Part shown: in pieces, positions 1 through 61,144 of the stretch
Numbering within the stretch: the stretch's first letter is position 1
How the letters are laid out: each line of letters opens with the position of its first letter
Source: an uncultured Bacilli bacterium
GTDB lineage: Bacteria > Bacillota_I > Bacilli_A > RF39 > UBA660
Length of the DNA stretch: 61,144 nucleotides
Direction: 5' to 3'
NCBI GenBank assembly: GCA_944358825.1
Contig: CALVSA010000003.1
Span: 1-61,144, forward strand
Notes under the pieces: generated by a model
What the model was told of the DNA's origin: nothing
The model's database searches: none
What the model saw: only the letters and a program-made list of their open reading frames with translations
Made by a program: the position numbers and the translations under genes

Positions 1-336
1 GGAAGTTATGTATATAATTTAAATTATGGTGATGGAATTTTTAAATATAGTGCATCAACAGCAAAATATATAGATACATATGCTTATGGAACATCATATA
101 CCGATCAAACAGCTTATAATAGAGCAAGATTAGGAGATGCAACCGGAGAAGTAGTTGTTAGTTCTGGTACAGCATGGAATAATGATTACGCGGGCTTCGT
201 CGACTCGTCTGTCCCGTGGTTCCTGCGCGGTGGCAGCTATAGCGATGGCTCTAGCGCGGGCGTGTTCGGCTTCAACGGGGACAATGGAATTTCTGACAGC
301 TACCTCTCGGCTCGTGCGGCTTTGCTTGCGCTGTAA
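1..336 (+). CDS. 3' end of a larger ORF (5' partial at the window edge); the C-terminus resembles a C-type-lectin-fold DGR variable region
   Basis: Frame 1 is open from base 1 to TAA at 334-336 (...GDATGEVVVSSGTAWNNDYAGFVDSSVPWFLRGGSYSDGSSAGVFGFNGDNGISDSYLSARAALLAL*). The scaffold RGG...AGVF...RAAL, with variable residues between, matches my recollection of DGR CLec variable regions. Composition switches sharply to GC-rich at about 188. The listed ORF 155..385 is in the wrong frame. Confidence 0.6.
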   Translation, partial: GSYVYNLNYGDGIFKYSASTAKYIDTYAYGTSYTDQTAYNRARLGDATGEVVVSSGTAWNNDYAGFVDSSVPWFLRGGSYSDGSSAGVFGFNGDNGISDSYLSARAALLAL

Positions 337-342
337 GACTTC

Positions 343-377
343 CGAGGGCTTGCCCTCGTCGAACCACGAAGTGGTTC
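343..377 (+). other. Two tandem GC-rich hairpins directly 3' of the stop codon (DGR target-site hairpin-like)
   Basis: CGAGGG-cttg-CCCTCG at 343-358 (6-bp stem, 4-nt loop). GAACCAC-gaa-GTGGTTC at 361-377 (7-bp stem, 3-nt loop). Both lie inside the GC-rich patch, which runs past the stop to about 385. Confidence 0.6.
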
Positions 378-487
378 CCTTGTGAAACTGTCATTGAATT
401 TCCCTCAAAATAAAGTTTGTTAGGGGCTAATATTAACATAGCGAATAAAATTAGGTTAATATATAAAAGTAACAACAAGAAGTTATA

Positions 488-506
488 GCAAACCTAAAGG
501 GTTTGC
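488..506 (+). terminator. Possible terminator hairpin downstream of the first ORF
   Basis: GCAAACC-taaag-GGTTTGC, a 7-bp stem. The downstream T-tract is weak (gttggttt). Confidence 0.3.
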
Positions 507-686
507 GTTGGTTTCGAGCGAAGCGAGAAAAAAATTTTGAAAAAAAGATAACTATTACATATAGTAATATATAACTTTATGTTATTAAGAGATTAGTATA
601 TAATTATTTAATTTAATTATATTAAACTACTTTCTTTTTTTTTTAATATTTGTTATAATTTATATGATAAGAGGATTGGTGATATT

Positions 687-1022
687 ATGTTAGATAATAA
701 GGGTCAAGCTTTAATTGAGTTTATTTTGATATTGCCAGTGTTACTTTTACTTTTATTTGTTATTGTGGATTTTGGTGTTATTTTTAGTGCTAAATCTAAT
801 TTAGAGAATGTTAGTAATGATATTATTTCTTTATATAAGGATGGTGATGATATTAATTCTATTAAATCTTTATATAGTGATTATGATATTTCTTTAGAGT
901 TAGATAATGATTATGATAAGTTTATTATTAGTTATTCTGTTGATTTGATTACTCCTGGTATGAATCGTATTTTATCTGATCCTTATGTTATTAAAGTAGA
1001 AAGGGTAATTAGTAATGCTTAA
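687..1022 (+). CDS. TadE-like Flp/Tad pilus assembly (pseudopilin-like) protein
   Basis: N-terminus MLDNKGQALIEFILILPVLLLLLFVIVDFG fits the TadE N-terminal hydrophobic signature. First gene of a tightly packed tad operon. Confidence 0.7.
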   Translation: MLDNKGQALIEFILILPVLLLLLFVIVDFGVIFSAKSNLENVSNDIISLYKDGDDINSIKSLYSDYDISLELDNDYDKFIISYSVDLITPGMNRILSDPYVIKVERVISNA

Positions 1023-1329
1023 TAATAGGGGTCAAGTATTAGTTTTATTTTTATTACTTATACCAATTATTTTAATTGTTTTGGTGTTAGTTATTGATAT
1101 TGGTAATGTTAGTAATGAGAAGCTTGCTTTAGAAAATATTTGTTCTTTGGCTAGTGATGAGGAGGATATTGATAAGTTTGTTTCTTTAAATGATAAGGAT
1201 ATTGATGTTAGTATTAAGGATAATAAAATTATATTAGAAAAAAGAGTTGATGGTCTTTTATCTCATATTATTGATTTAGATTTTTTTGATTTAAAGGTCA
1301 TTTGTGAAAAGGGTGAGGATAATGGTTAA
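1015..1329 (+). CDS. TadE/TadG-like pilus assembly protein
   Basis: N-terminus MLNNRGQVLVLFLLLIPIILIVLVLVIDIGN (Tad_N-like). Overlaps the previous gene by 8 nt. Confidence 0.6.
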   Translation: MLNNRGQVLVLFLLLIPIILIVLVLVIDIGNVSNEKLALENICSLASDEEDIDKFVSLNDKDIDVSIKDNKIILEKRVDGLLSHIIDLDFFDLKVICEKGEDNG

Positions 1330-2104
1330 TAAATCAGGTAAAATTATATGCGTTACTTCTGTTAAAGGTGGGGTAGGAAAAACTACTACTTTACTTAATT
1401 TAGCGGGTATTTATTCTTTAGAAAAATATAGGGTTTTAATTTTAGATCTAGATTTATTTGCGGGTGCAATTGCGGTTAATTTGGATATTAGAAATAAAAA
1501 AGATATTTTTATGCTTATTGATAGTATTAGTAATAATAGATTTACTACTTTAAGTGATTATGTTAGTGTTTATAATAAAAATATTGATGTTATTGCCTCT
1601 CCTAAAGATCCACGTCAAGCGCTTAAGATTGATGGAAAGTATTTGCCGGTTGTTTTTGATATTGCAAAGAGGGAATATGATGTTATATTAGTTGATACTA
1701 ATCATGTATTAGATGAGGTTAATTTAACTATTTTGGATTATTCTTATATGTCTTTATTTATTATTTCTAATGATATTGCGGATTTAAAAAATATGAAGAG
1801 TATTGTTAGTATTTTTAAGGATGCGGATAAGACTAATTATCTTATTTGTCTAAATAATTCTAAAGATAGTTCCAAGGTTTATATGTCTTTATTTGATATA
1901 AAAAATGTTATTAAGAAAAATGTTAGTTATGTTATTGATAAGAGTTTTTATATTAAAAATATTGATAAATTTGTTTTAAATGGTGAGATTCTTACTTTAA
2001 ATAAGTCTATTAATAGATTTCATAGTAGTGATATAAATAATTTAAAAAAGCTTGCGTTAGATTTAATTGATGATAAACATAGTAAGGAAGTGGATCATGA
2101 GTAA
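1322..2104 (+). CDS. TadZ/CpaE-like ParA/MinD-family ATPase of the Tad system
   Basis: Deviant Walker A motif VTSVKGGVGKTTT. I prefer ATG 1322 over the listed GTG 1304 because an SD-like aagggtgagg lies just upstream. Confidence 0.75.
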   Translation: MVNKSGKIICVTSVKGGVGKTTTLLNLAGIYSLEKYRVLILDLDLFAGAIAVNLDIRNKKDIFMLIDSISNNRFTTLSDYVSVYNKNIDVIASPKDPRQALKIDGKYLPVVFDIAKREYDVILVDTNHVLDEVNLTILDYSYMSLFIISNDIADLKNMKSIVSIFKDADKTNYLICLNNSKDSSKVYMSLFDIKNVIKKNVSYVIDKSFYIKNIDKFVLNGEILTLNKSINRFHSSDINNLKKLALDLIDDKHSKEVDHE

Positions 2105-3422
2105 AAAATTAGTAGAGGCTTTTGATGTTAAGCCTAAAAATGTTACTGTTCAAAATATAGCGGATTATGATATTTTTCCAGATAAGGCTTTACTTGATTC
2201 ACTACGTAGTAAGATTATTCAAGATTTAATTGATAATAATATACCAGATGATGTTGTATTAGAAAAATATATAAATGATGAGATTAATGAGAATTTAGTT
2301 GGTTATGATTTAGATTATTTAGAAAGAAATCATATATTTAACTTAATTCAAAATGAAGTTAATGGTTATGGTCCAATTACTGATTTATTAAAAGATAATG
2401 CAATTACTGAAATTATGGTTAATGGTACTAATGATATTTATGTAGAAATTGATGGTAAATTAATTAAAGATGAGACTGTTTCTTTTATTAATGAAGAACA
2501 TATTATTAGAACTATTCAAAGGATTGTTCAGCCTTTAGGTAGAACAATAGACGCTGCTAATCCGATGGTAGATGCAAGACTTCGTGATGGTTCTAGGTTG
2601 AATGCTATTATTCCGCCTTTATCTTTAAAAGGACCAGTCTTAACTATTAGAAAATTTGCTAAAGAGTTAGAAAATGTTGAAGATTTATTAGTTAAAGGAA
2701 CTTTAACAGCGGAAATGGCACGTTTTTTAGAGGCTTGTGTACAGGCAAAGCTTAACATTATTATATCTGGTGGTACTGGTACAGGTAAGACTACGCTTCT
2801 AAATATTTTAAGTAGTTTTATTGGTGAGGATGAGCGTATTATTACTATTGAAGATGCTGCAGAACTTAGATTACAACAAAGTCATGTTATATCACTAGAA
2901 ACAAGACTTGTTAATTATGAGGGAGAAGGAGAAGTTACAATTCGTGATTTAGTTAGAAATTCTCTTCGTATGCGACCTGATCGTATAATTGTAGGTGAGG
3001 TTAGAGGAAAAGAAGCTTTTGATATGTTGCAAGCAATGAATACTGGTCATGAAGGTTCTATTACAACACTCCATTCTAATAGTCCTGAAGATGCAGTAAG
3101 TCGCCTAGAGACTATGCTTCTTATGAATGATATGGAGCTTCCTGTTAGTGCTGTTCGTGGTTATATTGCTAATGCGATTGATATTATTATACAAATAGAT
3201 AGAATGAGTGATGGTAGAAGAAGAATTACTAGTATTTGTGAAGTAGTTGACTTAAAAGATTTAAAAGTCGAGATGAAAGAGATTTTTGCTTTTACTCAAA
3301 AGGGTATTGCAGATGATAATTCTGTTATTGGTGAATTTTCTTTTAGTAAAAAAGTTCCTTTGGTTTATGATAAAATTAAACGTAAAGGTATAAATACTAT
3401 TGATGATTTATTTAAGAAATAG
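2097..3422 (+). CDS. cpaF: CpaF/TadA secretion ATPase (VirB11-like)
   Basis: Walker [10 protein letters not shown], plus [22 protein letters not shown] and [13 protein letters not shown] motifs. ATG 2097 follows the SD aaggaag and overlaps the tadZ stop (ATGAGTAA). Confidence 0.9.
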
Positions 3423-3434
3423 AGGTGAAAAAAG

Positions 3435-4430
3435 ATGGGGTTATTAATTATTCAAATTATTATTGTAATTATATTATTAGTAATTATTATTTATATGATT
3501 AGGCAAAATATAGCTCTATCTTATGAGAAGAGAATTAGTAATTATAGTATTGATTCATTAAAGAGTAAAGAAATATCTTTATCTGATAAACTTTTTCTTA
3601 AGTATAAAAAACTTGTTATTAAATTTCGCCCCTTTATAAGTAAAGTTGGTTTGTTTAAGTTTTTATCTAAAAAATATGAAAAATATATTGTATATACAAA
3701 TGATAAGGATAATATATTAGCAATTGATTATGTTACTCATAAGTTGTTTATTGGTTTAGCTTTAGTATTACTTACTATATTTTCTTTAGTATTACAAACT
3801 AGACTTGCTACTTTATTTGAGTTAGTTATAAACTTTTTAATTGGGTTTTTTATTCTCGATATATATTTATGGTATAAAGATAGATTGTATAAAAAAAGAA
3901 TCGATAATGAATTATTACGAGCGGTTATTGTTATAAATAATGCTTTTAAATCAGGTAAGTCTACTATGCAATCACTTGAGGCTGCTTCTTATGATTTGCC
4001 GGAACCTATTAGAAGTGAGTTTTATAAGATGTATCAAGAGATGAAATATGGACTTGGTATTGAGACTGTTTTTGATAGATTTAGTAAAAGAATAGATTTA
4101 GAAGAGATAAAATATATATCTTCTTCGCTTGCTATTTTAAATAAGACTGGTGGTAATATTATTAAGGTTTTTGATTCGATAGAAAAGACTTTATTTGATA
4201 AGAAAAAGTTAAAAGAAGAACTTAAAAATATGACTGCTAGTTCTAATTTAGTTGTTAAGTTATTGATGGTTGTTCCACCTATTTTTGTTCTTGTTATATA
4301 TATATTAAATCCTAGTTATTTTGATCCTTTCTTTGAGACTAATTTAGGTTTAGTTTTATTAGGCTTAATTGTTATTATGTTTGCTATATATATATGGGTG
4401 TTACAAAAGATATTAAAGGTTAAGGTGTAA
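3435..4430 (+). CDS. tadB: TadB-like type II secretion system F-domain membrane protein
   Basis: Polytopic membrane protein directly after cpaF, with a T2SSF-like central soluble region (SGKSTMQSLEAAS...). Confidence 0.75.
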   Translation: MGLLIIQIIIVIILLVIIIYMIRQNIALSYEKRISNYSIDSLKSKEISLSDKLFLKYKKLVIKFRPFISKVGLFKFLSKKYEKYIVYTNDKDNILAIDYVTHKLFIGLALVLLTIFSLVLQTRLATLFELVINFLIGFFILDIYLWYKDRLYKKRIDNELLRAVIVINNAFKSGKSTMQSLEAASYDLPEPIRSEFYKMYQEMKYGLGIETVFDRFSKRIDLEEIKYISSSLAILNKTGGNIIKVFDSIEKTLFDKKKLKEELKNMTASSNLVVKLLMVVPPIFVLVIYILNPSYFDPFFETNLGLVLLGLIVIMFAIYIWVLQKILKVKV

Positions 4431-4432
4431 TT

Positions 4433-5134
4433 ATGTCAAAACGAAAAGATTTTAGTAGAAGAATTTTTAATCAAAATAAACTAGATAAATTAGATAATAA
4501 AATAAAGAAATTAGGTATTTATAATAAGATAGAAGCAACTAAATTTATGAGTTTGAGACTTTTTAGTTCTATTGTTATCTTTTTTGTTGTTTTATATATA
4601 TCTGATTTTGGTTATATAGTTGCACCGATAGTTACTCTTTTATATTATTATTTATTTGAGAGAGTTTTAATTGATGAGAGGATAAAGAAAAGGTGTTCTA
4701 AATTAGAACAAGAGGCAATGTATTTTTTTGAAGTTTTGACTTTATCTTTAGAAACAGGAAGAAATTTAGAAGAAGCAATTAAGGTTACGATTAAGAATGT
4801 TGATTCAGAATTATCTGATGAGTTTAAAAATGCAATTAGAGAAATTAAGTTTGGTAAGAGTCTAACAGAGAGTTTAAATGATATGCAAGCTAATATTCCG
4901 TCTGATTCTATTAATAATATAATTTTGACTTTAACACAGGCTGATTTGTATGGTAATAGCATTATTGAATCTTTGTATTCGCAAATAGATTATTTAAGGG
5001 AAAAGAAAAAACTAGAGATGAAAGCGGTTATTTCTAAAGTTCCAATTAAAGTTAGTGTTATTTCAGTTTTGTTTTTTGTACCGCTTGTTTTACTAATAAT
5101 ATTAGCACCTATTTTACTAAATTATTTAAATTAA
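4433..5134 (+). CDS. tadC: TadC-like type II secretion system F-domain membrane protein
   Basis: Second T2SSF-type protein (LSLETGRNLEEAI..., C-terminal TM segment), 2 nt after tadB. Confidence 0.7.
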   Translation: MSKRKDFSRRIFNQNKLDKLDNKIKKLGIYNKIEATKFMSLRLFSSIVIFFVVLYISDFGYIVAPIVTLLYYYLFERVLIDERIKKRCSKLEQEAMYFFEVLTLSLETGRNLEEAIKVTIKNVDSELSDEFKNAIREIKFGKSLTESLNDMQANIPSDSINNIILTLTQADLYGNSIIESLYSQIDYLREKKKLEMKAVISKVPIKVSVISVLFFVPLVLLIILAPILLNYLN

Positions 5135-5181
5135 TGTCTATTTTCTTTAATTTTATGATAAAATAAGAGTGAGGTGATTTT

Positions 5182-5901
5182 ATGTCAGGACATAGTAAAT
5201 GGTCAACTATAAAAAGAAAAAAAGGCGCGATAGACGCGGAACGTAGTAAAATTTTTCAAAAACTTGCTAAAGAAATATATGTAGCTGCTAAAAGTGGAGA
5301 TGCTGATCCTAATAATAATGCTGCTTTAAGAATGGTAATAGAAAAAGCTAAAGGGCAAAATATGCCAAAATCTAATATTCAAAGTGCAATTGATAAGGCA
5401 AAAAGTAAGAATGCTACTGATAGTTTTGATGCTATTATGTATGAGGGTTATGGCCCAAATGGGATTGCAATTATGATTGAGTGTCTTACTGATAATAAAA
5501 ATAGAACTGCTTCTTTTGTTCGTAGTACTTTAACTAAACGTGGTGGTAATTTAGGAACCGATGGTTCTGTTAGTTATTTATTTAAAAGAAAAGGTTTACT
5601 TGTTTTAGATAAAGAATATGAAGAAGATAAGTTAATGGAAGATATAATTGAGCTTAATGTAGAAGATTTTAATGTATTAGATGATAGTTATGAGATAATT
5701 GTTTTACCAAATGACTTTATTAGTGTTAAAGAAGCATTAGAGAATATGGGATATGATAAATTTAGTTTGTCTGAAGTTACTTATATTCCTGATAATTATA
5801 TTACTTTAGATGAGGAAGCAAAAGAGAAAGTTCTTAATTTAATTGATAGTTTGGAACAGTTAGATGATGTACAAAATGTTTATCATAATTTAGATATTTA
5901 G
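5182..5901 (+). CDS. yebC: YebC/PmpR-family DNA-binding transcriptional regulator
   Basis: Diagnostic N-terminus MSGHSKWSTIKRKKGAIDAERSKIF and the typical 239-aa length. Confidence 0.95.
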   Translation: MSGHSKWSTIKRKKGAIDAERSKIFQKLAKEIYVAAKSGDADPNNNAALRMVIEKAKGQNMPKSNIQSAIDKAKSKNATDSFDAIMYEGYGPNGIAIMIECLTDNKNRTASFVRSTLTKRGGNLGTDGSVSYLFKRKGLLVLDKEYEEDKLMEDIIELNVEDFNVLDDSYEIIVLPNDFISVKEALENMGYDKFSLSEVTYIPDNYITLDEEAKEKVLNLIDSLEQLDDVQNVYHNLDI

Positions 5902-5908
5902 GTGGTTT

Positions 5909-6592
5909 ATGAATCCAGATAAGATTGCAAAAATTATTAAAGATATAAGAGTTAAGAATAATTTAAGTCAGCAAAAATTTGCGGATAAATATGGTGTAAC
6001 ATATCAAGCTGTTAGTAAGTGGGAAAATGCGAAGAGTATTCCTGATTTAGCTATTTTGACAAAGATTTGTAATGATTATAATTTGAATTTAGATGAGGTT
6101 TTAGATAATAAGAAAAAAAAGAAAAAATTTATAATTATTTTAATTCCAGTTATTTTAGTAATTATATTGATACTTATTTTTTTACTATTAAATAAAAATA
6201 AAGATTTTGAGTTTAAGACTTTATCTACTACTTGTAATAATTTTTCTTTATATGGTAGTATTGCTTATAATTCTGATAAGATGGCTATTTATATACCTAA
6301 TATTACTTATTGTGGAGAAGAGAATAATGATAAATATGTTAAATTAGAATGTGTTTTGTATGAAAATCATGAATATAGTAAAATAGTTGTTAGTAATTAT
6401 AATTATGAGGGTAAAGAAATTACTTTAGATGAATTTTTAAAACAAGTTAATTTTAAGGTAGATGATTATGAGAAAGCTTGTAAGAGTTATAGGGAGAATG
6501 AACTATATTTAGAAATTAGAGCTACTGATAGTGATGATAATGTAACTTCTTATCAAATACCTTTAACTTTTGATGATGATTGTCTCAACTAA
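5909..6592 (+). CDS. XRE-family HTH protein with a single TM segment and an extracytoplasmic C-terminal domain
   Basis: HTH_3-like LSQQKFADKYGVTYQAVSKWENAKSIPDLAIL, followed by a KKKKKK stop-transfer stretch and a hydrophobic helix. Confidence 0.75.
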   Translation: MNPDKIAKIIKDIRVKNNLSQQKFADKYGVTYQAVSKWENAKSIPDLAILTKICNDYNLNLDEVLDNKKKKKKFIIILIPVILVIILILIFLLLNKNKDFEFKTLSTTCNNFSLYGSIAYNSDKMAIYIPNITYCGEENNDKYVKLECVLYENHEYSKIVVSNYNYEGKEITLDEFLKQVNFKVDDYEKACKSYRENELYLEIRATDSDDNVTSYQIPLTFDDDCLN

Positions 6593-6602
6593 TAGTTGAG
6601 AC
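6582..6602 (+). terminator. Intrinsic terminator overlapping the stop codon of the XRE gene
   Basis: GTCTCAACT-aat-AGTTGAGAC (9-bp stem), followed by TTTT. Confidence 0.6.
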
Positions 6603-6667
6603 TTTTCAACTATTAAGTTATTGTTTTTTTGATAGTTTTATTTTAAAATTAAGTTAAGGAGGAAGTT

Positions 6668-8629
6668 ATGAAGAAAAAAATTTTAATTATTATTTTGATT
6701 TTAGTTTTAATTGCACTTATTTTGCTATTTTTAAATAGTCGTTTAACTAATAATAAAGAGGTTAGTATAGTTAGTAGTATGATTGAAGAACAAGCAAAAA
6801 TAGAGCAAAAATTTAACAGTGAGGGGTATAAGATAGATGATCCTAAGGTTATTTTAAATCCTTATGGTAATTCACCACTTACAGCTTTGGTTATGTTTGA
6901 GACAGAAGATGAAGTGGAAGTAGAACTAACTATTAAAGGAAAAGATGAGTTATCTACTTTTAAACATAAGTTTTCAAGTGCTAAAGAGCATTATTTGCCT
7001 GTTTATGGATTATATGCTGATTATGAAAATGAAGTGGTTATTTCTTATTTAGAAAATGGAAAAGAGGTTAGTAAGACTTTAACTATAAAAACAGACAAGT
7101 TACCAGATGATATTGCTCTTCCTACATCTGTTTATGCTGATAAAGAAAATTTAGTTAATGATTTATATTTCTTTACTCCATCTAGTAGTGGTTATACACT
7201 TGCTTATGATGTAAATGGTGATATAAGATGGTATTTAACTAATTATGCTTTATGGAAGATTGATAGATTATCTAATGGGCATTTACTAGTTAGTAGTGAA
7301 CGTTTGATTTATAGTCCTTATTATATGAGTGGTTTATATGAGATGGATTTACTTGGTAAAATTTATGTGGAATATTCACTAAAGGGTGGATATCATCATG
7401 ATTATTATGAGATGGAAAATGGTAATTTATTAGTTTCATCAGATGATTTTAATAATGAAGATGGGACAGTTGAAGATTATATTGTAGAGCTTGATCGTAG
7501 TAGTGGCGATATTGTTAAAACTTGGGATTTAAAAGATATTTTGAATATGGAAGATGGAAAGAGTGAGAATTGGACTAGTTATGATTGGTTCCATAATAAT
7601 TCTGTTTGGTATGATAAAAATACTAATTCAATAACTTTATCTGGTCGTCATCAAGATGCTGTTATTAATATTGATTATGATAGTGGTAAGCTTAATTGGA
7701 TAGTCGGAGATCCAACTAATTGGAGTAGTGAATATCAAGAATATTTCTTTACTCCTGTAGGGGATGATTTTGAATGGCAATGGAGTCAACATGCGGCAAT
7801 GATTACTCCTGAAGGATATTTATTTTTACTTGATAATGGAAATAATAAATCGAAGATAAAAGAAGAATATGTTCCTGCTAGTGATAGTTATACTAGGGCA
7901 GTTATGTATAAATTAGATACAGAAAATATGACAATTGAGCAAGTATGGCAGTATGGTAAAGAGCGTGGTAGTGAGTTTTATTCACCATATATTTCTGATG
8001 TAGATTATATTGATAAAAATCATTATATTGCCCATTCTGGTGGTATAGTATATGTCGATGGTAAAAATTCTAATCAACCAGCAGGCTTTAGTGAGAATAC
8101 TACTTTAGTATCTGATACTGTTGAAATTATTAATGATAAAGTTGTATTTGAAATAAAACTACCTACTAATAATTATCGAGTTGAGAAGATGAGTTTATAT
8201 ACTGATAATGAGGAATATAGTAAAAAAACTGCTAGTAGGGTTGGTAGTTTAGGAAAAACCAAAATTGATAAGTCGAAACTTACTTTAAATTTAAGTTCTC
8301 AAGAAATTGATGATGAATATAAAAGTCATGAGATTACGATTGAAAAAGAAATTGATCGTTTAGTATTTAGTGGACGTTTCAAAAAGGAACAAAAAGTAAA
8401 TATTATCTTATATAGAAATTTGGCTGCTAATTATTATGAAGTTGATATAAGTAAAAAGCCTTATACAGCTTTATGTGTAGATATTTTAACTGATGAGGAG
8501 ACTGAAAATGGTATTATGGTTACTAAATATATAAATGATGTTGGTTTAGATGGAAAATATTCTATTTATGTTGAGATTGATGGGGTAATTTATAATACTA
8601 ATACGGTGGTTGATTTTGGTGAAAAATAA
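6668..8629 (+). CDS. Arylsulfotransferase (ASST)-family protein, membrane-anchored or secreted
   Basis: N-terminal TM/signal anchor. ASST-like motifs recognised by eye (GGYHHDYY, WFHNNSVWY, WQWSQHAA). 653 aa. Confidence 0.7.
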   Translation: MKKKILIIILILVLIALILLFLNSRLTNNKEVSIVSSMIEEQAKIEQKFNSEGYKIDDPKVILNPYGNSPLTALVMFETEDEVEVELTIKGKDELSTFKHKFSSAKEHYLPVYGLYADYENEVVISYLENGKEVSKTLTIKTDKLPDDIALPTSVYADKENLVNDLYFFTPSSSGYTLAYDVNGDIRWYLTNYALWKIDRLSNGHLLVSSERLIYSPYYMSGLYEMDLLGKIYVEYSLKGGYHHDYYEMENGNLLVSSDDFNNEDGTVEDYIVELDRSSGDIVKTWDLKDILNMEDGKSENWTSYDWFHNNSVWYDKNTNSITLSGRHQDAVINIDYDSGKLNWIVGDPTNWSSEYQEYFFTPVGDDFEWQWSQHAAMITPEGYLFLLDNGNNKSKIKEEYVPASDSYTRAVMYKLDTENMTIEQVWQYGKERGSEFYSPYISDVDYIDKNHYIAHSGGIVYVDGKNSNQPAGFSENTTLVSDTVEIINDKVVFEIKLPTNNYRVEKMSLYTDNEEYSKKTASRVGSLGKTKIDKSKLTLNLSSQEIDDEYKSHEITIEKEIDRLVFSGRFKKEQKVNIILYRNLAANYYEVDISKKPYTALCVDILTDEETENGIMVTKYINDVGLDGKYSIYVEIDGVIYNTNTVVDFGEK

Positions 8630-9161
8630 GAGTTTAACTCCGATTATAGTTTTTGGAATAGTTTTAGTATTTGTAATTGCAATTTCTTATAATATTAGTA
8701 GAATTAATAAAGAAAATACAATTGATAATGAAAATTCTAATCAATCTACTAATAATGATACTACTGGTGCAGATACTACTTCTATTAATAGAAATTCCAA
8801 TATTAGTGATATTGTAATTGATGAAGATAAGATTAATATTTACTTTTTCTATGGTGAGACTTGTCCTCATTGTGAAGAATTATTTGCATATTTTGAATCT
8901 ATTAATGATGAGTATTCTAAATATTATAATATTTATGCATTTGAAGTTTGGAATAATGATGAGAATGCAGAGTTTATGAATAAGTTTGGTAGTGTATTAG
9001 GAGATAATACTGAAAGTAGATCTGTTCCATATTATATTATTGGAGATAAGTCTTTTTCTGGTTATATTGAATCAATGAATGAAGAGATTGAAAATACTAT
9101 TATTAGTAAATATAATGATAGAGCTAATATTAATAGATTTAATGATATTATCAAACAATAA
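8610..9161 (+). CDS. Membrane-anchored thioredoxin-fold thiol-disulfide oxidoreductase (CPHC)
   Basis: N-terminal TM segment, Asn/Thr-rich linker, then the thioredoxin-type motif FFYGETCPHCEEL. The start is uncertain (TTG 8610 or GTG 8619). It overlaps the 3' end of the ASST gene. Confidence 0.65.
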   Translation: MILVKNKSLTPIIVFGIVLVFVIAISYNISRINKENTIDNENSNQSTNNDTTGADTTSINRNSNISDIVIDEDKINIYFFYGETCPHCEELFAYFESINDEYSKYYNIYAFEVWNNDENAEFMNKFGSVLGDNTESRSVPYYIIGDKSFSGYIESMNEEIENTIISKYNDRANINRFNDIIKQ

Positions 9162-9185
9162 GAATTTATAATTAATGAATAAAAG

Positions 9186-9206
9186 TGCACTTCTAAAGGA
9201 AGTGCA
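9186..9206. terminator. Bidirectional terminator between convergent genes
   Basis: TGCACTTC-taaag-GAAGTGCA, flanked by A/T runs on both sides. Confidence 0.6.
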
Positions 9207-9213
9207 TTTAATA

Positions 9214-9942
9214 TTATTTAGAGTTTTTATATAGTTTTTTTTTGATTTTATTATTAGCTATATCGCTAATTTCTTTTAAATCATTAAATTTTTCTAATTT
9301 AGTGTATATTGTTATGTTTTTAATTTTATTATTTTCTATATTTTGTATAATTGTGAAAGTTGCATTTTTAATTTGTATTTGATCTATAATACTTGATGTT
9401 TTATTATTTCTTTTATAGTTTTCTAGTTTAATTTTATTTATTATTTTGGTTTTTCCATCTGTTATTATTGTTGTTTTTATGTTTTTGTTTTTGTATATTC
9501 CATTTATTAGTGTATATGTATTATTTGGATTAGTGTGATATATGTTTAGTTTATTATCACTATAGTTTTCTAGTTTAATTGAAATAGCAACATTTTTTGC
9601 TATTTTCAAGATAGATATAAGTGCTTCATTACTTAATTTATCTTTATAATCTTCTAAATTTATATTTATATTGTAATTTAGATATATATTTTCGCTTTCA
9701 TTAGGATTTATAATAATATTATTAGTGTGTGTTTGTTCTAAATATAATCCGCTAGTTATATTTATATGTTTTTTGGTAGTTTTTATATCTTGAAATAATT
9801 CACGATATTCTTTATTTTTATAGTAGTAAAATAGCTTTTTGGTTAAATCTTCTTCATTAACTTTATAAATTCCATTTTTACATAATAATGATAGTAATAG
9901 ATTTGTAAAATCTTTTTCGTTGAATTTAGTTTCTTTTTCCAT
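9214..9942 (-). CDS. Hypothetical Asn/Lys/Ile-rich protein
   Basis: Long ORF. ATG 9942 is preferred because it follows the SD ggagg. No recognisable domain. Confidence 0.45.
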   Translation of the reverse strand: MEKETKFNEKDFTNLLLSLLCKNGIYKVNEEDLTKKLFYYYKNKEYRELFQDIKTTKKHINITSGLYLEQTHTNNIIINPNESENIYLNYNININLEDYKDKLSNEALISILKIAKNVAISIKLENYSDNKLNIYHTNPNNTYTLINGIYKNKNIKTTIITDGKTKIINKIKLENYKRNNKTSSIIDQIQIKNATFTIIQNIENNKIKNITIYTKLEKFNDLKEISDIANNKIKKKLYKNSK

Positions 9943-10052
9943 AATTACCTCCATCTATATTTTAACACATAAATGTGTAAAGTAAGAAAAAAAATCTTGA
10001 TTTTTATTATAAATTATTTTAGTATAGATATTGATTAAAGGGGGAAGATATA

Positions 10053-10499
10053 ATGAAAAATGAAATTGAAAATGAAAAAATAGTTGTAAAAGTATTTTCT
10101 AGTTATGCAAATTATCCAGTAGCGACACTTGATATTGATACTTTTGATTTTAGGCGTTTATTAAAACATTCTGATGTTAATGTTAGAAAGTTTGATTTTG
10201 TTATGATAGCTAAAGAAATTGAGTATTTTGATAATACTATTGTTAAACCAATAGTTGCTATTTATGATAAAAATAAATGGCAAGTTAAAAGAAAGATAGT
10301 TAAAGAAAAGAGTAGAAATATTGCTTTAAAAACTGAATATATGTCTAAAAATATGATTTTAGATTTATATGGTAGTGTTTCTAATGTTGCTTCAAATGGG
10401 CAAAAGGGGATTGTTAGTAGATTTTATACTGTATCTAAATTATTTAATTTGTCTAATAAAGTTGTGAATAAGTTAGTAAAAAAAAGAATTAGGAATTAA
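10053..10499 (+). CDS. Hypothetical protein
   Basis: 148-aa ORF with the SD gggggaag upstream. No recognisable motif. Confidence 0.45.
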   Translation: MKNEIENEKIVVKVFSSYANYPVATLDIDTFDFRRLLKHSDVNVRKFDFVMIAKEIEYFDNTIVKPIVAIYDKNKWQVKRKIVKEKSRNIALKTEYMSKNMILDLYGSVSNVASNGQKGIVSRFYTVSKLFNLSNKVVNKLVKKRIRN

Positions 10500-11155
10500 T
10501 TAAAATATAGATAATTGAATCCTAATTCTTTATATATTGCAGATGCTCGTGGTAATGATAATAATCTAGCAAATATTAGGTTATATAATTCATCAAATAA
10601 AAAGATGGCACAAAGAGTGTAACTTAAGATTAAGAATTTTTTCTTTGGCATTTTTCTAGCTATATTAAAACAAAAGGGAACAATTATGTATATTAATATT
10701 AGACTAAAAAATCCAAATATTAATACGCTTCTTAAGCAAACATAACCATTTATATTACCAAAGTTAAGTATTTCTTTGCTGTAATCCCAACATTTAACGT
10801 TTAAGATATTTTCCATAATAAATCCACCAATATATTCTAAAATACCAGTTGCTATTACGCTTACAATGAAGACAAATAGGGGATTTTTTCTTTTTTTATA
10901 AGTAAGAATATATACCAATATCGCGCCAATTGCATATATGTTTATCCATGGTAGGAAATTACCACCTCGCCAGTATATTGTTTTCATACCACTATTGAAA
11001 TAATAAAATATTACTTCGTATAAAAATCCACATATGCCTGTTATTACAATTATTAGGCAAAAGATACCTAGCATTGTACTTTTATCAAATTTATAATCTT
11101 TATTTATGTAATTTTTAAATGTTATTTTTTTACTTCTTTTACTACCTTTTTTCAT
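10496..11155 (-). CDS. Polytopic membrane protein (possibly putative ABC-transporter type IV / PF06541-like)
   Basis: About 6 TM helices. The segment FLYEVIFYYFNSG...YWRGGNFLPW resembles that family by recollection only. Confidence 0.45.
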   Translation of the reverse strand: MKKGSKRSKKITFKNYINKDYKFDKSTMLGIFCLIIVITGICGFLYEVIFYYFNSGMKTIYWRGGNFLPWINIYAIGAILVYILTYKKRKNPLFVFIVSVIATGILEYIGGFIMENILNVKCWDYSKEILNFGNINGYVCLRSVLIFGFFSLILIYIIVPFCFNIARKMPKKKFLILSYTLCAIFLFDELYNLIFARLLSLPRASAIYKELGFNYLYFN

Positions 11156-11326
11156 ACTACACCTACTATATATATTGTATCATAAATTTTATTAATTAAA
11201 AATATATTTTTAATTAATATATAGCTGTTCGCTTGTTTTTATTATATTCAATAATATACTTTTTATAGGAAATATCAGTTGTTGAGTGTCTACCTCTAAT
11301 CTTTATAGAGAGGAGGTTTGATAGTT

Positions 11327-11416
11327 ATGAAGAAAAAAGATTTACTAATCTCATTTCTGATACTAATTATCATTTTATTAATAGTTTCTTTAATGATTCT
11401 GTGTATAAAAAAATAG
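11327..11416 (+). CDS. 29-aa hydrophobic peptide (type I toxin-like small membrane peptide)
   Basis: Strong SD AGGAGG at 11311-11316, 10 nt before the ATG. Sequence MKKKDLLISFLILIIILLIVSLMILCIKK* is a single TM helix with Lys-rich ends. Not present in the supplied ORF track (too short). Confidence 0.4.
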   Translation: MKKKDLLISFLILIIILLIVSLMILCIKK

Positions 11417-11462
11417 TACTCAATCTGCAATAGATTAAGTACTGAACCAATTATTTAAGGTA

Positions 11463-11500
11463 AGTACTCAACTTGGCAAAGTTAAGTATTTCCCTTTTTT
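11463..11500 (+). terminator. Intrinsic terminator after the small peptide ORF
   Basis: AGTACTCAACTT-ggca-AAGTTAAGTATT stem, followed by tcccTTTTTTaTTTT. A paralogous hairpin at 11415-11443 overlaps the stop codon. Confidence 0.55.
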
Positions 11501-11753
11501 ATTTTATGCAAGTTTCCTCGACATATTCATAATAACATATTTATATAATTTTGTCAAAAGTCTATTTATATATCAAATTAGTAAACTTTTTTAAAATTTA
11601 TCTTATAATTTATCTATTATTGATTTTAATTTTTGACATGCTATCACATCCAATGTTTTTTATTGTAATATAATTACATGAAAAAACGAATCTTTATTTG
11701 GTTCACATCATTTCTTCATGGTGTCCTAAATGAACTTATCTCGAACCAATATA

Positions 11754-13049
11754 TTATTTTAAAATATAATATGTATTTTTACCATTTCCTTTTTTTACAA
11801 TAATATTTTCTTTTACCATTTCTGATAATATTTTCTTTGATCTAGCAGATGAAATATCAAATAAAACGTCGACAACCTCTCTTTTTATTTTATCGTTTTC
11901 TTTTAAATAATTAATTATTATATCTCTTTGTGATAAAAGATTAATTGATATATCTTGCTTTTCCTTTTTATAATTTACATTTGGTAATATAACTTTAAAA
12001 CTATTATCAGTTGTAATAAACTCAGGTTTTAAATTGAACTCTTTATAAACATCTATCATACGCCCAATACCTGTTCCATAGTTCTCTACATATTCTAATC
12101 TATAAAATATATTAGCCAAATTTTTATTTCTAGTTTGTGAAACTCCCGCTATTATATCATCAATAGATAAACCTGTCATTAAACCACCAAGCGATGTAAC
12201 CTCAATTCTATCATCAAAAACTGATACCAAAATACTACCAGAAAAATTATAATTTCGGTGTATTATAGCATTCAAAATAGTTTCTCTTAATGCAAATTCA
12301 GGATAATCTCTAATATCAACTCTTTTGTAATTTATAATTCTTCCACTAATTTTATTAATAATATTTAAATAATTTAAAACATCTTCAAGTTGTTTAACTA
12401 AAGAACCAGTAAATTCTTTTCTGTCTTTAAATGATAACTTATTATTGCCATTAAACACAGCACATTTTATTGTAAATGGACATTCATCAGATAATAGCAA
12501 ACCAAAATTTGTATATAGATTATCATTATTCATAATATTTAATAATTTATATTTAGTGTTATTTAGTTCTTTTTGTTTATCGGAAAATATACTATTCAAA
12601 TATATGAAATTTAAATTCTGATTTTGTGATACTTGATTTTCAAAAGTATCATGGTTTTCAAGTATTAATTTTCTTATTAATTCATCAGTTGCTGGTGCTG
12701 ATACATTGCCATGTCTAACAAATACACCAGATGGCTTTAAACCTTTATCGGCTAAATAATATGGCTTATTAGAACCTCTCATTATTTTTAAAATTATTAT
12801 TTTTTTGCCTTCTACATTTTCAATAATTATATTAGTATATAGTGTTAAATCAGATTTGATTCCCTCTCTAATCATGCCACTTAAAGCTTCTACATCTTTA
12901 TTGTAATCTTTGAGTCCAACTACTTTTCCTGTATCATCAATACCTATATAAATAGTACCACCTTTACTATTAGCAAAGGCAATTATTTCCTTTTTTATGT
13001 CTTTTGTTAATTCTCTTTTAAGTTCTACAAATTCATTTTCAGTGTACAT
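11754..13049 (-). CDS. AlbA_2 (Schlafen-like) plus HATPase_c_4 putative DNA-binding protein, often annotated as RecG-like or as a transcriptional regulator
   Basis: N-terminus YTENEFVELKRELTKDIKKEIIAFANSKGGTIYIGIDDTGKVVGL is typical of the AlbA_2 domain. There is a C-terminal winged-helix-like tail. ATG 13049 follows the SD gagaggtg. Confidence 0.7.
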   Translation of the reverse strand: MYTENEFVELKRELTKDIKKEIIAFANSKGGTIYIGIDDTGKVVGLKDYNKDVEALSGMIREGIKSDLTLYTNIIIENVEGKKIIILKIMRGSNKPYYLADKGLKPSGVFVRHGNVSAPATDELIRKLILENHDTFENQVSQNQNLNFIYLNSIFSDKQKELNNTKYKLLNIMNNDNLYTNFGLLLSDECPFTIKCAVFNGNNKLSFKDRKEFTGSLVKQLEDVLNYLNIINKISGRIINYKRVDIRDYPEFALRETILNAIIHRNYNFSGSILVSVFDDRIEVTSLGGLMTGLSIDDIIAGVSQTRNKNLANIFYRLEYVENYGTGIGRMIDVYKEFNLKPEFITTDNSFKVILPNVNYKKEKQDISINLLSQRDIIINYLKENDKIKREVVDVLFDISSARSKKILSEMVKENIIVKKGNGKNTYYILK

Positions 13050-13102
13050 AATTTTCACCTCTCTAATATATTATATACATTACATTTCAAATTATCAATC
13101 CT

Positions 13103-13135
13103 TTCGGCAACTTTTCGGCAACTTTTCGGCAACTA
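13103..13135. repeat. Three tandem copies of the 11-bp unit TTCGGCAACTT
   Basis: Seen directly: ttcggcaactt ttcggcaactt ttcggcaacta. Located about 55-85 bp upstream of the start of the minus-strand gene 11754..13049. Confidence 0.9.
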
Positions 13136-13197
13136 ATTTTAAATAATAAATTTAACTTTAAATGTAAAAATTTTCAAACGCAAAATATATAAATAAA

Positions 13198-13221
13198 ATG
13201 TAGAACCGTTTAATTCTACAT
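13198..13221 (-). terminator. Terminator downstream of the tRNA pair (minus strand)
   Basis: ATGTAGAA-ccgtttaa-TTCTACAT 8-bp stem. On the minus strand it is followed by a T-rich tract. Confidence 0.5.
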
Positions 13222-13266
13222 CTTAAAATATATAATAAAGCTCAAAAGTTCGAGCAAATTCTTCTC

Positions 13267-13350
13267 TGGTGCGGGTGAAGGGACTTGAACCCCCACGGAT
13301 AAACCGCTAGATCCTAAGTCTAGTGCGTCTGCCAATTCCGCCACACCCGC
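13267..13350 (-). tRNA. tRNA-Leu (anticodon TAG), long variable arm, encoded CCA
   Basis: Reverse complement: GCGGGTGTGGCGGAATTGGCAGACGCACTAGACTTAGGATCTAGCGGTTTATCCGTGGGGGTTCAAGTCCCTTCACCCGCACCA. The anticodon loop is CT-TAG-GA, with a GTTCAAGTC T-loop. Confidence 0.9.
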
Positions 13351-13355
13351 TTAAA

Positions 13356-13432
13356 TGGTGGACCCTGCAGGACTCGAACCTGCGACCGCCCGGTTATGAG
13401 CCGGATGCTCTGACCAACTGAGCTAAGGGTCC
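13356..13432 (-). tRNA. tRNA with CAT anticodon, most likely tRNA-Ile2 (lysidine) rather than elongator Met
   Basis: Reverse complement: GGACCCTTAGCTCAGTTGGTCAGAGCATCCGGCTCATAACCGGGCGGTCGCAGGTTCGAGTCCTGCAGGGTCCACCA. The acceptor stem GGACCCT and the GGCTCATAACC loop resemble Bacillus/E. coli tRNA-Ile(CAU) as I recall them. Confidence 0.85.
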
Positions 13433-13451
13433 ATTATTTGCTTGCTAATTA

Positions 13452-13480
13452 ATAATATCACATAATTTTAAAATTATCAA
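13452..13480 (-). promoter_or_regulatory. Sigma-A-type promoter for the tRNA pair
   Basis: On the minus strand: TTGATA, a 17-nt spacer, then TATTAT, about 20 nt upstream of the tRNA 5' end. Confidence 0.45.
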
Positions 13481-13552
13481 TAATTTAAATAAAAAAAATG
13501 AAAAAAATATTAAATTTGTGATATTTTGCCATATTATAAATAGGTGAAATTT

Positions 13553-14635
13553 ATGAATAATATTAAATATTATAATTTATTTATTTTAATATCTACTTTT
13601 GCAAGGAATATAATTGAACTATTTTCAATGATTATTTTATATAAAATGGGTTTTAGTCTTAAAGATATTATGTTATTTTATATAATATATTTTATTACTT
13701 GTGGAGTAGTTAGTACTATTAGTTTATTTATAAGTTCTAAGTTTAATTCTAAATATATTTTATTTTTTTCTTCTTTTTTATATGCATATTCTTTTTATTA
13801 TTTATCTAATTTATCTTGTAATTTAATTTCTTTAATTATTTTTGCTATTATTTTAGCAATTAGTAATTATACTTATCATCCTCTTCGGCATTATTATGCT
13901 ATTTTGGTTATTGATGATAATAAAAATAAGAAAATAGCTAGTATTTTGATTTTTAATTATTTAGCCATTATTCTTGCATCTTATTTGGGTCCTTATCTTA
14001 CTAATAATATGGGACTTGATATAATAGTTATTATTTTAGTTATTTCATCTTTAATTAGTATTATTCCTTTGTTTAAGTTAAAGAAAAATAAAATACAAAA
14101 AAAAGTTAAGTTATCTTTTAAAGAAATAAAAAAAGATAAATTGTTATTTTTTATCTTTGAACAAGGAAAAGTAATTTTTTTGTTATTACAAGCTTTATAT
14201 TTATACATTTATGTAAAAGAGGATGTTACTTATTTAGGATTATTTAATGTAATACTTGGAATAGCCGCGATTTTTACTATTTATTTTTTTGCTAGGAGTA
14301 ATAATTATAGATTTCGACTTATAAATAGTATTTTATGTATAATATTGATTTTAAAAATAAATATAGTTAATCCTATTTTTTTACTTATTTTGGCTTTTTT
14401 TGAAGGAATTGGTATTAAGATATTTGAAGTGGTTAGTACAAAAAATATTTATAATATTGATAAAGTTAATGTAATTGGTTATTTAATTGTGGTTGAGCTT
14501 ATTTTTTGTTTAGTTTCTAGTTTTATTTTTGTAATATTTTATTTTATAAATAATTTAAAGATTATGTTATATATATGTATTTTATTTATTTTTATATGTG
14601 GTTTGATCAATCCAAAAATTGACAAGAATAATTAA
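13553..14635 (+). CDS. Polytopic membrane protein (MFS-like, roughly 10-12 TM)
   Basis: Continuously hydrophobic, Ile/Phe/Leu-rich ORF. ATG 13553 is preferred over the listed GTG 13544. Confidence 0.5.
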   Translation: MNNIKYYNLFILISTFARNIIELFSMIILYKMGFSLKDIMLFYIIYFITCGVVSTISLFISSKFNSKYILFFSSFLYAYSFYYLSNLSCNLISLIIFAIILAISNYTYHPLRHYYAILVIDDNKNKKIASILIFNYLAIILASYLGPYLTNNMGLDIIVIILVISSLISIIPLFKLKKNKIQKKVKLSFKEIKKDKLLFFIFEQGKVIFLLLQALYLYIYVKEDVTYLGLFNVILGIAAIFTIYFFARSNNYRFRLINSILCIILILKINIVNPIFLLILAFFEGIGIKIFEVVSTKNIYNIDKVNVIGYLIVVELIFCLVSSFIFVIFYFINNLKIMLYICILFIFICGLINPKIDKNN

Positions 14636-14662
14636 ATAGAGTACAATTAAGTTGGTGATATT

Positions 14663-16039
14663 ATGAAGATAATTACTGTAGATGAGGCTGTTTCATTAAT
14701 AAAAGATAATGATCATGTGATGATTTCTAGTTTTGGTAATTTTTCAGTTTGTAAAAGTTTATTAATGGGGTTAAAAAGAAGTTATTTAGAAAATAAAAAA
14801 CCTAATAATTTAACGATTATAACTTCAGTTGGTTCTGGTAATTTAACTTATGAAGATGAAGGATTAAATATAATTGCGGAAGTTGGTTTAGTTAAGCATA
14901 TTGTTACTTCACATCTTGGTATGTGTAAGAAAATGGCAGAACTGGTTGGTAGTAATTATGTATCTAGTTATATGATACCACTTGGTGTTTATTTGGATTT
15001 GTTGGATTCGATGATTAGAAAAAAAGATGGTGTTATTAGTAAAATTGGTCTAAATACTTTTTGTGATCCAAGAATTAGTGATAATAAGTTTACAAAAGTA
15101 GTTGAAGTTGATAATCAAGAATATTTGTATTATAAAGGTTTTTCTGTTGATGTTTGTTTTGTTAAAGCAAAGTTTTGTGATAAGTTTGGAAATATTAGTA
15201 TTAAAAAAGATGAGATTATTAATGATATTTTAGAAGTTGTTATGGTTGGTAAGAGATATGGTGCGAAAGTTATTGTTGAAGTGGATGAGATTGTTGATAA
15301 AATAGAGGTTGATGATATATATATTCCTGCTATTTTAGTTGATTATGTTGTTATTAGTGAGTATAAAGAAAAAGTAATTATTAAAAATAGAGAAATAAAA
15401 GCTAGTAGATTAAAGTGTGCTACTAGGGCTTATATGGAAGTGAGTTATAATGATGTTATTAATATTGGAGTTGGGATGCCTGATATTATTAGTGATTTGA
15501 TAATTAAGGATAATAATAAGAAGAATTTAACTGTTACAGTTGAATCAGGAGTAATTGGTGGAAAAATTGGTTTAGGAGAGTATTTTGGTAGTTCATTTGG
15601 TTATGATTATAAAATTAGAATGAATGATATGTTAAAATTATATAATTCTAACTTTTTAGATGTTGCTTTTTTAGGAGCAGCGCAGATAGATAAATTTGGT
15701 AATGTTAATGTTTCTAAGTTTAAAAATAGAACGGTTGGAGCGGGTGGTTTTATTGATATTATTAGTAATGCTAAAAAGATTGTTTTTTTAACTACTTTGG
15801 TTACTAAAAATAATGAGGCAAAATTTGTTGATAAGGTAGAAGAAATCACATTTGCTAGTAAGAATGCTTTATTAAATAATCAAGATGTTTTATATATAAC
15901 TGATATTTGTGTATTTAAACTTACTAATAATGGTTTAGAATTAATTGAAGTAGATAATGATGTTGATATTAATAATGATATTTTAAAATATATAGAATTT
16001 GATGTTAAAGTTTCTAATTGTTTGAAAGGAGAGAAGTAA
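14663..16039 (+). CDS. Acyl-CoA:acetate/3-ketoacid CoA-transferase family protein (YdiF-like fused alpha/beta)
   Basis: N-terminus MKIITVDEAVSLIKDNDHVMISSFG..., the central ESGVIGG region and the GAAQIDKFGNVNVS motif are typical of family I CoA transferases. Confidence 0.7.
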   Translation: MKIITVDEAVSLIKDNDHVMISSFGNFSVCKSLLMGLKRSYLENKKPNNLTIITSVGSGNLTYEDEGLNIIAEVGLVKHIVTSHLGMCKKMAELVGSNYVSSYMIPLGVYLDLLDSMIRKKDGVISKIGLNTFCDPRISDNKFTKVVEVDNQEYLYYKGFSVDVCFVKAKFCDKFGNISIKKDEIINDILEVVMVGKRYGAKVIVEVDEIVDKIEVDDIYIPAILVDYVVISEYKEKVIIKNREIKASRLKCATRAYMEVSYNDVINIGVGMPDIISDLIIKDNNKKNLTVTVESGVIGGKIGLGEYFGSSFGYDYKIRMNDMLKLYNSNFLDVAFLGAAQIDKFGNVNVSKFKNRTVGAGGFIDIISNAKKIVFLTTLVTKNNEAKFVDKVEEITFASKNALLNNQDVLYITDICVFKLTNNGLELIEVDNDVDINNDILKYIEFDVKVSNCLKGEK

Positions 16040-17541
16040 TGAAAAAAGTAATTTTATGTATTATGGATGGAATTGGTATTAGTAATAATAAGTATAAGAA
16101 TGCTTTTTATAATGCTAATACTAAAAATTTAGATAAATTATTTAGTGAATATCCAAATACTTTACTTAGTGCTAGTGGTATAGATGTAGGACTTCCACCT
16201 AATCAGATGGGAAATAGTGAGGTTGGACATTCTAATATAGGAGCAGGTAGAGTTGTTTATCAGTCTTTAGAGTATATAAATAAAGAGATTGAAAATAAAG
16301 AGTTTTTTAATAATAAAGTTCTTCTAGATAGTGTTAAACACGCTAAAGATAATGGTAGTAATTTGCATATTATGGGACTTATTAGTGATGGTGGGATACA
16401 TTCGCATATTAATCATTTACTTAGTTTACTTGATTTTATTAAAAGTAAAAATTATTCTAATGTTTATCTTCATCTTTTTACTGATGGACGTGATACAAAA
16501 GTTGATTCAAGTATGTCTTATATTAGTATTTTGGAAGATAAAATAAAAAAAATAGGAATTGGAAAGATTGTAAGTGTTTCTGGACGATTTTATGCAATGG
16601 ATCGCGATAATAGGTATGAGAGAGTTTCAAAGTTTTATGAGGCTTGTGTAAATGCTAATGCTACTAATTATGAAAGATGTGATTTAGGAATAAAGGCTAA
16701 TTATGAGGCGGGAAATACTGATGAGTTTATTGAACCTTTTATAGTAGATGGTGGTAAGAAGATTATGGATAATGATAGTGTAATTATTTTTAATTTTCGT
16801 CCTGATAGGCTTAGAGAAATTATTTTGTCTTTAACAAATAATATTAATGAATTAAATACTCGTATTATTAATAATTTAAAGATTACTACTATGATGCCGG
16901 TGGTTGATAATAAATATTCTACTTCTATTTTTAGCCTTCCAAAGGTTAATAATAGTTTAGGTGTTTATTTATCTAGTTTATCTTATTCACAACTTCGAAT
17001 TGCGGAAACTGAAAAATATGCGCATGTTACTTATTTTTTTGATGGGGGAGATAATTATGATTTAAAAGGAGAAGATAAGATATTAATTAACTCACCTAAA
17101 GTTAAGACTTATGATATGAAACCAGAGATGTCAGCTTATGAGATTACTGATACTTTAATTGATAAGGTAAATAAGAATTCATATGATTTGGTTGTTTTAA
17201 ATTTTGCAAATGGGGATATGGTTGGACATACTGGCAATTATCTAGCGGCTATTAAGGCGGTGGAAGCGGTTGATGATTGTATTGGAAAGATAGTAGAAAA
17301 TATTGATTTAAGTAAATATACACTTATTATAACAGCTGATCATGGTAATTGTGAGGTTATGGAAAATAGTGATGGTAGTGTTAATACTAATCATACTACT
17401 AATAAAGTTCCTTTTATTATTTTAGATAAAAATATTACGCTAAAAGATGGAAAACTTGCAAATATTGCTCCAACTATTTTAGATATTATGAAAATAGAGA
17501 AGCCAATTGAAATGAACTCTGATTCATTAATCTTAAAATAA
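16039..17541 (+). CDS. gpmI: 2,3-bisphosphoglycerate-independent phosphoglycerate mutase
   Basis: MKKVILCIMDGIGIS..., NSEVGHSNIGAGR, LISDGGIHSH, FTDGRDT, NFANGDMVGHTG and ITADHGN motifs. The ATG overlaps the upstream stop codon. Confidence 0.95.
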   Translation: MKKVILCIMDGIGISNNKYKNAFYNANTKNLDKLFSEYPNTLLSASGIDVGLPPNQMGNSEVGHSNIGAGRVVYQSLEYINKEIENKEFFNNKVLLDSVKHAKDNGSNLHIMGLISDGGIHSHINHLLSLLDFIKSKNYSNVYLHLFTDGRDTKVDSSMSYISILEDKIKKIGIGKIVSVSGRFYAMDRDNRYERVSKFYEACVNANATNYERCDLGIKANYEAGNTDEFIEPFIVDGGKKIMDNDSVIIFNFRPDRLREIILSLTNNINELNTRIINNLKITTMMPVVDNKYSTSIFSLPKVNNSLGVYLSSLSYSQLRIAETEKYAHVTYFFDGGDNYDLKGEDKILINSPKVKTYDMKPEMSAYEITDTLIDKVNKNSYDLVVLNFANGDMVGHTGNYLAAIKAVEAVDDCIGKIVENIDLSKYTLIITADHGNCEVMENSDGSVNTNHTTNKVPFIILDKNITLKDGKLANIAPTILDIMKIEKPIEMNSDSLILK

Positions 17542-17619
17542 ACGGAAAAAATTTAAATTTTCTTTCTTTTTTCTCTATTTTATAGTATAATTATGTTGTA
17601 TCATTTAGGAGTTGGTATC

Positions 17620-18870
17620 ATGAGGAAAATATATACTAGTATCGATATCGGTTCTGATACGATAAAATTTGTTGTAGCAGAGCTTATAAGTAACCAAATG
17701 CATGTTCTTGCTTCTAATTGTATTAAGTCAAAAGGAGTAAGAAAAGGGTTGATATTCGATCCTAATTTAACTATAAATGCCATTAAGGATGGAATTAAAG
17801 AGATAAACGAAGATTTAGGAATTAATATAAAAAAAGTTATTGTTAATATTGCTAGTTATGAGGCTAAATTTATGCTTGTAAATGGTTCTGTTAGTATTAA
17901 AGATGTAAATGGAATTGTTAATTACGAGGATGTTAGTCATGTTATTAAGGAATCTGTTTATGCTAAATTAGATAGTGATTATGAGCTAGTAACTGTTTTA
18001 CCACTTGAGTTTATGGTTGATGATAAAGAAAGTGGTTTAAAACCAACAGGTTTAGTTGGTAAAAAACTTAGTGTTAAAGGAATAATGATATCAGTTCCAA
18101 AAAAAAATGTTTATTCAGTTTTAGATGTTGTTGAACAAGCTGGGTTAGAGGTAGTTGATATTACTTTATCAGGTTTAGGGGATTATTATGAGGTAAAAAA
18201 TGATAATTTAGATAAAAAAGTTGGTCTAATAATTAATTTAGGACACGAGACAACTACAGTATCTGTTATAAATAAAGGAGTTTTAATGAATACAGATGTT
18301 GTTAGTTTAGGTGGCTTGAATATTGATAAAGATTTATCTTATGTTTTTGGAATTAGTGTTTTTGATGGGCGCAATTTAAAGGAAAAGTTTGCTAGTTCTC
18401 ATAAGAGATTTTGTCAATTAAACGAGACTTATGAGATAAAAAATTCTTTGGGAGAACGACTTAAACTTAACCAATTAGAAGTATCAGAAGTAGTTATGAG
18501 TCGTATGCGTGAAATATTTGAATATGCAAGAAAAAAAGCTCTTTCTTTAACAAAACAAGAGATTAATTATATAATTATTACTGGAGGATTAACAGAAATT
18601 AAATCATTTAAAAATTTAGCCTTTGAATTTTTTGGAAAAGGTGTTATAATATATACTGAAAACACGTTGGGTGTGAGAGATAATAAATATACAAGTGCTC
18701 TTGGAATGTTAAAATATTTTCATAATAAGATGGATGAGCGAGGACATGATTATTCGATGTTAGATATGGAAGATGAACAGATATTGATTACACCTGATAC
18801 TAAAACCAAAAATAATACTATTATATCGAAATTTATAGAGAATTTTATTGCTAGTAAGGAGGAAAAATAA
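17620..18870 (+). CDS. ftsA: Cell division protein FtsA
   Basis: Actin-like N-terminus [27 protein letters not shown], and position directly upstream of ftsZ. Confidence 0.9.
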
Positions 18871-19952
18871 TGAACAATATGTTTGGTTTAGAAATGGATC
18901 AATTAGCAAAAATTAAAGTAATTGGTGTTGGGGGTGGAGGAAATAACGCGGTTAATCGGATGATCGAGTCTGGATTAAAAGGTGTTGAATTCATTGTTGC
19001 TAATACCGACTTACAAGTGTTAAATAATTCTTTAGCGCCAATTAAACTACAAATAGGTAGTGAACTTACTGATGGTTTAGGAGCGGGTGCTAATCCTGAA
19101 ATTGGTAGAGAAGCAGCATTAGAGAGTAAAAGCGATATTGAAGAAGCTTTAAGAGGCGCTGATATGGTCTTTGTTACTTGTGGTATGGGTGGCGGAACTG
19201 GAACTGGAGCGGCTCCTGTAATTGCTGAAATAGCTCAAGATTTAGGTGCTTTAACAGTTGGAATTGTTACTAAACCATTTAGTTTTGAAGGTAAAAAAAG
19301 AATGGAACAAGCTATATCTGGTTTGGATGAATTAAAAAAACATGTAGATACATTAATTGTTATTCCAAATGATAGATTAAGAGAATTAATAGATAAATCA
19401 ACACCTATGTTAGAAGCATTTAGAGAAGTAGATAGTGTCTTACATCGTGGTGTTCAATCAATTTCAGATTTAATTGCCGTTGCTGGTTTAGTTAACCTAG
19501 ATTTTGCTGATGTTAAGGCAGTTATGAAAGATCGTGGTAATGCTTTAATTGGTATTGGTGTAGGTTCTGGAGAAGATCGTGCAACTGAAGCAGCTAAACA
19601 AGCTGTATCTTCACCACTTCTTGAAACTTCAATAAATGGTGCTACTGATGCTATTATTAATGTTACTGGTGGTGCATCTTTAACTTTATTTGAAGTAGAA
19701 GAGGCTGCAGAGGTTATTAGAACAGCTGCTAATACTGATATTAATACTATATTTGGAGCAGTTATTAATGAAAATTTAAATGATGAGGTTATTGTAACAG
19801 TTATTGCTACTGGTTTTGAAAAACCAAGTGAACCTTTATATCATAGTTTTAATAATGCTAATCGTGAAGAAAGATATAAGAGTTTAAATAGTCAAAATAT
19901 TGATAATGATTTAGATATTCCACCATTTTTAAGGGATCGTGATAATTTTTAG
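18870..19952 (+). CDS. ftsZ: Cell division GTPase FtsZ
   Basis: [17 protein letters not shown], the tubulin signature [13 protein letters not shown], and NLDFADVK. Confidence 0.97.
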
Positions 19953-19972
19953 AAAATAACCTAGTTATTTTC
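19952..19972 (+). terminator. Intrinsic terminator after ftsZ
   Basis: GAAAATAAC-cta-GTTATTTTC 9-bp stem, followed by TTTTT. Confidence 0.65.
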
Positions 19973-20053
19973 TTTTTGTATATATTTAACTGGTATTTTA
20001 ACTGTTATTAATTTTGATAATTTATATATAATTATTGTGTTTAAGGAGTATAT

Positions 20054-20497
20054 ATGATTAATGGTCAAAAATTTATTTGTTTAGATGATAAGGCTTTTGA
20101 ACTTTATAATAGGGGATATAGTCTAGTTAATAAATTAGATGAATTTAATGAAGTTTATTTTAAAGAAATTAAAGCTAAGTGTAGTAATTTAAATGCTCTT
20201 CCTTTGATAGTTATTGAAATGATTAGGAAGCATAATTATGATAATTTAGTTGATATTTATGATAATTTGGAATTAGAAATAATTTATAATAATAAAAAAA
20301 GATATGAATTAGTTACTTTAGTTTCTATTCCTTTTAATGATTCTAAATATAAGGAAATTCCTTTAAATACAAAACTTGGACTTGCTATTTATAATAAGAA
20401 AATAGGTAGTAGTTTTTCTTATTATATTAATGATATGAAAGTTAGTGGTAAGATTAATAGAAAAATGGATAATAAAGTTAAAAGGTTAGTTAAATAA
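20054..20497 (+). CDS. Hypothetical protein with a possible GreA/GreB C-terminal-like domain
   Basis: The C-terminus IPLNTKLGLAIYNKKIGSSFSYYINDMKVSGKINRK loosely resembles the GreA C-terminal SPLGxALLGkkvGD pattern. Weak call. Confidence 0.35.
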   Translation: MINGQKFICLDDKAFELYNRGYSLVNKLDEFNEVYFKEIKAKCSNLNALPLIVIEMIRKHNYDNLVDIYDNLELEIIYNNKKRYELVTLVSIPFNDSKYKEIPLNTKLGLAIYNKKIGSSFSYYINDMKVSGKINRKMDNKVKRLVK

Positions 20498-20567
20498 AAT
20501 ACTTGTTGTTTATAATTTTTTATATTAAAACTATAAATTGTAACATAAAATGTTTTAAGGTGATGTT

Positions 20568-21821
20568 ATGTTTTCTAAAGCAATACATAAGCGTATTAAA
20601 ATAGTTTTATTAGTTATAATTTTTTTGTTTGTTTTAATTGTTTGTAAAGTTTTTTATATCCAAGTGATTGATTATGATAAATTAAATGACTTGGCTAATT
20701 CTTTATGGAGTAGGAATTTACCAATTGAAGCAGATCGTGGACGTATTTATACTAGTGATAGTAAAGTAGTTGCAGATAATTTAACAACTGTTAGTTTAGT
20801 GTTGATTCCTAATCAAATAAAAGATAAAGAAAAAGTAGCACAAGATATAGCTAGTATATTAGAAGTTGATGTAGAAGCGATTAATGAGCATATTTATAAG
20901 AAGTCTTCTATAGAAAGAGTTCATCCAGAAGGAAGAAGATTATCTTATGAAGTAGCAGATAAGATTAATGCTCTAAATTATGATGGGGTATATTTAGTTA
21001 AGGAAGCTAAAAGGTATTATCCTAATGATTTTTTACTTTCTCATGTTTTAGGATATGTTGGAATTGATAATCAAGGACTTAGTGGTTTGGAGTTACAATA
21101 TGATACATATTTAACTGGGGCAGCAGGGGCAATTAAATATTATTCGGATGCAAAGGGGCAACGATTACGTCTTGCTGAATCTTATGTTGAACCACAAAAT
21201 GGAATGGATATTTATTTAACTGTCAATTATGATATTCAAACTTCTATAGAAAGAGAACTTAGTAATGTTATGGAGAAATATAATGCCGATGGGGCATGGG
21301 CAATTGCAATGGAACCTTCGACGGGAAAGATTTTGGGTATGGCTTCTTATCCGTCTTTTAATCCTAATAATTATCAAGATTATAGTATTGAAGAGATTAA
21401 TCGTAATTTAGCTATTTGGGCTACTTATGAGCCTGGTAGTACTTTTAAGATTGTAACTTTGGCAAGTGCTCTAGAAGAAGATGTAATTAGTTTAGATGAT
21501 ACTTTTTATGATGGTGGTTCAGTTAGGGTTGAAAATGCTCGTATTAAATGTTGGAAGCATGGAGGTCATGGACAACAAACTTTTTTAGAAGTGGTCCAAA
21601 ATAGTTGTAATCCTGGTTTTGTTGAAATAGGACAGAGACTAGGAAAAGAAAATTTGTTTAAATATATTGAAAATTTTGGTTTTGGTGATAAGACTGGTAT
21701 TGATTTAAATGGAGAGGGGAAGGGAATATTATTTTCTCTTGATAAAGTAGGTCCAGTTGAACTTGCTACTTCTAGTTTTGGTCAGGGTGTATCAGTTACT
21801 GCAATTCAACAAGTTGTCTAA
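20568..21821 (+). CDS. spoVD: N-terminal fragment (415 host-encoded codons) of a split class B penicillin-binding protein, SpoVD/PBP2B-like
   Basis: TM anchor, the PBP dimerisation region (RGRIYTSD..., LGYVGIDNQGLSGLE), SxxK as STFK and SxN as SCN. The ORF ends ...GQGVSVTAIQQ followed by VV* read from the inserted DNA. The KTG motif is absent. Confidence 0.9.
   Translation: MFSKAIHKRIKIVLLVIIFLFVLIVCKVFYIQVIDYDKLNDLANSLWSRNLPIEADRGRIYTSDSKVVADNLTTVSLVLIPNQIKDKEKVAQDIASILEVDVEAINEHIYKKSSIERVHPEGRRLSYEVADKINALNYDGVYLVKEAKRYYPNDFLLSHVLGYVGIDNQGLSGLELQYDTYLTGAAGAIKYYSDAKGQRLRLAESYVEPQNGMDIYLTVNYDIQTSIERELSNVMEKYNADGAWAIAMEPSTGKILGMASYPSFNPNNYQDYSIEEINRNLAIWATYEPGSTFKIVTLASALEEDVISLDDTFYDGGSVRVENARIKCWKHGGHGQQTFLEVVQNSCNPGFVEIGQRLGKENLFKYIENFGFGDKTGIDLNGEGKGILFSLDKVGPVELATSSFGQGVSVTAIQQVV
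21796..21820 (+). other. attL of element 1
   Basis: Host half-site TTACTGCA (21796-21803), shared core CAACAA (21807-21812) and element-end inverted repeat GTTGTCTA (21813-21820). Confidence 0.7.
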
Positions 21822-22001
21822 TAAATGATACCCTTACTATAACAAGAGGATTAAATAGTAAATATACCAAAAAATATGATGTTGAGTATGAGTATAGGTG
21901 CTTGATAAATATATAAGTCTAAAATTGCTAAATGATTATAATTTAGTAATTTTTTTGTGGATGTTTAATTTTAAACATTTTAAATGATATAATAAATATT
22001 A

Positions 22002-22922
22002 TTGGAGTTGATTATTATTAATACATTATTATTTGAAGAACACACAGATATGTTGTTAGAAATACTTGAAAAAAGTAACATAGATAATAAAGAAAAAGAA
22101 TATCGAAAAAATGAATTATTAAAAGTTTATAGTAAGATGGTAGAAACTAGAAAAATTGATAATAAATATTATAATATTTCACATGAAATAAGAACTTTGG
22201 ATTTTCTTTCTAATTTTAATAATTTATATATTACACAAGATCATCTTAGTAAACCAGGATGTGATTTTAAAATATCTGACAAGTATGAGATAGAATGCGT
22301 TTGCAGTTCATCTGGAAATGAAAAATTAAATGGTCTAAATAAATTTCATGGAAGTGGTATGTTTGATTATAATAAAAAGGAACAAATTATATTAACTAGA
22401 TTAACTCAATCGATAAAAGAAAAAAAACAATTTTATATTGAACATATTAATAATGGAACTATATCAGTTAATATGCCTTATATTATATTTTTAGGACTTG
22501 GTAATTTATCATATGAAACATTTGCTGGAACTTTTGGTTTTTTATTAAATAAAATATTGTTTGGCGTTGGTCAAGAAGTTTTACTTATAAATAAGAAAAC
22601 TAATAAAGTTGAAAAAGTCGAGTATTCACATAATTTAAACATTAAAAAGCATAATGGAGTCGAAATAGATTGTAATATATTTTGTAATAGCGATTATGAT
22701 TGTGTAAGTGGAATACTTTTTTCTACAGCTAGCTTAGGTGAAAAATATAATAAAAATAATACATTTTTATTTATTAATCCCCATGCAAAAAATAAAATCA
22801 AAGCATATGATTTTCCAAATATTATATATTGGAAAGCAAAAAAAGAAAATAACAATTACATTTACTTACCAAGATATAGAGGAAAAAATTTAAATAATTA
22901 TTTAAAAAAACATTATTGGTAA
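22002..22922 (+). CDS. Hypothetical protein (306 aa)
   Basis: TTG start preceded by the SD ttggag. No confident domain. The segment GCDFKISDKYEIECV is only vaguely nuclease-like. Confidence 0.4.
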   Translation: MELIIINTLLFEEHTDMLLEILEKSNIDNKEKEYRKNELLKVYSKMVETRKIDNKYYNISHEIRTLDFLSNFNNLYITQDHLSKPGCDFKISDKYEIECVCSSSGNEKLNGLNKFHGSGMFDYNKKEQIILTRLTQSIKEKKQFYIEHINNGTISVNMPYIIFLGLGNLSYETFAGTFGFLLNKILFGVGQEVLLINKKTNKVEKVEYSHNLNIKKHNGVEIDCNIFCNSDYDCVSGILFSTASLGEKYNKNNTFLFINPHAKNKIKAYDFPNIIYWKAKKENNNYIYLPRYRGKNLNNYLKKHYW

Positions 22923-23022
22923 AAGATATTTAATTTTACACTTAATTGATAATTAATCTTAATAATATATTTTCAAACACGATTAAATATGATATAATTT
23001 AATCGTGAAAGGAAACAATAAT

Positions 23023-23610
23023 ATGGAATACAGAAATAAGATTTTAAATTTATTTAAAAATGATTACTTAACGACTAAAGATGTTAATAAAAATAATATT
23101 CCAAGATTTTATTTAACTAAACTTATTAAAGAAAATAAAATAGAAAGAGTAAGTCGTGGAGTATATATTAAGAAAAATGAACTAGTTGATGAGTTTGTGA
23201 TTTTGCAAAGCAAAAGTAAAAATGCTATTTACTCAAATACAACTGCTTTATATTTGCACGGCTTTTCTAATAGAATTCCTATTAAATATGATATTACTAT
23301 TAATAGTGGTTATAATGGTTCTCTTCAAAAGGAAAATAATGTTAATTTATTTTATACAAAAAGAGAATTATTAGAGTTAGGAGTAATTAACTATAAATTA
23401 GATTCTGGTAATATTATTAGAGTTTACGATTTAGATAAAACTATTTGCGACATTATTAAAAATAAAAAGAAAATAGATGCTGAAATTTTTAATAAGGCTA
23501 TTAGAGGATATTTTTATAGTAAAAAGAAAAATGCGTTAAAACTATATGAATATGCTAAAAAAATGAATATTTATAATAAAGTAATGGATACTTTCGAGCT
23601 GCTTGAATAA
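23023..23610 (+). CDS. AbiEi-like (type IV TA antitoxin family) DNA-binding protein, with no AbiEii partner
   Basis: MEYRNKILNLFKNDYLTTKDVNKNNIPRFYLTKLIKENKIERVSRGVYI... is the typical AbiEi_4 N-terminal wHTH. ATG 23023 follows the SD gaaagga. Confidence 0.65.
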   Translation: MEYRNKILNLFKNDYLTTKDVNKNNIPRFYLTKLIKENKIERVSRGVYIKKNELVDEFVILQSKSKNAIYSNTTALYLHGFSNRIPIKYDITINSGYNGSLQKENNVNLFYTKRELLELGVINYKLDSGNIIRVYDLDKTICDIIKNKKKIDAEIFNKAIRGYFYSKKKNALKLYEYAKKMNIYNKVMDTFELLE

Positions 23611-23651
23611 ATAAGAATACAAAAAACATAATTTAATAAATGAGGTTATAT

Positions 23652-24440
23652 ATGAAAAATGGATTTGAAATTTTATTAACTTATTGGTATGGCATACCTT
23701 CAATGCCAGAAAAACGTATTACAAAAATAAAGAATGCAGGATTTAAATATTTATCACTACATTGGTGTGATGAGTATGAATCTTCAAATGGCAAAAAAGA
23801 AGAAATTTTTAATAAGTGCAAATTAAATGGCTTACAAATATTGGTATTTCATTTGCCTTTTGAAAAAGCAAATGATTTATGGAAAAATGATGCTTCTGGC
23901 AGACAATTGTTTAGCATTTATAAGCAAAGCATATTAGATGCACATAATAATGATGTTGAGTATGTGGTTATGCATTTAAACTCTGATTCTAAAAAACTCG
24001 AAAATATCGAAATTGGTTTAAAAAGAATAGCTGCATTATTAAAATATGCCGAAGAACTTAATGTAAATATTGCTTTTGAAAATTTACAAACAGAAGATCA
24101 ATTAGATAAAATTGAAGACATGTTAAATAATTATTCAAGTGCATGTTTATGCTTTGATGTAGGTCATAACAATATTAAATATAGTGATTTTATTAATTTA
24201 CATAAAGAAAAAATCAAAATAATGCATATTCATGATAATTTAGGAAAAACTGATACTCATCAAACACCTTTTACTGGTACCGTGAATTGGAAAAAAGTAT
24301 ATAATTTAATTAAAGAAATAAATAATCATTGCTTATTTGTGTTTGAAGTGCAGAAGCAAGCGAATGAAGAAGAAACCCCTTTTTTAAAAAATGTATATCT
24401 TGCTTATGAAAAAATGAAAAAAGATTTAGAAAAAAATTAA
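23652..24440 (+). CDS. Xylose isomerase-like TIM-barrel protein (sugar phosphate isomerase/epimerase, inosose dehydratase-type fold)
   Basis: Pattern of VMHL, IAFENL, CFDVGH and MHIHDN metal-ligand-like motifs. Confidence 0.65.
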   Translation: MKNGFEILLTYWYGIPSMPEKRITKIKNAGFKYLSLHWCDEYESSNGKKEEIFNKCKLNGLQILVFHLPFEKANDLWKNDASGRQLFSIYKQSILDAHNNDVEYVVMHLNSDSKKLENIEIGLKRIAALLKYAEELNVNIAFENLQTEDQLDKIEDMLNNYSSACLCFDVGHNNIKYSDFINLHKEKIKIMHIHDNLGKTDTHQTPFTGTVNWKKVYNLIKEINNHCLFVFEVQKQANEEETPFLKNVYLAYEKMKKDLEKN

Positions 24441-24455
24441 AGGAGAGATATTTAT

Positions 24456-25685
24456 ATGGGTAAAAATATTACATTAGTTTTAAAAGAAGATTTGGGACAT
24501 ACAAATTTTGAAATTGTCGAAAGAAAAGGCCAAGGTCATCCAGATACTTTGAGTGATACTTTAGCTGAAAAATTATCAAATGCTTATTCTAAATATACTT
24601 TGAAACATTTCGGAGCCGTTTTACATCACAATTTTGATAAAGTAGGAATGATGGGAGGTAAGTGTGAGGTTGAATTTGGCCATGGGAAAATGATAGAACC
24701 TATAAGAGTTTTATTAAATGGTCGTGCATCTAGTAAATTTGGTAATACTATAATAAATGTAAAAGAGCTTCTTATTAATGAGACCAAAAAGTTTTTTAAC
24801 GATAACTTTCCAATGCTTAATTTTGAAAAAGATGTTAGAATCATATATGAAGTTAGTGAAGGAAGTAGTCCTGGTGGTGTAAAAGGACATGAAAGTAAAA
24901 GACATAGATGGTTTGAGCCAGAAACTTTAGATGACCTTAATGAATTAAAACATCTTAATTGTAATGATACTTCAATGGGATGTGCGTTTTATGGATATAG
25001 TATATTAGAAAACATGGTGTATAAATTGGAAAGAAAATTAAATTCAAAAGAATTTAAGAAAAATCATATATGGCTAGGTTCTGATATAAAAATTATGGGT
25101 TTTAGAGAGGATAATAAAGTGAGTATTACAATGTGCATACCTCAATTATGTACTTATGTAAGGAATGTTACAGAATATTTAAATAATAAAGCTCAAATAG
25201 CGGAATATATTAAAACCTTTATTCATAGTTTATATCCAAATGTACAATTGGAATTGTATATTAATACAAGAGACAAAATTGATGAAAACAACACTGATTT
25301 ATATTTAACATTTACTGGTTCATCAATTGAAATGGGTGATGAAGGATTTGTTGGACGTGGTAATAGGATGGGAGGATTAATAACTCCAAGAAGATTTTAT
25401 ACAATGGAAGGCATTTGCGGGAAAAACCCTATTTATCATACTGGGAAAATGTATTGTGTTGCCTCATATATAATTGCAAAAAAAATATATGAGAAATGTG
25501 GAGTTAATTGTTCAGTAGAAATGATTGGTCAAAGTGGGCAGCCTTTATCTGACCCATTTAAAATTACTATTTATACCGATAAAAAAATTGATTATGATGT
25601 TTGTGATAAAATTGCAAGTAATGTATTAAATGACTTTGGTAAAATATCAATGGAGATTTTAGATGAAAAATATCCAATGTGTTAA
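24456..25685 (+). CDS. Archaeal-type S-adenosylmethionine synthetase (methionine adenosyltransferase, PF01941-like)
   Basis: EIVERKGQGHPDTLSD, LHHNFDKV, NDTSMG, SDIKIMG, LTFTGSSIEMGDEGFVGRGNRMGGLITP and GKNPIYHTGKMY align convincingly with the Methanocaldococcus MAT sequence as I recall it. Confidence 0.85.
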   Translation: MGKNITLVLKEDLGHTNFEIVERKGQGHPDTLSDTLAEKLSNAYSKYTLKHFGAVLHHNFDKVGMMGGKCEVEFGHGKMIEPIRVLLNGRASSKFGNTIINVKELLINETKKFFNDNFPMLNFEKDVRIIYEVSEGSSPGGVKGHESKRHRWFEPETLDDLNELKHLNCNDTSMGCAFYGYSILENMVYKLERKLNSKEFKKNHIWLGSDIKIMGFREDNKVSITMCIPQLCTYVRNVTEYLNNKAQIAEYIKTFIHSLYPNVQLELYINTRDKIDENNTDLYLTFTGSSIEMGDEGFVGRGNRMGGLITPRRFYTMEGICGKNPIYHTGKMYCVASYIIAKKIYEKCGVNCSVEMIGQSGQPLSDPFKITIYTDKKIDYDVCDKIASNVLNDFGKISMEILDEKYPMC

Positions 25686-26610
25686 TATTCCAGATAAATA
25701 TGCTCCATATAGTATTGAAATTGAATTAACAAACTATTGTAATGCTCACTGTGTTTTTTGTCCTAATAATTGTTCAAAAAGGGAAAGAGGATTTATTGAT
25801 AAACAAAAATTATATGATTTTTTAGAAAAACAAAAAGCAATTAAAGTTAATAATTGGTTTAATAAAAAATTTAACACTTTAGATTTTCCAAAGATAGTAT
25901 ATGCAGGGTTAGGTGAACCACTTTTGCACCCAGATTTTTTAGAAATAGTTAAATACACTAAAGAACTAGGGTTTCAAGTAGAAATAGTAACTAATGGTTT
26001 ATTACTAAATAAAAAAATTGTAGATAAATTGATAGAATTAAAAGTTGATTCTCTAGCAATTAGTCTACATAGCATGAATAAAGAAATTTATAATAAAATT
26101 ACAGGACTGTCTTTAAATAATGTTTTACCAAACGTTACTTATGCTTTAGAACAATATAAAAAAACCAATGCAAAAATTCAACTATGGCGAATAAAGCCCC
26201 TTTCAAACATGAAACAAGAAACAAAAAAAGATGAGGAAATATATAAAGAATATGTAAAATCATATCCTAATGTTATTGTATTAGGACCATCAGAGCCTTG
26301 GGAACGAGACATGAATAATCCTACTTCTTGTAATTTAGTAAATGATGATCCAAGTAATGGAATATGGTGTAGAAAATTGTATTATACCTTAAATATTGCA
26401 TATACTGGAGAAATTGTAATGTGTTGTAATGATTTTAATAGAATTTCTGTTAATATGGGAAACATCTTTGAATCTGAAAATCTTTCGGAAACTATAAGAG
26501 AAAAGATTCTAAATAAACAATTTATTCCAGAAATATGCAAAAAATGTCGAAGATGGAAAGATAATGAATTAGAAGAAATATTTGAAAAATATGGTGATAA
26601 AAATGAATAA
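25663..26610 (+). CDS. Radical SAM enzyme with a Cys-rich C-terminal (SPASM/twitch-like) extension
   Basis: CxxxCxxC as LTNYCNAHCVFC. A GLGEPLL glycine-rich motif. C-terminal cysteines (WCRK, MCCND, CKKC). Overlaps the SAM synthetase gene by 23 nt. Confidence 0.85.
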   Translation: MKNIQCVNIPDKYAPYSIEIELTNYCNAHCVFCPNNCSKRERGFIDKQKLYDFLEKQKAIKVNNWFNKKFNTLDFPKIVYAGLGEPLLHPDFLEIVKYTKELGFQVEIVTNGLLLNKKIVDKLIELKVDSLAISLHSMNKEIYNKITGLSLNNVLPNVTYALEQYKKTNAKIQLWRIKPLSNMKQETKKDEEIYKEYVKSYPNVIVLGPSEPWERDMNNPTSCNLVNDDPSNGIWCRKLYYTLNIAYTGEIVMCCNDFNRISVNMGNIFESENLSETIREKILNKQFIPEICKKCRRWKDNELEEIFEKYGDKNE

Positions 26611-27331
26611 AAAGAGAATATTATTATTTTGTGCCCATCCAGATGATGCTGAATTATGTGCTGGTGGAACAATAAAAAAATTTGTAAGCAAAGGTTATAA
26701 AGTTAAAGTTGTAATTATGACTAATGGTGGTGTAGGAAATAACGATATGAACGTTTCTAAAACAGTAGATATTAGAAACGTAGAGATGCAAAATGCGGCA
26801 AGTTTTTTAAATTATGAAGTTAAAAATTTAAATATAAACGATGGTGAAGTGTTACCTACATTAGAATATAGAAAACTTGTTATTGATGAAATAAGAAAGT
26901 TTAAACCAGATATTATTATGACTCATAGAAGCAATGATTATCACCCAGATCATCGATACACAAGTATATTAGTTCAAGATTCATTAGTACTAATTTGTAC
27001 TGGAAATTATTGTCCAACATATAGTCCTTTAAATTATACCCCAATAACTTTATTTTTCTGGGATAGGTTTACGAAGCCAAATTCATTTAATGCTGATATT
27101 GTATATGATATAACAAATGAATTTGAAGATAAAGTAGAAGCTTTATCAAAACACAAATCACAATATAAAAGTATAGATGAATGTAGAAATGTTTTAATTG
27201 ATATTAATAATGAGTTGAAACAAAATATTGAATCAAGCTACAAATATATTGAAGCATTTGAAATTTGTGAGTATGCAAAAAAAGATGAATTAATAGCATT
27301 TTTAGAGTCAAAAAGCAAAATTTTTGGTTAG
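26603..27331 (+). CDS. PIG-L/LmbE-family N-deacetylase
   Basis: ILLFCAHPDDAELCAGG and DYHPDHRYTS motifs. Confidence 0.85.
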   Translation: MNKKRILLFCAHPDDAELCAGGTIKKFVSKGYKVKVVIMTNGGVGNNDMNVSKTVDIRNVEMQNAASFLNYEVKNLNINDGEVLPTLEYRKLVIDEIRKFKPDIIMTHRSNDYHPDHRYTSILVQDSLVLICTGNYCPTYSPLNYTPITLFFWDRFTKPNSFNADIVYDITNEFEDKVEALSKHKSQYKSIDECRNVLIDINNELKQNIESSYKYIEAFEICEYAKKDELIAFLESKSKIFG

Positions 27332-27342
27332 GAGTAGATAAA

Positions 27343-28551
27343 ATGAAAGTTTTGTTAATATCAAATTATAATATTGTCGAAGGTAGAGGCCCAATGTTTA
27401 GATTAATGAATATGATTCCATATTTAAATACAAAATGCAATATAGAATTGTGTTCATTAGGCAAGATTGATGACGTAGTAATAAAAATGGCATTAGAAAA
27501 CAAGATTAAATATTATGAAATCAGTTATAAAACAAAAGGGTGGTTTGTTAAAAATACTAAAGAAATAGCTAATAATATAATTGATATAGCAAACCAAGAT
27601 AATATAGATTTAATTGTTTTGACTTGGGAAATTTGGGATGTCGCAGTAGCTTTACAGAATAATATAAGTAAATGTAATGCAAAATTAGTAATAACTATGC
27701 ATTCTATCCCTTTTGTTGCTGCATCAATTAAGACAGGTAATTATGTAATAGATTATATAAAGAAAATTTTATTTGAACCACGATTTATGATTAAAAAATA
27801 TTTAGTTTGTCGCATTCCACAAGTAAATCATTATATGCATAAATTTAATATATTAACAATGACTAAAACGGTAGAATATAAATTAAATAAATACTTTAAA
27901 AATATTAATTTGTATTTAGCATATCCAGGGTATGCTACTAGTCTACCATTAATACCACAAAACATAAATTATCAATATGATTTTGTTTATATGGCGAAAT
28001 TTGAATATGGTAAAGGTATATATGAAATCATTAAAATAATGAAAGAAATAAAAAAAGTAAAACCCAATTTCAAATTAGCTTTAGTTGGTGATTTTACATT
28101 TAAAGATGAAGAAATCAAATTTTTTAATCGAATAAAAAAATTTGATTTAGAAAATAATATAAATTATTTAGGTTGGCTGGATGGTACAAAAAAATATGAA
28201 ACCATTATAAATAGCAAAATATTTTTATATCCTTCATTTGCAGGAGATACGTTTTCAATTTGTTTGTTAGAAGCACTTTCGTGTGGTAAACAAATTGTTT
28301 GTTACAATGTTCCTTTTGTAAGAGATAATTTTAATATTAAAACTGTACATAAAATTCCAGTATTTAAAAATAAGTTATTTGCCCAAAAAGCAATTGAACT
28401 TTTAAAAGAAAAAAATTACAATGTTAATGAATCAATTAATTTTGTAAAAAATAACTTTTCTTCATGGAATAAAGTGGCTAATGCAGAATATAATGCATAT
28501 AAAAATATTATGGATAATAAAAATGGACAAACAAATATTAAAAGATTATAA
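27343..28551 (+). CDS. GT-B fold glycosyltransferase (GT4/GT1-like)
   Basis: C-terminal FLYPSFAGDTFSICLLEALSCGKQIVCYNVPF (EX7E-type region). Confidence 0.75.
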   Translation: MKVLLISNYNIVEGRGPMFRLMNMIPYLNTKCNIELCSLGKIDDVVIKMALENKIKYYEISYKTKGWFVKNTKEIANNIIDIANQDNIDLIVLTWEIWDVAVALQNNISKCNAKLVITMHSIPFVAASIKTGNYVIDYIKKILFEPRFMIKKYLVCRIPQVNHYMHKFNILTMTKTVEYKLNKYFKNINLYLAYPGYATSLPLIPQNINYQYDFVYMAKFEYGKGIYEIIKIMKEIKKVKPNFKLALVGDFTFKDEEIKFFNRIKKFDLENNINYLGWLDGTKKYETIINSKIFLYPSFAGDTFSICLLEALSCGKQIVCYNVPFVRDNFNIKTVHKIPVFKNKLFAQKAIELLKEKNYNVNESINFVKNNFSSWNKVANAEYNAYKNIMDNKNGQTNIKRL

Positions 28552-29350
28552 TTTGAAAAACATTACATTAAAGTGTAAATCCAACTATGGCATTATATAT
28601 GAAGCTATTTCTGAAGATTATAATAAACTTATAGTAAAAATAAATTTTGACAAAAAAAATTATCATGATTCGTGCAAGTATTATACTTATTTTAAAAATA
28701 TGAAATTATGTAAAATGTATGAAAATGATGACAAAAATAATATTCAATTATTAGAATATATTAATGGCGATAATCTTTTTTGTATTTCTGATTTTAATAA
28801 AAGAATTAAAATAGGATATGATTACTTTTATAATTGGTCAACAAAAATAATAACCATAAATAATGATAATGACATATCTTTTGAAAACCAGGTTAATGTA
28901 ATGATTGATAACTTAAAAAATATGTCGCTATCTAGTAAAGTTATTAAATTAGTAACAGAATTTGAGAAAAAAGCAAAACACTTTTTTCAAACATATAATA
29001 ATTCATACTTGCTACATGGTGATTTACATCATTATAATATGCTATATGATGGCAAAACAGTTACAGCAATTGATTTATCACCACGGCAAGCTAGTTTTGC
29101 AATCGAAATAGCAAAGTTTATTGAAAATGAATTATTTAATAATATAGGTAATATATTTCAAATTTTAAATGCATTTTTATTAATATATAAATTTGAAATC
29201 ATAAGCTGTGATGAATTATTAGAGGGATTATTTATTGATTCATGTTACAGAACATTTGATACTTTCATTGAAAATAAAGATGTCAGTGAACTTGAAAAAG
29301 GAATATATATGAATTATGAAATCTTAAAATTTATGGAAAGTAGGGCATAA
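28523..29350 (+). CDS. APH/choline-kinase-family phosphotransferase
   Basis: Brenner-type motif LLHGDLHHYNMLYDG...AIDLSP. The start is uncertain (28481 or 28523). Confidence 0.65.
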   Translation: MDKQILKDYNLKNITLKCKSNYGIIYEAISEDYNKLIVKINFDKKNYHDSCKYYTYFKNMKLCKMYENDDKNNIQLLEYINGDNLFCISDFNKRIKIGYDYFYNWSTKIITINNDNDISFENQVNVMIDNLKNMSLSSKVIKLVTEFEKKAKHFFQTYNNSYLLHGDLHHYNMLYDGKTVTAIDLSPRQASFAIEIAKFIENELFNNIGNIFQILNAFLLIYKFEIISCDELLEGLFIDSCYRTFDTFIENKDVSELEKGIYMNYEILKFMESRA

Positions 29351-29352
29351 AA

Positions 29353-30489
29353 ATGAATTATAAGGAATTTGAACAAATAATAATAGGTTATATGCAAGCA
29401 AAAGGATGGACTTTATCTATTGCTGTTGATGGCTCGGAAAGACTTGCTTTAGAAAAAAATTATAATCCTAATTTTACCAATAAATCAAAAGATAAATTTT
29501 TGATAAATGATGATGAATTTTATGATAGATTAAAAAAGGGATTAGATAAATTAAATATTACATATAAAAATTTTAATTCCATTGATAATCCGTATACAGA
29601 TACCGATTTTATTGTTGCTGGATTACAAACCATAAATCCTATTATATATGGCAGTTCTGAAGTACAACTTGATAAATGGATTTCTTTTCAACCAGTTATT
29701 AGATTAATTGAAAAAGATAAATGCGGAGTGGAGGAAGGATATTTTTCTTCCTTTGTCAATGTTTGTGAAATTTCGACAAATACAAATTATGCTGACTATA
29801 TTCAAGATATTGAAAATTGGATTGATATTTTATCTATCTGTTCTCTACATTCAAGTGGTTTACAATTAATTTTAAAACCAACTACCACAGCATATAATGG
29901 AGTAGGATTAGAATTTAATTATAAAGGCTTGGAACTTGGTCAAGCAAATTTATATAATTTTAATATTAATGAACAAAATGTAATGATGTCTGACTTTGGA
30001 TTTGGCTATGAGAGAATTTTGTGGGCAATTAATGGCGGAAAAAATTTTTTTGCACCATTTGTATCTAAATATGATTATTTATTTGGCGATTTAAAGGAAG
30101 TTGATAGAATAAGAACACTTACTTTAATGGCAATGTCTGGTATTAAAGGTGGTTCATCTGGCAAATCAAAACACATGAGAAATTTAGTTAAAGAAGCTTT
30201 TGGGATTAATATTATTCCTAACATTAACGAACAAATAAAACAGTATTATGAATTTTATTCAAAATTTATTTCTTCATTGATTGAATTAAATGAAGTAAAT
30301 GGTATAATTAATAATGAAGTAGCATTGAATATAAAGAAAAAAATATTAAAACAAGCAGGCATTAGTAATTATTCATCTTTAAGCAGTGCAGATATTGAAA
30401 CTGTTTGTAAAACAATTTTTCTTGACAAAGTGCACAAAGAGAATAAATTTACAAAAATAAAGGAAATTAAAGGAGGTAAAAGAAAATGA
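29353..30489 (+). CDS. Stand-alone class IIc (AlaRS-like) aminoacyl-tRNA-synthetase catalytic-core homologue; candidate amino acid ligase
   Basis: The order of segments VAGLQTI / QPVIRL / YFSSFVNVCEIS / NYADYIQDIENWIDIL / LGQANLYNF / SDFGFGYERILWAINGG parallels AlaRS AGM..F / QKCIR / HHTFFEMLGNFS / DYFK..AI.WAW / EIWNLVF / DTGMGLERL. At 378 aa it has no room for the tRNA-binding or editing domains. Confidence 0.5.
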   Translation: MNYKEFEQIIIGYMQAKGWTLSIAVDGSERLALEKNYNPNFTNKSKDKFLINDDEFYDRLKKGLDKLNITYKNFNSIDNPYTDTDFIVAGLQTINPIIYGSSEVQLDKWISFQPVIRLIEKDKCGVEEGYFSSFVNVCEISTNTNYADYIQDIENWIDILSICSLHSSGLQLILKPTTTAYNGVGLEFNYKGLELGQANLYNFNINEQNVMMSDFGFGYERILWAINGGKNFFAPFVSKYDYLFGDLKEVDRIRTLTLMAMSGIKGGSSGKSKHMRNLVKEAFGINIIPNINEQIKQYYEFYSKFISSLIELNEVNGIINNEVALNIKKKILKQAGISNYSSLSSADIETVCKTIFLDKVHKENKFTKIKEIKGGKRK

Positions 30490-31100
30490 AATTATTATTA
30501 GCAGGTGGTGGAGAACCTGAACAAGTGAAACCACTAGACGAATATTTTGCAAATTACGTAAAAGAAGGTAAGGTTTTATATATTCCTGTTGCAATGTACA
30601 AAATTCCTTATGATGAATGTGAAAGTTGGTTTAGGGAAACATATGCAAAATATAATATATATAATATAGATGTATGTACAGATTTGAAAAAGGCTCCCAA
30701 TTTAAATGAATATAAAGCCGTATTTATAGGAGGAGGAAACACTTTTAAATTATTAAAAGAAATTAAAGAAAGTAATTTCGATTATGCTCTTACAGAATAT
30801 TTAAAAAATGGAGGCTTTGTTTATGGTGGTTCAGCTGGTGCTATTATTTTTGGAAAAACAATAAAAACTTCTAGCCATGCCGATAAAAATTTTGTTAATC
30901 TTAAAGATTTAAATGGTTTAAATTTAATAAAAGGATATGATGTTTGGTGTCATTATAATGAAAAAAAGGATTTAAATAATGTTTTAAAATTAGAAAATTC
31001 TACTGTTGTACTTTATGAAGAATCTGGTGTTTTATTTGATGGCGAAAAATTTATAACAGTTGGTAAAAATCATTTAATTTTTCCTGATGATTTTGAATAG
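30486..31100 (+). CDS. Peptidase S51 (dipeptidase E/cyanophycinase-like) family protein
   Basis: FIGGGNTFKLL and the nucleophile elbow YGGSAGAIIFG. Confidence 0.7.
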   Translation: MKLLLAGGGEPEQVKPLDEYFANYVKEGKVLYIPVAMYKIPYDECESWFRETYAKYNIYNIDVCTDLKKAPNLNEYKAVFIGGGNTFKLLKEIKESNFDYALTEYLKNGGFVYGGSAGAIIFGKTIKTSSHADKNFVNLKDLNGLNLIKGYDVWCHYNEKKDLNNVLKLENSTVVLYEESGVLFDGEKFITVGKNHLIFPDDFE

Positions 31101-31168
31101 ATATAAAAATTTATATTCAAAGAAAAATAGTTTAAATATACGTTTTAATCATAAAGGTGGTGTTTTAA

Positions 31169-32107
31169 ATTTTTAAAAGTGATGAACAAGAGCAAGAATA
31201 TATTTTAAAGTTAAATGAAATATTAAGTGCTTTTCTTAAATCTAATGAGAAAATAGTAGAAATAGAAAACACTTCTGGGGGTATTGCTAATAAAGTTATT
31301 AAACTTACTACTAACTTTAATCATAAATATATATTCAAAATTTATAAAAAGAAAAGGAATCAAATACTTCCATTTGAACTAATGGACTTTTTAGAAGAAA
31401 ATGATATAAATGTTGTAAAACCTAAAAATAAAAAACCAATTATCTTTGAAAACACGGATTGTTATTTATTTGATTATATAGAAAATGTTCCAACAATTTT
31501 TGATAATGCAACGGCATCTTATTTAATTAATCTTTTAAAGATAATTTCAAGATTTAAAACATCCATCAATAATGATGAATATTATTATAAAATAAAATGC
31601 GATAATGAATATAAACTTTTAAAGGAAAAGAAAAATTATATACTCGATGATGATATTGTTAATCGAGTTTTAAAAAGATATGATCAAATTAAAAATCTAC
31701 CTATAAATAATGAAAAGGAGATAGTTCATTCTGATATTAGTACATCAAACTTATTGACAGCAAAAGATGGATACTATTTAATTGATTTTGATGAAGTTAG
31801 ATTTACTTCTAAATTATATGATTTGGCAGTTATTTTGGTAAAATTTTTCTTCGATGGTAAAAATATTGATATAAAAAATGCTAAATCATTCGTTGATTTA
31901 TATTTGAAAAATTTTAGCGAATATGATTATAAAGACTGTTACAATGTTTTTGAATATTATGTTGTAAAACAATTATTAGAAAAATTTTCGGATTATGAAA
32001 TATATGGTATTGATTTATATTCAAAGCAACAGCAACAAGATGATTTTAGAAATTGGATTTATTATTTTGAACATTTAAATTTAATTAAACAAATTTTTGG
32101 TTTATAA
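31169..32107 (+). CDS. APH-family kinase with no canonical start codon for its N-lobe (possible ATT start)
   Basis: The frame is open from 31169. The N-lobe (NTSGGIANKVIKL..., YIFKIY) lies upstream of the first ATG at 31382. The catalytic motif is VHSDISTSNLL...LIDFDE. The SD aaaggtgg is at 31153-31160. Confidence 0.55.
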   Translation: MFKSDEQEQEYILKLNEILSAFLKSNEKIVEIENTSGGIANKVIKLTTNFNHKYIFKIYKKKRNQILPFELMDFLEENDINVVKPKNKKPIIFENTDCYLFDYIENVPTIFDNATASYLINLLKIISRFKTSINNDEYYYKIKCDNEYKLLKEKKNYILDDDIVNRVLKRYDQIKNLPINNEKEIVHSDISTSNLLTAKDGYYLIDFDEVRFTSKLYDLAVILVKFFFDGKNIDIKNAKSFVDLYLKNFSEYDYKDCYNVFEYYVVKQLLEKFSDYEIYGIDLYSKQQQQDDFRNWIYYFEHLNLIKQIFGL

Positions 32108-32179
32108 TTTATGTAAAATTTAAAAATTTAATCAACATAAAATAAGCACATTATGACATGAATTAGACATAAAATAAAC

Positions 32180-32207
32180 TTGACTCCGTTTTGTCAAGTG
32201 CTATAAT
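32180..32207 (+). promoter_or_regulatory. Near-consensus sigma-A promoter with extended -10, overlapping a 6-bp inverted repeat
   Basis: TTGACT (32180-32185), a 16-nt spacer, then TGcTATAAT (-10 at 32202-32207). CTTGAC...GTCAAG is a dyad across the spacer. Confidence 0.6.
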
Positions 32208-32233
32208 ATAGTAAAATATTAAGAAATTATGTG

Positions 32234-32261
32234 GAGAGGAACTAAATTCTTCTCTTTTTTT
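32234..32261 (+). terminator. Strong intrinsic terminator only about 30 nt downstream of that promoter
   Basis: GAGAGGAA-ctaaa-TTCTTCTC (8 bp including one G-U pair), followed by a T7 run. Confidence 0.65.
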
Positions 32262-32324
32262 CTTTGAAAGAAGGTGTTATATAAAATAAAATTAAAGGAA
32301 GCACATATTTTTGATGAATTAGTA

Positions 32325-32580
32325 ATAAGTGGTCACTATTTATAAAAATAGTAGCCACTTTTTTTGTTGGCATTACAAGAACATTTATATATGAGTAGCC
32401 ACTTCTACTTATAAAAGTAGTCATTTTTGCAAGTGCAAAAATAGTAGTGACACCACTATAATCCCTATATTTTATAAAAGGTAAATGAATATGTGGTGTC
32501 GTTCTTCTTATGCTCATTAAAAATATGCAGTATTTTTACTATAAAAAACACCCCCAAAATAGCAAAAGTGGCTACTCATA
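32325..32580. repeat. Iteron-like repeats of the (A/T)AGTAGCCACTT family, direct and inverted
   Basis: aatagtagccacttttt (about 32347), atgagtagccacttct (32391-32404), aaagtagtcattttt, aatagtagtgacaccact, the inverted copies aagtggtcactattt (about 32327) and aaaagtggctactcat (about 32565). Confidence 0.7.
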
Positions 32581-32603
32581 ATTTTAAGAAAGGAAAAATA
32601 AAT

Positions 32604-32921
32604 ATGATATTTAGAACAAATAAAATTACAAATTATACGAAGATTGATAATAGATATTTGGAAGATAAAAACATTTCTTTAAAGGCTAAAGGATTATTAA
32701 CTTTAATGTTATCTTTACCAGATAATTGGAAATTTAATGTTAATGGTTTATGTCTTTTATGTAAAGAAAGTAAAAATGCAGTTAATAGCGCAATAAAAGA
32801 ATTAAAGGAAAATAAATATTTAGAGGTAGAAAAAACTTATGATGAAAGTGGGAGATTTATTTATGAATATATCATTTATGAATATCCAGATGACCCAAAA
32901 GGACATCTCGATTTACCATAA
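32604..32921 (+). CDS. Winged-helix replication-initiator/DnaD-like N-terminal domain protein (short)
   Basis: MIFRTNKITNYTKIDNRYLEDKNISLKAKGLLTLMLSLPDNWKFNVNGL...AVNSAIKELKENKYLEV resembles Firmicute phage/plasmid replisome-organiser N-termini. ATG 32604 is preferred (SD aaaggaaaa). Confidence 0.5.
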   Translation: MIFRTNKITNYTKIDNRYLEDKNISLKAKGLLTLMLSLPDNWKFNVNGLCLLCKESKNAVNSAIKELKENKYLEVEKTYDESGRFIYEYIIYEYPDDPKGHLDLP

Positions 32922-33187
32922 CTGGATAATTAGATACTATTAATAACTAATATATTAATAAATTAAAAATAAATAGATAAAGTTGATAAAACAAAAATTT
33001 AATTTTTTAATAAAAACCTCTTGAAAATTCTATTTTTTTAAGTGATAAATATTAAAACAAAAAATTAGTTTATTGATACTTAATTTAACCTACAAGAGGT
33101 TTTAATATTGTTCATAATCAGTTATTAGTATAAAAATTTAAAGCCTCTTAAAATGGCTTAAATTAAAAATGAAAGGATGTGCTTAAT

Positions 33188-33613
33188 ATGTATTTAAAAA
33201 ATGCAACTAATGAGGTTAAAAAAATAACAGAGAAAATAATTGAACTGGATAAGGAAAATAAACTTAAATTTATCAGTTATGTTTTAAACTTATGGAATAA
33301 TAATCAAATTAATAGTTTAAATGAAACTAACCCTGATTTATTAGATGATAGTATTTGTATTGATATATTTAATCCAAGTAGTATTGATTACTATTATTTA
33401 GTAATTAAACTAAATGAATATTGGAATTATAAATATAAACTTTATCAGCTTTATCGAAAAGAATATAAAAGTGTAATAACTTTATTTGAAAAGTTATCTT
33501 TTAAAGAAAAGATAGATGTACTTGCAGAAATATTTTTAATTTTAGAACATGATAAATTACTACCAGATAATGTTGATGGCTATGAAATTGCTAGAATGAT
33601 TATAAAATATTAA
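33188..33613 (+). CDS. Hypothetical protein
   Basis: ORF with the SD aaaggatg. No recognisable domain. Confidence 0.4.
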   Translation: MYLKNATNEVKKITEKIIELDKENKLKFISYVLNLWNNNQINSLNETNPDLLDDSICIDIFNPSSIDYYYLVIKLNEYWNYKYKLYQLYRKEYKSVITLFEKLSFKEKIDVLAEIFLILEHDKLLPDNVDGYEIARMIIKY

Positions 33614-33636
33614 ATATTGAAAAACTAAATTGTTAT

Positions 33637-33704
33637 TTGAAAACTTAATATTTTCGGATAATAATTTAGTCTAATTTTGTCCTTATAAGGTATTAAGTTT
33701 TCAA
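33637..33704. repeat. 12-bp perfect inverted repeat enclosing a 10-bp palindrome, upstream of the recombinase operon
   Basis: TTGAAAACTTAA (33637-33648) pairs with TTAAGTTTTCAA (33693-33704). CCTTATAAGG at 33681-33690 lies between them. Confidence 0.8.
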
Positions 33705-33778
33705 TTTTTGTAGAACTTATTACCTTAAGTTCTTTTTTAGTTTTTATAAAAATAAACTTAAAAGAAAGGACAGAGTAT

Positions 33779-33985
33779 ATGGAAATTACAAATAAAATTC
33801 CATCTAGAATAATTGAATTAGAAACAAGTATCAAACTGCTTGAATACTTAAAAAGAAAAAATGTTATAGATGATGGAATGTATAACTTTTGTATTAATAA
33901 ATTAATGAATAAACTTACATTGGAAAAAAGTAAAATGAAAGATGATTATATAAATAATATTGATAATTACAAAATATTAACTTAG
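33779..33985 (+). CDS. Small hypothetical protein immediately upstream of recombinase 1 (candidate accessory factor/RDF)
   Basis: 68-aa ORF ending 10 nt before the recombinase ATG. No motif recognised. Confidence 0.35.
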   Translation: MEITNKIPSRIIELETSIKLLEYLKRKNVIDDGMYNFCINKLMNKLTLEKSKMKDDYINNIDNYKILT

Positions 33986-33995
33986 GAGGTAACTC

Positions 33996-35675
33996 ATGGA
34001 CTTATATACAGTTAGGAATAATATTATGAAAGGTATTCCCTTGCAAGAATTAAAGTTAAATGTTTGTTTTTATGCCAGAGTATCAACAGATAAAGATGAG
34101 CAGTTGCATTCCTTATCTGCTCAAGTATCTTTTTTTAATGATTATATAAGTAAAGTTCCTAACTGGCACTTTATAGGTTCCTATATTGATGAAGGTATTA
34201 GTGGAACATCAGTTAAAAAACGTGAAGAATTTTTAAGAATGATAGAAGATGCTAAAAAGCATAAGTTTGATTTAATATTAACGAAAGAAATATCCAGGTT
34301 TTCAAGAAGTACTTTGGATAGTATCAAATATACACAGGAGTTATTGCAAGATGGTGTTGGGGTCTATTTTTTAAATGATAATATTAATACTATCTTACCT
34401 GATTCCGAACTTAGACTTACAATAATGTCATCGATTGCTCAAGATGAGGTGCGAAAACTATCAGAAAGAGTATCTTTCGGTATGAAAAGAAGTATTGATA
34501 GTGGTACTGTGTTAGGTTGTTCCAATATTTATGGTTATGTAAAAGATAAAGGAAAACTTGTTATTGATGAAAAAGAGGCTAAAATGATTAAAATTATCTT
34601 CGATAGATATGCCAATACCACCGATGGTTTATCTAAAGTATCAAAGTATTTATATAGCTTAGGTTATAAAAATAAAAAGGGTAAAAGAATAGATACAACG
34701 ATACTAACTAGAATTATTGAAAATCCTAAATATAAAGGATATTATTGTGGTCATAAAACGAAAGTATTAGATTACCGTACTAAAAAGAAGAAAAAATTAA
34801 ATGAATCGGATTGGATTATTTATAAAGATAACGAAAATGTCCCACCAATCGTATCGGAAGAATTATGGAAAAGAGCTAACAAAAAATTAAAAGAAAGGCA
34901 AGATAGTTTTACTAATAGAGCAGTTAATAAAAAAGTATTTCAAAATAGATATACTTATTCAGGTAAAATTTATTGTGGATGTCATAATCTTACATATCAT
35001 AGATCATCTGCTGGTAAAAGAAAAAATAATCCTGTATGGGAATGCCAAGTATATAGAAAAGAAAGTTTAAAGGGTTGTTCTAATCCTAGAGTGTTTGAAT
35101 CTGAATTAGATATAATTTTTAAGGATATGCTTGGTAAATTATTGAAAAAAAGAAAGTATATTTTCGATGACATATTAAATGACTGTAAAAATTATTTAGA
35201 AACCAATAATAATGAATCTGAAATAAAAAATATAGAATCTAAAACTTTAATGTTTAATAATAAAAAAGATAAATTATTAGAACTTGTTATGGAAGAATAT
35301 ATATCTAAAGAAGATTATAAAAAACAAATAGATTTAATTAATGAAGAAATAATTACTAATCAAACAAAACTAAATGAATTACAAAATAATAAGCAAGATA
35401 AAAACTATATAGAAAATAAAATTAAGGAACTAAAAAAGATGTTAGATAATTGTTTAACTGATGATAAGTGTTTCAGTGATATATTTAATGAATTGATTGA
35501 TAGAATTTATGTTTATAAAGAAAAGGACAAAAAGATAAAACTAGATATTTATATAAAAACAGGAGAAAGTGTTAATACATTCTCTGATAATTTAGGTAGA
35601 AAGTTTCATTTAATAGACAACGTTACAACAAATAACTGCAGTAAGTGCAGCAATCAATGGAGGAACTTTGTATAA
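33996..35675 (+). CDS. Large serine recombinase (resolvase catalytic domain, recombinase domain, zinc ribbon, coiled coil)
   Basis: FYARVSTDKDEQLHSLSAQ catalytic Ser region, LTKEISRFSRS, IENPKYKGYY, Cys cluster CGCH...C...C, and a Lys/Glu-rich coiled coil. Strong SD taggaggt. The last 14 sense codons are read from host PBP DNA beyond attR. Confidence 0.92.
   Translation: MDLYTVRNNIMKGIPLQELKLNVCFYARVSTDKDEQLHSLSAQVSFFNDYISKVPNWHFIGSYIDEGISGTSVKKREEFLRMIEDAKKHKFDLILTKEISRFSRSTLDSIKYTQELLQDGVGVYFLNDNINTILPDSELRLTIMSSIAQDEVRKLSERVSFGMKRSIDSGTVLGCSNIYGYVKDKGKLVIDEKEAKMIKIIFDRYANTTDGLSKVSKYLYSLGYKNKKGKRIDTTILTRIIENPKYKGYYCGHKTKVLDYRTKKKKKLNESDWIIYKDNENVPPIVSEELWKRANKKLKERQDSFTNRAVNKKVFQNRYTYSGKIYCGCHNLTYHRSSAGKRKNNPVWECQVYRKESLKGCSNPRVFESELDIIFKDMLGKLLKKRKYIFDDILNDCKNYLETNNNESEIKNIESKTLMFNNKKDKLLELVMEEYISKEDYKKQIDLINEEIITNQTKLNELQNNKQDKNYIENKIKELKKMLDNCLTDDKCFSDIFNELIDRIYVYKEKDKKIKLDIYIKTGESVNTFSDNLGRKFHLIDNVTTNNCSKCSNQWRNFV
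35614..35644 (+). other. attR of element 1
   Basis: Element-end repeat TAGACAAC (35614-35621), core CAACAA (35626-35631) and host half-site TGCAGTAA (35637-35644). Confidence 0.7.
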
Positions 35676-36291
35676 ACCTTATATTGTTGATAGTATTGTA
35701 GAACCAGAAACTGGAGAAATTATTCAGAAATTTGAACCAACGAAAGTAAGAAGTGTTATTAGTAGTAATACTAGTGAAGAAGTTAGATTAATATTAGAGA
35801 AAGTAGTTGCTTATGGAACTGGTCGTAATGCTTTTATCGAAGATTATCGTGTCGGCGGTAAAACTGGAACAGCACAAAAGGTTAATAATGGTGCTTATAT
35901 GGTAGGAAATTATATTTTATCTTTTATTGGTTTTTTACCCGCTAATGATCCAAAGGTAATAGTATATGTTGCAGTTGATAATCCTAAAGGAATAACACAA
36001 TATGGAGGAACAGTATCTGCACCAATTGTTAAAGCTATTTTAACTGATGCTATTAGTGCTTTAGATATTGAAAAACCATCTGGAGGTTTAGAAAAAGAAT
36101 ATCAATGGTATGAAAAAGAATATATTAAGCTTCCTAATGTAGTTGGAATGACTTTGGATGAAGCAAAAAAAGTATTATCTGATTTTACTATTGAATATAC
36201 TGGTAGTGGAAAGGTAGTAAAATCGATGTCTCCATCTAGTGGAACTTCTGTGATGCTTGGAAGTAAAGTACGACTTATGTTAGGTAATTGA
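35632..36291 (+). CDS. spoVD: C-terminal fragment of the split SpoVD/PBP2B-like PBP (KTG motif plus one PASTA domain)
   Basis: The frame is open from 35632: ITAVSAAINGGTLYKPYIVDS..., GGKTGTAQK, and the PASTA-like LPNVVGMTLDEAKKVL...GSKVRLMLG. There is no start codon or SD of its own at the junction. Confidence 0.9.
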   Translation: MTAVSAAINGGTLYKPYIVDSIVEPETGEIIQKFEPTKVRSVISSNTSEEVRLILEKVVAYGTGRNAFIEDYRVGGKTGTAQKVNNGAYMVGNYILSFIGFLPANDPKVIVYVAVDNPKGITQYGGTVSAPIVKAILTDAISALDIEKPSGGLEKEYQWYEKEYIKLPNVVGMTLDEAKKVLSDFTIEYTGSGKVVKSMSPSSGTSVMLGSKVRLMLGN

Positions 36292-36375
36292 CAAATTCTT
36301 ATGTAAAATACCTTAAAATGAGACAAAAAGTTACAATAAGTATGTTATAATCTTATTAGAAATGGAAGTGAAATT

Positions 36376-37368
36376 ATGTTAACACTGACAAAATCACTGT
36401 TTGCATTAATGATTGGCTTTATTGTTACTATTGTTTTTGCCTTGATTATTATTCCATGGTTGAAAAAAATTAAAGTAGGTCAGCAGATAAATGTTTATGT
36501 TGATGCCCATCGCGCTAAACAGGGAACTCCTACTATGGGAGGTTTAATTTTCATTGTTCCAACATTTATAACGGTATTGCTGATGCTTTTTACTGATAGA
36601 ATAGAATTTTCAACGAATTTATTAATTGTTCTGTTTGTATTTATTTCTTATGCATTGATTGGATTTTTTGATGATTATATAAGTATTAAACGGAGGCGGA
36701 ATAAAGGACTTACACAATTTCAGAAACTGTTATTGCAATTTGTTGTAGCTTTGATATTTTACATTTTATTTTGTGAATATACTAGTGGTGATTCAGTTTT
36801 AGAAATAACTTTACTTAATATAGAATGGGATTTAAATTGGTTTTATGGTATATTTATTTTACTACTTTTAGTAGGTAGTTCTAATGCAGTTAATTTAACT
36901 GATGGACTAGATGGACTTGCAGGTGGATTATCAGTAATTGCTTTTTTGGCTTTCGGTCTTTTATCATGGGGAAGTTATTGGGTTGAAGGCTATCAAGATA
37001 TTGGTATATTTTGCTTCGTGTTAGTTGGTTCGATAATGGGATTTTTAGTATTTAATTCTCATCCTGCTAAAGTTTTTATGGGAGATACTGGGAGTCTTAC
37101 ATTAGGAGCAACATTAGCGACTATTGCAATACTTACTTCTCATGAATTATCACTAGCAGTTATTGGGGGCGTGTTTGTTATTGAGACTTTAACCGTTATT
37201 ATTCAAATATTTTCCGTTATGGTCTTTAAGAAAAAAGTATTTTTAATGACACCAATTCATCATCATTTTGAACGACTTGGATGGAGTGAAAATGATATTG
37301 TTAAGCTTTTTTGGATAGTTGGTTTTATCTTAAGTTTAATTGCGTTAGTTTATGGTGTTTGGCTATAG
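36376..37368 (+). CDS. mraY: Phospho-N-acetylmuramoyl-pentapeptide transferase MraY (intact)
   Basis: KQGTPTMGG, GFFDDY, NAVNLTDGLDGLA, MGDTGSL and TPIHHHFE motifs. 330 aa. Confidence 0.97.
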   Translation: MLTLTKSLFALMIGFIVTIVFALIIIPWLKKIKVGQQINVYVDAHRAKQGTPTMGGLIFIVPTFITVLLMLFTDRIEFSTNLLIVLFVFISYALIGFFDDYISIKRRRNKGLTQFQKLLLQFVVALIFYILFCEYTSGDSVLEITLLNIEWDLNWFYGIFILLLLVGSSNAVNLTDGLDGLAGGLSVIAFLAFGLLSWGSYWVEGYQDIGIFCFVLVGSIMGFLVFNSHPAKVFMGDTGSLTLGATLATIAILTSHELSLAVIGGVFVIETLTVIIQIFSVMVFKKKVFLMTPIHHHFERLGWSENDIVKLFWIVGFILSLIALVYGVWL

Positions 37369-37380
37369 AAAGAGGGGGTT

Positions 37381-38373
37381 ATGAAAAAGGTTGATTATAT
37401 ATTATTAATATTTGTGGTTTTAATTTCACTTTTTGGACTTTTGATGATTTATTCTTCTTCTTATGTATGGTCAGAGTATAAATTTAATGATCCATATAGG
37501 TTTTTAAAGTTGCAATCGATATTTTTAACAATTAGTTATATAGTAATGATTATAGTATCAAATATAGATTATAGGAAATATTTAAATAAAGCAAACATTA
37601 TTTTTGGTGTTTGTTTTATTTTATTGATTTTAGTTTTAATTCCAGGAATCGGAACTGTTAGAAATGGTTCTAGGAGTTGGTTTGGAATAGGTTCTTTTGG
37701 TATACAACCGAGTGAATTTACTAAACTGGCTATGATTATTTTTGTTTCTAAATATCTTACTAATAATGAGAGAATTTTAAAGAACATTAAAAGTGGAGTT
37801 TTGCCTATATTAGGAATATTAATGTTAATATTTTTATTAATTATGCTACAACCGGATTTTGGAACGGGCGTAGTAATAGTTATGACAATTGTTGTATTGC
37901 TTTTTGTAAGTGGAGTGAAAATGAACTTTTTTATAAAATTAGCATCTGTTGGCATTGTTGGAATAACTATATTAATTATGATGGCACCATATAGATTAAA
38001 AAGGATTTTATCGTTTTTAAATCCGTGGGAAGATCCACTAGGTAGTGGTTTTCAGATTATTCAGTCAATGTATGCGATTGGTCCAGGTGGCTTATTAGGT
38101 TTAGGATTAGGAAATTCTATTCAAAAACATTTTTATTTACCAGAACCACAGACAGATTTTATATTTTCTATTATAAGCGAAGAATTTGGTTTTATGGGTG
38201 TTTTGTTAGTAACAGTTTTATTTTTAACAATTATTTATCGCGGATTTAAAATTTCAATGAAATGTGAAGATAAATTTGGCAAATATTTAGCGTTTGGAAT
38301 AACATTTGGATTAGCTTTTCAAGCTTTACTTAATTTAATGGTTGTTGTTGGTTTGATTCCTGTTACTGGGTAA
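37381..38373 (+). CDS. spoVE: N-terminal 330 codons of a split SEDS protein (FtsW/SpoVE family)
   Basis: GSRSWFGIGSFGIQPSEFTKL, QPDFGT, and NPWEDPLGSGFQIIQS. The ORF ends ...GLIPVTG followed by a stop codon from the inserted DNA. The conserved C-terminal PFxSYGGSS is missing here. Confidence 0.9.
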   Translation: MKKVDYILLIFVVLISLFGLLMIYSSSYVWSEYKFNDPYRFLKLQSIFLTISYIVMIIVSNIDYRKYLNKANIIFGVCFILLILVLIPGIGTVRNGSRSWFGIGSFGIQPSEFTKLAMIIFVSKYLTNNERILKNIKSGVLPILGILMLIFLLIMLQPDFGTGVVIVMTIVVLLFVSGVKMNFFIKLASVGIVGITILIMMAPYRLKRILSFLNPWEDPLGSGFQIIQSMYAIGPGGLLGLGLGNSIQKHFYLPEPQTDFIFSIISEEFGFMGVLLVTVLFLTIIYRGFKISMKCEDKFGKYLAFGITFGLAFQALLNLMVVVGLIPVTG

Positions 38374-38409
38374 ACATTGCAAGGTAACTGATTACGACAA
38401 ACAAATTTT

Positions 38410-38428
38410 TCCCTTATTTTATAAGGGA
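38410..38428 (+). terminator. Hairpin just inside the left end of element 2 (possible read-through terminator)
   Basis: TCCCTTAT-ttt-ATAAGGGA 8-bp stem. The downstream T-tract is weak. Confidence 0.35.
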
Positions 38429-38661
38429 TTGGGAGTTTTTAATCTAATTTCCAAAGATAAAAAATATATAAAAAATGCTAAAATTTATAAAAAATCAAAA
38501 AAATTACAGATAAAAAATGAAGGTAACATTACCATTACTGCAAAGAAGTTGTTTTGGTAGTATAAAGAGTTTTGCATATAAGATTAAATAAAGATATTCA
38601 AATATATTGATTTATTTATTTTTTTTTGATAATATAAATAGCAGTAAATGAGGTGTTGTGT

Positions 38662-39885
38662 ATGTATGATGAGTTAGATGATTTTGTTCGTAAGGATTTG
38701 CCAATGCGATTTAACGAATTCGATTTGTTAAAGACGCAATTTTCAAGAATTATTAATTTATTTGAAGGTAAGATTTTGCCGCCATATGAAATTCTTATTC
38801 ATCCATCAAGTGTATGTAATTTGAATTGTGAATGGTGTATTGGAAGTTTTGTTGCTAATAAAAAGAGTTCAAATAAATTGTTAAAAAACAATTTGATGAA
38901 TTTAAATAATATGAAAAAAGTTGTAGACGGCATTATTTCTTATAGGAAGATGGGGATTAATTATTGGACAGGAAAAGAAGAAGAGTTTAAGGTTAATAAT
39001 GTTTCCTTTTCAGGTATAACAGGAGAGCCATTTATAGCAAAAGAATCTATTTTATATGCAATTAATAAATTATCAGAAAATGGAATAAGAGTGGGTGTCT
39101 TTACTAATGGTACTTTAATAGATAGAGATATGTATGATATAATATTAAAAATGGGGTATATATTAATTAGTCTTGATGCAGGTAACTCAATAACTTATTC
39201 TAAGTTAAAATGTTTAAATGATGACAAAAATATTTTTGAAAAAGTAATAAATACGATAAAAGAATTAAATATAAAGAAAAAAGAGTTAAATAGTTCTACA
39301 GATATAAATATAGGATATGTAATTAATCATTATAATTACAAAGAAATATATGATATTGCTCAAAAGTTAAAAAAAATAGGTGTTCATTATTTAAGATTCA
39401 AAACAGATATAGCCTCACTTATGAATATGACAGAAGAAGAAAGAACTTTCGCTAAATCTGAAATAACCCGTTCAAAAAAAGATTTAGAAGATGATAATTT
39501 TAAGATTGTAGAAATTCATAATGTATTAGATGATAGAAAAAAAACAAGAAGTTTTAAAAAGTGCTTTGTTCATTATTTGATTGGCAATATATCAGCGGAT
39601 GGAAATGTTTATCCATGCAATTATCATCCAAAACCGAATGGTTATTATTTTAACTCTGCAATAACTGAAGATTTTGGTCAAATTTGGGATGATATTCCTG
39701 AAAATATTATAGACAAAGATATTCCTAGTATATGTCCAGAAGTATGTGATCCTTTCAAAAATAGGGCTAATAAACTTTTAGAGATTACATATGAAATATA
39801 TCGAAACAAAGGAATTGAATATTTAAAAAAATGTATTGAACATACTTCATCTAAAATAAAAGAAACAGGGAACGTTAGAAAATAA
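38662..39885 (+). CDS. Radical SAM enzyme (about 407 aa) with a Cys-containing C-terminal region
   Basis: HPSSVCNLNCEWCIG (CxxxCxxC), FSGITGEPF, and later cysteines (KKCF, YPCNY, ICPEVCDPF). ATG 38662 follows the SD tgaggtg. Confidence 0.8.
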   Translation: MYDELDDFVRKDLPMRFNEFDLLKTQFSRIINLFEGKILPPYEILIHPSSVCNLNCEWCIGSFVANKKSSNKLLKNNLMNLNNMKKVVDGIISYRKMGINYWTGKEEEFKVNNVSFSGITGEPFIAKESILYAINKLSENGIRVGVFTNGTLIDRDMYDIILKMGYILISLDAGNSITYSKLKCLNDDKNIFEKVINTIKELNIKKKELNSSTDINIGYVINHYNYKEIYDIAQKLKKIGVHYLRFKTDIASLMNMTEEERTFAKSEITRSKKDLEDDNFKIVEIHNVLDDRKKTRSFKKCFVHYLIGNISADGNVYPCNYHPKPNGYYFNSAITEDFGQIWDDIPENIIDKDIPSICPEVCDPFKNRANKLLEITYEIYRNKGIEYLKKCIEHTSSKIKETGNVRK

Positions 39886-39897
39886 ATTATCTATTTT

Positions 39898-40878
39898 CTA
39901 ACGTTCCTTTAATATATCATCAATATAATTTTGAATTATGTAGGCATCTTTTAATGATGCTATATTGTGATTGTATTTTTTATCAAATATTAATTTATCT
40001 AATTCCTTGACTGCTTCTAGTCCCCATACTTTGGTTTTAGGAAAACTATACTTTTTTATGATTTTGTTATTTTTATTAAGAATATAAATAGTTGAATCTC
40101 TATTAATGGAAGTTTTAATATTTTTGTTATAGCATTTAATAAGAAGAATATCCTTATCAGACGTTGCATTTAAATCGAAATGCAATTTACAAGGAATATT
40201 TTGCATTTGGAATTCGGCGATAACATTACTTTCACAATTATGTTCTTTTTGCTCATATAAAACATTGCTTTTGATATTTTTAAATTCTCCAAAGATATAG
40301 TAGAGTACATCCAAAATGTGAGGTGAAATATCAAAAAAACGACCACCGCCAGAAATTTCTTTTTTATATATCCAACTATTTTGAATTAATTTTTGATCAT
40401 ATATACGCGAAAAATATCCTTCAATACTCAATATTTCACTGTATTTTTTTGACATTATTATTTTTTTAAGTTTTTTTATTTGAGGTGTTAATCTTTTATA
40501 ATGTGCAACAAAAACTTTAGTTGATTTCTTTTTATATAGATTAAGTATTGATTTCGCTTGTTTAGAGTTTAAAACAAAAGGTTTTTCAACATAGATTAGT
40601 TGTAGGTTATAATTTGCCAAAATTTTTAAATAGTCATAATGAAATTTTGGAGGAGTGCAAATATAAATTGCGTCAATAGACTCATTTTTTAGCATTCTAT
40701 ATACGTCATCATATTCATGACAATTTTTCAAATTGAGTTTGTGAATTGCGTTGATTGAATGTTCTAATTTAGTTGTACAAATAGCGGCAATTTCATTTTT
40801 ATTGTTGATAAAGGGAGATGTTTTATTTTTAAGTATTACCTTGCCACATCCAATTAATGCCCATTTTACTTTTTTCAT
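39898..40878 (-). CDS. Gfo/Idh/MocA-family NAD(P)-dependent oxidoreductase
   Basis: N-terminal Rossmann WALIGCGKV, AIYICTPPKFHYDY, and the YVEKPF motif. Confidence 0.8.
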   Translation of the reverse strand: MKKVKWALIGCGKVILKNKTSPFINNKNEIAAICTTKLEHSINAIHKLNLKNCHEYDDVYRMLKNESIDAIYICTPPKFHYDYLKILANYNLQLIYVEKPFVLNSKQAKSILNLYKKKSTKVFVAHYKRLTPQIKKLKKIIMSKKYSEILSIEGYFSRIYDQKLIQNSWIYKKEISGGGRFFDISPHILDVLYYIFGEFKNIKSNVLYEQKEHNCESNVIAEFQMQNIPCKLHFDLNATSDKDILLIKCYNKNIKTSINRDSTIYILNKNNKIIKKYSFPKTKVWGLEAVKELDKLIFDKKYNHNIASLKDAYIIQNYIDDILKER

Positions 40879-40983
40879 ATTTTCTCCTTTTGGATATTAT
40901 ATCATTTTTTTATAAAAATATAAATCTTTTTTGTTGAGATTATTTTATTAAAATAGTATAATTATATTGTAAAGGAGGACTTT

Positions 40984-41442
40984 ATGAGACAACCACATCA
41001 AATATTAGCTTTTCCATATAAGAAAGATAACGATGGAAATTATTTATATGGTATTTTTTGTAGAGCTGGAAAGACAGAAAGATGGCAAGGAATAGCTGGG
41101 GGAGTAGAAGAAGGAGAAAGCTTTTTAGAAGCATGCAAAAGGGAAGCAAATGAAGAGGCTGGTATAAGTTATGATGCATCAGTTGTTGAATTAAAATCTA
41201 TGTGTACAATGCCAGTTGTTAATGTAACTAAAGAATTTTTATGGGGAGAGAATGTTTATTTAATATATGAGCATTGTTTTGGTATTGATGCTACAAATGA
41301 GACCATAATATTATCACACGAGCATACAAAAATGGAATGGTTATTATTCGAGGATGCAAAGGCAAAACTTAAATGGGATAGTAATAAAAATGCCTTATGG
41401 GAGCTTAATTGGAAATTGATAAATAATAAACTTGATATATAA
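40984..41442 (+). CDS. Nudix hydrolase, NudB-like (copy A)
   Basis: Nudix box GGVEEGESFLEACKREANEEAG. The overall pattern (WQGIAGG..., KWDSNKNALWEL) resembles E. coli NudB as I recall it. Confidence 0.8.
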   Translation: MRQPHQILAFPYKKDNDGNYLYGIFCRAGKTERWQGIAGGVEEGESFLEACKREANEEAGISYDASVVELKSMCTMPVVNVTKEFLWGENVYLIYEHCFGIDATNETIILSHEHTKMEWLLFEDAKAKLKWDSNKNALWELNWKLINNKLDI

Positions 41443-41504
41443 TTTTTAATTGATTTTTCTTTATAAAAGCTTTATAATATACTGCGATAGCTGGTGGTGA
41501 GTAT

Positions 41505-42302
41505 ATGAAATATGATTTACATATTCATTCAACTATATCTGATGGAAAATTATCAAGAGAAGAAATAATAAAAATAGCGATTAAAAAAGAACTAGAGTTC
41601 ATTTCTTTTACCGAACATAATTCTTTTGAGTCTGTTTTATCACATGATGAAATTAATATAATTAATGGAATTGAATTTGATTCAATATTTAAAAGATCGT
41701 TCCATCTTTTATGTTATTTTCCTAATTATGATAGCGGTATTAGTTATCTTATAAATAAATATAGAGATAACACTAATGATTGTAGTAATATGTTGATAAA
41801 GAAAATAAACCAAGTTTTTAATATTTCTTTTTCGCTTGAAGAATTGATGCATTTTTTTAATAAACAATTTATAACAAAAAGGGATATAATAGATTGGCTT
41901 ATATTTAACAGATATGCAGAAAGTGTAAGCAAAGCTGCCGATATCTATACAAACAAAAAAGCACAGAGTTATGTTCCCAAATACTCTTTGCCTTTCCAAG
42001 AAGTGGCAAGTGTGATAAAAAATATTGGAGGTTATATGTTTCTTGCTCATCCTGTATCTTTAAATTATGATGATAGTGAACTTGAAGAATTTGTTTTACT
42101 TTTGAAAGAAAATGGCTTGGATGGTATAGAAATTGTTAATTCCTCAAAAATGTCTTTGATTGAAACAAAAAAATATAAAAAAATGGCACATAGATACGGG
42201 TTGTTAACGTGTGGTGGTAGTGATTTTCATGATTTCACCAAGCATGATATTGGTGTTGATGGAGATGAATCGGAAGTTTTAATTAGAAAGTTAAAGAAAT
42301 AA
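41505..42302 (+). CDS. PHP-domain phosphoesterase (TrpH/YciV-like), copy A
   Basis: YDLHIHSTISDG, FTEHNS, AHP and GGSDFH metal-ligand motifs. Confidence 0.8.
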   Translation: MKYDLHIHSTISDGKLSREEIIKIAIKKELEFISFTEHNSFESVLSHDEINIINGIEFDSIFKRSFHLLCYFPNYDSGISYLINKYRDNTNDCSNMLIKKINQVFNISFSLEELMHFFNKQFITKRDIIDWLIFNRYAESVSKAADIYTNKKAQSYVPKYSLPFQEVASVIKNIGGYMFLAHPVSLNYDDSELEEFVLLLKENGLDGIEIVNSSKMSLIETKKYKKMAHRYGLLTCGGSDFHDFTKHDIGVDGDESEVLIRKLKK

Positions 42303-42307
42303 ATCTT

Positions 42308-43255
42308 CTAATCTAGAGAATTTATTCTTATCTCGTTTAGTTGTTCTATCGAAAAAACTTTTTCGTTAAATAATAGACTATATTCATCAAATAAGGAATT
42401 TTCAAATATTAATTGATCATCTGTATTAATTGTAACTTTTAAACCATATTCATACATCTTTTTAATTGGGTGACTTTTTATATCTTCAACTCGACACAAT
42501 TTTAAGTTACTAATAGGGCATACGTTAAATTGGACATTTTTATTTTTGGCATATTTCATAATTTTTTCATCATTTATAATAGAAATACCATGTTGAACAA
42601 CATTTAAATGTAAAGTTTTGATTGCTTCATATACGTCATATGCAGTTCCAAATTCACCGACGTGTGCTTTTCTTTTTAAATTTCTTTTTTTGGCGTGTTT
42701 ATATATGTTTTTAAAAATATATATTGGTTTTGATAACTCATCGCCAAATATATCTATTCCATTAAAGATAGTACTATCTATTAATTCCATGATAATAGCA
42801 TCATGTTCTATTTTATAGGCATTTCTGCTAATTCCTAAATCATAGTGTATTTTAATTTTATCTTTATATTTTTCTTTTATTTTTATTAGGTCATGAATAT
42901 ATTTTTCTGATTGGTTATCATAAACTTCGTAAACCAATCTATAATCGACACTCATTTCTAGTATTGATATTCCATCATTAATTGCTGTTAATATTGTACA
43001 TTCAAATAATGTTAATTGACCTTGCTTTGTTGTAGAAATTTTTATAATATTATTTTTTATAAAATTTGTGAGAGAGGTTATGTCTTCATTTTGGGTGAAG
43101 TGTTCTAAATTAAATTGTGGAAACTTTAAGGAAAAAAAATTTCTGTTTGAACCTAAAAGAGCGTGATTATGTAAATCTCCTTTAGGTAAGTTATTAAAAA
43201 GTTCTTTATTGTTTTCTAATATAGAAGTTTTAAAAATATTAAAATCATTTTGCAT
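42308..43255 (-). CDS. Adenosine/AMP-deaminase-family amidohydrolase (short, 315 aa)
   Basis: GDLHNHA, AHVGEFG, VQHGI and TINTDDQLIF motifs. Confidence 0.7.
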   Translation of the reverse strand: MQNDFNIFKTSILENNKELFNNLPKGDLHNHALLGSNRNFFSLKFPQFNLEHFTQNEDITSLTNFIKNNIIKISTTKQGQLTLFECTILTAINDGISILEMSVDYRLVYEVYDNQSEKYIHDLIKIKEKYKDKIKIHYDLGISRNAYKIEHDAIIMELIDSTIFNGIDIFGDELSKPIYIFKNIYKHAKKRNLKRKAHVGEFGTAYDVYEAIKTLHLNVVQHGISIINDEKIMKYAKNKNVQFNVCPISNLKLCRVEDIKSHPIKKMYEYGLKVTINTDDQLIFENSLFDEYSLLFNEKVFSIEQLNEIRINSLD

Positions 43256-43382
43256 AATGAGTCCCTCTTTTATAAAGATTATAACATATTCTGTACATTA
43301 ATAAAACTACAAAATATAGCAAAGAGATTGCAAATTATAAAAAATAGTTGTAAAATAATAAAAAGTTAAGGGGGAATGTCAT

Positions 43383-44195
43383 GTGAATAGAATAAACCTT
43401 CATATTCATTCTGTTGCATCCGATGGTATTTTATCAGGAGTTGAGGTTGTCAAAAAAGCATCTTATGAGAAACTTAAATATATTTCCATAACTGACCATG
43501 ATTCTATTGGCGAAGTACAAAATGCCATTAATTATTCTAAATCAACAAATGTTATTGTAATCCCAGGAGTCGAACTGACGGCTGATTATCCAAATGGTAA
43601 ATGTCATATTTTAGGTTATGGCATTTCACTAGAAATAATTGAAAAGTTTTCCAAACGAATTAGGGAAAGTCGAATAAAAAAAGCAAGGAAGTTAATTGAA
43701 ATGTTAGTAAATAGTGGCTATGAAATAACCTATAATGAGGTGTTAGAAGTTTGTTTAAATGGAGTGATAGGCAGAAGAGATATAGCCAGAATATTATCAA
43801 AGCATGGATATTTTGATAACGAAGATGAAGCAATAAAATCATTGCTTTCTCGAGGTGGAAAATATTATATTGAAACCCCAAAAAATAAAATAGAAGATTG
43901 CATTTCAATAATAAAAGAGAGTGGAGGTATTTCGGTAATAGCACATCCATGGACGTTAAATTTGACGTTAGCAGAATTAAGGAAATTCCTTATTCTATAC
44001 AAGTTTGAAGGGATAGAAACATACAATCATAATATTTCGGAAAAATTATATGAGCAACTAAATAATCTTGCGGTTGAATTGAATCTTTATAAAACTTGCG
44101 GAACAGATTATCATGGTCAAAAAGGGTTAAATGAGTTTATTGTAAACAAAAATGTGGATTGCACTAGGATCCTGCGGAAGATATGTGGTGATTAA
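43383..44195 (+). CDS. PHP-domain phosphoesterase (TrpH/YciV-like), copy B
   Basis: INLHIHSVASDG, ITDHDS, IAHP and GTDYHG motifs. GTG start after the SD aaggggga. Confidence 0.8.
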   Translation: MNRINLHIHSVASDGILSGVEVVKKASYEKLKYISITDHDSIGEVQNAINYSKSTNVIVIPGVELTADYPNGKCHILGYGISLEIIEKFSKRIRESRIKKARKLIEMLVNSGYEITYNEVLEVCLNGVIGRRDIARILSKHGYFDNEDEAIKSLLSRGGKYYIETPKNKIEDCISIIKESGGISVIAHPWTLNLTLAELRKFLILYKFEGIETYNHNISEKLYEQLNNLAVELNLYKTCGTDYHGQKGLNEFIVNKNVDCTRILRKICGD

Positions 44196-44196
44196 A

Positions 44197-45075
44197 ATGA
44201 ATGAAACATTGGGACTAATTATAAAAAAACATGGTATTGCTGAACAGTTTGTTAACGCAAAACTAATGGACAAAGAAAATAGAATTTTTATGAGTGATAA
44301 TTATGTTATAAAAATTTATTATCCAAAGAAATTTCAATATTATTATAATGAATTAGAGGTATATCAAAAATTATTTGGAAAAGACTATTTGCCAAAATTA
44401 TACCAATATGGAGAAGAAGAATCATACAAATATATTATTATATCTAAATTATATGGGCGATCATTGTTTGATTGTTGGGATAGCTATTCATACAAAGATA
44501 GAATAAATTTTATAGAACAAATTTCAAGGGTTTTGAGAGATATTAATAATATTAAAAAAACACCTATAGATTTTAAGCCAATACTTGATGCAAAATTTCA
44601 AACTGCAATAAGTGGTGTAAATTTTTCTAAAGAATATAAAACTTTTTTGAAAGAAACATATAATTATTATGTAAATTACATACAGAAACAAGAATCTGGA
44701 AGCTTAATTCATGTAGATGTTCATTTTTATAACTTTTTTGTAAGTAACGGTAAAATATTTGCTTACGATTTTGAAAACACTATGATTGCTCCTCTTGATT
44801 ACCAATTGTTGCGTTGGTATAGGATGTGGAAATATCCTGAAACATTTTTTTATCCAAAAAACAGCTTAAATTCTATTCAAAAAAGAACTTATGAAATTAT
44901 AATGCCTTCAATGTTAAAATTTTATCCAGAATTATTTAGTTGTTCCAATTTTGAGGAACGAATGAAATTATATTTATTAGTGTATTTATTGGAAGAAGCA
45001 AAAAGATGTAATCTATCTGAGAAAAAGATAAGTGAATATATTTCTGAAAATAGAAGAGTAAGAATAAGAGGTTAA
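44197..45075 (+). CDS. APH-family phosphotransferase
   Basis: LIHVDVHFYNFFVSNGKIFAYDFE catalytic/Mg-binding motif. I prefer ATG 44197. Confidence 0.65.
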   Translation: MNETLGLIIKKHGIAEQFVNAKLMDKENRIFMSDNYVIKIYYPKKFQYYYNELEVYQKLFGKDYLPKLYQYGEEESYKYIIISKLYGRSLFDCWDSYSYKDRINFIEQISRVLRDINNIKKTPIDFKPILDAKFQTAISGVNFSKEYKTFLKETYNYYVNYIQKQESGSLIHVDVHFYNFFVSNGKIFAYDFENTMIAPLDYQLLRWYRMWKYPETFFYPKNSLNSIQKRTYEIIMPSMLKFYPELFSCSNFEERMKLYLLVYLLEEAKRCNLSEKKISEYISENRRVRIRG

Positions 45076-45077
45076 TT

Positions 45078-46055
45078 ATGGTTTATGAGTTGAATAATTT
45101 TTTTGTTAGTTTTTCCTTATTGTGGGATCAAGAAATAAACTTAACTCTTTTAAAAGAATATTTAGGAGAGTATGCAATAGTTGAAAGAGTTACTAATTTA
45201 TCAGGACAATATGACTTGGCTATTTGTTTCATAGATGAAAATAATAGTTTATTTGATACAAATATATACATGATTGATAAGCACAAAGCGAGATTTGTAA
45301 ATAATCAATTATTCATTGGAAGGAAAGAGGTAAATAGTGAAGAAATACTATTTACTAAACGATTATTGATAGATTTAATTAATAGATTTTTTGAACGTAA
45401 AGGAGGTGTTTTTTTACATTCTTCCTCGGTTGTCTCTGAAGGAAATACAGTTCTTTTTATAGGCGATAAGGGAACTGGAAAAACAACAAACATGTTATAT
45501 TTATTAAATAATTATAATTTAGCATATTCCTCTAATGAGAGAACAGGGTTAATATTGAGTAGTGATAAAATTGTCTCATATGGAAATCCTGCAAGGATAA
45601 ACGTTCGTGCGAACACATTAAAATTGAATAAATTGTTGAAAGATAAGTTATGGGATTGTATTGATAAAAGTAAATATCAACAGTTCATAACTACTAATTT
45701 ATCCAGGGATTGCAGCGAAAGATTAGTAATTAGTTTTAATGATTTAGCTAATAAATTAGGGGTTCAGATTGTTCCTAGTTCAAAGCTGAAAATAATATTT
45801 AATTTAATATATGAGCCCAATATTGTGTTTGATTTTGAAGAAGTTGAATACAAGGAAATGAAACATTTTATAGAAAGTTCTGTAATTGATGGCGTTTTTC
45901 CGCAAAGAGAAGTTTTAAACAAAATTTTTCCGATTCATGCGACAGATGTAAAAGATATTTTAGATAGTGATGAAATATGTTATTATAATATATATCAAGA
46001 TGGGACAAGAGATAATAGTTCAGAAGTCTATAAAATATTAAAAAGGAAAATGTAA
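45078..46055 (+). CDS. HPr-kinase-like P-loop protein (HprK-related kinase family)
   Basis: FLHSSSVVSEGNTVLFIGDKGTGKTT resembles the HprK catalytic-domain P-loop context. Confidence 0.5.
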   Translation: MVYELNNFFVSFSLLWDQEINLTLLKEYLGEYAIVERVTNLSGQYDLAICFIDENNSLFDTNIYMIDKHKARFVNNQLFIGRKEVNSEEILFTKRLLIDLINRFFERKGGVFLHSSSVVSEGNTVLFIGDKGTGKTTNMLYLLNNYNLAYSSNERTGLILSSDKIVSYGNPARINVRANTLKLNKLLKDKLWDCIDKSKYQQFITTNLSRDCSERLVISFNDLANKLGVQIVPSSKLKIIFNLIYEPNIVFDFEEVEYKEMKHFIESSVIDGVFPQREVLNKIFPIHATDVKDILDSDEICYYNIYQDGTRDNSSEVYKILKRKM

Positions 46056-46056
46056 T

Positions 46057-46989
46057 ATGGAACAAATTGATAATATAATGAAATCTTACAGTATAGATCT
46101 TACAAGTTATAAATCATTATCAAAGGGATATGCATCTAGGAAATGGATTATTGTTGATAAAAATAAGAATAGATACCTTCTTAAGGAAATAAAGAATCAA
46201 TCTATAAATAGATTGTGTAAAATATTGCAGGTTCAGTCTAAACTATATGATTTTTCTCCCAAAATAATTAAAACTAAAAATAATGAATTATATGTTAATT
46301 ATGAGTATAATAGTTACTATTTAAGTGAATTTATTGAAAGTGAAAGGTTGGATGTGATTTCTCATGTGCGGGATATTGGACTTTTTCTTGCTATGTTGCA
46401 TAAAAAAATGTTCGAGGTAAAAAATATTCATACTACTTTCTTAAAAGTGGAAAATAATTTAATTATATTAAATGAATATTTAAAATATCACAAATTACAT
46501 AATCATACTGAATATGTTGAAATAATTAAGTATAAGTTATCTATTTTGGGAAAATTAAAAATTACTGATATTAATTTTAATAATTTAACAAAACAGATTA
46601 TTCATGGTGATTTTTATGGTGATAATATTCTTTATACTAATTCCTCGTATAAAATTGTAGATTTTGATCAGTGTTGTGAGTTTTATAAAGAATATGAAGT
46701 ATTAAGGGGTATGTTTATGTTATTTAGTGATTCTTTATTGAGCAAAGAAGAATTATATCGAATGAAGGAATTTATTGATGGATATTATACTTTAGAAAAG
46801 ATAAAATCGCCAAAAGATGCATACAATTTGTATTTATATATTCAAGCAAATAGTTTATCTAGTATTAAACCTGATGATTATGGCAAGTATGAAAAAATGA
46901 GTTTTGCAAAAAAGAGATTTAGGATATTAAAATGTTTAGTAGAAAATAAAGAGAATGTAATGAAAATTTTAGAAGGAGATTATAGATGA
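46057..46989 (+). CDS. APH/homoserine-kinase-type-II-family phosphotransferase
   Basis: IIHGDFYGDNILY...KIVDFDQ motif. Confidence 0.7.
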   Translation: MEQIDNIMKSYSIDLTSYKSLSKGYASRKWIIVDKNKNRYLLKEIKNQSINRLCKILQVQSKLYDFSPKIIKTKNNELYVNYEYNSYYLSEFIESERLDVISHVRDIGLFLAMLHKKMFEVKNIHTTFLKVENNLIILNEYLKYHKLHNHTEYVEIIKYKLSILGKLKITDINFNNLTKQIIHGDFYGDNILYTNSSYKIVDFDQCCEFYKEYEVLRGMFMLFSDSLLSKEELYRMKEFIDGYYTLEKIKSPKDAYNLYLYIQANSLSSIKPDDYGKYEKMSFAKKRFRILKCLVENKENVMKILEGDYR

Positions 46990-47429
46990 GAAAGCCAATT
47001 CAAGTTTTAGTCTTGCCATATAGACATTACAAAAATGAGATTCAATTTGCTCTATTTAAAAGAGCTGATTTAAATGTGTGGCAAGGAATAGCTGGAGGAG
47101 TAGAAGAAGGAGAGAATATTTTTGAAGCATGCAAAAGGGAGGCAAATGAAGAAGCAGGCATTCCTTTTGATGCAAGCTTTATAAAATTGGATTCAAAATC
47201 AACTATACCAGTAAATTTTATTAATGGAGATTTTCTATGGGGAGAAAGAACGTTTAATGTTATTGAATATTGCTTTGGTGTTTGTGTTGATGATATTGAT
47301 ATAGTTTTGTCTGAAGAGCATAAAGAAGTATTTTGGACGGATTATGAGAAAGCATTTACTATGTTTAAATGGGACAGTAATAGAAATGCTTTATGGGAAT
47401 TAAACGAAAGAATCAAGCGCATGAAATAA
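46986..47429 (+). CDS. Nudix hydrolase, NudB-like (copy B)
   Basis: Nudix box GGVEEGENIFEACKREANEEAG and KWDSNRNALWEL. Overlaps the preceding kinase gene by 4 nt. Confidence 0.8.
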   Translation: MRKPIQVLVLPYRHYKNEIQFALFKRADLNVWQGIAGGVEEGENIFEACKREANEEAGIPFDASFIKLDSKSTIPVNFINGDFLWGERTFNVIEYCFGVCVDDIDIVLSEEHKEVFWTDYEKAFTMFKWDSNRNALWELNERIKRMK

Positions 47430-47557
47430 TTAGAAATGGCTAAAAGAGAAGTTTACTGAAAATTATTTTTTTAATACATTAGTGTACTAAGTTATATTAA
47501 TATTGAATAAAAAGTAAAAATATGGTAATATAATATCTGTTTTAAGGAGGCAGTAAT

Positions 47558-49756
47558 ATGAGTCAAGATATTTATAAAGAGGAAACTGAATATTTAGAAT
47601 ATGTAGAAAAATGTATTGCTAAAGAATTAGAAACAGCAATTGAGATGTTAGATAAACTTCGCAAGCAAAAAATAACATACGATGATGCAAAACGTGGTGA
47701 ACATTTCACAAAAGAAGCATTAATGGATTTATATGCATCCAGAATTAGAAGATTAAAACAAATAATAAATTCACCTTATTTTGGAAGAATGGATTTTACA
47801 CCAAAAGATACAAGAATATCTCAAAAATTATATGTGGGAAAAACAACTGTATCTAACCCGGATAATCAATTAGCGGTTATTGACTGGAGAAGTCCAATAT
47901 CTAGTATGTATTATGATAGTTTAGTTGGAAATGCTAAATACATTGCTCCAGAAGGTATAATTGAAGGATTTATTTCATTAAAACGGCAAATTATTATTGA
48001 AGATGCTATTATTAAATCTGTATTAGATACTGATTTAATAACGGATGATGAAATATTACAAAATTATTTAGATGTTCATGCAGATAATAAGATGAAAGAT
48101 ATTGTTGCATCAATTCAAAAAGAGCAGAATGACATTATCAGAAGACCTATAAACGAAAACGTAATAGTTCAGGGAGTTGCCGGTTCTGGAAAAACAAGTG
48201 TAGCTTTGCATAGGATTGCTTTTTTAATATATTTATTAAATAATAGTGGTAACAAAAAAATGGTTAATTCAGATCAATTTTTGATAATTGGACCCAATAA
48301 TTATTTTTTAGACTATATTTCAGGCGTTTTGCCTGATTTAGATGTTGAAATGGTAAATCAGACAACAATTCCAGCTTTACTTGCAGATTTAGTTAATGAA
48401 AAATTTACTGTGCAAGAATCTACCGAAGAACTCAAAGAATTTTATTCCAATGGTAGAATTAGTTATGAAAGTGCAATAAAAAATTCACCGCAATTTAAGG
48501 AAGCATTGGATAGATATATGCAAGATATTATTGAGTACTATAAAAATACTAATATTGTTTATTATGGTAAAGTGTTGTTTTCAAAGGAAGAAATCGCTGA
48601 GTTACTTAAAAACCTAACAGGTAGTTATAGAGCAAAAATCAATTTTATCCAAAAACGTTTAGTTAAAAAAATAAAAGATGATTATGACAAATATTATGAC
48701 TTGCTAACTGAAGACTTATATCGAGAAGCGCGTTCTTTGCCAAAGAATAGTGAAAGAAGAAGATTATTGTATGATGAAACCACATTACTTGGAAAAGAAG
48801 TGAAAACGGGGCTAACAAAAGTTATAAAAAAACATTTTGAACTCATAAACAAGAAATTATTATTATTGTATGCAGGTTTTATAAATAGTATTGATAGATA
48901 TATGAATATAGAGAATGTTGAAGAATTTAAAAAATTCACAACAAAAAGATTATCTAAGAAAATACTATCAAGGGATGATATCGCTCCAATTTTATATTTA
49001 AAATCACAGTTGGATGATGTAAAGGATTATAACGGTATTATTCATGTGATCGTGGATGAAGCTCAAGATTTGGGATTATTAGAATTTAAGATTTTAAAAA
49101 AATTAATACCAAATGCAACTTTTTCTATTTTTGGCGATTTAAATCAAGCTATCTTTTCTTATCGTTCGGTAAAAGATTGGAAATCTGTCAAAGACGTGGT
49201 TTTTGAAGGTAATGCTAATATTGTTATGATGGATCAATCATATAGAACAACTGATGAAATAATGAGTGAAGCAAATAAGATTTCAGAAATTTTAACTGGG
49301 ACTTATTCAAAGGATATAATTAGGCATGGAAAACCAGTTCAATATATTTCTTGCGATGGTGATTCAGAAGTGTTGTTTATTGCTGAAAAAGTAAAAGAAT
49401 ATCGAAAAAGCGGATACAAGTCAATTGCAATAATATGTAAAGCAGAAGAAGAAGCTATGAGTATAAATAAAAAACTATTGTATTATGGTATTGATGCGAG
49501 AAATATCACACCAAATGATAGAGAGTATCACGGTGGATTATGTACTATTACTTGCAGTTTAGCGAAAGGCTTAGAATTTGACGCTTCTATTTTAGCTAAT
49601 GTTGATTCTAATATGTACAATCCATCGCGTGATATTGATATGAAGTTATTGTACGTAGGTATGACAAGAGCATTACATGAAACCACCATTATTTCAACTG
49701 GAGAATTACCTTCAGTTTTAAAAAAAAGAGGGGAGTCTTTAGTTAGAAAAAAATGA
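47558..49756 (+). CDS. helD: HelD-like UvrD-family (helicase IV-type) ATPase
   Basis: N-terminal coiled-coil region, LAVIDWRSPISSMYYD, Walker A GVAGSGKTSVALHR, VDEAQD, SYRTT and YVGMTRALH. Confidence 0.8.
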   Translation: MSQDIYKEETEYLEYVEKCIAKELETAIEMLDKLRKQKITYDDAKRGEHFTKEALMDLYASRIRRLKQIINSPYFGRMDFTPKDTRISQKLYVGKTTVSNPDNQLAVIDWRSPISSMYYDSLVGNAKYIAPEGIIEGFISLKRQIIIEDAIIKSVLDTDLITDDEILQNYLDVHADNKMKDIVASIQKEQNDIIRRPINENVIVQGVAGSGKTSVALHRIAFLIYLLNNSGNKKMVNSDQFLIIGPNNYFLDYISGVLPDLDVEMVNQTTIPALLADLVNEKFTVQESTEELKEFYSNGRISYESAIKNSPQFKEALDRYMQDIIEYYKNTNIVYYGKVLFSKEEIAELLKNLTGSYRAKINFIQKRLVKKIKDDYDKYYDLLTEDLYREARSLPKNSERRRLLYDETTLLGKEVKTGLTKVIKKHFELINKKLLLLYAGFINSIDRYMNIENVEEFKKFTTKRLSKKILSRDDIAPILYLKSQLDDVKDYNGIIHVIVDEAQDLGLLEFKILKKLIPNATFSIFGDLNQAIFSYRSVKDWKSVKDVVFEGNANIVMMDQSYRTTDEIMSEANKISEILTGTYSKDIIRHGKPVQYISCDGDSEVLFIAEKVKEYRKSGYKSIAIICKAEEEAMSINKKLLYYGIDARNITPNDREYHGGLCTITCSLAKGLEFDASILANVDSNMYNPSRDIDMKLLYVGMTRALHETTIISTGELPSVLKKRGESLVRKK

Positions 49757-51003
49757 AACTTTTAGAAAAAATTAATTGTGAATTGCCTACAATAGCAATT
49801 TTGGGAACAGGTTATGTAGGCTTGCCACTTATAAATCTTTTGTCGCAGAAGGTTCCCGTAATCGCTTATGACATAGATGAGGAGAGAATTACAGAATTAT
49901 TAAAAAATAATAAAAATAACAATATTACATTTACGTATGATGAATCCTTGCTTAGGAAGGCAGATGTAATAATAGTTTGTGTTTCTACACCAATTGATGA
50001 GAATAATCAGCCAAACTTAAATTATATAAAGAATGCTTGTATTTCTATTGCTAAAAATATTAAAGATGGAGTGCTAATTATTTTTGAGACATCATACATG
50101 CCGACATGTACGGAAAATATATGTATACCCTTGATTGAAAAAAAATCTGGATTAAAAAATGATATTAATTTTTACGTTGGCTATTCTCCTGAGAGAATAA
50201 ATCCTGGTGATATTCAAAACACATTGTCTAACATTACCAAGTTAATCGCTTCTCCATCAAAAAAGGTTTTAAATGCTATGAAGTATATTTACTCAGATAT
50301 AGCCGGTATAAACGTTTACGAAGTGAATGATATTAAAATTGCAGAACTATCTAAATTGGTAGAGAATTGTCAAAGAGACTTAAATATTGCCTTTGTAAAT
50401 GAGTTATCTATACTTTGTCATAGATTAAACATTGATGTTCAAGAAGTTATTAATTCAGCAGGGACAAAATGGAATTTTACAAAATATTATCCAGGTCTAG
50501 TCGGTGGTGGATGTGTCGGGGTAAATTCATATTATTTGATGAATCTTGCAGAACAATATGGAGTCAGATTGAATAGTTTAGAGATTGCGAGAAAAATTAA
50601 TTTATCAATGACAACGTTTATCGTTGCAGAAATTAGTAGATTAATTGGAAATGCGAATAGAAATAAAATCAAAGTAGTAATTTATGGTTATTCTTATAAA
50701 GAAAATATTCCTGATACACGAAATACAAGGGTAGAAGATTTATATAGAAATTTAATCAATGAAGAATATAGTGTTTGTATTTGTGATTATAATGTTTCAT
50801 CTTGTCAGTATGTGAGTAAAGAAGATATAAGTGATGCTGATATTATTATTTTAGCTGTTGCTCATAGAAATTACATTAATTGGAATAATGAAGAGATTAG
50901 TAAAAAATTTAATCAGAAATCAAAGTATAAAATTTTTATGGATGTAAAGTCTGTTTATAAAGATAAGGTTATGCCTAAAACAATTACATATTGGCATTTG
51001 TAA
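49753..51003 (+). CDS. Nucleotide-sugar dehydrogenase (UDP-glucose/UDP-ManNAc/TviB family)
   Basis: IAILGTGYVGLP Rossmann motif, YSPERINPGD, and the catalytic-Cys region PGLVGGGCVGV. The ATG overlaps the helD stop by 4 nt. Confidence 0.8.
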   Translation: MKLLEKINCELPTIAILGTGYVGLPLINLLSQKVPVIAYDIDEERITELLKNNKNNNITFTYDESLLRKADVIIVCVSTPIDENNQPNLNYIKNACISIAKNIKDGVLIIFETSYMPTCTENICIPLIEKKSGLKNDINFYVGYSPERINPGDIQNTLSNITKLIASPSKKVLNAMKYIYSDIAGINVYEVNDIKIAELSKLVENCQRDLNIAFVNELSILCHRLNIDVQEVINSAGTKWNFTKYYPGLVGGGCVGVNSYYLMNLAEQYGVRLNSLEIARKINLSMTTFIVAEISRLIGNANRNKIKVVIYGYSYKENIPDTRNTRVEDLYRNLINEEYSVCICDYNVSSCQYVSKEDISDADIIILAVAHRNYINWNNEEISKKFNQKSKYKIFMDVKSVYKDKVMPKTITYWHL

Positions 51004-51009
51004 TAAAGT

Positions 51010-51032
51010 AAAGATGAGAAATACTCATCTTT
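51010..51032 (+). terminator. Intrinsic terminator ending the helD-dehydrogenase operon
   Basis: AAAGATGAG-aaata-CTCATCTTT stem, followed by TT(a)T. Confidence 0.6.
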
Positions 51033-51116
51033 TTATATGTAATAAAAAAGTAAGATTAATAATGTTATTCATTATTTTCTTTTAATTAGAATACTTTTTA
51101 TAGAGGTGGCTAATCT

Positions 51117-51251
51117 ATGAAAAGAATTGATAAAAACGGTAAAAGAAGGAAACTAAATATGGAATTTATTTATAAAAAAGATGGTACAAAATTAGAAGAA
51201 ATTATGAAGGAGGGATATTTGTGTTATTTAAGAAATTTAAAAGCCAAATGA
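51117..51251 (+). CDS. Small basic hypothetical protein (44 aa) upstream of recombinase 2
   Basis: SD agaggtgg 7 nt upstream. Sequence MKRIDKNGKRRKLNMEFIYKKDGTKLEEIMKEGYLCYLRNLKAK*. Not in the ORF track. Confidence 0.3.
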   Translation: MKRIDKNGKRRKLNMEFIYKKDGTKLEEIMKEGYLCYLRNLKAK

Positions 51252-51333
51252 TTTGCTTTTTTGAAGTTTTGATGGTAACATGGCATTGTGAGGTCTTGGT
51301 ATTGCAAAATAATAGATTGGAGGGAATAAATTA

Positions 51334-52908
51334 ATGCAATACCTATGTGCTGGTTATAATAGATTATCAGATGCTGATAATAAAAACGATGAAAGTTCTT
51401 CTATTCAAAGTCAAAAAATGATAATTGATTCTTTTGCTAAATTTAATAATTTTCAAATTGTTAAACATTATGTAGATGATGGATATTCTGGAGGTAATTT
51501 TGATAGACCTGGGTTTAAAGAAATGATCGAGGATATTGAAAAAGGAAAAATTAATTGTGTCATTACAAAGGACTTATCTAGACTTGGTCGTGAAATGTAT
51601 AAAACTGGTAACTATATTGAAGAATACTTTAGAGAACACGGTGTTAGGTATATTGCTATTAATGATTCCTATGATTCTACTGTTGGTGATTCAATGTTAG
51701 GAATTAGATTAAGTGTTAATGATTTATATTTAAGAGATGTATCTAAAAAAGTTAAAACGTCTCTTAAAGCAAAACAAACTAAAGGCGATTATATTGGCTC
51801 TTTTCCTAGATATGGATATAAAAAAGATCCAAATGATAAACATAAATTAATTGTTGATGAAGAAGTCAGATATGTTGTTGAACTCATTTATGATTTAGCA
51901 CTTGAGGGAAAAAGCCCTAGAAAAATAGCAGAAATATTAACCTTAAAAAAGATTCCTATTCCAATAGTTTATAAGGGTGAGCCTAGAGGTAAAAATATTA
52001 CAGAAAATGATGGCTTTGGAATTTGGAAAAGGCAAACTGTTAAAGATATACTAACAAGTGAAATGTATATTGGAAATATGGTACAAAATACCTTTAATAA
52101 AGTCAGTTATAATTCTAAAAAATTAAGAAAGACTGATACTAGTGAATACATTGTCGTACCAAATACTCATGAGGCAATTATATCGAAAGAAACATTTGAT
52201 AAAGTTCAAGATTTACTAAATTCTAGGACAAAAGACAAAAAAACTGATAGTCAATTAGAATATTTACTTGGAGGACTTCTTTATTGTAAAGAGTGTGGAA
52301 GAAGTATTAGAATTAGTAAAGATGTTTTAAAAACTACTGTAAGACACTATACACAATGTAATCTATATACGAGAAAAGGCAAATTTGGTGTTTGTTCATC
52401 TCATAGGATTAATTATGATTGGTTAGAAGAAGATATTATAGAATATTTACAAAATATATGCGAAGAATTTTGCAAGTATTATGACTTTAACGAACTAGAA
52501 GATAATTCAGAAGAAATAGTGATTAAAAATTTAAGGGAAATTAATAAGAAAATTGAAAAGATTGATAATGAAATAAATTCTCATAAGAATATGCTCGATA
52601 GTTTATATATGGATAAAGTTAGTGGACTTGTTGATGAAGATATGTATAAAAGAATTTATGATAAAACTAAAACAGAAATAAAGAAATTAGAAATTGAATT
52701 AGAGGAATTAATGAGAAAAAAAGATAATAATAAGAGTGTTCAAAATACTTCTTCATTTAATCGGTGCAAAAAATCTGTTTTAGATTATATGTCGCTTAAA
52801 AATCCTACTAAAAATCAAATTATGAGACTTATTGATCGAATAGAAATTGATAAAGATAAGAAAATTTATGTTCATTTGAAATTTCCAGAATTAATTATTA
52901 ATGATTAA
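51334..52908 (+). CDS. Large serine recombinase
   Basis: YNRLSDAD...SSSIQSQ catalytic region, ITKDLSRLGRE, zinc ribbon CKECGR...C...C, and a C-terminal coiled coil (EIELEELMRKK). SD ttggaggg. Confidence 0.9.
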   Translation: MQYLCAGYNRLSDADNKNDESSSIQSQKMIIDSFAKFNNFQIVKHYVDDGYSGGNFDRPGFKEMIEDIEKGKINCVITKDLSRLGREMYKTGNYIEEYFREHGVRYIAINDSYDSTVGDSMLGIRLSVNDLYLRDVSKKVKTSLKAKQTKGDYIGSFPRYGYKKDPNDKHKLIVDEEVRYVVELIYDLALEGKSPRKIAEILTLKKIPIPIVYKGEPRGKNITENDGFGIWKRQTVKDILTSEMYIGNMVQNTFNKVSYNSKKLRKTDTSEYIVVPNTHEAIISKETFDKVQDLLNSRTKDKKTDSQLEYLLGGLLYCKECGRSIRISKDVLKTTVRHYTQCNLYTRKGKFGVCSSHRINYDWLEEDIIEYLQNICEEFCKYYDFNELEDNSEEIVIKNLREINKKIEKIDNEINSHKNMLDSLYMDKVSGLVDEDMYKRIYDKTKTEIKKLEIELEELMRKKDNNKSVQNTSSFNRCKKSVLDYMSLKNPTKNQIMRLIDRIEIDKDKKIYVHLKFPELIIND

Positions 52909-53000
52909 AAAACAGTTATAAAGCAATGTTATATTTATTTTTCAGTAATATAGATAGTGTAACCTATACAAAATAAGTTGCACAAGAAAGATTTAGGGGG

Positions 53001-53096
53001 GTAACTTTGCCTTTCTTAAGTTATGGAGGTAGTAGTTTAATTATTACTATGATTGGTATAGGTATTTTACTAAATATTTCAAGGTCAGAAAAATAA
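53001..53096 (+). CDS. spoVE: C-terminal 31 codons of the split SEDS protein (FtsW/SpoVE)
   Basis: Reads [31 protein letters not shown], the conserved SEDS C-terminal motif. It has no start codon of its own. Not in the ORF track. Confidence 0.85.
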
Positions 53097-53109
53097 AAAG
53101 TATTTGGAA

Positions 53110-55280
<2,171 letters not shown>

Positions 55281-55431
55281 TCTTAACCATCCTTTCATTA
55301 TTAATTTATGCATTAACCTTCTTAAAAGTAATAGTAAAAGCATAAAAAATGTGAAATATCCAGTTTTTAAATGTTATATTTTGAATTTCTAATAATATAA
55401 TTAATTAGAAATTTGGAAAAGAGGGATATAT

Positions 55432-55962
55432 ATGATAAATAAGAAGAATTTGTGGTTTTTAACTTTATTTAGTATGGTTTTAGTTTTAAGTGTTTATTAT
55501 GTTACGATGCCTAATGAATTATTGATTACTAATAATGGTGATACGAATATTGATAATCAGACAACACCTACATCAGTTGATGGTGATGATAATAGTAGTA
55601 AAGTTAGTATTGAAGATAGTGATATAATTTCGGCTTTAAAAGTTGAAGATGATAATCAAGTCTTGGAAGAAATTACTAATTTAAAGAAGACTCTTACTGA
55701 TGTAAACATTAGTGCTGATGAGAAGAATAAAGCTTTTGAAGAACTTAAAAGTATTAATCAAAATAATAGTATAGAAGAAAAAATTGAAACTAAATTAAAA
55801 AATAAATATAATAAAGAATGTTTTGTTAAAATAGATAATGATCAAATAAGAGTAGTAATAGGTAGTAGTGATCATTCAACAGAACTTGCTAATGAAATTA
55901 TGCGTTTAGTGCAAGAAGAGTTTGATAAAAAGATGTATATTTCTGTTCAATTTCAAAATTAA
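55432..55962 (+). CDS. SpoIIIAH-like sporulation protein
   Basis: The N-terminus KKNLWFLTLFSMVLVLSVYYV closely mirrors B. subtilis SpoIIIAH (KKQTVWLLTMLSLVVVLSVYY). There is an acidic linker and a C-terminal YscJ-like part. Confidence 0.7.
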   Translation: MINKKNLWFLTLFSMVLVLSVYYVTMPNELLITNNGDTNIDNQTTPTSVDGDDNSSKVSIEDSDIISALKVEDDNQVLEEITNLKKTLTDVNISADEKNKAFEELKSINQNNSIEEKIETKLKNKYNKECFVKIDNDQIRVVIGSSDHSTELANEIMRLVQEEFDKKMYISVQFQN

Positions 55963-56046
55963 TAAATAATAGTACTCACTTTCTTTTTAAAAGCACATAC
56001 AATATTATGAATAAGCATAGCCACCCTTTAGGGAAGTGAGGTATTT

Positions 56047-56253
56047 ATGAACAAAAGTATTTTAACAAAAAGAGAAAAAGAAGTCTTCTTATTACTTGTT
56101 GCAAATAAGACTACCAAAGAAATTGCTGATATGTTAAGTATAAGTGAAAAAACTGTTAGGAACCATGTTTCTAATGTTATGCAAAAACTTGGGGTGAAAG
56201 GTCGAGCACAAGCAGTTGTCGAATTAATTAGATTAAAAGAAATCAAAATATAG
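56047..56253 (+). CDS. gerE: GerE-type LuxR-family HTH regulator (68 aa)
   Basis: LTKREKEVFLLLVANKTTKEIADMLSISEKTVRNHVSNVMQKLGVKGRAQAV; the size is typical of GerE. Confidence 0.85.
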   Translation: MNKSILTKREKEVFLLLVANKTTKEIADMLSISEKTVRNHVSNVMQKLGVKGRAQAVVELIRLKEIKI

Positions 56254-56315
56254 CCACTTTAAGTGGTTTTTGTTATAAAAAAATATAATTTTCATATATT
56301 TTATTAGGTGATTAT

Positions 56316-57284
56316 ATGTTAAAGAAAATGTCAATGCGTAAATTAATGGTAGCTACATTAACTTTATTTATTTTGATGATTTTATATTTAATGCCTGATT
56401 CTCTTATGGAAAAAAAGTTAGATCTTACTCATGATAATGTTGAGTATGTTTATTCTAATAGTTTAGATGTTATTTATCTTTTGGATAGTAATGATTATGT
56501 TGCTAGAACAAAAATTAATTCTATTAATAATAGTGATGTTATTGCAAAAGCTAAAGATTTGATAGAAGGTTTGATAATCGGTGGTAGTAAAAGTAATATT
56601 ATTCCTAATGGATTTCGTTCTATAATACCAAGTGGTACAACTGTTTTAGATATTAGTTTTGAAAGCGATACAGTAACAGTTAATTTTTCAGATGAATTAC
56701 TTGATATTAATGAAAAATATGAGGAAAAAATGATTGAAGCTATAGTTTATACTTTAACTTCTTTAGATAGTGTTGATAAAGTTATTATTAAAGTTAATGG
56801 AGAAGTTTTAACTAAACTTCCTAATAGTGGAAAAAACTTACCTAGTGTTTTAGATAAGAGTTTTGGTATAAATAAAGTATATGATATATCTTCTGTTCAT
56901 AATATTGATTCATTTACTGTGTATTATGTAAATAGTTATAATGATAATAGTTATTATGTTCCTGTTACTAAATATATTAATAATGATAATCAAGATAAAA
57001 TAAAAGTAATTATTGAGCAGTTGAGTAGTGCTCCTATTTATGAGAGTAATTTAATGAGTTTTTTAGATGTTAGTGCTAAACTTCTTGATTATTCTTTGGA
57101 ACAAGAAGTAATTAAACTTAATTTTAATAATGCAATTTTATCTGATGTTACGAATAGTAATATATTAGAAGAAGTAGTATATACAATTAGTTTATCGATG
57201 AATGATAATTATGGGGTAGAAGAAGTGATTTTTTGTGTTGATAATGAAGAAATTTATAAAAGTTTATTAAAAGATATTGAATAA
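56316..57284 (+). CDS. gerM: GerM-like (GerMN domain) sporulation/germination protein
   Basis: N-terminal anchor and two repeated GerMN-like modules (...VLDISFESDTVTVNFSDEL..., ...LLDYSLEQEVIKLNFNNAI...). Confidence 0.6.
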   Translation: MLKKMSMRKLMVATLTLFILMILYLMPDSLMEKKLDLTHDNVEYVYSNSLDVIYLLDSNDYVARTKINSINNSDVIAKAKDLIEGLIIGGSKSNIIPNGFRSIIPSGTTVLDISFESDTVTVNFSDELLDINEKYEEKMIEAIVYTLTSLDSVDKVIIKVNGEVLTKLPNSGKNLPSVLDKSFGINKVYDISSVHNIDSFTVYYVNSYNDNSYYVPVTKYINNDNQDKIKVIIEQLSSAPIYESNLMSFLDVSAKLLDYSLEQEVIKLNFNNAILSDVTNSNILEEVVYTISLSMNDNYGVEEVIFCVDNEEIYKSLLKDIE

Positions 57285-57325
57285 TTAGAAATATTGTGTT
57301 ATAATCATATACGTGGTTTGGAGAT

Positions 57326-57402
57326 GTCCTCATAGCTCAGCTGGATAGAGCACACGCCTTCTAAGCGTGCGGTCAAAGGTTCGAATCCTTTTGGGGACGC
57401 CA
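57326..57402 (+). tRNA. tRNA-Arg (anticodon TCT), encoded CCA
   Basis: GTCCTCATAGCTCAGCTGGATAGAGCACACGCCTTCTAAGCGTGCGGTCAAAGGTTCGAATCCTTTTGGGGACGCCA. The anticodon loop is CT-TCT-AA. Confidence 0.9.
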
Positions 57403-57477
57403 CTTATGATTATAATTTTTGTATATAGATTATGGGTAGGCATCGAGATGCTTATCCTTTTGTTTTAGGAGGGTAAT

Positions 57478-58770
57478 ATGTATTATTTTATTGGTATTAA
57501 AGGGGCTGGTATGAGCTCACTTGCATCTATTATGCATGATTTAGGTTATAAGGTTATGGGAAGTGATGTTGATAAGCATTTTTTTACAGAACAGAGTTTA
57601 GATGAGAGAAATATTAAATATTTAGCTTATAATAAAGATAATATAAAAAAAGATATGATAATTATTAAAGGAGCTTCTATTAAAGAAGATCATGAAGAAG
57701 TAATTAAAGCCAAAGAATTAGGTTTAGAAATAATTACTTATGAGCAGATGGTTGGAAGATTAACTGAAGAGTTTAAAACTATTTGTGTATGTGGTTGTCA
57801 TGGAAAAACTACTACTACTTCTTTAATGGCTTGTGCTATTGATAATATTAATTATTTAATTGGTGATGGGAGAGGCTATGCAAGTATTGATAATGATTTA
57901 TTTGCATTAGAATCTTGTGAGTATCGTCGTCATTTTCTAAATTATTTACCTTATTATACGGTTATTACTAATATCGATTTAGATCATGTTGACTATTTTA
58001 AGGATATTAATGATATTATTGATGCGTTTAGTCAATTTGCTAGTAAGACTATAAAAAAGGTAGTTGCATATGGGGAAGATGAGAATATTAGAAAGATTAA
58101 AGTAGATAGAGATTTTGTTTATTTTGGCTTGAAAGAAAATGATGATATATATGCAACTAATATTATATATAAGGAAGATGGAATATCTTTTGATGTTTAT
58201 GCTTATTATAAATATTTAGATCATTTTGATTTACCTTTATACGGAGAACATCAGTTATTAGATGTACTTGCAGTTATTAGTGTATGTTATTTAGAAAATA
58301 TTGATATGAATAAAGTGAAAGAAAATTTATCAAAATTTAGAGGAGCAAGAAGAAGATTTAGTGAAACAGTAGTGGGTAGTAGTGTTATTATAGATGATTA
58401 TGCTCATCATCCTAATGAGGTTAAAGCAGTAATTTCATCTGTTAAACAAAAATATCCTGATAAAAAAATAGTTTGTATTTTACAACCTCATACTTTTAGT
58501 AGAACTAAAGAGTTTGCTAATGATTTTATTAAAATATTAAATACTGTTGATGCTTCTTATGTTCTAGATATTCATCCTGCTAGGGAAAGGCAAGAAGATT
58601 ATCCAGATATTACTTCTGATATAATTATTAATGGGTTAAAAAATGGTTATCATATTACTAAAGATGATGCTAGTATATTATTAAAGCACAAGGGAAGTGT
58701 TTATATATTTATGGATCCTAATGATATTTCTAGTTTGGAGAAAGATTTGGAAGATAAATTAAAAAAATAA
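57478..58770 (+). CDS. murC: UDP-N-acetylmuramate--L-alanine ligase MurC
   Basis: YYFIGIKGAGMSSLA, GCHGKTTTTS, the DLDHVDYF region, and DDYAHHPNE. Confidence 0.93.
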   Translation: MYYFIGIKGAGMSSLASIMHDLGYKVMGSDVDKHFFTEQSLDERNIKYLAYNKDNIKKDMIIIKGASIKEDHEEVIKAKELGLEIITYEQMVGRLTEEFKTICVCGCHGKTTTTSLMACAIDNINYLIGDGRGYASIDNDLFALESCEYRRHFLNYLPYYTVITNIDLDHVDYFKDINDIIDAFSQFASKTIKKVVAYGEDENIRKIKVDRDFVYFGLKENDDIYATNIIYKEDGISFDVYAYYKYLDHFDLPLYGEHQLLDVLAVISVCYLENIDMNKVKENLSKFRGARRRFSETVVGSSVIIDDYAHHPNEVKAVISSVKQKYPDKKIVCILQPHTFSRTKEFANDFIKILNTVDASYVLDIHPARERQEDYPDITSDIIINGLKNGYHITKDDASILLKHKGSVYIFMDPNDISSLEKDLEDKLKK

Positions 58771-58793
58771 AAACAAATGTTTGACATTTGTTT
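58771..58793. terminator. Bidirectional terminator between murC and the RNase J gene
   Basis: AAACAAATG-tttga-CATTTGTTT stem, flanked by A- and T-runs. Confidence 0.65.
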
Positions 58794-58795
58794 TT

Positions 58796-60478
58796 TTACT
58801 GTGTAATTTTTTCTTCTTTTATATCCATAATAATTGGTAATATAATTGGTATTCTACCGATTTTTTCTGATAAAATTGGAATTAATTCGGTAATGATGTC
58901 ATTTTTTATATCATTAAAGTTTACTTTTTTATCTTTTAGTTTTTTGTTTATAATAATTTCTATTTTCTTTTGAATATCTTTTAATAATTCTTCGTTTTCA
59001 TTTACTAAAATATATCCTCTAGTTGTAATATTTGGAAGGCTTAATAGTTTTTTATTATGGGTATCAATATTGGCAATAATTGCTAATATACCATTATTGG
59101 CCATTAGTTTTCTATCTTTAATGATAACGTTTCCTACATCACCAATTCTAGATCCATCAACAAATATATCTCCTGCTTGTATTTTTGATGTTTTTCTAAT
59201 TGTTTTTTTATTTATTGATAAAACATCACCATTTTCTAATATAAAAGTATTAGTTTTAGGAACACCACATTCTATTGCTAGATCAGCATGATTTTTTAAC
59301 ATACGATATTCGCCATGATATGGGGCAAAATATTCTGGTTTAAATAGTCTAATCATCCATTTTAATTCTTCTTGATTAGCATGTCCAGATGAGTGTATTT
59401 CACTCATTGAATTTGTAAATACTTTTACTCCTTTTAAATAAAGTTGATTAATTGTTTTTGATACAGAAGTTGCATTACCAGGAATTGGAGATGATGAGAA
59501 TATTACTATGTCATTTGGCATTAATTTTATTTGTCTGTGTGATCCGTTTGCTATTCTAGATAAGGCTGCAAGTGGTTCACCTTGGCTTCCAGTACATAGT
59601 AGGCATACATCTTTTGGTTTTAATTGATTAGCTTCTTCTGCGCTTATTATGATACTTTTATCTTTTATATATCCGCATTTTGCTGCTATTTCTACGGATG
59701 TTTCCATACTTCTTCCAAATAGAGCAACTTTTCTTTTATGCTTTTTGCATGTTTCAATTATATGTTTTAGACGATATATATTTGATGCGAATGTTGCGAT
59801 TATTAAGCGATTAGAATTGTAAGTATCAAATATTTCTCCTAAATTTTCATCGACTAAAGATTCACTCACTGAAGTTCCTTCTACTAATGCATTAGTAGAA
59901 TCACTCATAAGTAATCTAACTTTTTTACTACCAATTTTCGCCATTTTATGAATATCAGTCATGGGACCAATTGGTGTTAAGTCAAATTTAAAGTCTCCAG
60001 TCATTACTATTGTTCCATTTGGACTGGTAATAGATAGTCCGTGTGAATCAGGAATCGAGTGGGTTGTTCTAAAAAATTCAATATTAAAATATTTTGTTTT
60101 AACGATTGTATTTTCATTGTAAATTATCATATTTTTATATTTAATATTTTTTTCTTCTAATTTTTTTTCTATTAACTCTTTGGCTTGGGCTGGTGCATAA
60201 ATTTTTGGAATTTTTACTGTTTGTAATAAAAAAGGTATTCCTCCAATATGGTCTTCATGCCCGTGAGTTATAAATAAAGCTTTAATTTTATCTTCGTTTT
60301 CTTTTAAAAATGTAAAATCTGGAATAACATAATCGATTCCTAAAAGTCCATCTTCAGGAAACATTACTCCAGCGTCTATTATTATTATTTCGTTATGATG
60401 CATAACGCAATACATGTTTTTACCAACTTCTCCTAAACCTCCTAGGGCGAAGACTTTGGTTTCATTATTTTCTTTCAT
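58796..60478 (-). CDS. rnj: Ribonuclease J (metallo-beta-lactamase/beta-CASP)
   Basis: FALGGLGEVGKNMY, ITHGHEDHIGG, DSTN, SGHA and YHGEYRM motifs. 560 aa. Confidence 0.93.
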   Translation of the reverse strand: MKENNETKVFALGGLGEVGKNMYCVMHHNEIIIIDAGVMFPEDGLLGIDYVIPDFTFLKENEDKIKALFITHGHEDHIGGIPFLLQTVKIPKIYAPAQAKELIEKKLEEKNIKYKNMIIYNENTIVKTKYFNIEFFRTTHSIPDSHGLSITSPNGTIVMTGDFKFDLTPIGPMTDIHKMAKIGSKKVRLLMSDSTNALVEGTSVSESLVDENLGEIFDTYNSNRLIIATFASNIYRLKHIIETCKKHKRKVALFGRSMETSVEIAAKCGYIKDKSIIISAEEANQLKPKDVCLLCTGSQGEPLAALSRIANGSHRQIKLMPNDIVIFSSSPIPGNATSVSKTINQLYLKGVKVFTNSMSEIHSSGHANQEELKWMIRLFKPEYFAPYHGEYRMLKNHADLAIECGVPKTNTFILENGDVLSINKKTIRKTSKIQAGDIFVDGSRIGDVGNVIIKDRKLMANNGILAIIANIDTHNKKLLSLPNITTRGYILVNENEELLKDIQKKIEIIINKKLKDKKVNFNDIKNDIITELIPILSEKIGRIPIILPIIMDIKEEKITQ

Positions 60479-60650
60479 ATAACTTCCTTTCTATAATTTT
60501 TGACCGTTAATTAAAAAAATAATATTAAATTTAATAGACTAATCCTCGATGAGATAATTATAGCAAAAAATTATGATTTTTTCAAGTATAAACTTGATAT
60601 CAATTAAATTATGTGTTACAATTGCATTATAGGTAAGGAGAGTGGTTAAT

Positions 60651-60737
60651 ATGTTAAAAGAGCGAAGCTTAAGTATAAAAAAGTTAGTAAATAACAAGTT
60701 AACTACAAGTAAATACGGGGGTCAAATTTATTATTAA
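60651..60737 (+). CDS. Possible 28-aa small ORF
   Basis: SD aaggagag at about 60635-60642. Sequence MLKERSLSIKKLVNNKLTTSKYGGQIYY*. There is no other support. Confidence 0.2.
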   Translation: MLKERSLSIKKLVNNKLTTSKYGGQIYY

Positions 60738-60824
60738 ATGATATAAAAAATGTATGTGAAATACAAGGAGATGTTCTATATAAATAGAATAATTTTCTTG
60801 TATTTTTTTCGTGTGGAGGAAAAG

Positions 60825-61144
60825 ATGAAGAAGAAAATATTAATAATTAGTCTAATTATAATAACTTTAATATCATGTATTTTATATTATACTTATGCAA
60901 TAGATATAACGATGGAAGAAACTTCAAGTAGTGAAGCTGATTTAGCTTATAATATAAATATAAATGATACAGATGGTAGAAGTATAATAGTAAATAGTAA
61001 TACTACTAAAGTATTTGATATATTTTTAACTAATTCTAATGGTGGAACTATTAGCTATGGTTTTGCATACAAAGAAACAACAAGTAGTGGTATTGAAGTA
61101 AAAATGTTAAATACATCAACAGATAAAGTAGAAGGTACAATAAA
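60825..61144 (+). CDS. 5' part of a secreted/membrane-anchored hypothetical protein (3' partial at the window edge)
   Basis: SD ggagga, then MKKKILIISLIIITLISCILYY (signal/anchor). The frame is open to the end of the window. Confidence 0.6.
   Translation, partial: MKKKILIISLIIITLISCILYYTYAIDITMEETSSSEADLAYNININDTDGRSIIVNSNTTKVFDIFLTNSNGGTISYGFAYKETTSSGIEVKMLNTSTDKVEGTI

Follow-up and report, generated by a model that had tools for sequence, protein, structure and literature searches.

Two recombinase-bearing islands split spoVD and spoVE in an uncultured RF39-type Bacilli bacterium and resemble sporulation intervening elements

SPbeta, a 134-kb active phage, resides in spsM of Bacillus subtilis and works with the large serine recombinase (LSR) SprA and the recombination directionality factor (RDF) SprB. 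It combines horizontal spread and mother-cell-specific reconstitution in one element (PMC4191935). The skin element in sigK of C. difficile is 14.6 kb in size, carries the LSR CD1231 at one end together with the 72-aa RDF CD1234, which is under sigma-E control, and is present in some strains but not in others (PMC5025042; 10.1101/2022.02.25.481979). Further precedents are yin (PMC10747680) and gin in gerE of Bacillus cereus ATCC 10987, a non-prophage element with the accessory factor GirC/GirX and an R-M system as cargo, which illustrates that a phage origin is no prerequisite for intervening elements (PMC5595907).

Here, we describe a 61,144-nucleotide stretch of DNA from an uncultured Bacilli bacterium (the window) in which the genes of a spore-wall enzyme pair, spoVD and spoVE, are each cut by their own recombinase-bearing island, and each excision restores the gene exactly (Table 1). 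As developmentally excised elements, the islands would add spoVD and spoVE as two new targets to those of an already known type of gene rearrangement in development. They resemble skin in size, in having the LSR at one end, in the in-frame break of a mother-cell sporulation gene, in a small unannotatable ORF that is only a candidate RDF here, and in being carried by some strains and missing from others. Unlike in skin, the targets are not sigK, so that an enzyme rather than a regulator would be gated, phage-like genes are missing, the LSR1 reading frame runs over attR into host DNA, and the regulation is proposed from sequence. With gin they share a non-phage nature, serine recombinase(s) and defence-type cargo, whereas gin measures 28.6 kb, encodes three recombinases, targets a 225-bp regulator gene with a 9 bp overlap and is confined to the B. 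cereus group; the element 1 and 2 families are spread over many uncultured gut Bacilli genera. An LSR-RDF pair and a dual role in spread and reconstitution, as in SPbeta, are what we propose for the islands as well, but searches of the window gene content with Pfam and PHROG profiles found no virion or lysis genes in either of them, in contrast to that active phage.

Table 1. Features of the split spoVD-spoVE locus (positions in the window)
Feature	Position	Strand	Remarks
Putative -10 CATAAAAT of the spoVD promoter	20544..20551	+	24 nt before start codon
spoVD 5' fragment	20568..21812	+	TM anchor, PBP dimer domain, SxxK (STFK), SxN (SCN)
Crossover CA in attL (roughly 21785..21835)	21807..21808	+	inferred from attP contigs and fossil attL in L008
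Integrated-state extension of spoVD 5' fragment, VV*	21813-21821	+	
Element 1	21813..35631	+	13,819-bp LSR island; boundary movable anywhere within shared CAACAA
PD-T7-5-like cargo, candidate anti-phage defence	22002..22922	+	PADLOC PD-T7-5, E = 1.6e-11
AbiEi antitoxin-like regulator, cargo	23005..23610	+	PADLOC AbiEi, E = 1.7e-63
Nine-gene small-molecule-type cluster, cargo	23640..32107	+	
Short HTH_36 backbone protein	32493..32921	+	Pfam HTH_36; like replication-initiator N-terminal domain
Backbone ORF144	33179..33613	+	family-conserved
Structured non-coding leader, 5' of ORF68-LSR1	33614..33778	+	ultra-conserved
ORF68, candidate RDF	33779..33985	+	small helical hairpin
LSR1	33996..35675	+	large serine recombinase, 559 aa; Resolvase, Recombinase, Zn_ribbon_recom
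attP left arm TAGACAAC	35613-35620	+	within attR
Crossover CA in attR (roughly 35605..35655)	35626..35627	+	
spoVD 3' fragment	35632..36291	+	remaining transpeptidase domain with KTG, one PASTA domain
mraY, intact host gene between the split genes	36376..37368	+	Pfam
spoVE/ftsW (SEDS) 5' fragment	37381..38370	+	330 codons, end ...GLIPVTG
Element 2, second LSR island, about 14,630 bp	about 38371..53000	+	empty-site contig L086
ORF44, small basic ORF 5' of LSR2	51117..51251	+	speculative RDF candidate
LSR2, large serine recombinase	51334..52908	+	524 aa
spoVE 3' fragment	53001..53096	+	31 residues

Split genes and their intact alleles

The initial annotation had described two spoVD fragments that a 13,819-bp deletion would join in frame to a 634-aa protein, and all of this was reproduced. 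The 5' ORF (20568..21821) ends in ...GQGVSVTAIQQ before it runs into VV*, and the same-strand reading frame resumes at 35632 with ITAVSAAINGGTLYKPYIV, followed by KTGTA and the PASTA domain, while CAACAA is found at both junctions (21807-21812 and 35626-35631). Removal of 21813..35631 fuses 20568..21812 to 35632..36291 and yields a 1,905-nt ORF encoding a class B PBP with the complete set of SxxK, SxN and KTG motifs. A single uninterrupted Pfam transpeptidase match covers residues 245-552 of this joined protein (profile positions 3-298 of 299), and PBP_dimer and one PASTA domain are recognized along with it. The motif positions also bear out the earlier claim that the break falls between SxN and KTG, so that neither fragment is a complete transpeptidase.

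Gap-free alignment of the joined ORF with homologues and the existence of an uninterrupted allele had been proposed as checks, and both were found. The joined protein aligns end to end over the junction with C. difficile SpoVD (7RCZ) and with hundreds of homologues of 634-654 aa, in each case without a gap. An intact 634-aa SpoVD that is 100% identical to it (P0001, with the 5' fragment as its residues 1-415) is encoded on the public metagenome contig L001, which aligns to window positions 13124-21812 at 99.7% and then straight to 35626-37901 at 99.3% identity. These two alignments share exactly six bases, CAACAA. Contig L002 displays the same empty-site pattern, and both contigs are devoid of exactly 21813..35631.

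In spoVE, the Pfam FTSW_RODA_SPOVE match of the 5' fragment breaks off at position 324 of the 356-position profile. On the empty-site contig L086, a match to window positions 35748-38380 is followed directly by one to 52998-53161 (99.2-99.4% identity), and the contig encodes a 361-aa protein (P0241) that is 100% identical to the joined spoVE product; the boundary of element 2 is uncertain by a few bases, as its crossover point is part of a G run. LSR2, a distant relative of TnpX and SprA (63.8 bits to SprA (YokA), 9DXH), is only 25% identical to LSR1. Elements 1 and 2 are unrelated islands splitting partner genes, with about 1.1 kb from spoVD to spoVE.

Among the cluster members listed, spoVD is split on ~54 contigs and intact on ~11, and spoVE is split on 45 and intact on 3; in the host species, split alleles are commoner than intact ones for both genes. 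Within the same lists, the exact 417-aa N-terminal spoVD fragment is found on 14 contigs and the 330-aa spoVE fragment on 33 from several sources. A chimeric contig, joining unrelated DNA inside the genes during assembly or binning, would be conceivable for metagenome-derived DNA, yet its probability is close to nil in view of these fragment counts, of the same junctions in other samples and other genera, and of the expected recombinase-site anatomy at both junctions. Recurrence across independent assemblies rules such an artefact out.

Recombination sites, cargo and spread of the islands

Element 1 has a GC content of 24.0%, compared to 27-30% in its flanks. The LSR placed at its right end in the initial annotation possesses the three expected domains, with YARVSTD as its catalytic-serine context. 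The last 14 LSR1 codons lie in host spoVD DNA past attR, and reading through attP would give 579 aa; if spoVD is read in a shifted frame, certain tail lengths are predicted, and the C-termini of the 120 LSR1 homologues fit these classes.

Both predicted junction types, the empty site and the circle junction, are present for the element 1 family in public metagenomes. The attP-junction contigs L083, L173 and L174 map the crossover to the leading CA of CAACAA; of the hexamer highlighted earlier, which both ends share, only these two bases mark the exchange. As three independent attP contigs were found, excision occurs in nature. Read from these junctions, LSR1 integration is a 2-bp exchange at CA in codons of the conserved ...SVT(A/P)IQQ... 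motif. The dyad proposed for attP, TAGACAAC/GTTGTCTA, is real, conserved across the family and symmetric about the crossover CA. The host attB does contain the 8-bp dyad TTACTGCA/TGCAGTAA, though not centred on the crossover; this dyad is not conserved in the attB of other hosts and is probably incidental. In metagenome contigs, mother-cell DNA is indistinguishable from DNA of island-free strains.

The PD-T7-5-like gene also occurs in the related locus L087, and AbiEi is an orphan in element 1, whereas the relatives L087 and L008 retain its partner AbiEii. The nine-gene cluster encodes a TIM-barrel protein, an archaeal-type SAM synthetase, a radical SAM/SPASM protein, a PIG-L deacetylase, a GT4 glycosyltransferase, a kinase-like protein, an unknown 378-aa protein, a peptidase S51 and an APH-like protein, and recurs in an element of a different host (L088). 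The HTH_36 protein matches the PHROG 4707 replication initiation protein (E = 4e-26) over profile positions 5-106 of 409. Element 1 is a mobile island with a specific target site and is neither a phage nor a conjugative element. Staphylococcal SCC with its Ccr LSRs similarly comprises cargo islands without own transfer machinery at one conserved gene site; SCC integrates into rlmH at its 3' end and does not destroy the gene, so that, unlike for the islands, no gene reconstitution is involved.

ORF68, separated from the start codon of LSR1 by 10 nt, is kept in all eight element 1 family loci (8/8). A fold search with its AF2 model (pLDDT 84) gave no significant match, and similarity to known RDFs was not detectable in profile and fold searches; we propose it as a candidate RDF. 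The leader in front of it is more conserved than ORF68 itself (94-100% versus 80-92% nucleotide identity), has an MFE of -49.4 kcal/mol (z = -6.8) and found no match in an Rfam search. In order, it comprises a long hairpin, a terminator-like hairpin and, at 33749, a -10-like site of the CATA class (PWM 8.2 bits), 28 nt before the ORF68 ATG. For ORF44, a profile search gave no family match.

The context of the LSR1 family is spoVD in 4/4 loci inspected, nine LSR2 relatives are located directly 5' of a spoVE 3' remnant, and in the MAGs L026 and L058 spoVE is cut at the same codon as in the window. Both LSR families are widespread in gut metagenomes and each is dedicated to one codon of one gene. 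Between hosts, LSR1 keeps 90-97% identity where the flanking host proteins share only 52-78%, which means that island 1 moves horizontally. This high mobility shows that germ-line excision and transfer of the islands take place too.

Sporulation context and proposed excision

The best PDB match of the joined PBP is 7RCZ with 410 bits, versus 232 bits for the next, and the gene order ftsA-ftsZ-orf147-spoVD-mraY-spoVE is dcw-type; by alignment and neighbourhood, the split PBP is SpoVD-type. The sporulation-specific bPBP-SEDS pair SpoVD-SpoVE of C. difficile and B. subtilis has a dcw-type neighbourhood and one PASTA domain as well, and differs from the pair described here in the order of the genes, in the reduced-genome RF39-type host and in that the function is here read from sequence. 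In spore-forming Firmicutes, dcw-encoded SEDS/bPBP pairs are reported to be sporulation-specific (PMC10693644). The window also encodes SpoIIIAH (55432..55962), GerM (56316..57284) and a collagen-like BclA-type gene. Relatives of the host are RF39-type Bacilli, which are predicted to sporulate and which show reductive evolution, a reduced, atypical sporulation gene set and a reported loss of most PBPs (PMC10868615). The host is likely a spore former, its sporulation being a prediction since it is uncultured.

Upstream of spoVD, CATA starts at -30..-21 in 57/76 regions of the clade, compared to 10/76 in a control window. The motif, (C/a)ATA-N3-TT, often directly follows a terminator and overlaps a TATAAT-like sequence; these regions share no conserved -35 element. 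Its PWM scores the spoVD site of the window at 8.1 bits and also picks up sites 5' of gerM (13.2 bits) and of spoIIIAH (9.2 bits), but no CATA-type site before LSR2 or ORF44. The motif may represent a sigma-E/K-type promoter.

Predominance of the split alleles indicates that spoVD and spoVE are dispensable for growth. A switch akin to active lysogeny or phase variation, in which the islands leave and re-enter the genes of vegetative cells, toggling a division/elongation PBP-SEDS pair without sporulation and changing, for example, envelope properties or beta-lactam susceptibility, could draw on the adjoining ftsA-ftsZ and mraY, on vegetative roles that the pair might have after RF39-type PBP loss, and on the coexistence of attP and attB forms in nature. 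We consider it quite improbable, as split alleles of a pair needed for growth could not dominate assemblies, the PBP resembles SpoVD far more than it does any FtsI or PBP2x, LSRs are strongly directional, and re-integration in a dividing cell needs maintenance of the circle, while only a truncated replication-initiator-like ORF is present.

It is rather probable that the elements are skin/gin-like intervening elements that are developmentally excised in the mother cell, a timing and confinement that we infer. In growing cells, spoVD and spoVE would both be split and inactive, which would be tolerated because nothing but spore cortex synthesis would require the pair. In the mother cell, which differentiates terminally during sporulation, LSR1 would bring about recombination between attL and attR, assisted by a small directionality factor, possibly ORF68, encoded with LSR1 behind the conserved structured leader. 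Island 1 would depart as a circle and the 634-aa spoVD would be rebuilt exactly under its own mother-cell-type promoter, with LSR2 doing likewise for spoVE. The forespore would retain both islands, which would thus be inherited. In addition, the islands spread horizontally with their defence-like and biosynthetic cargo. Against this proposal, SpoVD and SpoVE of C. difficile also act in asymmetric septation, before there is any mother cell, a role that a split gene would be unable to serve, and the germ-line mobility of the islands counts against it as well.

Plain insertional inactivation appears possible but doubtful. The conserved motifs would then serve just as dependable and widespread landing sites, carriers would be cortex- or spore-defective or belong to a lineage losing sporulation, excision would be rare, stochastic and for transfer only, and the islands would persist via cargo and horizontal spread instead of a developmental switch. 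Their high mobility and their defence-like and biosynthetic genes fit this reading, as do the reductive evolution and atypical sporulation gene set of RF39 and the lack of an assignable sporulation-type promoter for LSR2/ORF44. However, the split alleles are the majority, and still their fragments are 100% protein-identical to the intact proteins without decay, and interrupted C-terminal spoVD fragments of three other genera keep full open frames. Moreover, both partners of this sporulation enzyme pair have an LSR family specialised on them, the two families being unrelated, and known intervening elements likewise reside inside mother-cell genes. A fossil island without recombinase, adjoining an intact spoVD copy in L008, can be counted in favour of inactivation; that spoVD was restored there once the island had lost its recombinase argues for selection on spoVD function.

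Rejoining of the split spoVD gene

The initial annotation had described a spoVD-like gene split by a 13.8-kb serine-recombinase element, and direct reading of the junctions together with translation of the ORFs bore out all of its coordinates, which are collected in the table below. The N-terminal part of a class B penicillin-binding protein (PBP), comprising a TM helix, the dimer domain, STFK and SCN, ends ...GQGVSVTAIQQ and then reads VV and a stop, while the remainder reopens on the same strand with ITAVSAAINGGTLYKPYIV... and goes on to GGKTGTA and a PASTA domain. The cut thereby separates SxN from KTG, and neither fragment is a complete transpeptidase. Both junctions contain CAACAA, and deletion of the intervening island yields a 1,905-nt ORF of 634 aa, in which Pfam finds PBP_dimer, a single unbroken Transpeptidase match (residues 245-552, profile 3-298 of 299) and one PASTA domain.

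Features of the window with their positions
Feature	Position	Content or remark
Tad/Com-type pilus or competence-like module	1304..5134	ParA/MinD-like ATPase, T2SSE ATPase, two T2SSF-domain proteins
Arylsulfotransferase (ASST)	6668..9161	thioredoxin-like protein alongside
Schlafen AlbA_2/HATPase_c_4 protein	11754..13058 (-)	adjoins tRNA-Leu and tRNA-Met
spoVD upstream motif	20542	8.1 bits
spoVD, N-terminal part	20568..21821	
CAACAA, left junction	21807-21812	first CA at 21807-08
Island 1	21813..35631	13,819 bp
Cargo cluster of island 1	23640..32107	CbiR-like TIM barrel, archaeal-type SAM synthetase, radical SAM/SPASM (viperin/MoaA-like), BshB-like PIG-L deacetylase, BshA-like GT4, two kinase-like proteins, uncharacterised 378-aa protein, peptidase S51
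Leader	33614..33778	165 nt, ORF144 to ORF68
LSR1 (recombinase of island 1)	33996..35675	
CAACAA, right junction	35626-35631	first CA at 35626-27
spoVD, remainder	from 35632	
SEDS ORF (spoVE, main part)	37381..38373	
Island 2	~38371..53000	~14,630 bp
Cargo of island 2	38653..51003	radical SAM/SPASM (weak pVip match), GFO/IDH oxidoreductase, two NUDIX, two PHP proteins, adenosine deaminase (CARF_ADA-like match), APH-like, GajB-like UvrD helicase, UDP-glucose dehydrogenase
LSR2 (recombinase of island 2)	51334..52908	92 bp from attR2
spoVE, 3' end	53001..53096	
52% GC spike	54198..55343 (-) and 53110..54189 (-)	collagen-like GXX-repeat protein beside GT2-TPR glycosyltransferase
spoIIIAH upstream motif	55392	9.2 bits, 38 nt upstream
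SpoIIIAH	55432..55962	
gerM upstream motif	56291	13.2 bits, 23 nt upstream
GerM	56316..57284	

A protein search with the in silico join retrieved the anticipated uninterrupted allele, P0001 (634 aa, 100% identical), together with P0002 at 99% identity and hundreds of homologues of 634-654 aa at 58-83% identity. The contig encoding P0001 (L001, ENA ERZ2915975) shares the gene order ftsA, ftsZ, 147-aa ORF, PBP and mraY with the window, and its DNA matches positions 13124-21812 at 99.7% and directly continues with 35626-37901 at 99.3%. The two alignments share exactly six bases, CAACAA, a pattern repeated in contig L002, and the empty site (attB) reads ...GTTACTGCAATTCAACAAATAACTGCAGTAAG... as forecast.

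Among all solved structures the joined PBP is nearest to C. difficile SpoVD (7RCZ), with 410 bits vs 232 bits for the next, a protein named PBP1, and the two align ungapped across the junction (sfgqgvsvtaiqqitavsaainggtlykpy against SFGQSISVTPIQLITAISSIANGGDLMQPR). All features of a SpoVD-type class B PBP are present, namely TM anchor, PBP dimer, a transpeptidase with SxxK/SxN/KTG and a single PASTA domain, and the protein is closer to SpoVD than to FtsI or PBP2x. The gene lies in a compact division and cell-wall neighbourhood (ftsA-ftsZ-orf147-PBP-mraY-SEDS), whose ORF147 had no match in PHROGs, Pfam or NCBIfam. In C. difficile the dcw-encoded SEDS/bPBP pair is sporulation-specific, and across Firmicutes the presence of a dcw-borne pair of this kind correlates with sporulation (Shrestha et al., PMC10693644). 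On homology and gene context, the PBP and SEDS genes are labelled putative sporulation genes, spoVD and spoVE; SpoIIIAH and GerM are also encoded in the window. The closest genomes are MAGs under the labels uncultured Bacilli, Tenericutes or Erysipelotrichaceae, and Clostridium sp. CAG:302; the order RF39 includes CAG-302 (PMC7676259). For RF39 genomes, most PBPs were predicted to be lost and spore formation to be possible with an atypical gene set (PMC10868615).

A second island in spoVE

The SEDS ORF aligns with its Pfam profile no further than position 324 of 356 and its frame ends ...GLIPVTG and a stop, before the conserved LPFxSYGGS segment; the missing 3' end was found beyond a second island. 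Joining 37381..38370 to this 3' end gives 361 aa identical to the natural protein P0241, whose contig (L086) matches window positions 35748-38380 and then 52998-53161 at 99.2-99.4% identity. The empty site attB2 is CCTGTTACTGGGGTAACTTTGCC, with the exchange inside the G run. The in silico joins of spoVD and spoVE are thus identical to the natural intact proteins P0001 and P0241, and precise excision would restore both genes in frame.

The recombinase of this island, LSR2, is a distant relative of TnpX and SprA and shares only 25% identity with LSR1; the two islands are unrelated. The same spoVE codon is cut in two species-representative MAGs (L026 and L058), the latter with a 51%-identical LSR2 homologue, and nine of the ten closest LSR2 relatives, on metagenome contigs and 48-78% identical, are followed after ~100 bp by the spoVE 3' remnant GVTLPF(L/I/M)SYGGSS. 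That the splits are assembly artefacts is extremely improbable given these recurrences. ORF44, which precedes LSR2, had no match in PHROGs, Pfam or NCBIfam, and the cargo may constitute a defence or nucleotide-modifying island. LSR2-like recombinases with 33-40% identity were also seen close to the dcw-type locus of the relatives L003 and L004.

Recombinases, attachment sites and leader of the first island

Both large serine recombinases (LSRs) carry the Pfam domains Resolvase, Recombinase and Zn_ribbon_recom, in agreement with the initial annotation of LSR1, with the catalytic serine in the contexts RVS (LSR1) and RLS (LSR2) and with 3G13, TnpX and SprA as PDB relatives. Each lies beside one attachment site of its island, LSR1 overlapping attR. 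As the LSR1 ORF crosses attR, its last 14 codons (35632..35673) are host DNA and its C-terminal tail comes from host spoVD read in a shifted frame, giving 559 aa in the integrated vs 579 aa in the excised state. The tail length of a homologue therefore shows both integration state and host allele: classes of 1, 4, 8, 11, 14, 19 and 23 were observed among LSR1 homologues, and 82 intact spoVD alleles read in that frame predict 4, 8, 11, 14, 19, 20, 22 and 23.

LSR1 relatives form at least 120 protein clusters of 83-97% identity. In all four contexts inspected (L084/85, L087, L088/89 and L090) the recombinase is followed by the spoVD 3' fragment, mraY and spoVE. Across hosts LSR1 is 90-97% identical vs 52-78% for PBP-C, MraY and SpoVE, from which we conclude that the islands move between species and genera. 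The conserved backbone comprises, in order, the left end, AbiEi, an HTH_36 ORF, ORF144, the leader, ORF68 and the LSR, and the cargo varies from AbiEi/AbiEii only (L087, ~6 kb) to an ABC transporter (L083). An island in another genus (L088) holds the same nine-gene cluster as the window, which looks like a small-molecule pathway of glycoside- or aminoglycoside-like type. Pfam detected no capsid, terminase, tail, portal or lysin family among the ORFs of either island, a comparison of ten selected ORFs with PHROGs brought no phage structural gene to light, and LSR1 relatives in IMG/VR are only 38-44% identical. Likewise, Pfam revealed no relaxase, coupling protein or type IV secretion genes in either island; an oriT is possible. 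Further mobile-element genes cluster around the corresponding dcw-type locus of relatives, with an IS110 transposase, a Bro-N protein and a DUF4368-type large serine recombinase at 18482..21662 of L088.

The circle-type junctions (attP) expected for this family, in which the right end is joined to the left end, are present in three public metagenome contigs from three samples (L083, L173 and L174). They belong to relatives with 93-95% identical LSRs, not to the copy in the window, and point to an excised circle or, less probably, a tandem array. The site reads TAGACGAC-GTTA-CA-CCTT-G(T/C)TGTCTA in L083 and L173 and ...GTTA-CA-ACTT-TCACTCTT... in L174, giving a family attP of TAGAC(A/G)AC-GTTA-[CA]-NNNN-G(T/C)TGTCTA with a 2-bp crossover flanked by imperfect dyads; the four bases 3' of CA vary among family members (ACAA, CCTT, ACTT). 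A fossil attL in L008 reads CTT-CA-CCTT-ACTGTCTAATAAATGATACCC, and all attR sites read ...CA-ACAA-host. Taken together, these sites locate the 2-bp exchange to the first CA within CAACAA. The arms TAGACAAC and GTTGTCTA flank this CA at an equal distance of 4 nt, which makes attP symmetric about the crossover. The 8-bp dyad noted earlier in attB does exist in the window's host, but it fails as a general recognition feature: it is off-centre, with its two arms 3 nt and 9 nt from CA, and, being absent from attB of other hosts, is probably incidental. CAACAA occurs in 58 of 82 intact alleles, the others having synonymous CAG variants.

Upstream of the spoVD start codon, CATA was found at -30..-21 in 57 of 76 relatives; a control window had it in 10 of 76. 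This motif, (C/a)ATA-N3-TT, often stands directly 3' of a terminator, and no conserved -35 element was seen in these 76 upstream regions. In B. subtilis, CATA-N3-T marks the -10 of promoters read by sigma E and sigma K, the sigma factors of the mother cell; since the motif overlaps a TATAAT-like sequence, its assignment to sigma E/K is tentative. A matrix of the motif matches upstream of gerM, spoIIIAH and spoVD, and ORF68 has a site of 8.2 bits 28 nt upstream, with no comparable match upstream of LSR2 or ORF44. CATA-N3-TT may accordingly be the mother-cell promoter -10 of this clade. A sigma-70/terminator consensus scan of 19900..38700 gave 155 promoter-like sites vs 157 expected and is therefore uninformative in DNA of 25% GC.

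The leader is the most conserved part of the backbone, with 94-100% nucleotide identity vs 80-92% for ORF68. It folds far beyond shuffled controls (-49.4 kcal/mol, z = -6.8) and includes a terminator-like hairpin; no Rfam family matched it in scans of the whole window and, permissively, of 32900..34100, which returned only tRNAs and chance miRNA-level matches. The conserved ORF68, a candidate recombination directionality factor (RDF), stops 10 nt before the LSR1 start codon. It is predicted to form a helical hairpin (pLDDT 84), and a fold search with this model gave no match at E < 0.1, all hits being generic helical hairpins. Neither ORF68 nor ORF144 matched PHROGs, Pfam or NCBIfam, and ORF68 has no similarity to known RDFs. 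By position and size it resembles CD1234, the skin RDF of C. difficile, which has 72 aa, is without homologues and is controlled by sigma E and SpoIIID (PMC5025042).

Probable gene-intervening elements in a putative cortex synthase pair

The evidence best supports a reading of both islands as gene-intervening elements like skin, SPbeta and gin, and we demonstrate the structural part of this reading here. For its developmental part we infer, with fair confidence, that both islands would be integrated in the germ line, that LSR and RDF would excise them in the mother cell so that the cortex synthase pair is rebuilt, and that the forespore would retain both. The CATA-type -10-like sites before ORF68 and spoVD and the predominance of split alleles are indirect hints at sporulation-induced excision confined to the mother cell.

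This predominance was seen in the listed members of the 90%-identity clusters to which proteins of the window species belong, where the 207-aa C-terminal fragment of spoVD is found on ~54 contigs vs ~11 with the intact 634-aa protein, and the 330-aa fragment of spoVE on 45 contigs vs three with the intact 361/362-aa protein. With the pair split in most of the population, it cannot be needed for growth, and a switch operating in vegetative cells appears quite unlikely. The main rival, plain insertional inactivation in a lineage with dispensable sporulation, is a lesser but real possibility, to be weighed against the split fragments of both genes, which are identical in protein to the intact alleles and without decay. 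In L008, 5082..9351 holds a decayed spoVD 5' duplicate, attL with CA-CCTT, ORF576 and AbiEi/AbiEii but no recombinase, a fossil island downstream of which full-length spoVD is restored at 9914..11908; a restored gene beside a recombinase-less island suggests selection for a working spoVD. For L008 we considered whether the family also targets another, paralogous PBP and rejected this, as the AFGHGVSVTDLHL segment is part of the decayed spoVD 5' duplicate, which the island remnant follows. A longer match in L007 proved to be a partial upstream duplication and not an att-site insertion; at 9572..9901 this contig has a shorter spoVD 5' duplication than L008.

Within the intervening-element reading, we also consider a double lock on the cortex synthase of this reduced-genome gut lineage, in which both islands would have to leave in the mother cell and excision of the first would be governed by the nearly invariant leader, a structure new to description. 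This is a speculative proposal with rather low odds; if true, a mobile element would be tied to host development through the leader, as a cis-regulatory RNA or DNA switch of a new kind.

Known targets of intervening elements are sigK, spsM, spoVFB, spoVR, gerE and yabG (PMC10747680, PMC4191935; literature to 2023), and the elements compared here were skin, SPbeta, vfbin, vrin, gin and yin. Our full-text literature search yielded no paper that names spoVD or spoVE as a target; the two genes are new targets for a known class of sporulation intervening elements. What stands out is that unrelated recombinases interrupt both members of an enzyme pair, in tandem and in a single genome, that the families are abundant and horizontally mobile across gut metagenomes of the uncultured order RF39, and that a conserved structured leader precedes a candidate RDF-recombinase operon. 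Genome-based sporulation prediction would score split spoVD and spoVE as missing or truncated, and the 'reduced presence' of spoVD described in RF39 could in part reflect split alleles. For gut ecology, it matters that the islands move between genera and that their cargo is defence-like and biosynthetic. For tool development, they provide two naturally site-dedicated large serine recombinases, LSR1 with attB, attP and crossover defined and LSR2 with attB, attL and attR defined and its crossover in a G run.

Elsewhere in the window, where G+C is ~25%, the collagen-like gene adjoins the GT2-TPR glycosyltransferase gene, a pair reminiscent of BclA-type exosporium glycoproteins.

Follow-up and report, generated by a model that had tools for sequence, protein, structure and literature searches.

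Among the described systems closest to the locus reported here is skin in sigK, an element that bears a large serine recombinase (LSR) and lies in a mother-cell sporulation gene; the recombinase is SpoIVCA in B. subtilis and CD1231, with the recombination directionality factor CD1234, in C. difficile. SP-beta in spsM, vfbin in spoVFB, vrin in spoVR and yin in yabG are prophages or prophage remnants in late mother-cell genes, which are precisely restored by serine recombinases. In cyanobacterial heterocysts, the independent nifD, fdxN and hupL elements (XisA, XisF and XisC, respectively) interrupt functionally linked genes and are all removed in the terminally differentiated cell; XisF is an LSR. 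SpoVD and SpoVE are the enzyme pair that makes the spore cortex. The gin element in gerE of B. cereus ATCC 10987 (GirC/GirX) is a gene-intervening element that is not a prophage (PMC5595907), and the genome of B. subtilis 168 has skin as well as SP-beta (PMC4191935, PMC10747680). SCCmec (Ccr) and LSR transposons of the Tn4451/Tn5397 type are likewise non-phage islands with variable cargo.

The DNA analysed, referred to as the window, is a stretch of 61,144 nt (positions 1-61,144, forward strand, of contig CALVSA010000003.1, assembly GCA_944358825.1) from an uncultured Bacilli bacterium (RF39; UBA660). Its host is an uncultured gut spore-former. In the window, spoVD and spoVE are each split by an island with one LSR at its right end; the LSR directly precedes the 3' part of the gene, an arrangement shared with C. 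difficile skin (PMC5025042). The candidate partner proteins have 68 and 44 aa, compared with 72 aa for the small acidic partner in C. difficile, and, as in skin, cargo is variable and the recombinase alone is common. In contrast to skin, the targets are enzymes rather than a sigma factor, phage genes are absent, the cargo is defence-like or biosynthetic, no sigma-E or SpoIIID signals were detected before the partner gene, the elements have recently been mobile between genera, and excision is here proposed. The islands resemble gin in not being prophages but, at 14 kb, carry large cargo and have other target genes. None of SP-beta, vfbin, vrin and yin interrupts the two members of a single enzyme complex, unlike the window pair. 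Several independent interruptions of functionally linked genes are shared with the heterocyst elements, though phylum and developmental programme differ. A TraG-like gene in a relative of element 2 recalls SCCmec and Tn4451/Tn5397, whose targets differ (orfX and others) and which are not linked to sporulation genes. A literature search yielded no published element intervening in spoVD or spoVE, as the preliminary description had supposed.

The split genes and the two islands

The spoVD-mraY-spoVE genes lie downstream of ftsA-ftsZ. The split region is composed as follows.

20521..20551, + strand: sigma-E-like promoter candidate for spoVD, TATATT-N17-CATAAAAT (regex scan)
20568..21812, + strand: spoVD 5' fragment, codons 1-414, with SxxK (STFK) and SxN (SCN) motifs
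21807..21812, + strand: attL1 core CAACAA, identical to 35626-35631
21813..35631, + strand: element 1, a 13,819-bp non-phage integrative island (boundaries from the L087 and L083 empty sites)
22002..23610, + strand: defence-type cargo (PADLOC), with a PD-T7-5-like gene (22002-22922, + strand, E=1.6e-11) and an orphan AbiEi gene (23005-23610, + strand, E=1.7e-63)
23640..32107, + strand: cargo cluster (Pfam) of xylose-isomerase-like TIM barrel, archaeal-type SAM synthetase, radical SAM/SPASM, PIG-L deacetylase, GT1, two kinase-like genes, an unknown 378-aa gene and a peptidase S51 gene
32493..33613, + strand: module genes for an HTH_36 protein (like the N-terminus of replication initiators) and orf144 (PF13730, phrog_4707)
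33779..33985, + strand: orf68, small conserved gene directly 5' of LSR 1, candidate recombination directionality factor
33996..35675, + strand: LSR 1, 559 aa (Resolvase, Recombinase and Zn_ribbon_recom domains; phrog_95 integrase, E=1.2e-111)
35626..35631, + strand: attR1 core CAACAA
35632..36291, + strand: spoVD 3' fragment, codons 415-634, with KTG motif and one PASTA domain
36376..37368, + strand: mraY, complete (TIGR00445, 312.7 bits vs cut-off 192)
37381..38369, + strand: spoVE 5' fragment, codons 1-330, ending ...LIPVTG
38368..38370, + strand: attL2 crossover region, GG within ACTGGGTAA (vs the empty sites in L087 and L086, ...CCTGTTACTGGGGTAACTTTGCC...)
38370..52999, + strand: element 2, a 14,630-bp non-phage integrative island
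38662..51003, unstranded: cargo (Pfam, PADLOC) of radical SAM/SPASM, GFO/IDH/MocA oxidoreductase, two NUDIX, two PHP, adenosine deaminase, two APH-like kinases, P-loop protein, UvrD-like helicase and a UDP-glucose-dehydrogenase-like gene
51010..51032, + strand: terminator-like hairpin between cargo and recombination module 2
51117..51251, + strand: orf44, small conserved ORF 5' of LSR 2, candidate directionality factor
51334..52908, + strand: LSR 2, 524 aa (Resolvase, Recombinase and Zn_ribbon_recom domains; phrog_95, E=5.5e-104)
52996..53001, + strand: attR2 run of G holding the crossover GG
53000..53096, + strand: spoVE 3' fragment, codons 331-361, [12 protein letters not shown]...

Element 1 is inserted at codon 414 of spoVD, between the SxN and KTG motifs (GQGVSVTAIQQ|ITAV), and element 2 at codon 330 of spoVE, in the PVTG|[12 protein letters not shown] motif; both insertion points fall in sporulation-gene sequence that codes for highly conserved motifs. 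The 5' ORF of spoVD stops at 21819-21821, in element 1 and two codons past the junction, and its 417-aa product is identical on 14 contigs. In spoVE, a TAA stop arises at the junction (38371-38373), and the 330-aa 5' product was found on 33 + 11 contigs. An active SpoVD or SpoVE cannot be made from the integrated state. The empty sites in L087 and the recurrence of the layout in many assemblies bear out the initial claim that both genes are interrupted and mraY is untouched.

The two islands are unrelated to each other, horizontally mobile and inserted by LSR site-specific recombination. Different recombinases and att cores had been claimed, and indeed the LSRs are ~25% (24-26%) identical and the crossover cores are CAACAA in element 1 and GG in a run of G in element 2. 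A single copy of CAACAA is left at the L087 and L083 joints, and the reconstructed attP1 contains an imperfect palindrome, matching at 16/21 positions, around CA: GTTTCATTTA-N13-CA-N13-TAAATGATAC. The LSR 1 stop codon lies 44 nt into the host spoVD 3' DNA. No phage structural genes were found among the Pfam and PHROG matches of the element 1 genes; the elements are not prophage-like but small islands with defence-type or biosynthetic cargo. The best NCBIfam matches of both recombinases were CcrB and CcrC at 110-127 bits, far below the cut-off of 900. The XisF model NF041201 was weak on both (91 and 97 bits vs cut-off 375), and they are not XisF equivalogs.

Around LSR 1, the HTH_36 gene and orf144 are kept in L088, L089, L097 and L127-L142, and L088 carries AbiEi and AbiEii with a type I R-M system. 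Directly before the LSR, relatives that target spoVD, spoIVA, sigK and dac have small ORFs homologous to orf68; the 90% clusters of orf68 and LSR 1 have 62 and 377 members, respectively. In element 2, the sequence from 51038 onward is kept in all variants, and the IS-bearing deletion variants L105, L110 and L113 have only the ends and the recombination module left. The orf44 gene is present in every locus with the LSR 2 gene (rec2), its cluster comprising 38 members on hundreds of contigs; L016 has orf39 at this position, with a resemblance to orf44 judged by eye only.

The identity of the split genes was assessed with TIGR02214 and TIGR02615, the NCBI equivalog models for SpoVD and SpoVE. The joined PBP of 634 aa scored 726.5 bits with TIGR02214 (cut-off 688; profile positions 3-636/636) and the joined SEDS protein of 361 aa scored 457.6 bits with TIGR02615 (cut-off 448.8). 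Identity to B. subtilis spoVD and spoVE, which occupy the same dcw positions, is 51.7% and 52.7%, vs 33.9% to pbpB. By these sequence criteria the split genes are assigned as true spoVD and spoVE orthologues, and the equivalog cut-offs, the ~52% identity to the B. subtilis genes and the dcw synteny uphold the earlier identification. It is very improbable that they are the only division FtsI and FtsW genes of the organism, or that the locus is an assembly chimera. The genes adjoin mraY downstream of ftsA-ftsZ, and the joined SEDS protein also exceeds the cut-off of the FtsW model TIGR02614; however, the spoVD and spoVE models outscore the FtsI and FtsW models, the orthology is to B. subtilis spoVD and spoVE, a separate PBP2X-like bPBP adjoins spoVD in relatives, and split alleles dominate in nature, which would be impossible for essential division genes. 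Identical junctions were obtained in SPAdes, MEGAHIT, Logan and long-read assemblies from many samples, and the recurrence of the split layout across many independent assemblies shows that it did not arise as an artefact of assembly.

Empty sites and conservation of the split alleles

Precise empty sites occur in nature. In the metagenome contig L087 (ENA ERZ17292905), whose identity to the window is 99.0-99.3%, spoVD, mraY and spoVE are all intact, with joints exactly as predicted; as this contig is ~1% different from the window, it represents another strain and not an excision product. Intact spoVD with split spoVE was found in L083, L119 and L121, and the intact 361-aa spoVE alleles P0004 and P0007 agree with the predicted joint. 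Both elements are polymorphic within the species, the genotypes found (element 1/element 2) being -/-, -/+ and +/+. In public assemblies, ~54 split and ~10 intact contigs were counted for spoVD, and ~50 and ~3 for spoVE, giving a split share of ~85-95% of assembled copies. The frames are open in every split copy, both halves of both genes are conserved in ~100 contigs, and dN/dS between split and intact spoVD alleles is ~0.08.

A CATA-type -10 box is typical of sigma-E/K promoters. Among 11 independent spoVD orthologues, 10 have such a box equally far from the start codon, vs 11% of 289 background ORFs. Downstream of the split region lie the following genes.

53110..57284, unstranded: flanking sporulation genes
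53110-54189, - strand: GT2-TPR gene
54198-55343, - strand: BclA-like collagen-repeat gene, with AC-N17-CATAAATTA at 55329-55302
55432-55962: spoIIIAH (PF12685, 63 bits)
56047-56253: gerE (GerE-type gene), with AC-N16-CATACAATA at 55978-56004
56316-57284: gerM, with two copies of the Germane domain and ATA..CATATATT at 56275-56300

The SpoIIIAH, GerM, GerE-type and BclA-like genes and the GT2-TPR neighbour, already named as further sporulation genes, were all confirmed. The sporulation regulon looks alive, given the sigma-K/E-type promoters of gerE, gerM and the BclA-like gene. A lineage that is losing sporulation, with split spoVD and spoVE as dead pseudogenes that are never restored, is hard to reconcile with the locus. 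It would fit the loss of many sporulation genes in Erysipelotrichia-like gut bacteria (bioRxiv 10.1101/2022.02.25.481979) and the frameshifted spoVE of the relative L091, but it is improbable given the open and conserved halves of both genes, the dN/dS value, the full-length equivalog matches of the joined proteins, the promoters just mentioned, and fragments that are all intact in divergent species with different insertion sites.

Related islands and mobility

In related uncultured gut bacteria, spoVD carries LSR islands at three catalytic-motif sites, namely SxxK (L028, L026, L018), SxN (L015, L032, L020, L027, L171) and codon 414. Insertions in spoVE occur at two sites in relatives, and the spoVE of L016 is cut twice. 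Minimal elements of 2.6-2.7 kb in L028 and L016, which hold nothing beyond a Fic gene, one small ORF and the LSR, are similar in build to gin (PMC5595907). An LSR-centred survey with 70 usable loci indicated that fragments of sigK, spoIVA, spoVD or spoVB, or intact spoVS, are adjacent to the element 1 LSR clade in 58 of them: 24 loci abut sigK, 16 spoIVA, 15 spoVD, 1 spoVB and 1 a dac gene, while 2 adjoin spoVS. Except for spoVS, which is uninterrupted, and the dac gene, these are mother-cell genes; among the identified survey targets, none that clearly acts in the forespore or early in sporulation was interrupted. Relatives of LSR 1 at 41-43% identity lie inside sigK itself. The clade of the element 1 LSR is found mostly in sporulation genes of the mother cell, with sigK, the skin target, among them. 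The small ORF 5' of the LSR is conserved across the clade, with CATA boxes before it in sigK and spoIVA members. Scans of the window upstream of 33779, 33996 and 51334, where the preliminary description had pointed to such signals as a check, revealed neither a SpoIIID box nor a promoter of the sigma-E/K type; in both elements (orf68/rec1, orf44/rec2), a hairpin with a T-run precedes the small ORF.

The element 1 LSR is 90-93% identical between hosts with MraY only 56-58% identical, and the element 2 LSR 99.4% identical between hosts with MraY 77% identical. One element 2 relative has a TraG/VirD4 coupling protein gene, and the left end of element 2 is joined to unrelated DNA in L122 and L125. 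The elements thus act like ordinary mobile islands, clearly mobile between distant hosts, which counts against mother-cell-specific excision. It is possible, though on balance unlikely, that they are ordinary integrative, mobilisable islands for which spoVD and spoVE serve as conserved "safe-harbour" att sites, that excision is stochastic or linked to transfer or stress, and that carriers sporulate poorly or only after chance excision. Together with these signs of mobility, the defence-like or biosynthetic cargo that varies between copies, the polymorphism within species and the lack of a detected sporulation promoter before the recombination modules would be explained in this way. However, if the splits were costly to fitness, so high a share of them would be hard to explain in a gut anaerobe whose sporulation genes and promoters are retained, the minimal elements persist without transfer genes, and the identified interruptions by the LSR clade are only in mother-cell genes (sigK, spoIVA, spoVD, spoVB) or the dac gene. 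The experimentally studied elements skin, SP-beta, gin and yin excise during sporulation (PMC4191935, PMC5595907, PMC10747680, PMC5025042).

Proposed excision in the mother cell

As most wild strains carry the cuts, excision of the islands from the DNA of the sporulating mother cell probably joins the gene halves again. The islands would remain in the germ line while spoVD and spoVE are restored by excision in the mother cell, a reading held with moderate confidence, and we infer that the excision of both islands is mother-cell-specific. The integrated state would be the germ-line state and harmless in growth, since spoVD and spoVE would be needed only for mother-cell cortex synthesis. During sporulation, once the mother cell is terminally differentiated, each LSR would recombine its attL and attR there, probably assisted by the orf68 or orf44 protein as directionality factor; a circle would be released and in-frame spoVD and spoVE restored, and the forespore chromosome would retain both islands and their cargo. 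Contigs reached via rec2 or via the radical SAM gene at the left end contained no attP junction of an excised circle. SpoVD of C. difficile has a further role, in building the polar septum (PMC12713402), that could not be served by restoration in the mother cell only.

Cortex synthesis would then depend on both excisions, and this need would come from two independent insertions rather than a co-evolved circuit. The "AND gate" of the preliminary description was an overstatement: the islands are horizontally mobile, the gate is incidental because they occur independently, and B. subtilis 168 already needs two excisions (skin and SP-beta). Both spoVD and spoVE are new target genes for a known kind of gene-intervening element.

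Split spoVD and spoVE genes and their empty sites

In the window, which has a G+C content of about 25%, ftsA-ftsZ are followed by a class B PBP gene, mraY and a SEDS gene. The preliminary description held that both partners of this PBP-SEDS pair are interrupted while mraY between them is untouched. This was borne out; mraY is complete, and the frames on either side of it were read as follows.

Reading frames of the split genes (ORF reading)
20568 to 21819-21821, plus strand: spoVD (PBP) frame, from the start to a stop right after ...GQGVSVTAIQQ
35632-36291, plus strand: in-frame continuation of spoVD (ITAVSAAINGGTLYKPY...) to its end
37381 to 38371-38373, plus strand: spoVE (SEDS) frame, to ...GLIPVTG and a stop
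53000-53096, plus strand: continuation of spoVE to its end

The joined products have 634 aa (SpoVD) and 361 aa (SpoVE). Joined SpoVD scores 726.5 bits over its full length against NCBIfam TIGR02214 (cut-off 688) and has the motifs STFK, SCN and KTG as well as one PASTA domain; joined SpoVE scores 457.6 bits against TIGR02615 (cut-off 448.8) and has PEPQTDF and SYGGSS. On comparison with the dcw locus of B. subtilis (L061), the window PBP was found to be 51.7% identical at the spoVD position as against 33.9% to pbpB, and the SEDS protein 52.7% identical to the gene product at the spoVE position. With the equivalog cut-offs passed and the genes orthologous and syntenic with those of B. subtilis, the assignment of the split pair to spoVD and spoVE holds, and by analogy with that organism both are probably expressed in the mother cell.

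Searches by regex for promoters of the sigma-E/K type gave matches at gerE (AC-N16-CATACAATA), the BclA-like gene (AC-N17-CATAAATTA), gerM (ATA...CATATATT) and spoVD, of which the first three may serve as positive controls, suggesting that the mother-cell regulon is in use. The sequence CATA is a hallmark of sigma-E/K -10 elements, and a CATA box lies 25-35 nt ahead of the start codon in 10 of 11 independent spoVD orthologues, compared with 11% of 289 control ORFs. SpoIIIAH and GerM were confirmed by Pfam; Rfam and tRNA scans of the region gave nothing relevant. The BclA-like collagen-repeat gene (54198-55343, minus strand) has versions of 325, 357, 358, 360 and 390 aa in other contigs, and its G+C content of 52% in a 25% G+C genome reflects GPT repeat codons. 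Upstream, at 687-5134, there is a Tad/Flp-type pilus gene set, named from translations only; it comprises ATPases resembling TadZ and CpaF together with TadB/C-like and two TadE-like genes.

When the MraY protein was looked up by exact match, several unrelated assemblies showed the same split arrangement. Contig L087 (ENA ERZ17292905), 99.0-99.3% identical to the window, contains orf147, an intact 634-aa spoVD, mraY and an intact 361-aa spoVE, and its joints (...GCAATTCAACAAATAACTGCAG... and ...CCTGTTACTGGGGTAACTTTGCC...) are exactly the predicted ones. Split spoVE stands beside intact spoVD in L083 (99.97% identical to the window), L119 and L121. The natural empty sites in these four contigs and in L086 agree base for base with the predicted joints, which shows that the joint is exact and that the reading frame is regenerated; they bear on the joint and not on excision in the window strain. 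From the base-precise empty sites across contigs it was therefore concluded that the elements are polymorphic insertions, and genotypes with neither element, with element 2 (the island in spoVE) but not element 1 (that in spoVD), and with both were all found.

In protein clusters at 90% identity, 3' split fragments of spoVD occur in about 54 contigs as against about 10 with intact 634-aa proteins, and 5' split fragments of spoVE in about 50 contigs as against 3 with intact proteins. As they are interrupted in most wild strains, the two genes are not essential for growth. Pseudogenisation is unlikely: the frames are open in all split copies, putative mother-cell promoters lie nearby, and the split spoVD allele of the window and the intact one of L087 differ at 13 synonymous and 4 non-synonymous positions (dN/dS about 0.08, below that of mraY). 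Though mostly interrupted, spoVD and spoVE are being kept. That they are the only division genes of the organism is likewise improbable, given the split state in most wild strains, their orthology to spoVD and spoVE, and the presence in six related MAGs of a second class B PBP (about 31% identity) a few kb upstream, the L028 copy of which has the division PBP2X as its best family match and falls below the SpoVD cut-off. SpoVD of C. difficile has a second task, construction of the polar septum (PMC12713402), which restoration in the mother cell alone could not serve; the window organism is closer to class Bacilli. The 'AND gate' that had been proposed for the pair stands as a logical consequence of two insertions and not as a designed circuit, as the elements occur independently; B. 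subtilis 168 already requires two excisions (PMC4191935, PMC10747680).

Recombinases and cargo of the two elements

The inserts measure 13,819 bp (element 1) and 14,630 bp (element 2), and each has a single large serine recombinase (LSR) at its right end, adjoining the 3' gene fragment: rec1 at 33996-35675 and rec2 at 51334-52908. The two differ in recombinase and in att core, as first described; rec1 and rec2 are 24-26% identical, and element 1 has CAACAA as its core at either end, element 2 a GG within a G run. Both are demonstrably LSR-type insertions with short cores. The reconstructed circle junction of element 1, attP1, is palindromic (GTTTCATTTA-N13-CA-N13-TAAATGATAC). The rec1 frame enters host spoVD DNA by 44 nt (35632-35675), and its final 15 residues are therefore host-encoded; excision would swap them for 35 residues read from the left end of the element. 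In relatives of rec1 the C-terminal tails vary with the host (proteins P0015, P0016 and P0022).

The 90% cluster of rec1 has 377 members. Exact-protein look-up gave six further contexts in which a rec1-type LSR is directly upstream of a spoVD 3' fragment starting at residue 411. In the metagenome survey, all 14 LSRs that are at least 69% identical to rec1 and have enough downstream sequence likewise lie directly upstream of a spoVD 3' fragment, with start residues 397-418; a fifteenth LSR of this identity (L138) showed none. The spoVD position is kept in hosts with MraY only 56-58% identical, so element 1 moves horizontally. Its conserved module consists of an HTH_36 protein, orf141/144, the small ORF orf68 and the LSR, and the cargo differs between copies: L088 carries AbiEi/AbiEii along with a type I R-M system, L089 carries a GTPase, and the window copy has a PD-T7-5-like gene and an orphan AbiEi as well as clustered genes for SAM synthetase, radical SAM, PIG-L, GT1, kinase-like and S51 proteins. 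In the rec1 carrier L091, spoVE (4990-5950) is called as overlapping ORFs of 115 and 223 aa, a frameshift or an assembly error.

The rec2 cluster has 27 members, and in every fetched context the LSR adjoins a spoVE 3' fragment. Variants of element 2 have lost most of the cargo through deletions or an IS and retain the sequence from 51038 onward, with rec2 and the small ORF upstream of it, orf44. In a second species (L097, 560-2590; MraY 77% identical), a 99.4% identical copy of rec2 neighbours a gene for a coupling protein of the TraG/VirD4 type, so some relatives may qualify as conjugative or mobilisable; this species also has rec1 adjoining a spoVD 3' fragment, and its spoVE is convergent with mraY, not downstream of it. 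An IMG/VR scan for relatives of rec2 returned only LSRs of at most 43% identity, without sporulation-gene flanks, and tblastn of rec1 and rec2 against phage and plasmid records gave no match above 49% identity. Two contigs, L122 (1-28) and L125 (1-70), have the left end of element 2 (99.96-100% identical) fused to DNA other than spoVE or the right end seen in the window, and in L125 the direct repeat GTTTACCAAAAAACTTG occurs twice in this DNA; the two junctions may be another attachment site or the attP of a variant.

The cargo was scanned with Pfam, PHROGs and PADLOC; neither element showed phage structural, packaging or lysis genes, and the matches were confined to the integrase, a fragment like a replication-initiator N-terminus, a helicase, and genes of metabolism or defence. 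No relaxase, coupling protein, T4SS or oriT was found in the two elements of the window. Both cargos (23640-31100 and 38662-51003) are rich in nucleotide- and sugar-modifying enzymes, which together include two radical SAM/SPASM proteins, an archaeal-type SAM synthetase, PIG-L, GT1, a UDP-glucose-dehydrogenase-like protein, two NUDIX and two PHP proteins, an adenosine deaminase and several APH-like kinases. The two NUDIX genes of element 2 (40984-41442 and 46986-47429) are paralogous, with 86.6% DNA identity over 97 nt. The cargos may encode a small-molecule, glycan or anti-phage pathway; PADLOC gave weak viperin-like and CARF-ADA-like matches only.

Insertion sites and targets of the recombinase clade

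In related species-level MAGs, more distant rec1-family LSRs (38-45% identity) split spoVD elsewhere, either at the SxxK active-site motif (L028, L026 and L018) or at the SxN motif (L015, L032, L020, L027 and L171). Across related species, spoVD is cut at three places, each in or next to a transpeptidase motif (SxxK, SxN and upstream of KTG); in L028 (5257-9921) the cut is within STFK itself. The gene is interrupted in about 7 of the 17 species having spoVD next to mraY. In L016, two insertions leave spoVE in three pieces (11013-14927). One, a 2.6-kb element at about residue 238, carries a Fic gene, orf39 and an LSR with 36% identity to rec2; the other occupies the PVTG site used in the window. 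A CCCTTA....TAAGGG hairpin (window 38410-38428) is common to the left ends of the elements at the PVTG site.

Metagenome contigs were scanned with an alignment of rec1-family LSRs, giving 80 loci, 70 of which have usable flanks; fragment identities were confirmed by NCBIfam.

Neighbours of rec1-family LSRs in the survey
sigK fragment: 24 loci
spoIVA fragment, split near residue 400 (TIGR02836): 16 loci
spoVD fragment: 15 loci
spoVB fragment: 1 locus
Dac-type carboxypeptidase fragment: 1 locus
intact spoVS: 2 loci
unknown: 11 loci

These counts place rec1 in a largely 'skin-like' clade, and the identified interrupted targets, the dac gene apart, are all mother-cell genes. The spoIVA loci (among L145-L166, L191, L193 and L201; for example L162 5629-5913 and L155 5598-6875, minus strand) have LSRs 44-52% identical to rec1, in hosts of 26-52% G+C; we know of no described spoIVA-intervening element. 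In L158 (1758-2960, minus strand), the LSR adjoins an N-terminal spoVB fragment (TIGR02900 positions 2-385 of 488), and in L184 (4189-5013) a C-terminal fragment of a DacA/DacB-type D,D-carboxypeptidase; spoVB and dac are further cortex-related targets. Directly in front of the LSR, a conserved small ORF recurs across the clade, with the core ...E-I-x-L-x-I-N-x-x-L-Y/F-x-K-x-x-I-T/D-x-x-x-Y/F.... It is preceded by CATA boxes in sigK- and spoIVA-type members, and in element 1 of the window by a hairpin with a T-run in place of the CATA box.

Proposed excision in the mother cell and its implications

Each LSR with its small partner would recombine attL with attR in the mother cell and thereby excise its island, in parallel with CD1231/CD1234 of the C. 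difficile skin element. Sigma-E/K promoters ahead of the recombination modules of the window, which the preliminary description had suggested looking for, were sought by regex and none was found. The sequence GGACAG beside the orf68 ribosome-binding site was rejected as a SpoIIID box because it is not conserved in L136, and a sigma-70 promoter scan was uninformative, with fewer matches than in shuffled sequence. For element 2, exact-match searches with the proteins of rec2, of a variant of it and of the first cargo gene returned integrated contexts and the two unexplained junctions of L122 and L125, and no attP contig; the 579-aa rec1 product predicted for attP does not occur in the protein collection. 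The starts of contigs L083, L085 and L082 coincide exactly with the first k-mer specific to the junction (31, 31 and 77 nt), indicating an assembly-graph branch at the att sites and mixed states in the samples. These contig ends were rejected as proof of excision, since they are explained equally well by strains that occur together or by related hosts with the element end in common.

The main alternative is that the elements are ordinary mobile islands, with sporulation genes as harmless landing pads and excision unrelated to development. Their mobility, their variable cargo and the failure to detect sporulation signals before the window modules agree with this, whereas the dominance of split alleles, the persistence of minimal elements without transfer genes and the confinement of the clade to mother-cell genes among identified interrupted targets (dac apart) argue against it, as does the fact that the studied elements skin, SP-beta, gin and yin excise in sporulation (PMC4191935, PMC5595907, PMC10747680, PMC5025042).

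The kind of element is already known; intervening-element targets named in the literature consulted are sigK, spsM, spoVFB, spoVR, gerE and yabG, and the literature searched held no spoVD- or spoVE-intervening elements. What is new is the targets and the fact that a single enzyme pair has both its partners split, together with the catalytic-motif codons struck and the non-phage island cargo.

A much bolder proposal, which we consider improbable, is that one LSR clade, each member with a conserved small partner, has systematically colonised mother-cell morphogenesis genes (spoVD, spoVE, spoVB, the dac gene, spoIVA and sigK) in gut spore-formers, so that islands are released and cortex formation passes a multi-key checkpoint. 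The islands would then be germ-line-inherited defence or biosynthetic units freed in the mother cell, not mere passengers. They may replicate there, as the HTH_36 protein of the module resembles a replication-initiator N-terminus, and at mother-cell lysis the cargo would act or the islands would disseminate. Cortex synthesis would be licensed only once every island had gone, and spoVE of L016 alone would need two excisions.

The phenomenon is common in uncultured gut class Bacilli, and most strains of the window species have both insertions; annotation and 'sporulation signature' scoring of MAGs therefore misread both genes as absent. New LSR/att pairs become available, with defined 6-bp and 2-bp cores and candidate small directionality factors, and the same clade points to intervening elements in spoIVA, spoVB and dac as well, which appear not to have been described. 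Should excision prove developmental, the SpoVD-SpoVE cortex synthase would be added to the few sporulation functions put together by DNA rearrangement, and enzyme catalytic-motif codons would be preferred landing sites, the conservation of which gives a broad host range.

Follow-up and report, generated by a model that had tools for sequence, protein, structure and literature searches.

Gene organization and carrier element

The window, by which we mean the whole stretch of 61,144 nucleotides analysed here from an uncultured Bacilli bacterium, contains nine genes on one strand (23652-32107, +; Table 1), referred to below as g1 to g9. Profile searches (Pfam and NCBIfam) and structure searches (AF2 models and Foldseek) agree with the family first predicted for every one of the nine. 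For primary and envelope pathways, every gene stays below the NCBIfam equivalog cut-offs. A scan of genes and domains found no inositol-phosphate synthase, SerRS, exporter, acetyltransferase or phosphatase in the element that carries the operon, and within the window the operon neither contains nor adjoins a tRNA gene.

Table 1 Features of the nine-gene operon and its carrier element
Feature	Position	Strand	Evidence
Carrier element, ~13.8 kb, interrupting a PBP transpeptidase gene	21807-35631		CAACAA direct repeat at both ends
AbiEi-type wHTH regulator, directly upstream of operon	23005-23610	+	PADLOC AbiEi, E 1.7e-63
g1, xylose-isomerase-like TIM barrel (ketose 3-epimerase or inosose-isomerase type)	23652-24440	+	AP_endonuc_2 PF01261, 76 bits
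g2, archaeal-type methionine adenosyltransferase (SAM synthetase)	24456-25685	+	AdoMet synthase PF01941, 347 bits
g3, radical SAM enzyme, SPASM/twitch-like C-terminus	25663-26610	+	PF04055, 67 bits; PF13186, 24 bits; CNAHCVFC motif
g4, PIG-L/LmbE-family N-deacetylase	26582-27331	+	PF02585, 100 bits; AHPDD and HPDH metal motifs
g5, GT4 retaining glycosyltransferase, BshA/MshA-like	27343-28551	+	PF00534, 69 bits
g6, kinase A, small-molecule kinase of APH/choline-kinase fold	28523-29350	+	RIO1, 26 bits; HGDLHHYN...IDLS motif
g7, truncated AlaRS-like ligase (aminoacylation domain and AlaRS-type helical tRNA-recognition domain)	29353-30489	+	Structure and profile
g8, S51 (PepE/cyanophycinase-type) serine hydrolase	30486-31100	+	Peptidase_S51 PF03575, 91 bits
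g9, kinase B, second APH-like kinase	31169-32107	+	APH match over residues 37-227 of the extended protein
Terminator-like hairpin, operon end	32233-32255	+	Stem of 9 pairs, then T-run TTTTTTTCTTT
Large serine recombinase, right element end	33996-35675	+	Resolvase, Recombinase, Zn_ribbon_recom; phrog_95 integrase, 375 bits

The first gene starts at ATG 23652 with a GAGG Shine-Dalgarno sequence. Neighbouring genes share sequence at four junctions (23 nt at g2/g3, 8-29 nt at g3/g4, 29-71 nt at g5/g6 and 4 nt, ATGA, at g7/g8), and three junctions are gaps of 2-15 nt; g4 likely starts at ATG 26591 or 26603, and the longest open reading frame of g6 begins at 28481. The translational coupling proposed in the preliminary description does not extend to g8 and g9, which are uncoupled. 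The latter gene probably begins at ATT 31169 instead of ATG 31382, since homology to 308-aa relatives (53% identity over 303 aa to that of L013) runs in a single frame from 31193 and the 5' extension is conserved and stop-free in L006-L008, where the Shine-Dalgarno sequence and the ATT are also kept. This start, which lies 6 nt 3' of the Shine-Dalgarno-like AAAGGTGGTG, gives a protein of ~312 aa and a gap of 68 nt after g8; no ATG, GTG or TTG is available for it. No AbiEii partner was found for the AbiEi-type gene, which is possibly the regulator of the operon.

As had been inferred, the operon sits within a gene-interrupting element. The CAACAA repeats occupy 21807-21812 and 35626-35631, and the interrupted PBP gene is divided into an N-terminal part (20568-21821, Transpeptidase profile positions 3-168) and a C-terminal part (35668-36291, Transpeptidase profile positions 180-298 plus PASTA). 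When the halves are rejoined, ...TAIQQ reads directly into ITAVSAAINGG.... A nearly identical element occurs at the same codon position in another species, and L006 shares the insertion position. In comparison with L006 and L007, dS is ~0.8 for the AbiEi-type gene and 0.01-0.24 for the nine operon genes, which indicates a recombination boundary at the AbiEi-type gene. The insertion site is located within a cluster of cell-wall genes that belong to the host and lie outside the element.

The arrangement resembles the skin-type elements of spore formers, which are excised by large serine recombinases: the recombinase is at the element edge, a coding gene is precisely split, a short direct repeat at the junction permits restoration of the reading frame, and the host carries sporulation genes. 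It differs in that the cargo is a biosynthetic operon and the split gene encodes a PBP (possibly SpoVD-like), not sigK or spsM, and there are no excision data for this element.

Predicted proteins of the operon

The only PDB sequence match of g1 is MJ1311. The g2 protein matches the archaeal MAT 4hpv at 254 bits and retains the GHPD, HHN.DK, NDTS and GRGNR...GKNP motifs, with a score under the NCBIfam equivalog cut-offs. All PDB matches of g3 are weak, with BtrN best (32 bits), followed by viperin, BlsE and MoaA. Diacetylchitobiose deacetylase, BC1534 and BshB1 are the PDB matches of g4, for which BshB1 is also the best NCBIfam match (116 bits, below the cut-off of 182). The best PDB match of g5 is BshA 5d00 (residues 76-379), then 3mbo and PimA. 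Both g4 and g5 score far under the Bsh and Msh equivalog cut-offs of NCBIfam. For g6, the AF2 model (pLDDT 92) has LicA, APH(2'')-Ia, APH(9)-Ia, APH(4)-Ia and AmiN as top Foldseek matches, and this kinase gene is found immediately 5' of the ligase gene in every Firmicute variant but L028.

The 378-aa product of g7 has no match in Pfam or NCBIfam. Its earlier identification as a truncated AlaRS-like protein is nonetheless borne out by the AF2 model (pLDDT 83), for which the top Foldseek match is an AlaRS catalytic fragment (E 7e-11, TMq 0.62), then GlyRS alpha, and by a family profile that matches A. fulgidus AlaRS at three collinear motifs: motif 2 (QPVIR), motif 3 (DFGFGYER) and a mid-domain motif. 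Across a superfamily alignment of 30 sequences, the Arg of motif 2 does not vary, nor do the Asp, Glu and Arg of motif 3, and g7 is inferred to retain the class II contacts to ATP and the alpha-amino acid. The Asn of the AlaRS PSN motif helps to read the G3:U70 pair; in the alignment this position is Ser in g7. We conclude that g7 is a previously undescribed AlaRS relative, no description having been found in the literature searched.

The GGSAGA nucleophile elbow and HYN motif of g8 align to Lmo0363. An S51 gene adjoins the ligase gene in 14 of the 17 contexts examined, and the two are fused in P0102 and P0196. On sequence grounds, g8 is predicted to be the obligate partner of g7.

Conservation and distribution among relatives

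All nine genes are under purifying selection (dN/dS 0.03-0.27; 0.12-0.27 for g9). Genes for the TIM barrel, SAM synthetase, radical SAM enzyme, PIG-L deacetylase, GT4, kinase A, ligase and S51 hydrolase are colinear in L018 (51-79% identity) and L021-L023 (29-69%), where the sequences flanking the block are unrelated. Synteny with relatives at 29-69% identity excludes a chance arrangement of the nine genes. What is conserved as a core, however, is not GT4 with the LmbE deacetylase and ligase; it is the archaeal-type SAM synthetase, AlaRS-like ligase and S51 peptidase, which occur together in Firmicutes, Bacteroidota and Patescibacteria. In Alphaproteobacteria the ligase and S51 are present but the SAM synthetase is not. 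The g1 gene is kept in L003, L004, L018, L021, L028 and L030.

The distribution of the block is patchy (Bacilli, Clostridiales, Alphaproteobacteria, Bacteroidota and Patescibacteria), often near recombinases or transposases. Of the two points proposed for checking, that the block is conserved and that it always rides on a recombinase element, only colinear conservation holds: a large serine recombinase adjoins 3 of the 17 contexts, and others are beside transposases or in ordinary chromosomal context. The preliminary description would have been refuted by membership of the genes in a known primary-metabolic or envelope pathway or by a lack of co-conservation. No curated family of either type was matched and the block is co-conserved and colinear, so a co-transcribed glycoside/aminoacyl pathway carried as recombinase-element cargo withstands both.

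Proposed pathway and comparison with known systems

No substrate, activity or product is known for any of the nine proteins, and every pathway step given here is inferred from family membership and gene neighbourhood, without an assay. In our best explanation, in which our confidence is about even, the nine genes are a single biosynthetic operon, carried as cargo of the serine-recombinase element, that makes a small aminoacylated amino-sugar glycoside by mycothiol-like logic. A description of such an operon was not found in the literature searched. The product, itself an inference, is most likely assembled from an amino sugar, a sugar alcohol and an amino acid.

The GT4 would transfer GlcNAc from UDP-GlcNAc onto a polyol acceptor, most likely myo-inositol(-1-phosphate) or a cyclitol derived from it, and the PIG-L enzyme would then set the 2-amine free. 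In the window this acceptor would have to come from the host; several relatives encode the synthase, myo-inositol-1-phosphate synthase, in the cluster, at differing positions in four lineages (L018, L021-23, L024/25 and L030). The BtrN-like g3 and ketose-epimerase-like g1 may oxidise and epimerise the cyclitol or sugar as tailoring steps. The ligase is predicted to activate a small amino acid of the size class of Ser, Ala or Gly, the specificity being a guess, and to couple it to the scaffold. Potentially g8 works as a unit with g7, either as a transfer or trimming partner or as a reverse amidase, and the two APH-fold kinases could add phosphate to the product or to intermediates, either as self-protection or as part of the pathway itself. 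The SAM synthetase might supply SAM, although a pure supply role is doubtful because some variants have it without a radical SAM gene. A GlcN-glycoside cannot be the ligase acceptor in every variant, given that the minimal clusters L024, L001 and L027 have the SAM synthetase, ligase and S51 genes without GT4 and PIG-L.

Mycothiol and bacillithiol are made by MshA/MshB/MshC and BshA/BshB/BshC through GlcNAc transfer, deacetylation and ATP-dependent ligation of an amino acid, where MshC is a CysRS homologue (PMC6178380). The implied order of chemistry in the operon (GT4 GlcNAc transferase, PIG-L/LmbE deacetylase, aaRS-derived ATP-dependent ligase) is the same, and among solved or curated proteins g5 and g4 match the bacillithiol enzymes BshA and BshB1 best. 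The inositol-1-phosphate synthase of relatives, which recalls the mycothiol set (Ino1, MshA-MshD), strengthens the mycothiol-like reading. The parallel with mycothiol drawn earlier is upheld by this synthase, the similarities of g5 and g4 (sub-cut-off for BshB1) and the AlaRS-like g7. Unlike these pathways, the operon is mobile and patchy, scores far under the equivalog cut-offs, takes its ligase from class II AlaRS and not from CysRS (MshC) or BshC, has no acetyltransferase or phosphatase, and adds a radical SAM enzyme, TIM-barrel epimerase, two APH kinases, S51 hydrolase and SAM synthetase. A second parallel, with tunicamycin, lacks support, as Tun-specific partners were not seen in domain scans.

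AcmF of Streptomyces is a truncated AlaRS-like aminoacyl transferase of ascamycin biosynthesis (PMC12945691). Similar to g7, it stands alone with only the aminoacylation and tRNA-recognition domains, and it aminoacylates a small molecule. The ascamycin cluster also encodes a full aaRS (AcmD; SerRS in relatives of the operon) and a hydrolase proposed to take off the aminoacyl group (AcmE; S51 here). However, AcmF lacks adenylation residues and uses Ala-tRNA, whereas the g7 family retains the motif-2 Arg and the motif-3 Asp and Arg (no direct comparison with the AcmF sequence was made), the AcmE hydrolase has an alpha/beta and not an S51 fold, and the operon has no sulfamate or nucleoside genes.

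Clusters for aminocyclitol aminoglycosides (butirosin, kasugamycin, hygromycin A) share with the operon APH-fold kinases and a GT4 and PIG-L pair (butirosin BtrM/BtrD); BtrN is the best solved relative of g3, and relatives add inositol-phosphate synthase and UDP-GlcNAc 2-epimerase. The similarity to BtrN is nevertheless weak, domain scans found no 2-deoxy-scyllo-inosose synthase, aminotransferase or dehydrogenase set, and the block is hosted by anaerobic gut Firmicutes, CPR bacteria and Bacteroidota, not by actinomycetes or Bacillus circulans.

Alternative explanations

The same enzymes could make a protective intracellular metabolite such as a low-molecular-weight thiol or a redox or detoxification cofactor, with g7 in the role of MshC/BshC and g8 as a Mca/Bca-like amidase recycling the glycoside after conjugation. 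We consider this unlikely. It accommodates the BshA-like g5, the BshB-like g4, the inositol-phosphate synthase of relatives and the lack of an exporter in the window's element, and an opposing ligase/amidase pair is integral to the mycothiol and bacillithiol cycles (PMC6178380), as the ligase-S51 fusions recall. Cys124, Cys138 and His166 of g7, invariant in the close family, could also bind metal, but they are not conserved across the superfamily. An accessory, mobile and patchy block with degraded copies (L015, L009 and L029) is unlike a core redox buffer; disulfide reductase, S-transferase and acetyltransferase are all absent; and two APH-type kinases, a radical SAM enzyme, SerRS and an exporter have no role in thiol pathways. 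Also improbable in our judgement is a cell-envelope glycan or teichoic-acid modification locus, for which we see hardly any chance. GT4s, deacetylases and the UDP-GlcNAc 2-epimerase of some relatives are common in envelope loci, and the element is inserted among wall genes, but these are not its own; no gene reaches an equivalog cut-off, and scans for domains in the window and in the genes called in relatives revealed neither a polymerase nor a flippase, polyprenyl-phosphate transferase or membrane protein in the operon.

A defence or conflict system of mobile elements, an extended counterpart to prokaryotic viperins or to other small-molecule anti-phage chemistry, would produce, or else deplete, an effector of nucleotide-like or aminoacyl-nucleoside type that stops phage replication or translation. 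An AbiEi gene adjoins the operon on a recombinase element, L018 has Bro-N, RhuM and a transposase at its flanks, some relatives carry a Rel/SpoT-like hydrolase with a TGS domain and a dead synthetase site, alphaproteobacterial variants pair ligase and S51 with a radical SAM-histidine phosphatase fusion beside NrdD, and g3 shows weak similarity to pVip (E 5e-22). Only its N-terminal radical SAM core matches PADLOC models, however, and it scores 72 bits where the NCBIfam pVip cut-off is 180. A sugar/cyclitol pathway of 8-11 genes with inositol-phosphate synthase resembles no known defence system, sensor and effector nuclease are absent, and phage, plasmid and IMG/VR collections yielded no member of the family; we consider this quite a doubtful reading. 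We give similarly little credence to a tRNA or aminoacyl-carrier pathway in which g7 charges or modifies tRNA, the kinases and S51 transform the bound amino acid (PSTK/GatCAB-like) and SerRS is the charging partner. The tRNA-recognition-domain signature retained in g7, the SerRS and other aaRS paralogues clustered in L013, L026 and L030, the KTI12/PSTK-like P-loop kinases that replace the APH kinase in L027, the TGS domain of the Rel-like protein and the tRNA-dependent precedent of AcmF (PMC12945691) are compatible with it. Against it, the operon lacks a tRNA gene and among eight relatives the only tRNA nearby is a flank gene of L018, the PSN-motif Asn is replaced in g7, and the sugar and cyclitol enzymes are left unexplained.

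Inferred role of the product

Returning to the biosynthesis of an aminoacylated amino-sugar glycoside, relatives offer an indication of what such a product might do. Full-length SerRS is encoded in their clusters in four different arrangements, with no T-box leader, and the L016 cluster has an ABC-2 exporter. Several clusters for aaRS inhibitors contain a resistant aaRS copy, as in albomycin (AbmK SerRS), agrocin 84 and microcin C, the last with the MccF peptidase. In a comparison by analogy, without a sequence test, these share with the block a dedicated SerRS (in several relatives), a peptidase paired with an aminoacylating enzyme and carriage on mobile elements, but the window has no SerRS and no siderophore, peptide-carrier or nucleotide-building genes. 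The SerRS of relatives could instead serve serine supply. Because relatives encode a dedicated SerRS of full length, an ABC exporter or a Rel-like hydrolase whose synthetase site is dead, we infer that the product is most likely a bioactive compound directed against translation, either an aaRS inhibitor or aminoglycoside-like, rather than a structural one.

Operon organization and enzyme families

Nine open reading frames lie head to tail at 23652-32107, all on the plus strand (g1 to g9 in order). We rate them as an operon for small-molecule biosynthesis, with an uncharacterised enzyme module at its centre. The window overall has ~25% G+C and a strong GC skew. Profile searches bear out every enzyme family named in the preliminary description, and the affinity of g7 to alanyl-tRNA synthetase (AlaRS) is revealed only by a family profile and structure prediction. 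The genes had also been described as mostly overlapping. Four junctions do overlap (g2/g3, g3/g4, g5/g6 and g7/g8, the last as ATGA), but three are gaps of 2-15 nt and a 68-nt spacer precedes g9. All nine genes are under purifying selection (dN/dS 0.03-0.27). A promoter scan was uninformative at 25% GC (131 sites versus 129 expected). Neither the window nor any of eight related loci gave an Rfam match to a riboswitch or T-box, so the amino acid cannot be named from a specifier codon.

The second kinase gene, g9, lacks a conventional start. Its homology to 308-aa relatives runs in frame upstream as far as 31193, through a stretch that contains no ATG, GTG or TTG. Three related contigs conserve this stretch without stops, and purifying selection acts on it there. 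g9 appears to start at an ATT behind a strong Shine-Dalgarno sequence, the ATT at 31169 being 6 nt downstream of AAAGGTGGTG. The conserved in-frame stretch and this ATT therefore give a protein of ~312 aa and the short spacer rather than one of 281 nt; standard ORF calling misses 71 N-terminal codons (31169-31381). An alternative genetic code was ruled out as an explanation for the absent start because the remaining ORFs are all intact under table 11.

Features of the carrier element, the operon and related clusters (L numbers denote contigs with related clusters)
Feature	Contig	Position	Strand	Size	Evidence or detail
PBP transpeptidase, N-terminal part	window	20568-21821		417 aa	profile positions 3-168
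g1, AP_endonuc_2 TIM barrel	window		+		profile search
g2, archaeal-type AdoMet synthase (MAT)	window		+		PF01941, 347 bits
g3, radical SAM + SPASM	window		+		profile search
g4, PIG-L	window		+		profile search, 100 bits
g5, GT4	window		+		profile search
g6, kinase (kinase A)	window		+		profile search
g7, ligase	window		+	378 aa	no family hit
g8, Peptidase_S51	window		+		profile search
g9, APH-like kinase (kinase B)	window		+		profile search
Hairpin + T-run	window	32233-32255			3' of operon
Large serine recombinase	window	33996-35675			edge of element
PBP transpeptidase, C-terminal part	window	35668-36291		207 aa	profile positions 180-298 + PASTA
Rel/SpoT-like protein	L018	1760-3199		480 aa	HD + RelA_SpoT + TGS
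Rel/SpoT-like protein	L013	2703-4148		480 aa	HD + RelA_SpoT + TGS
Rel/SpoT-like protein	L021	2820-4259		480 aa	HD + RelA_SpoT + TGS
Rel/SpoT-like protein	L001	4606-6051		480 aa	HD + RelA_SpoT + TGS
Inositol-phosphate synthase	L018	between TIM barrel and MAT			
Inositol-phosphate synthase	L021-23	after S51			
Inositol-phosphate synthase	L024/25, L030	beside core			

A direct search of PDB sequences with g7 found nothing. An AlphaFold model built with 15 homologues as input (pLDDT 83) has AlaRS catalytic fragments as its first match (E 7e-11, TMq 0.62), followed by the GlyRS alpha subunit. The g7 family profile matches A. fulgidus AlaRS in three collinear pieces, including motif 2 (sfQPVIRL versus sQPCIRL in the archaeal enzyme), motif 3 (DfGfGYERilWA versus DtGyGLERfvWA) and, as the third piece, the mid-domain signature of the AlaRS tRNA-recognition domain. 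Both family alignments, one of which consists of 30 sequences from distant members, show no variation at the Arg of motif 2 or at the Asp, Glu and Arg of motif 3. By inference, binding of ATP and an alpha-amino acid still looks possible for this fold.

Among the other enzymes, g2 can be aligned end to end with archaeal SAM synthetases and retains the conserved motifs, and g8 retains the S51 nucleophile elbow. The best solved relatives of g3 are BtrN, viperins, BlsE and MoaA, whose substrates are all small molecules; every match is weak (only 32 bits to BtrN). The best PDB match of g5 is BshA (E 6e-7, nearly full length), yet it scores 45.4 bits against the BshA model (cut-off 273.7) and does not match the MshA model. 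g4 matches chitobiose deacetylase, BC1534 and BshB1 with its zinc motifs retained, and stays below the equivalog cut-offs for BshB1 (115.9 bits, cut-off 182.5), MshB (31.7 bits, cut-off 224) and Mca (35 bits, cut-off 277). The model of the first kinase, g6 (pLDDT 92), matches choline kinase LicA, APH(2'')-Ia, APH(9)-Ia, APH(4)-Ia and amicoumacin kinase. Because none of g2, g3, g4, g5 or g8 reaches an NCBIfam equivalog cut-off, the operon is not a known primary-metabolic or envelope glycan pathway, an assignment that would have refuted the small-molecule pathway first proposed for it.

Conservation and variation of the cluster

The close g7 family is rare, comprising 21 clusters among 5.8 billion proteins, and we read the gene neighbourhoods of its relatives in 17 distinct contexts. 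The order TIM barrel, MAT, radical SAM, PIG-L, GT4, kinase A, ligase and S51 is repeated in L018 (51-79% identity) and in L021-23 (29-69% identity), with no relatedness of sequence beyond the block. The co-conservation on which the preliminary description had staked its reading is thus upheld by colinear genes between unrelated flanks.

Other relatives have rearranged the cluster and gained further genes. Among the additions are a UDP-GlcNAc 2-epimerase with an unknown 354-aa protein, which replace PIG-L and S51, and an ABC-2 exporter. A full-length SerRS occurs in four different arrangements, none with a T-box. In four lineages the cluster itself includes a PF01658 myo-inositol-1-phosphate synthase, at a position that differs among them. 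The genes added in variants also include one for a Rel/SpoT-like protein, in which the HDxxED hydrolase motif is intact and the catalytic Glu of EXQIRT is replaced by Gln in all four copies; judged by these motifs, the proteins are probably hydrolase-only. That the Rel-like gene is merely a conserved chromosomal neighbour was ruled out because the upstream flanks vary among loci. Decayed clusters also occur: GT4, ligase and radical SAM genes are frameshifted in L015 (6900-12050), a deletion in L009 (9459-10678) joins the start of a Rel-like gene to the last 225 ligase codons, and only SAM synthetase gene fragments are seen in L029 (10562-10898).

An exhaustive profile search returned 361 representatives at E <= 1e-3, a family of ~360 clusters at 50% identity among 1.8 billion representatives, for which there is no Pfam model. 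Among the best 150 of the 361 matches, nearly all are stand-alone proteins of ~300-450 aa and none is a full-length AlaRS. No g7 relatives were found in phage, plasmid or IMG/VR collections. Distant members, labelled Bacteroidetes/Bacteroidota or Patescibacteria in the source records, are encoded with an archaeal-type SAM synthetase and S51, usually together with a radical SAM enzyme and a kinase of APH or P-loop type. Two alphaproteobacterial MAGs have ligase and S51 without the SAM synthetase, and in these the radical SAM gene is fused to, or adjoins, a histidine phosphatase gene. In two proteins (P0102 and P0196) ligase and S51 are fused. On L026 (11497-16977), the region 3' of a ligase::S51 fusion encodes two tRNA-synt_2b/HGTP_anticodon proteins, a truncated tRNA-synt_2 protein, a methyltransferase and an S66 (MccF/LdcA-family) peptidase.

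The core that recurs in distant members marks SAM synthetase, ligase and S51 as the conserved unit, which is recurrently elaborated by GT4, PIG-L, the TIM barrel and inositol-phosphate synthase. This is an unannotated family with a fixed S51 partner and usually an archaeal-type SAM synthetase, present in Firmicutes, Bacteroidota and Patescibacteria, with ligase and S51 only in Alphaproteobacteria.

The operon is cargo of a serine-recombinase element

The ~13.8-kb element that carries the operon splits a PBP transpeptidase gene in two. Both junctions carry CAACAA, and joining them restores ...TAIQQ|ITAVSAAINGGTLYKPY. With a recombinase at its edge, a precisely split gene and a short direct repeat, it has the features of a serine-recombinase intervening or integrative element. 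Besides the operon it has four annotated genes, encoding an AbiEi-type regulator, a 306-aa unknown protein, a truncated DnaD-like protein and the recombinase. The element has no phage structural or conjugation genes, in line with the preliminary description of its cargo as neither phage-like nor a typical ICE. The 306-aa protein, upstream of AbiEi (22002-23610 region), has no Pfam match and a sole match to phrog_8571, of unknown function. The 142-aa protein at 32493-32921 looks like a truncated remnant: the profiles of DnaD-like or phage replication initiators extend over 300-450 positions, and its matches are limited to their N-terminal DNA-binding domain.

MAG contig L006 has the same element at the same codon position, with cargo proteins 98-100% identical and flanking PBP only 58-69% identical, direct evidence that the element has recently passed from one species to another. 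For AbiEi, dS relative to L006 and L007 is ~0.8, far above the 0.01-0.24 of the nine operon genes, which makes the operon a recombination unit of its own. A constant association of the block with recombinase elements had been suggested for checking and does not hold: among the 17 contexts, a large serine recombinase flanks the module in the window, L012 and L025, and other copies adjoin transposases or lie in ordinary chromosomal surroundings. A near-identical element at the same PBP codon in two species indicates that such pathways travel as cargo of small recombinase elements, beyond plasmids and ICEs.

The split PBP (20568-38373 region) has a PASTA domain and adjoins mraY and an FtsW/SpoVE-family gene, and the host has SpoIIIAH-like and GerM-like (Germane) genes at 55432-57284. 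On these grounds the PBP may be SpoVD-like and the element may be of the skin type, excised during sporulation.

Elsewhere in the window, a further integrative or intervening element may be marked by a second large serine recombinase of 524 aa (51334-52908), which has Resolvase, Recombinase and Zn_ribbon_recom domains. The sole G+C-rich stretch (53110-55343, minus strand, 40% versus ~26%) encodes a collagen-triple-helix repeat protein of 381 aa beside a GT2-TPR glycosyltransferase, a pair that resembles the exosporium BclA-type pair. Just beyond the element (38653-41442) are a second radical SAM/SPASM gene, a NUDIX hydrolase gene and, on the opposite strand, a GFO_IDH_MocA (inositol-dehydrogenase family) oxidoreductase gene. 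A Schlafen AlbA_2 + HATPase_c_4 protein of 434 aa (11754-13432, minus strand) is encoded next to tRNA-Leu and tRNA-Met genes.

Relationship to known pathways

As inferred from its gene families, the operon resembles mycothiol/bacillithiol or aminoglycoside-type pathways in how it works, but it is a member of none, because it lacks a class I ligase, MshD, BshC, 2-deoxy-scyllo-inosose synthase and the Tun partners. Of the parallel drawn earlier with mycothiol biosynthesis, a GT4 and a PIG-L enzyme are present, the GT4 without a match to the MshA model, and inositol-phosphate synthase is found in the clusters of relatives but not in the window. MshA is itself a GT4 enzyme, using UDP-GlcNAc and inositol-1-phosphate. 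The parallel fails for the MshB equivalog, for MshD, of which no GNAT acetyltransferase was found within 21.8-35.7 kb, and for the ligase: MshC, the Cys:GlcN-Ins ligase, is class I and CysRS-derived, whereas g7 is class II and AlaRS-like by fold and profile. For bacillithiol, BshA and BshB equivalog cut-offs are unmet and there is no BshC. The other parallel drawn, with tunicamycin clusters, does not survive. In tunicamycin biosynthesis TunA is a dehydratase, TunF an epimerase and TunC an acyltransferase; domain scans of the operon and its relatives gave no SDR dehydratase, 4-epimerase, acyltransferase or ACP, and we reject this cluster type for want of its defining partners. A 2-deoxystreptamine aminoglycoside cluster is likewise rejected, 2-deoxy-scyllo-inosose synthase and the aminotransferase both being absent.

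A role in defence was also considered. PADLOC models matched only AbiEi and a generic radical SAM core. The PADLOC pVip match of g3 is confined to that core (residues 18-175), and g3 scores 72 bits against NF038283, below the viperin-family cut-off of 180. AbiEi is matched (E 1.7e-63), but none of the ten proteins scanned matched AbiEii, the partner expected in an AbiE toxin-antitoxin pair.

By analogy, the nearest functional precedent for the ligase would be AcmF of the ascamycin pathway, a truncated AlaRS-like, tRNA-dependent aminoacyl transferase that has lost its adenylation (ATP and amino-acid activation) residues and is accompanied in its cluster by an aaRS and a de-aminoacylating hydrolase (PMC12945691). 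Like AcmF, g7 is a truncated AlaRS with only aminoacylation and tRNA-recognition domains; unlike AcmF, it retains the adenylation residues. Literature searches on these gene-family combinations (AlaRS-like, S51, SAM synthetase, radical SAM, inositol-phosphate synthase, SerRS self-resistance and defence) turned up no account of the cluster.

Proposed chemistry and implications

Enzyme families, folds, operon structure, co-conservation and mobility are matters of observation, and the chemistry has to be inferred from them. The best-supported model is mycothiol-like, after the pathway in PMC6178380. GlcNAc would be transferred onto inositol(-phosphate) or a tailored cyclitol and the product N-deacetylated; the aaRS-derived enzyme would then attach an amino acid with S51 as its obligate partner, S51 acting either as a transfer or trimming enzyme or as a Mca-like reverse amidase. 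The radical SAM enzyme and the TIM barrel may tailor the scaffold, and the APH-type kinases may phosphorylate it. The presence of SerRS, an exporter and kinases in relatives suggests a bioactive product that acts on translation. Against the mycothiol-like model, GT4 and PIG-L are missing from minimal variants, and the window has no inositol-phosphate synthase, SerRS or exporter. A further weakness is that the SAM synthetase occurs in some variants that have no radical SAM gene, so that SAM may be a building block and not a cofactor.

A broader reading is one that we consider unlikely but worth stating: the core of SAM synthetase, ligase and S51 could be a new, phylum-spanning class of natural-product machinery making stable mimics of aminoacyl-adenylates or of aminoacyl-tRNA ends, for example a seryl conjugate. 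SAM would then be used stoichiometrically as a building block, donating an adenosyl or aminocarboxypropyl group, and not as a cofactor alone; the immunity target would be the SerRS of the cluster, and the Rel-like hydrolase, with its dead synthetase site, would dampen the stringent response of the producer. The operon of the window would be a glycosylated, cyclitol-bearing member spread among gut spore formers by a recombinase element.

If the aminoacylation inferred for g7 is true, it would be a third independent recruitment of a tRNA-synthetase fold for aminoacylation of amino sugars or small molecules, after MshC and AcmF, and the first on a class II AlaRS core still seemingly competent for adenylation. 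SerRS, the exporter and the APH-type kinases in relatives would then point to a translation-directed compound from uncultured anaerobic gut bacteria, a habitat poorly mined for such chemistry.
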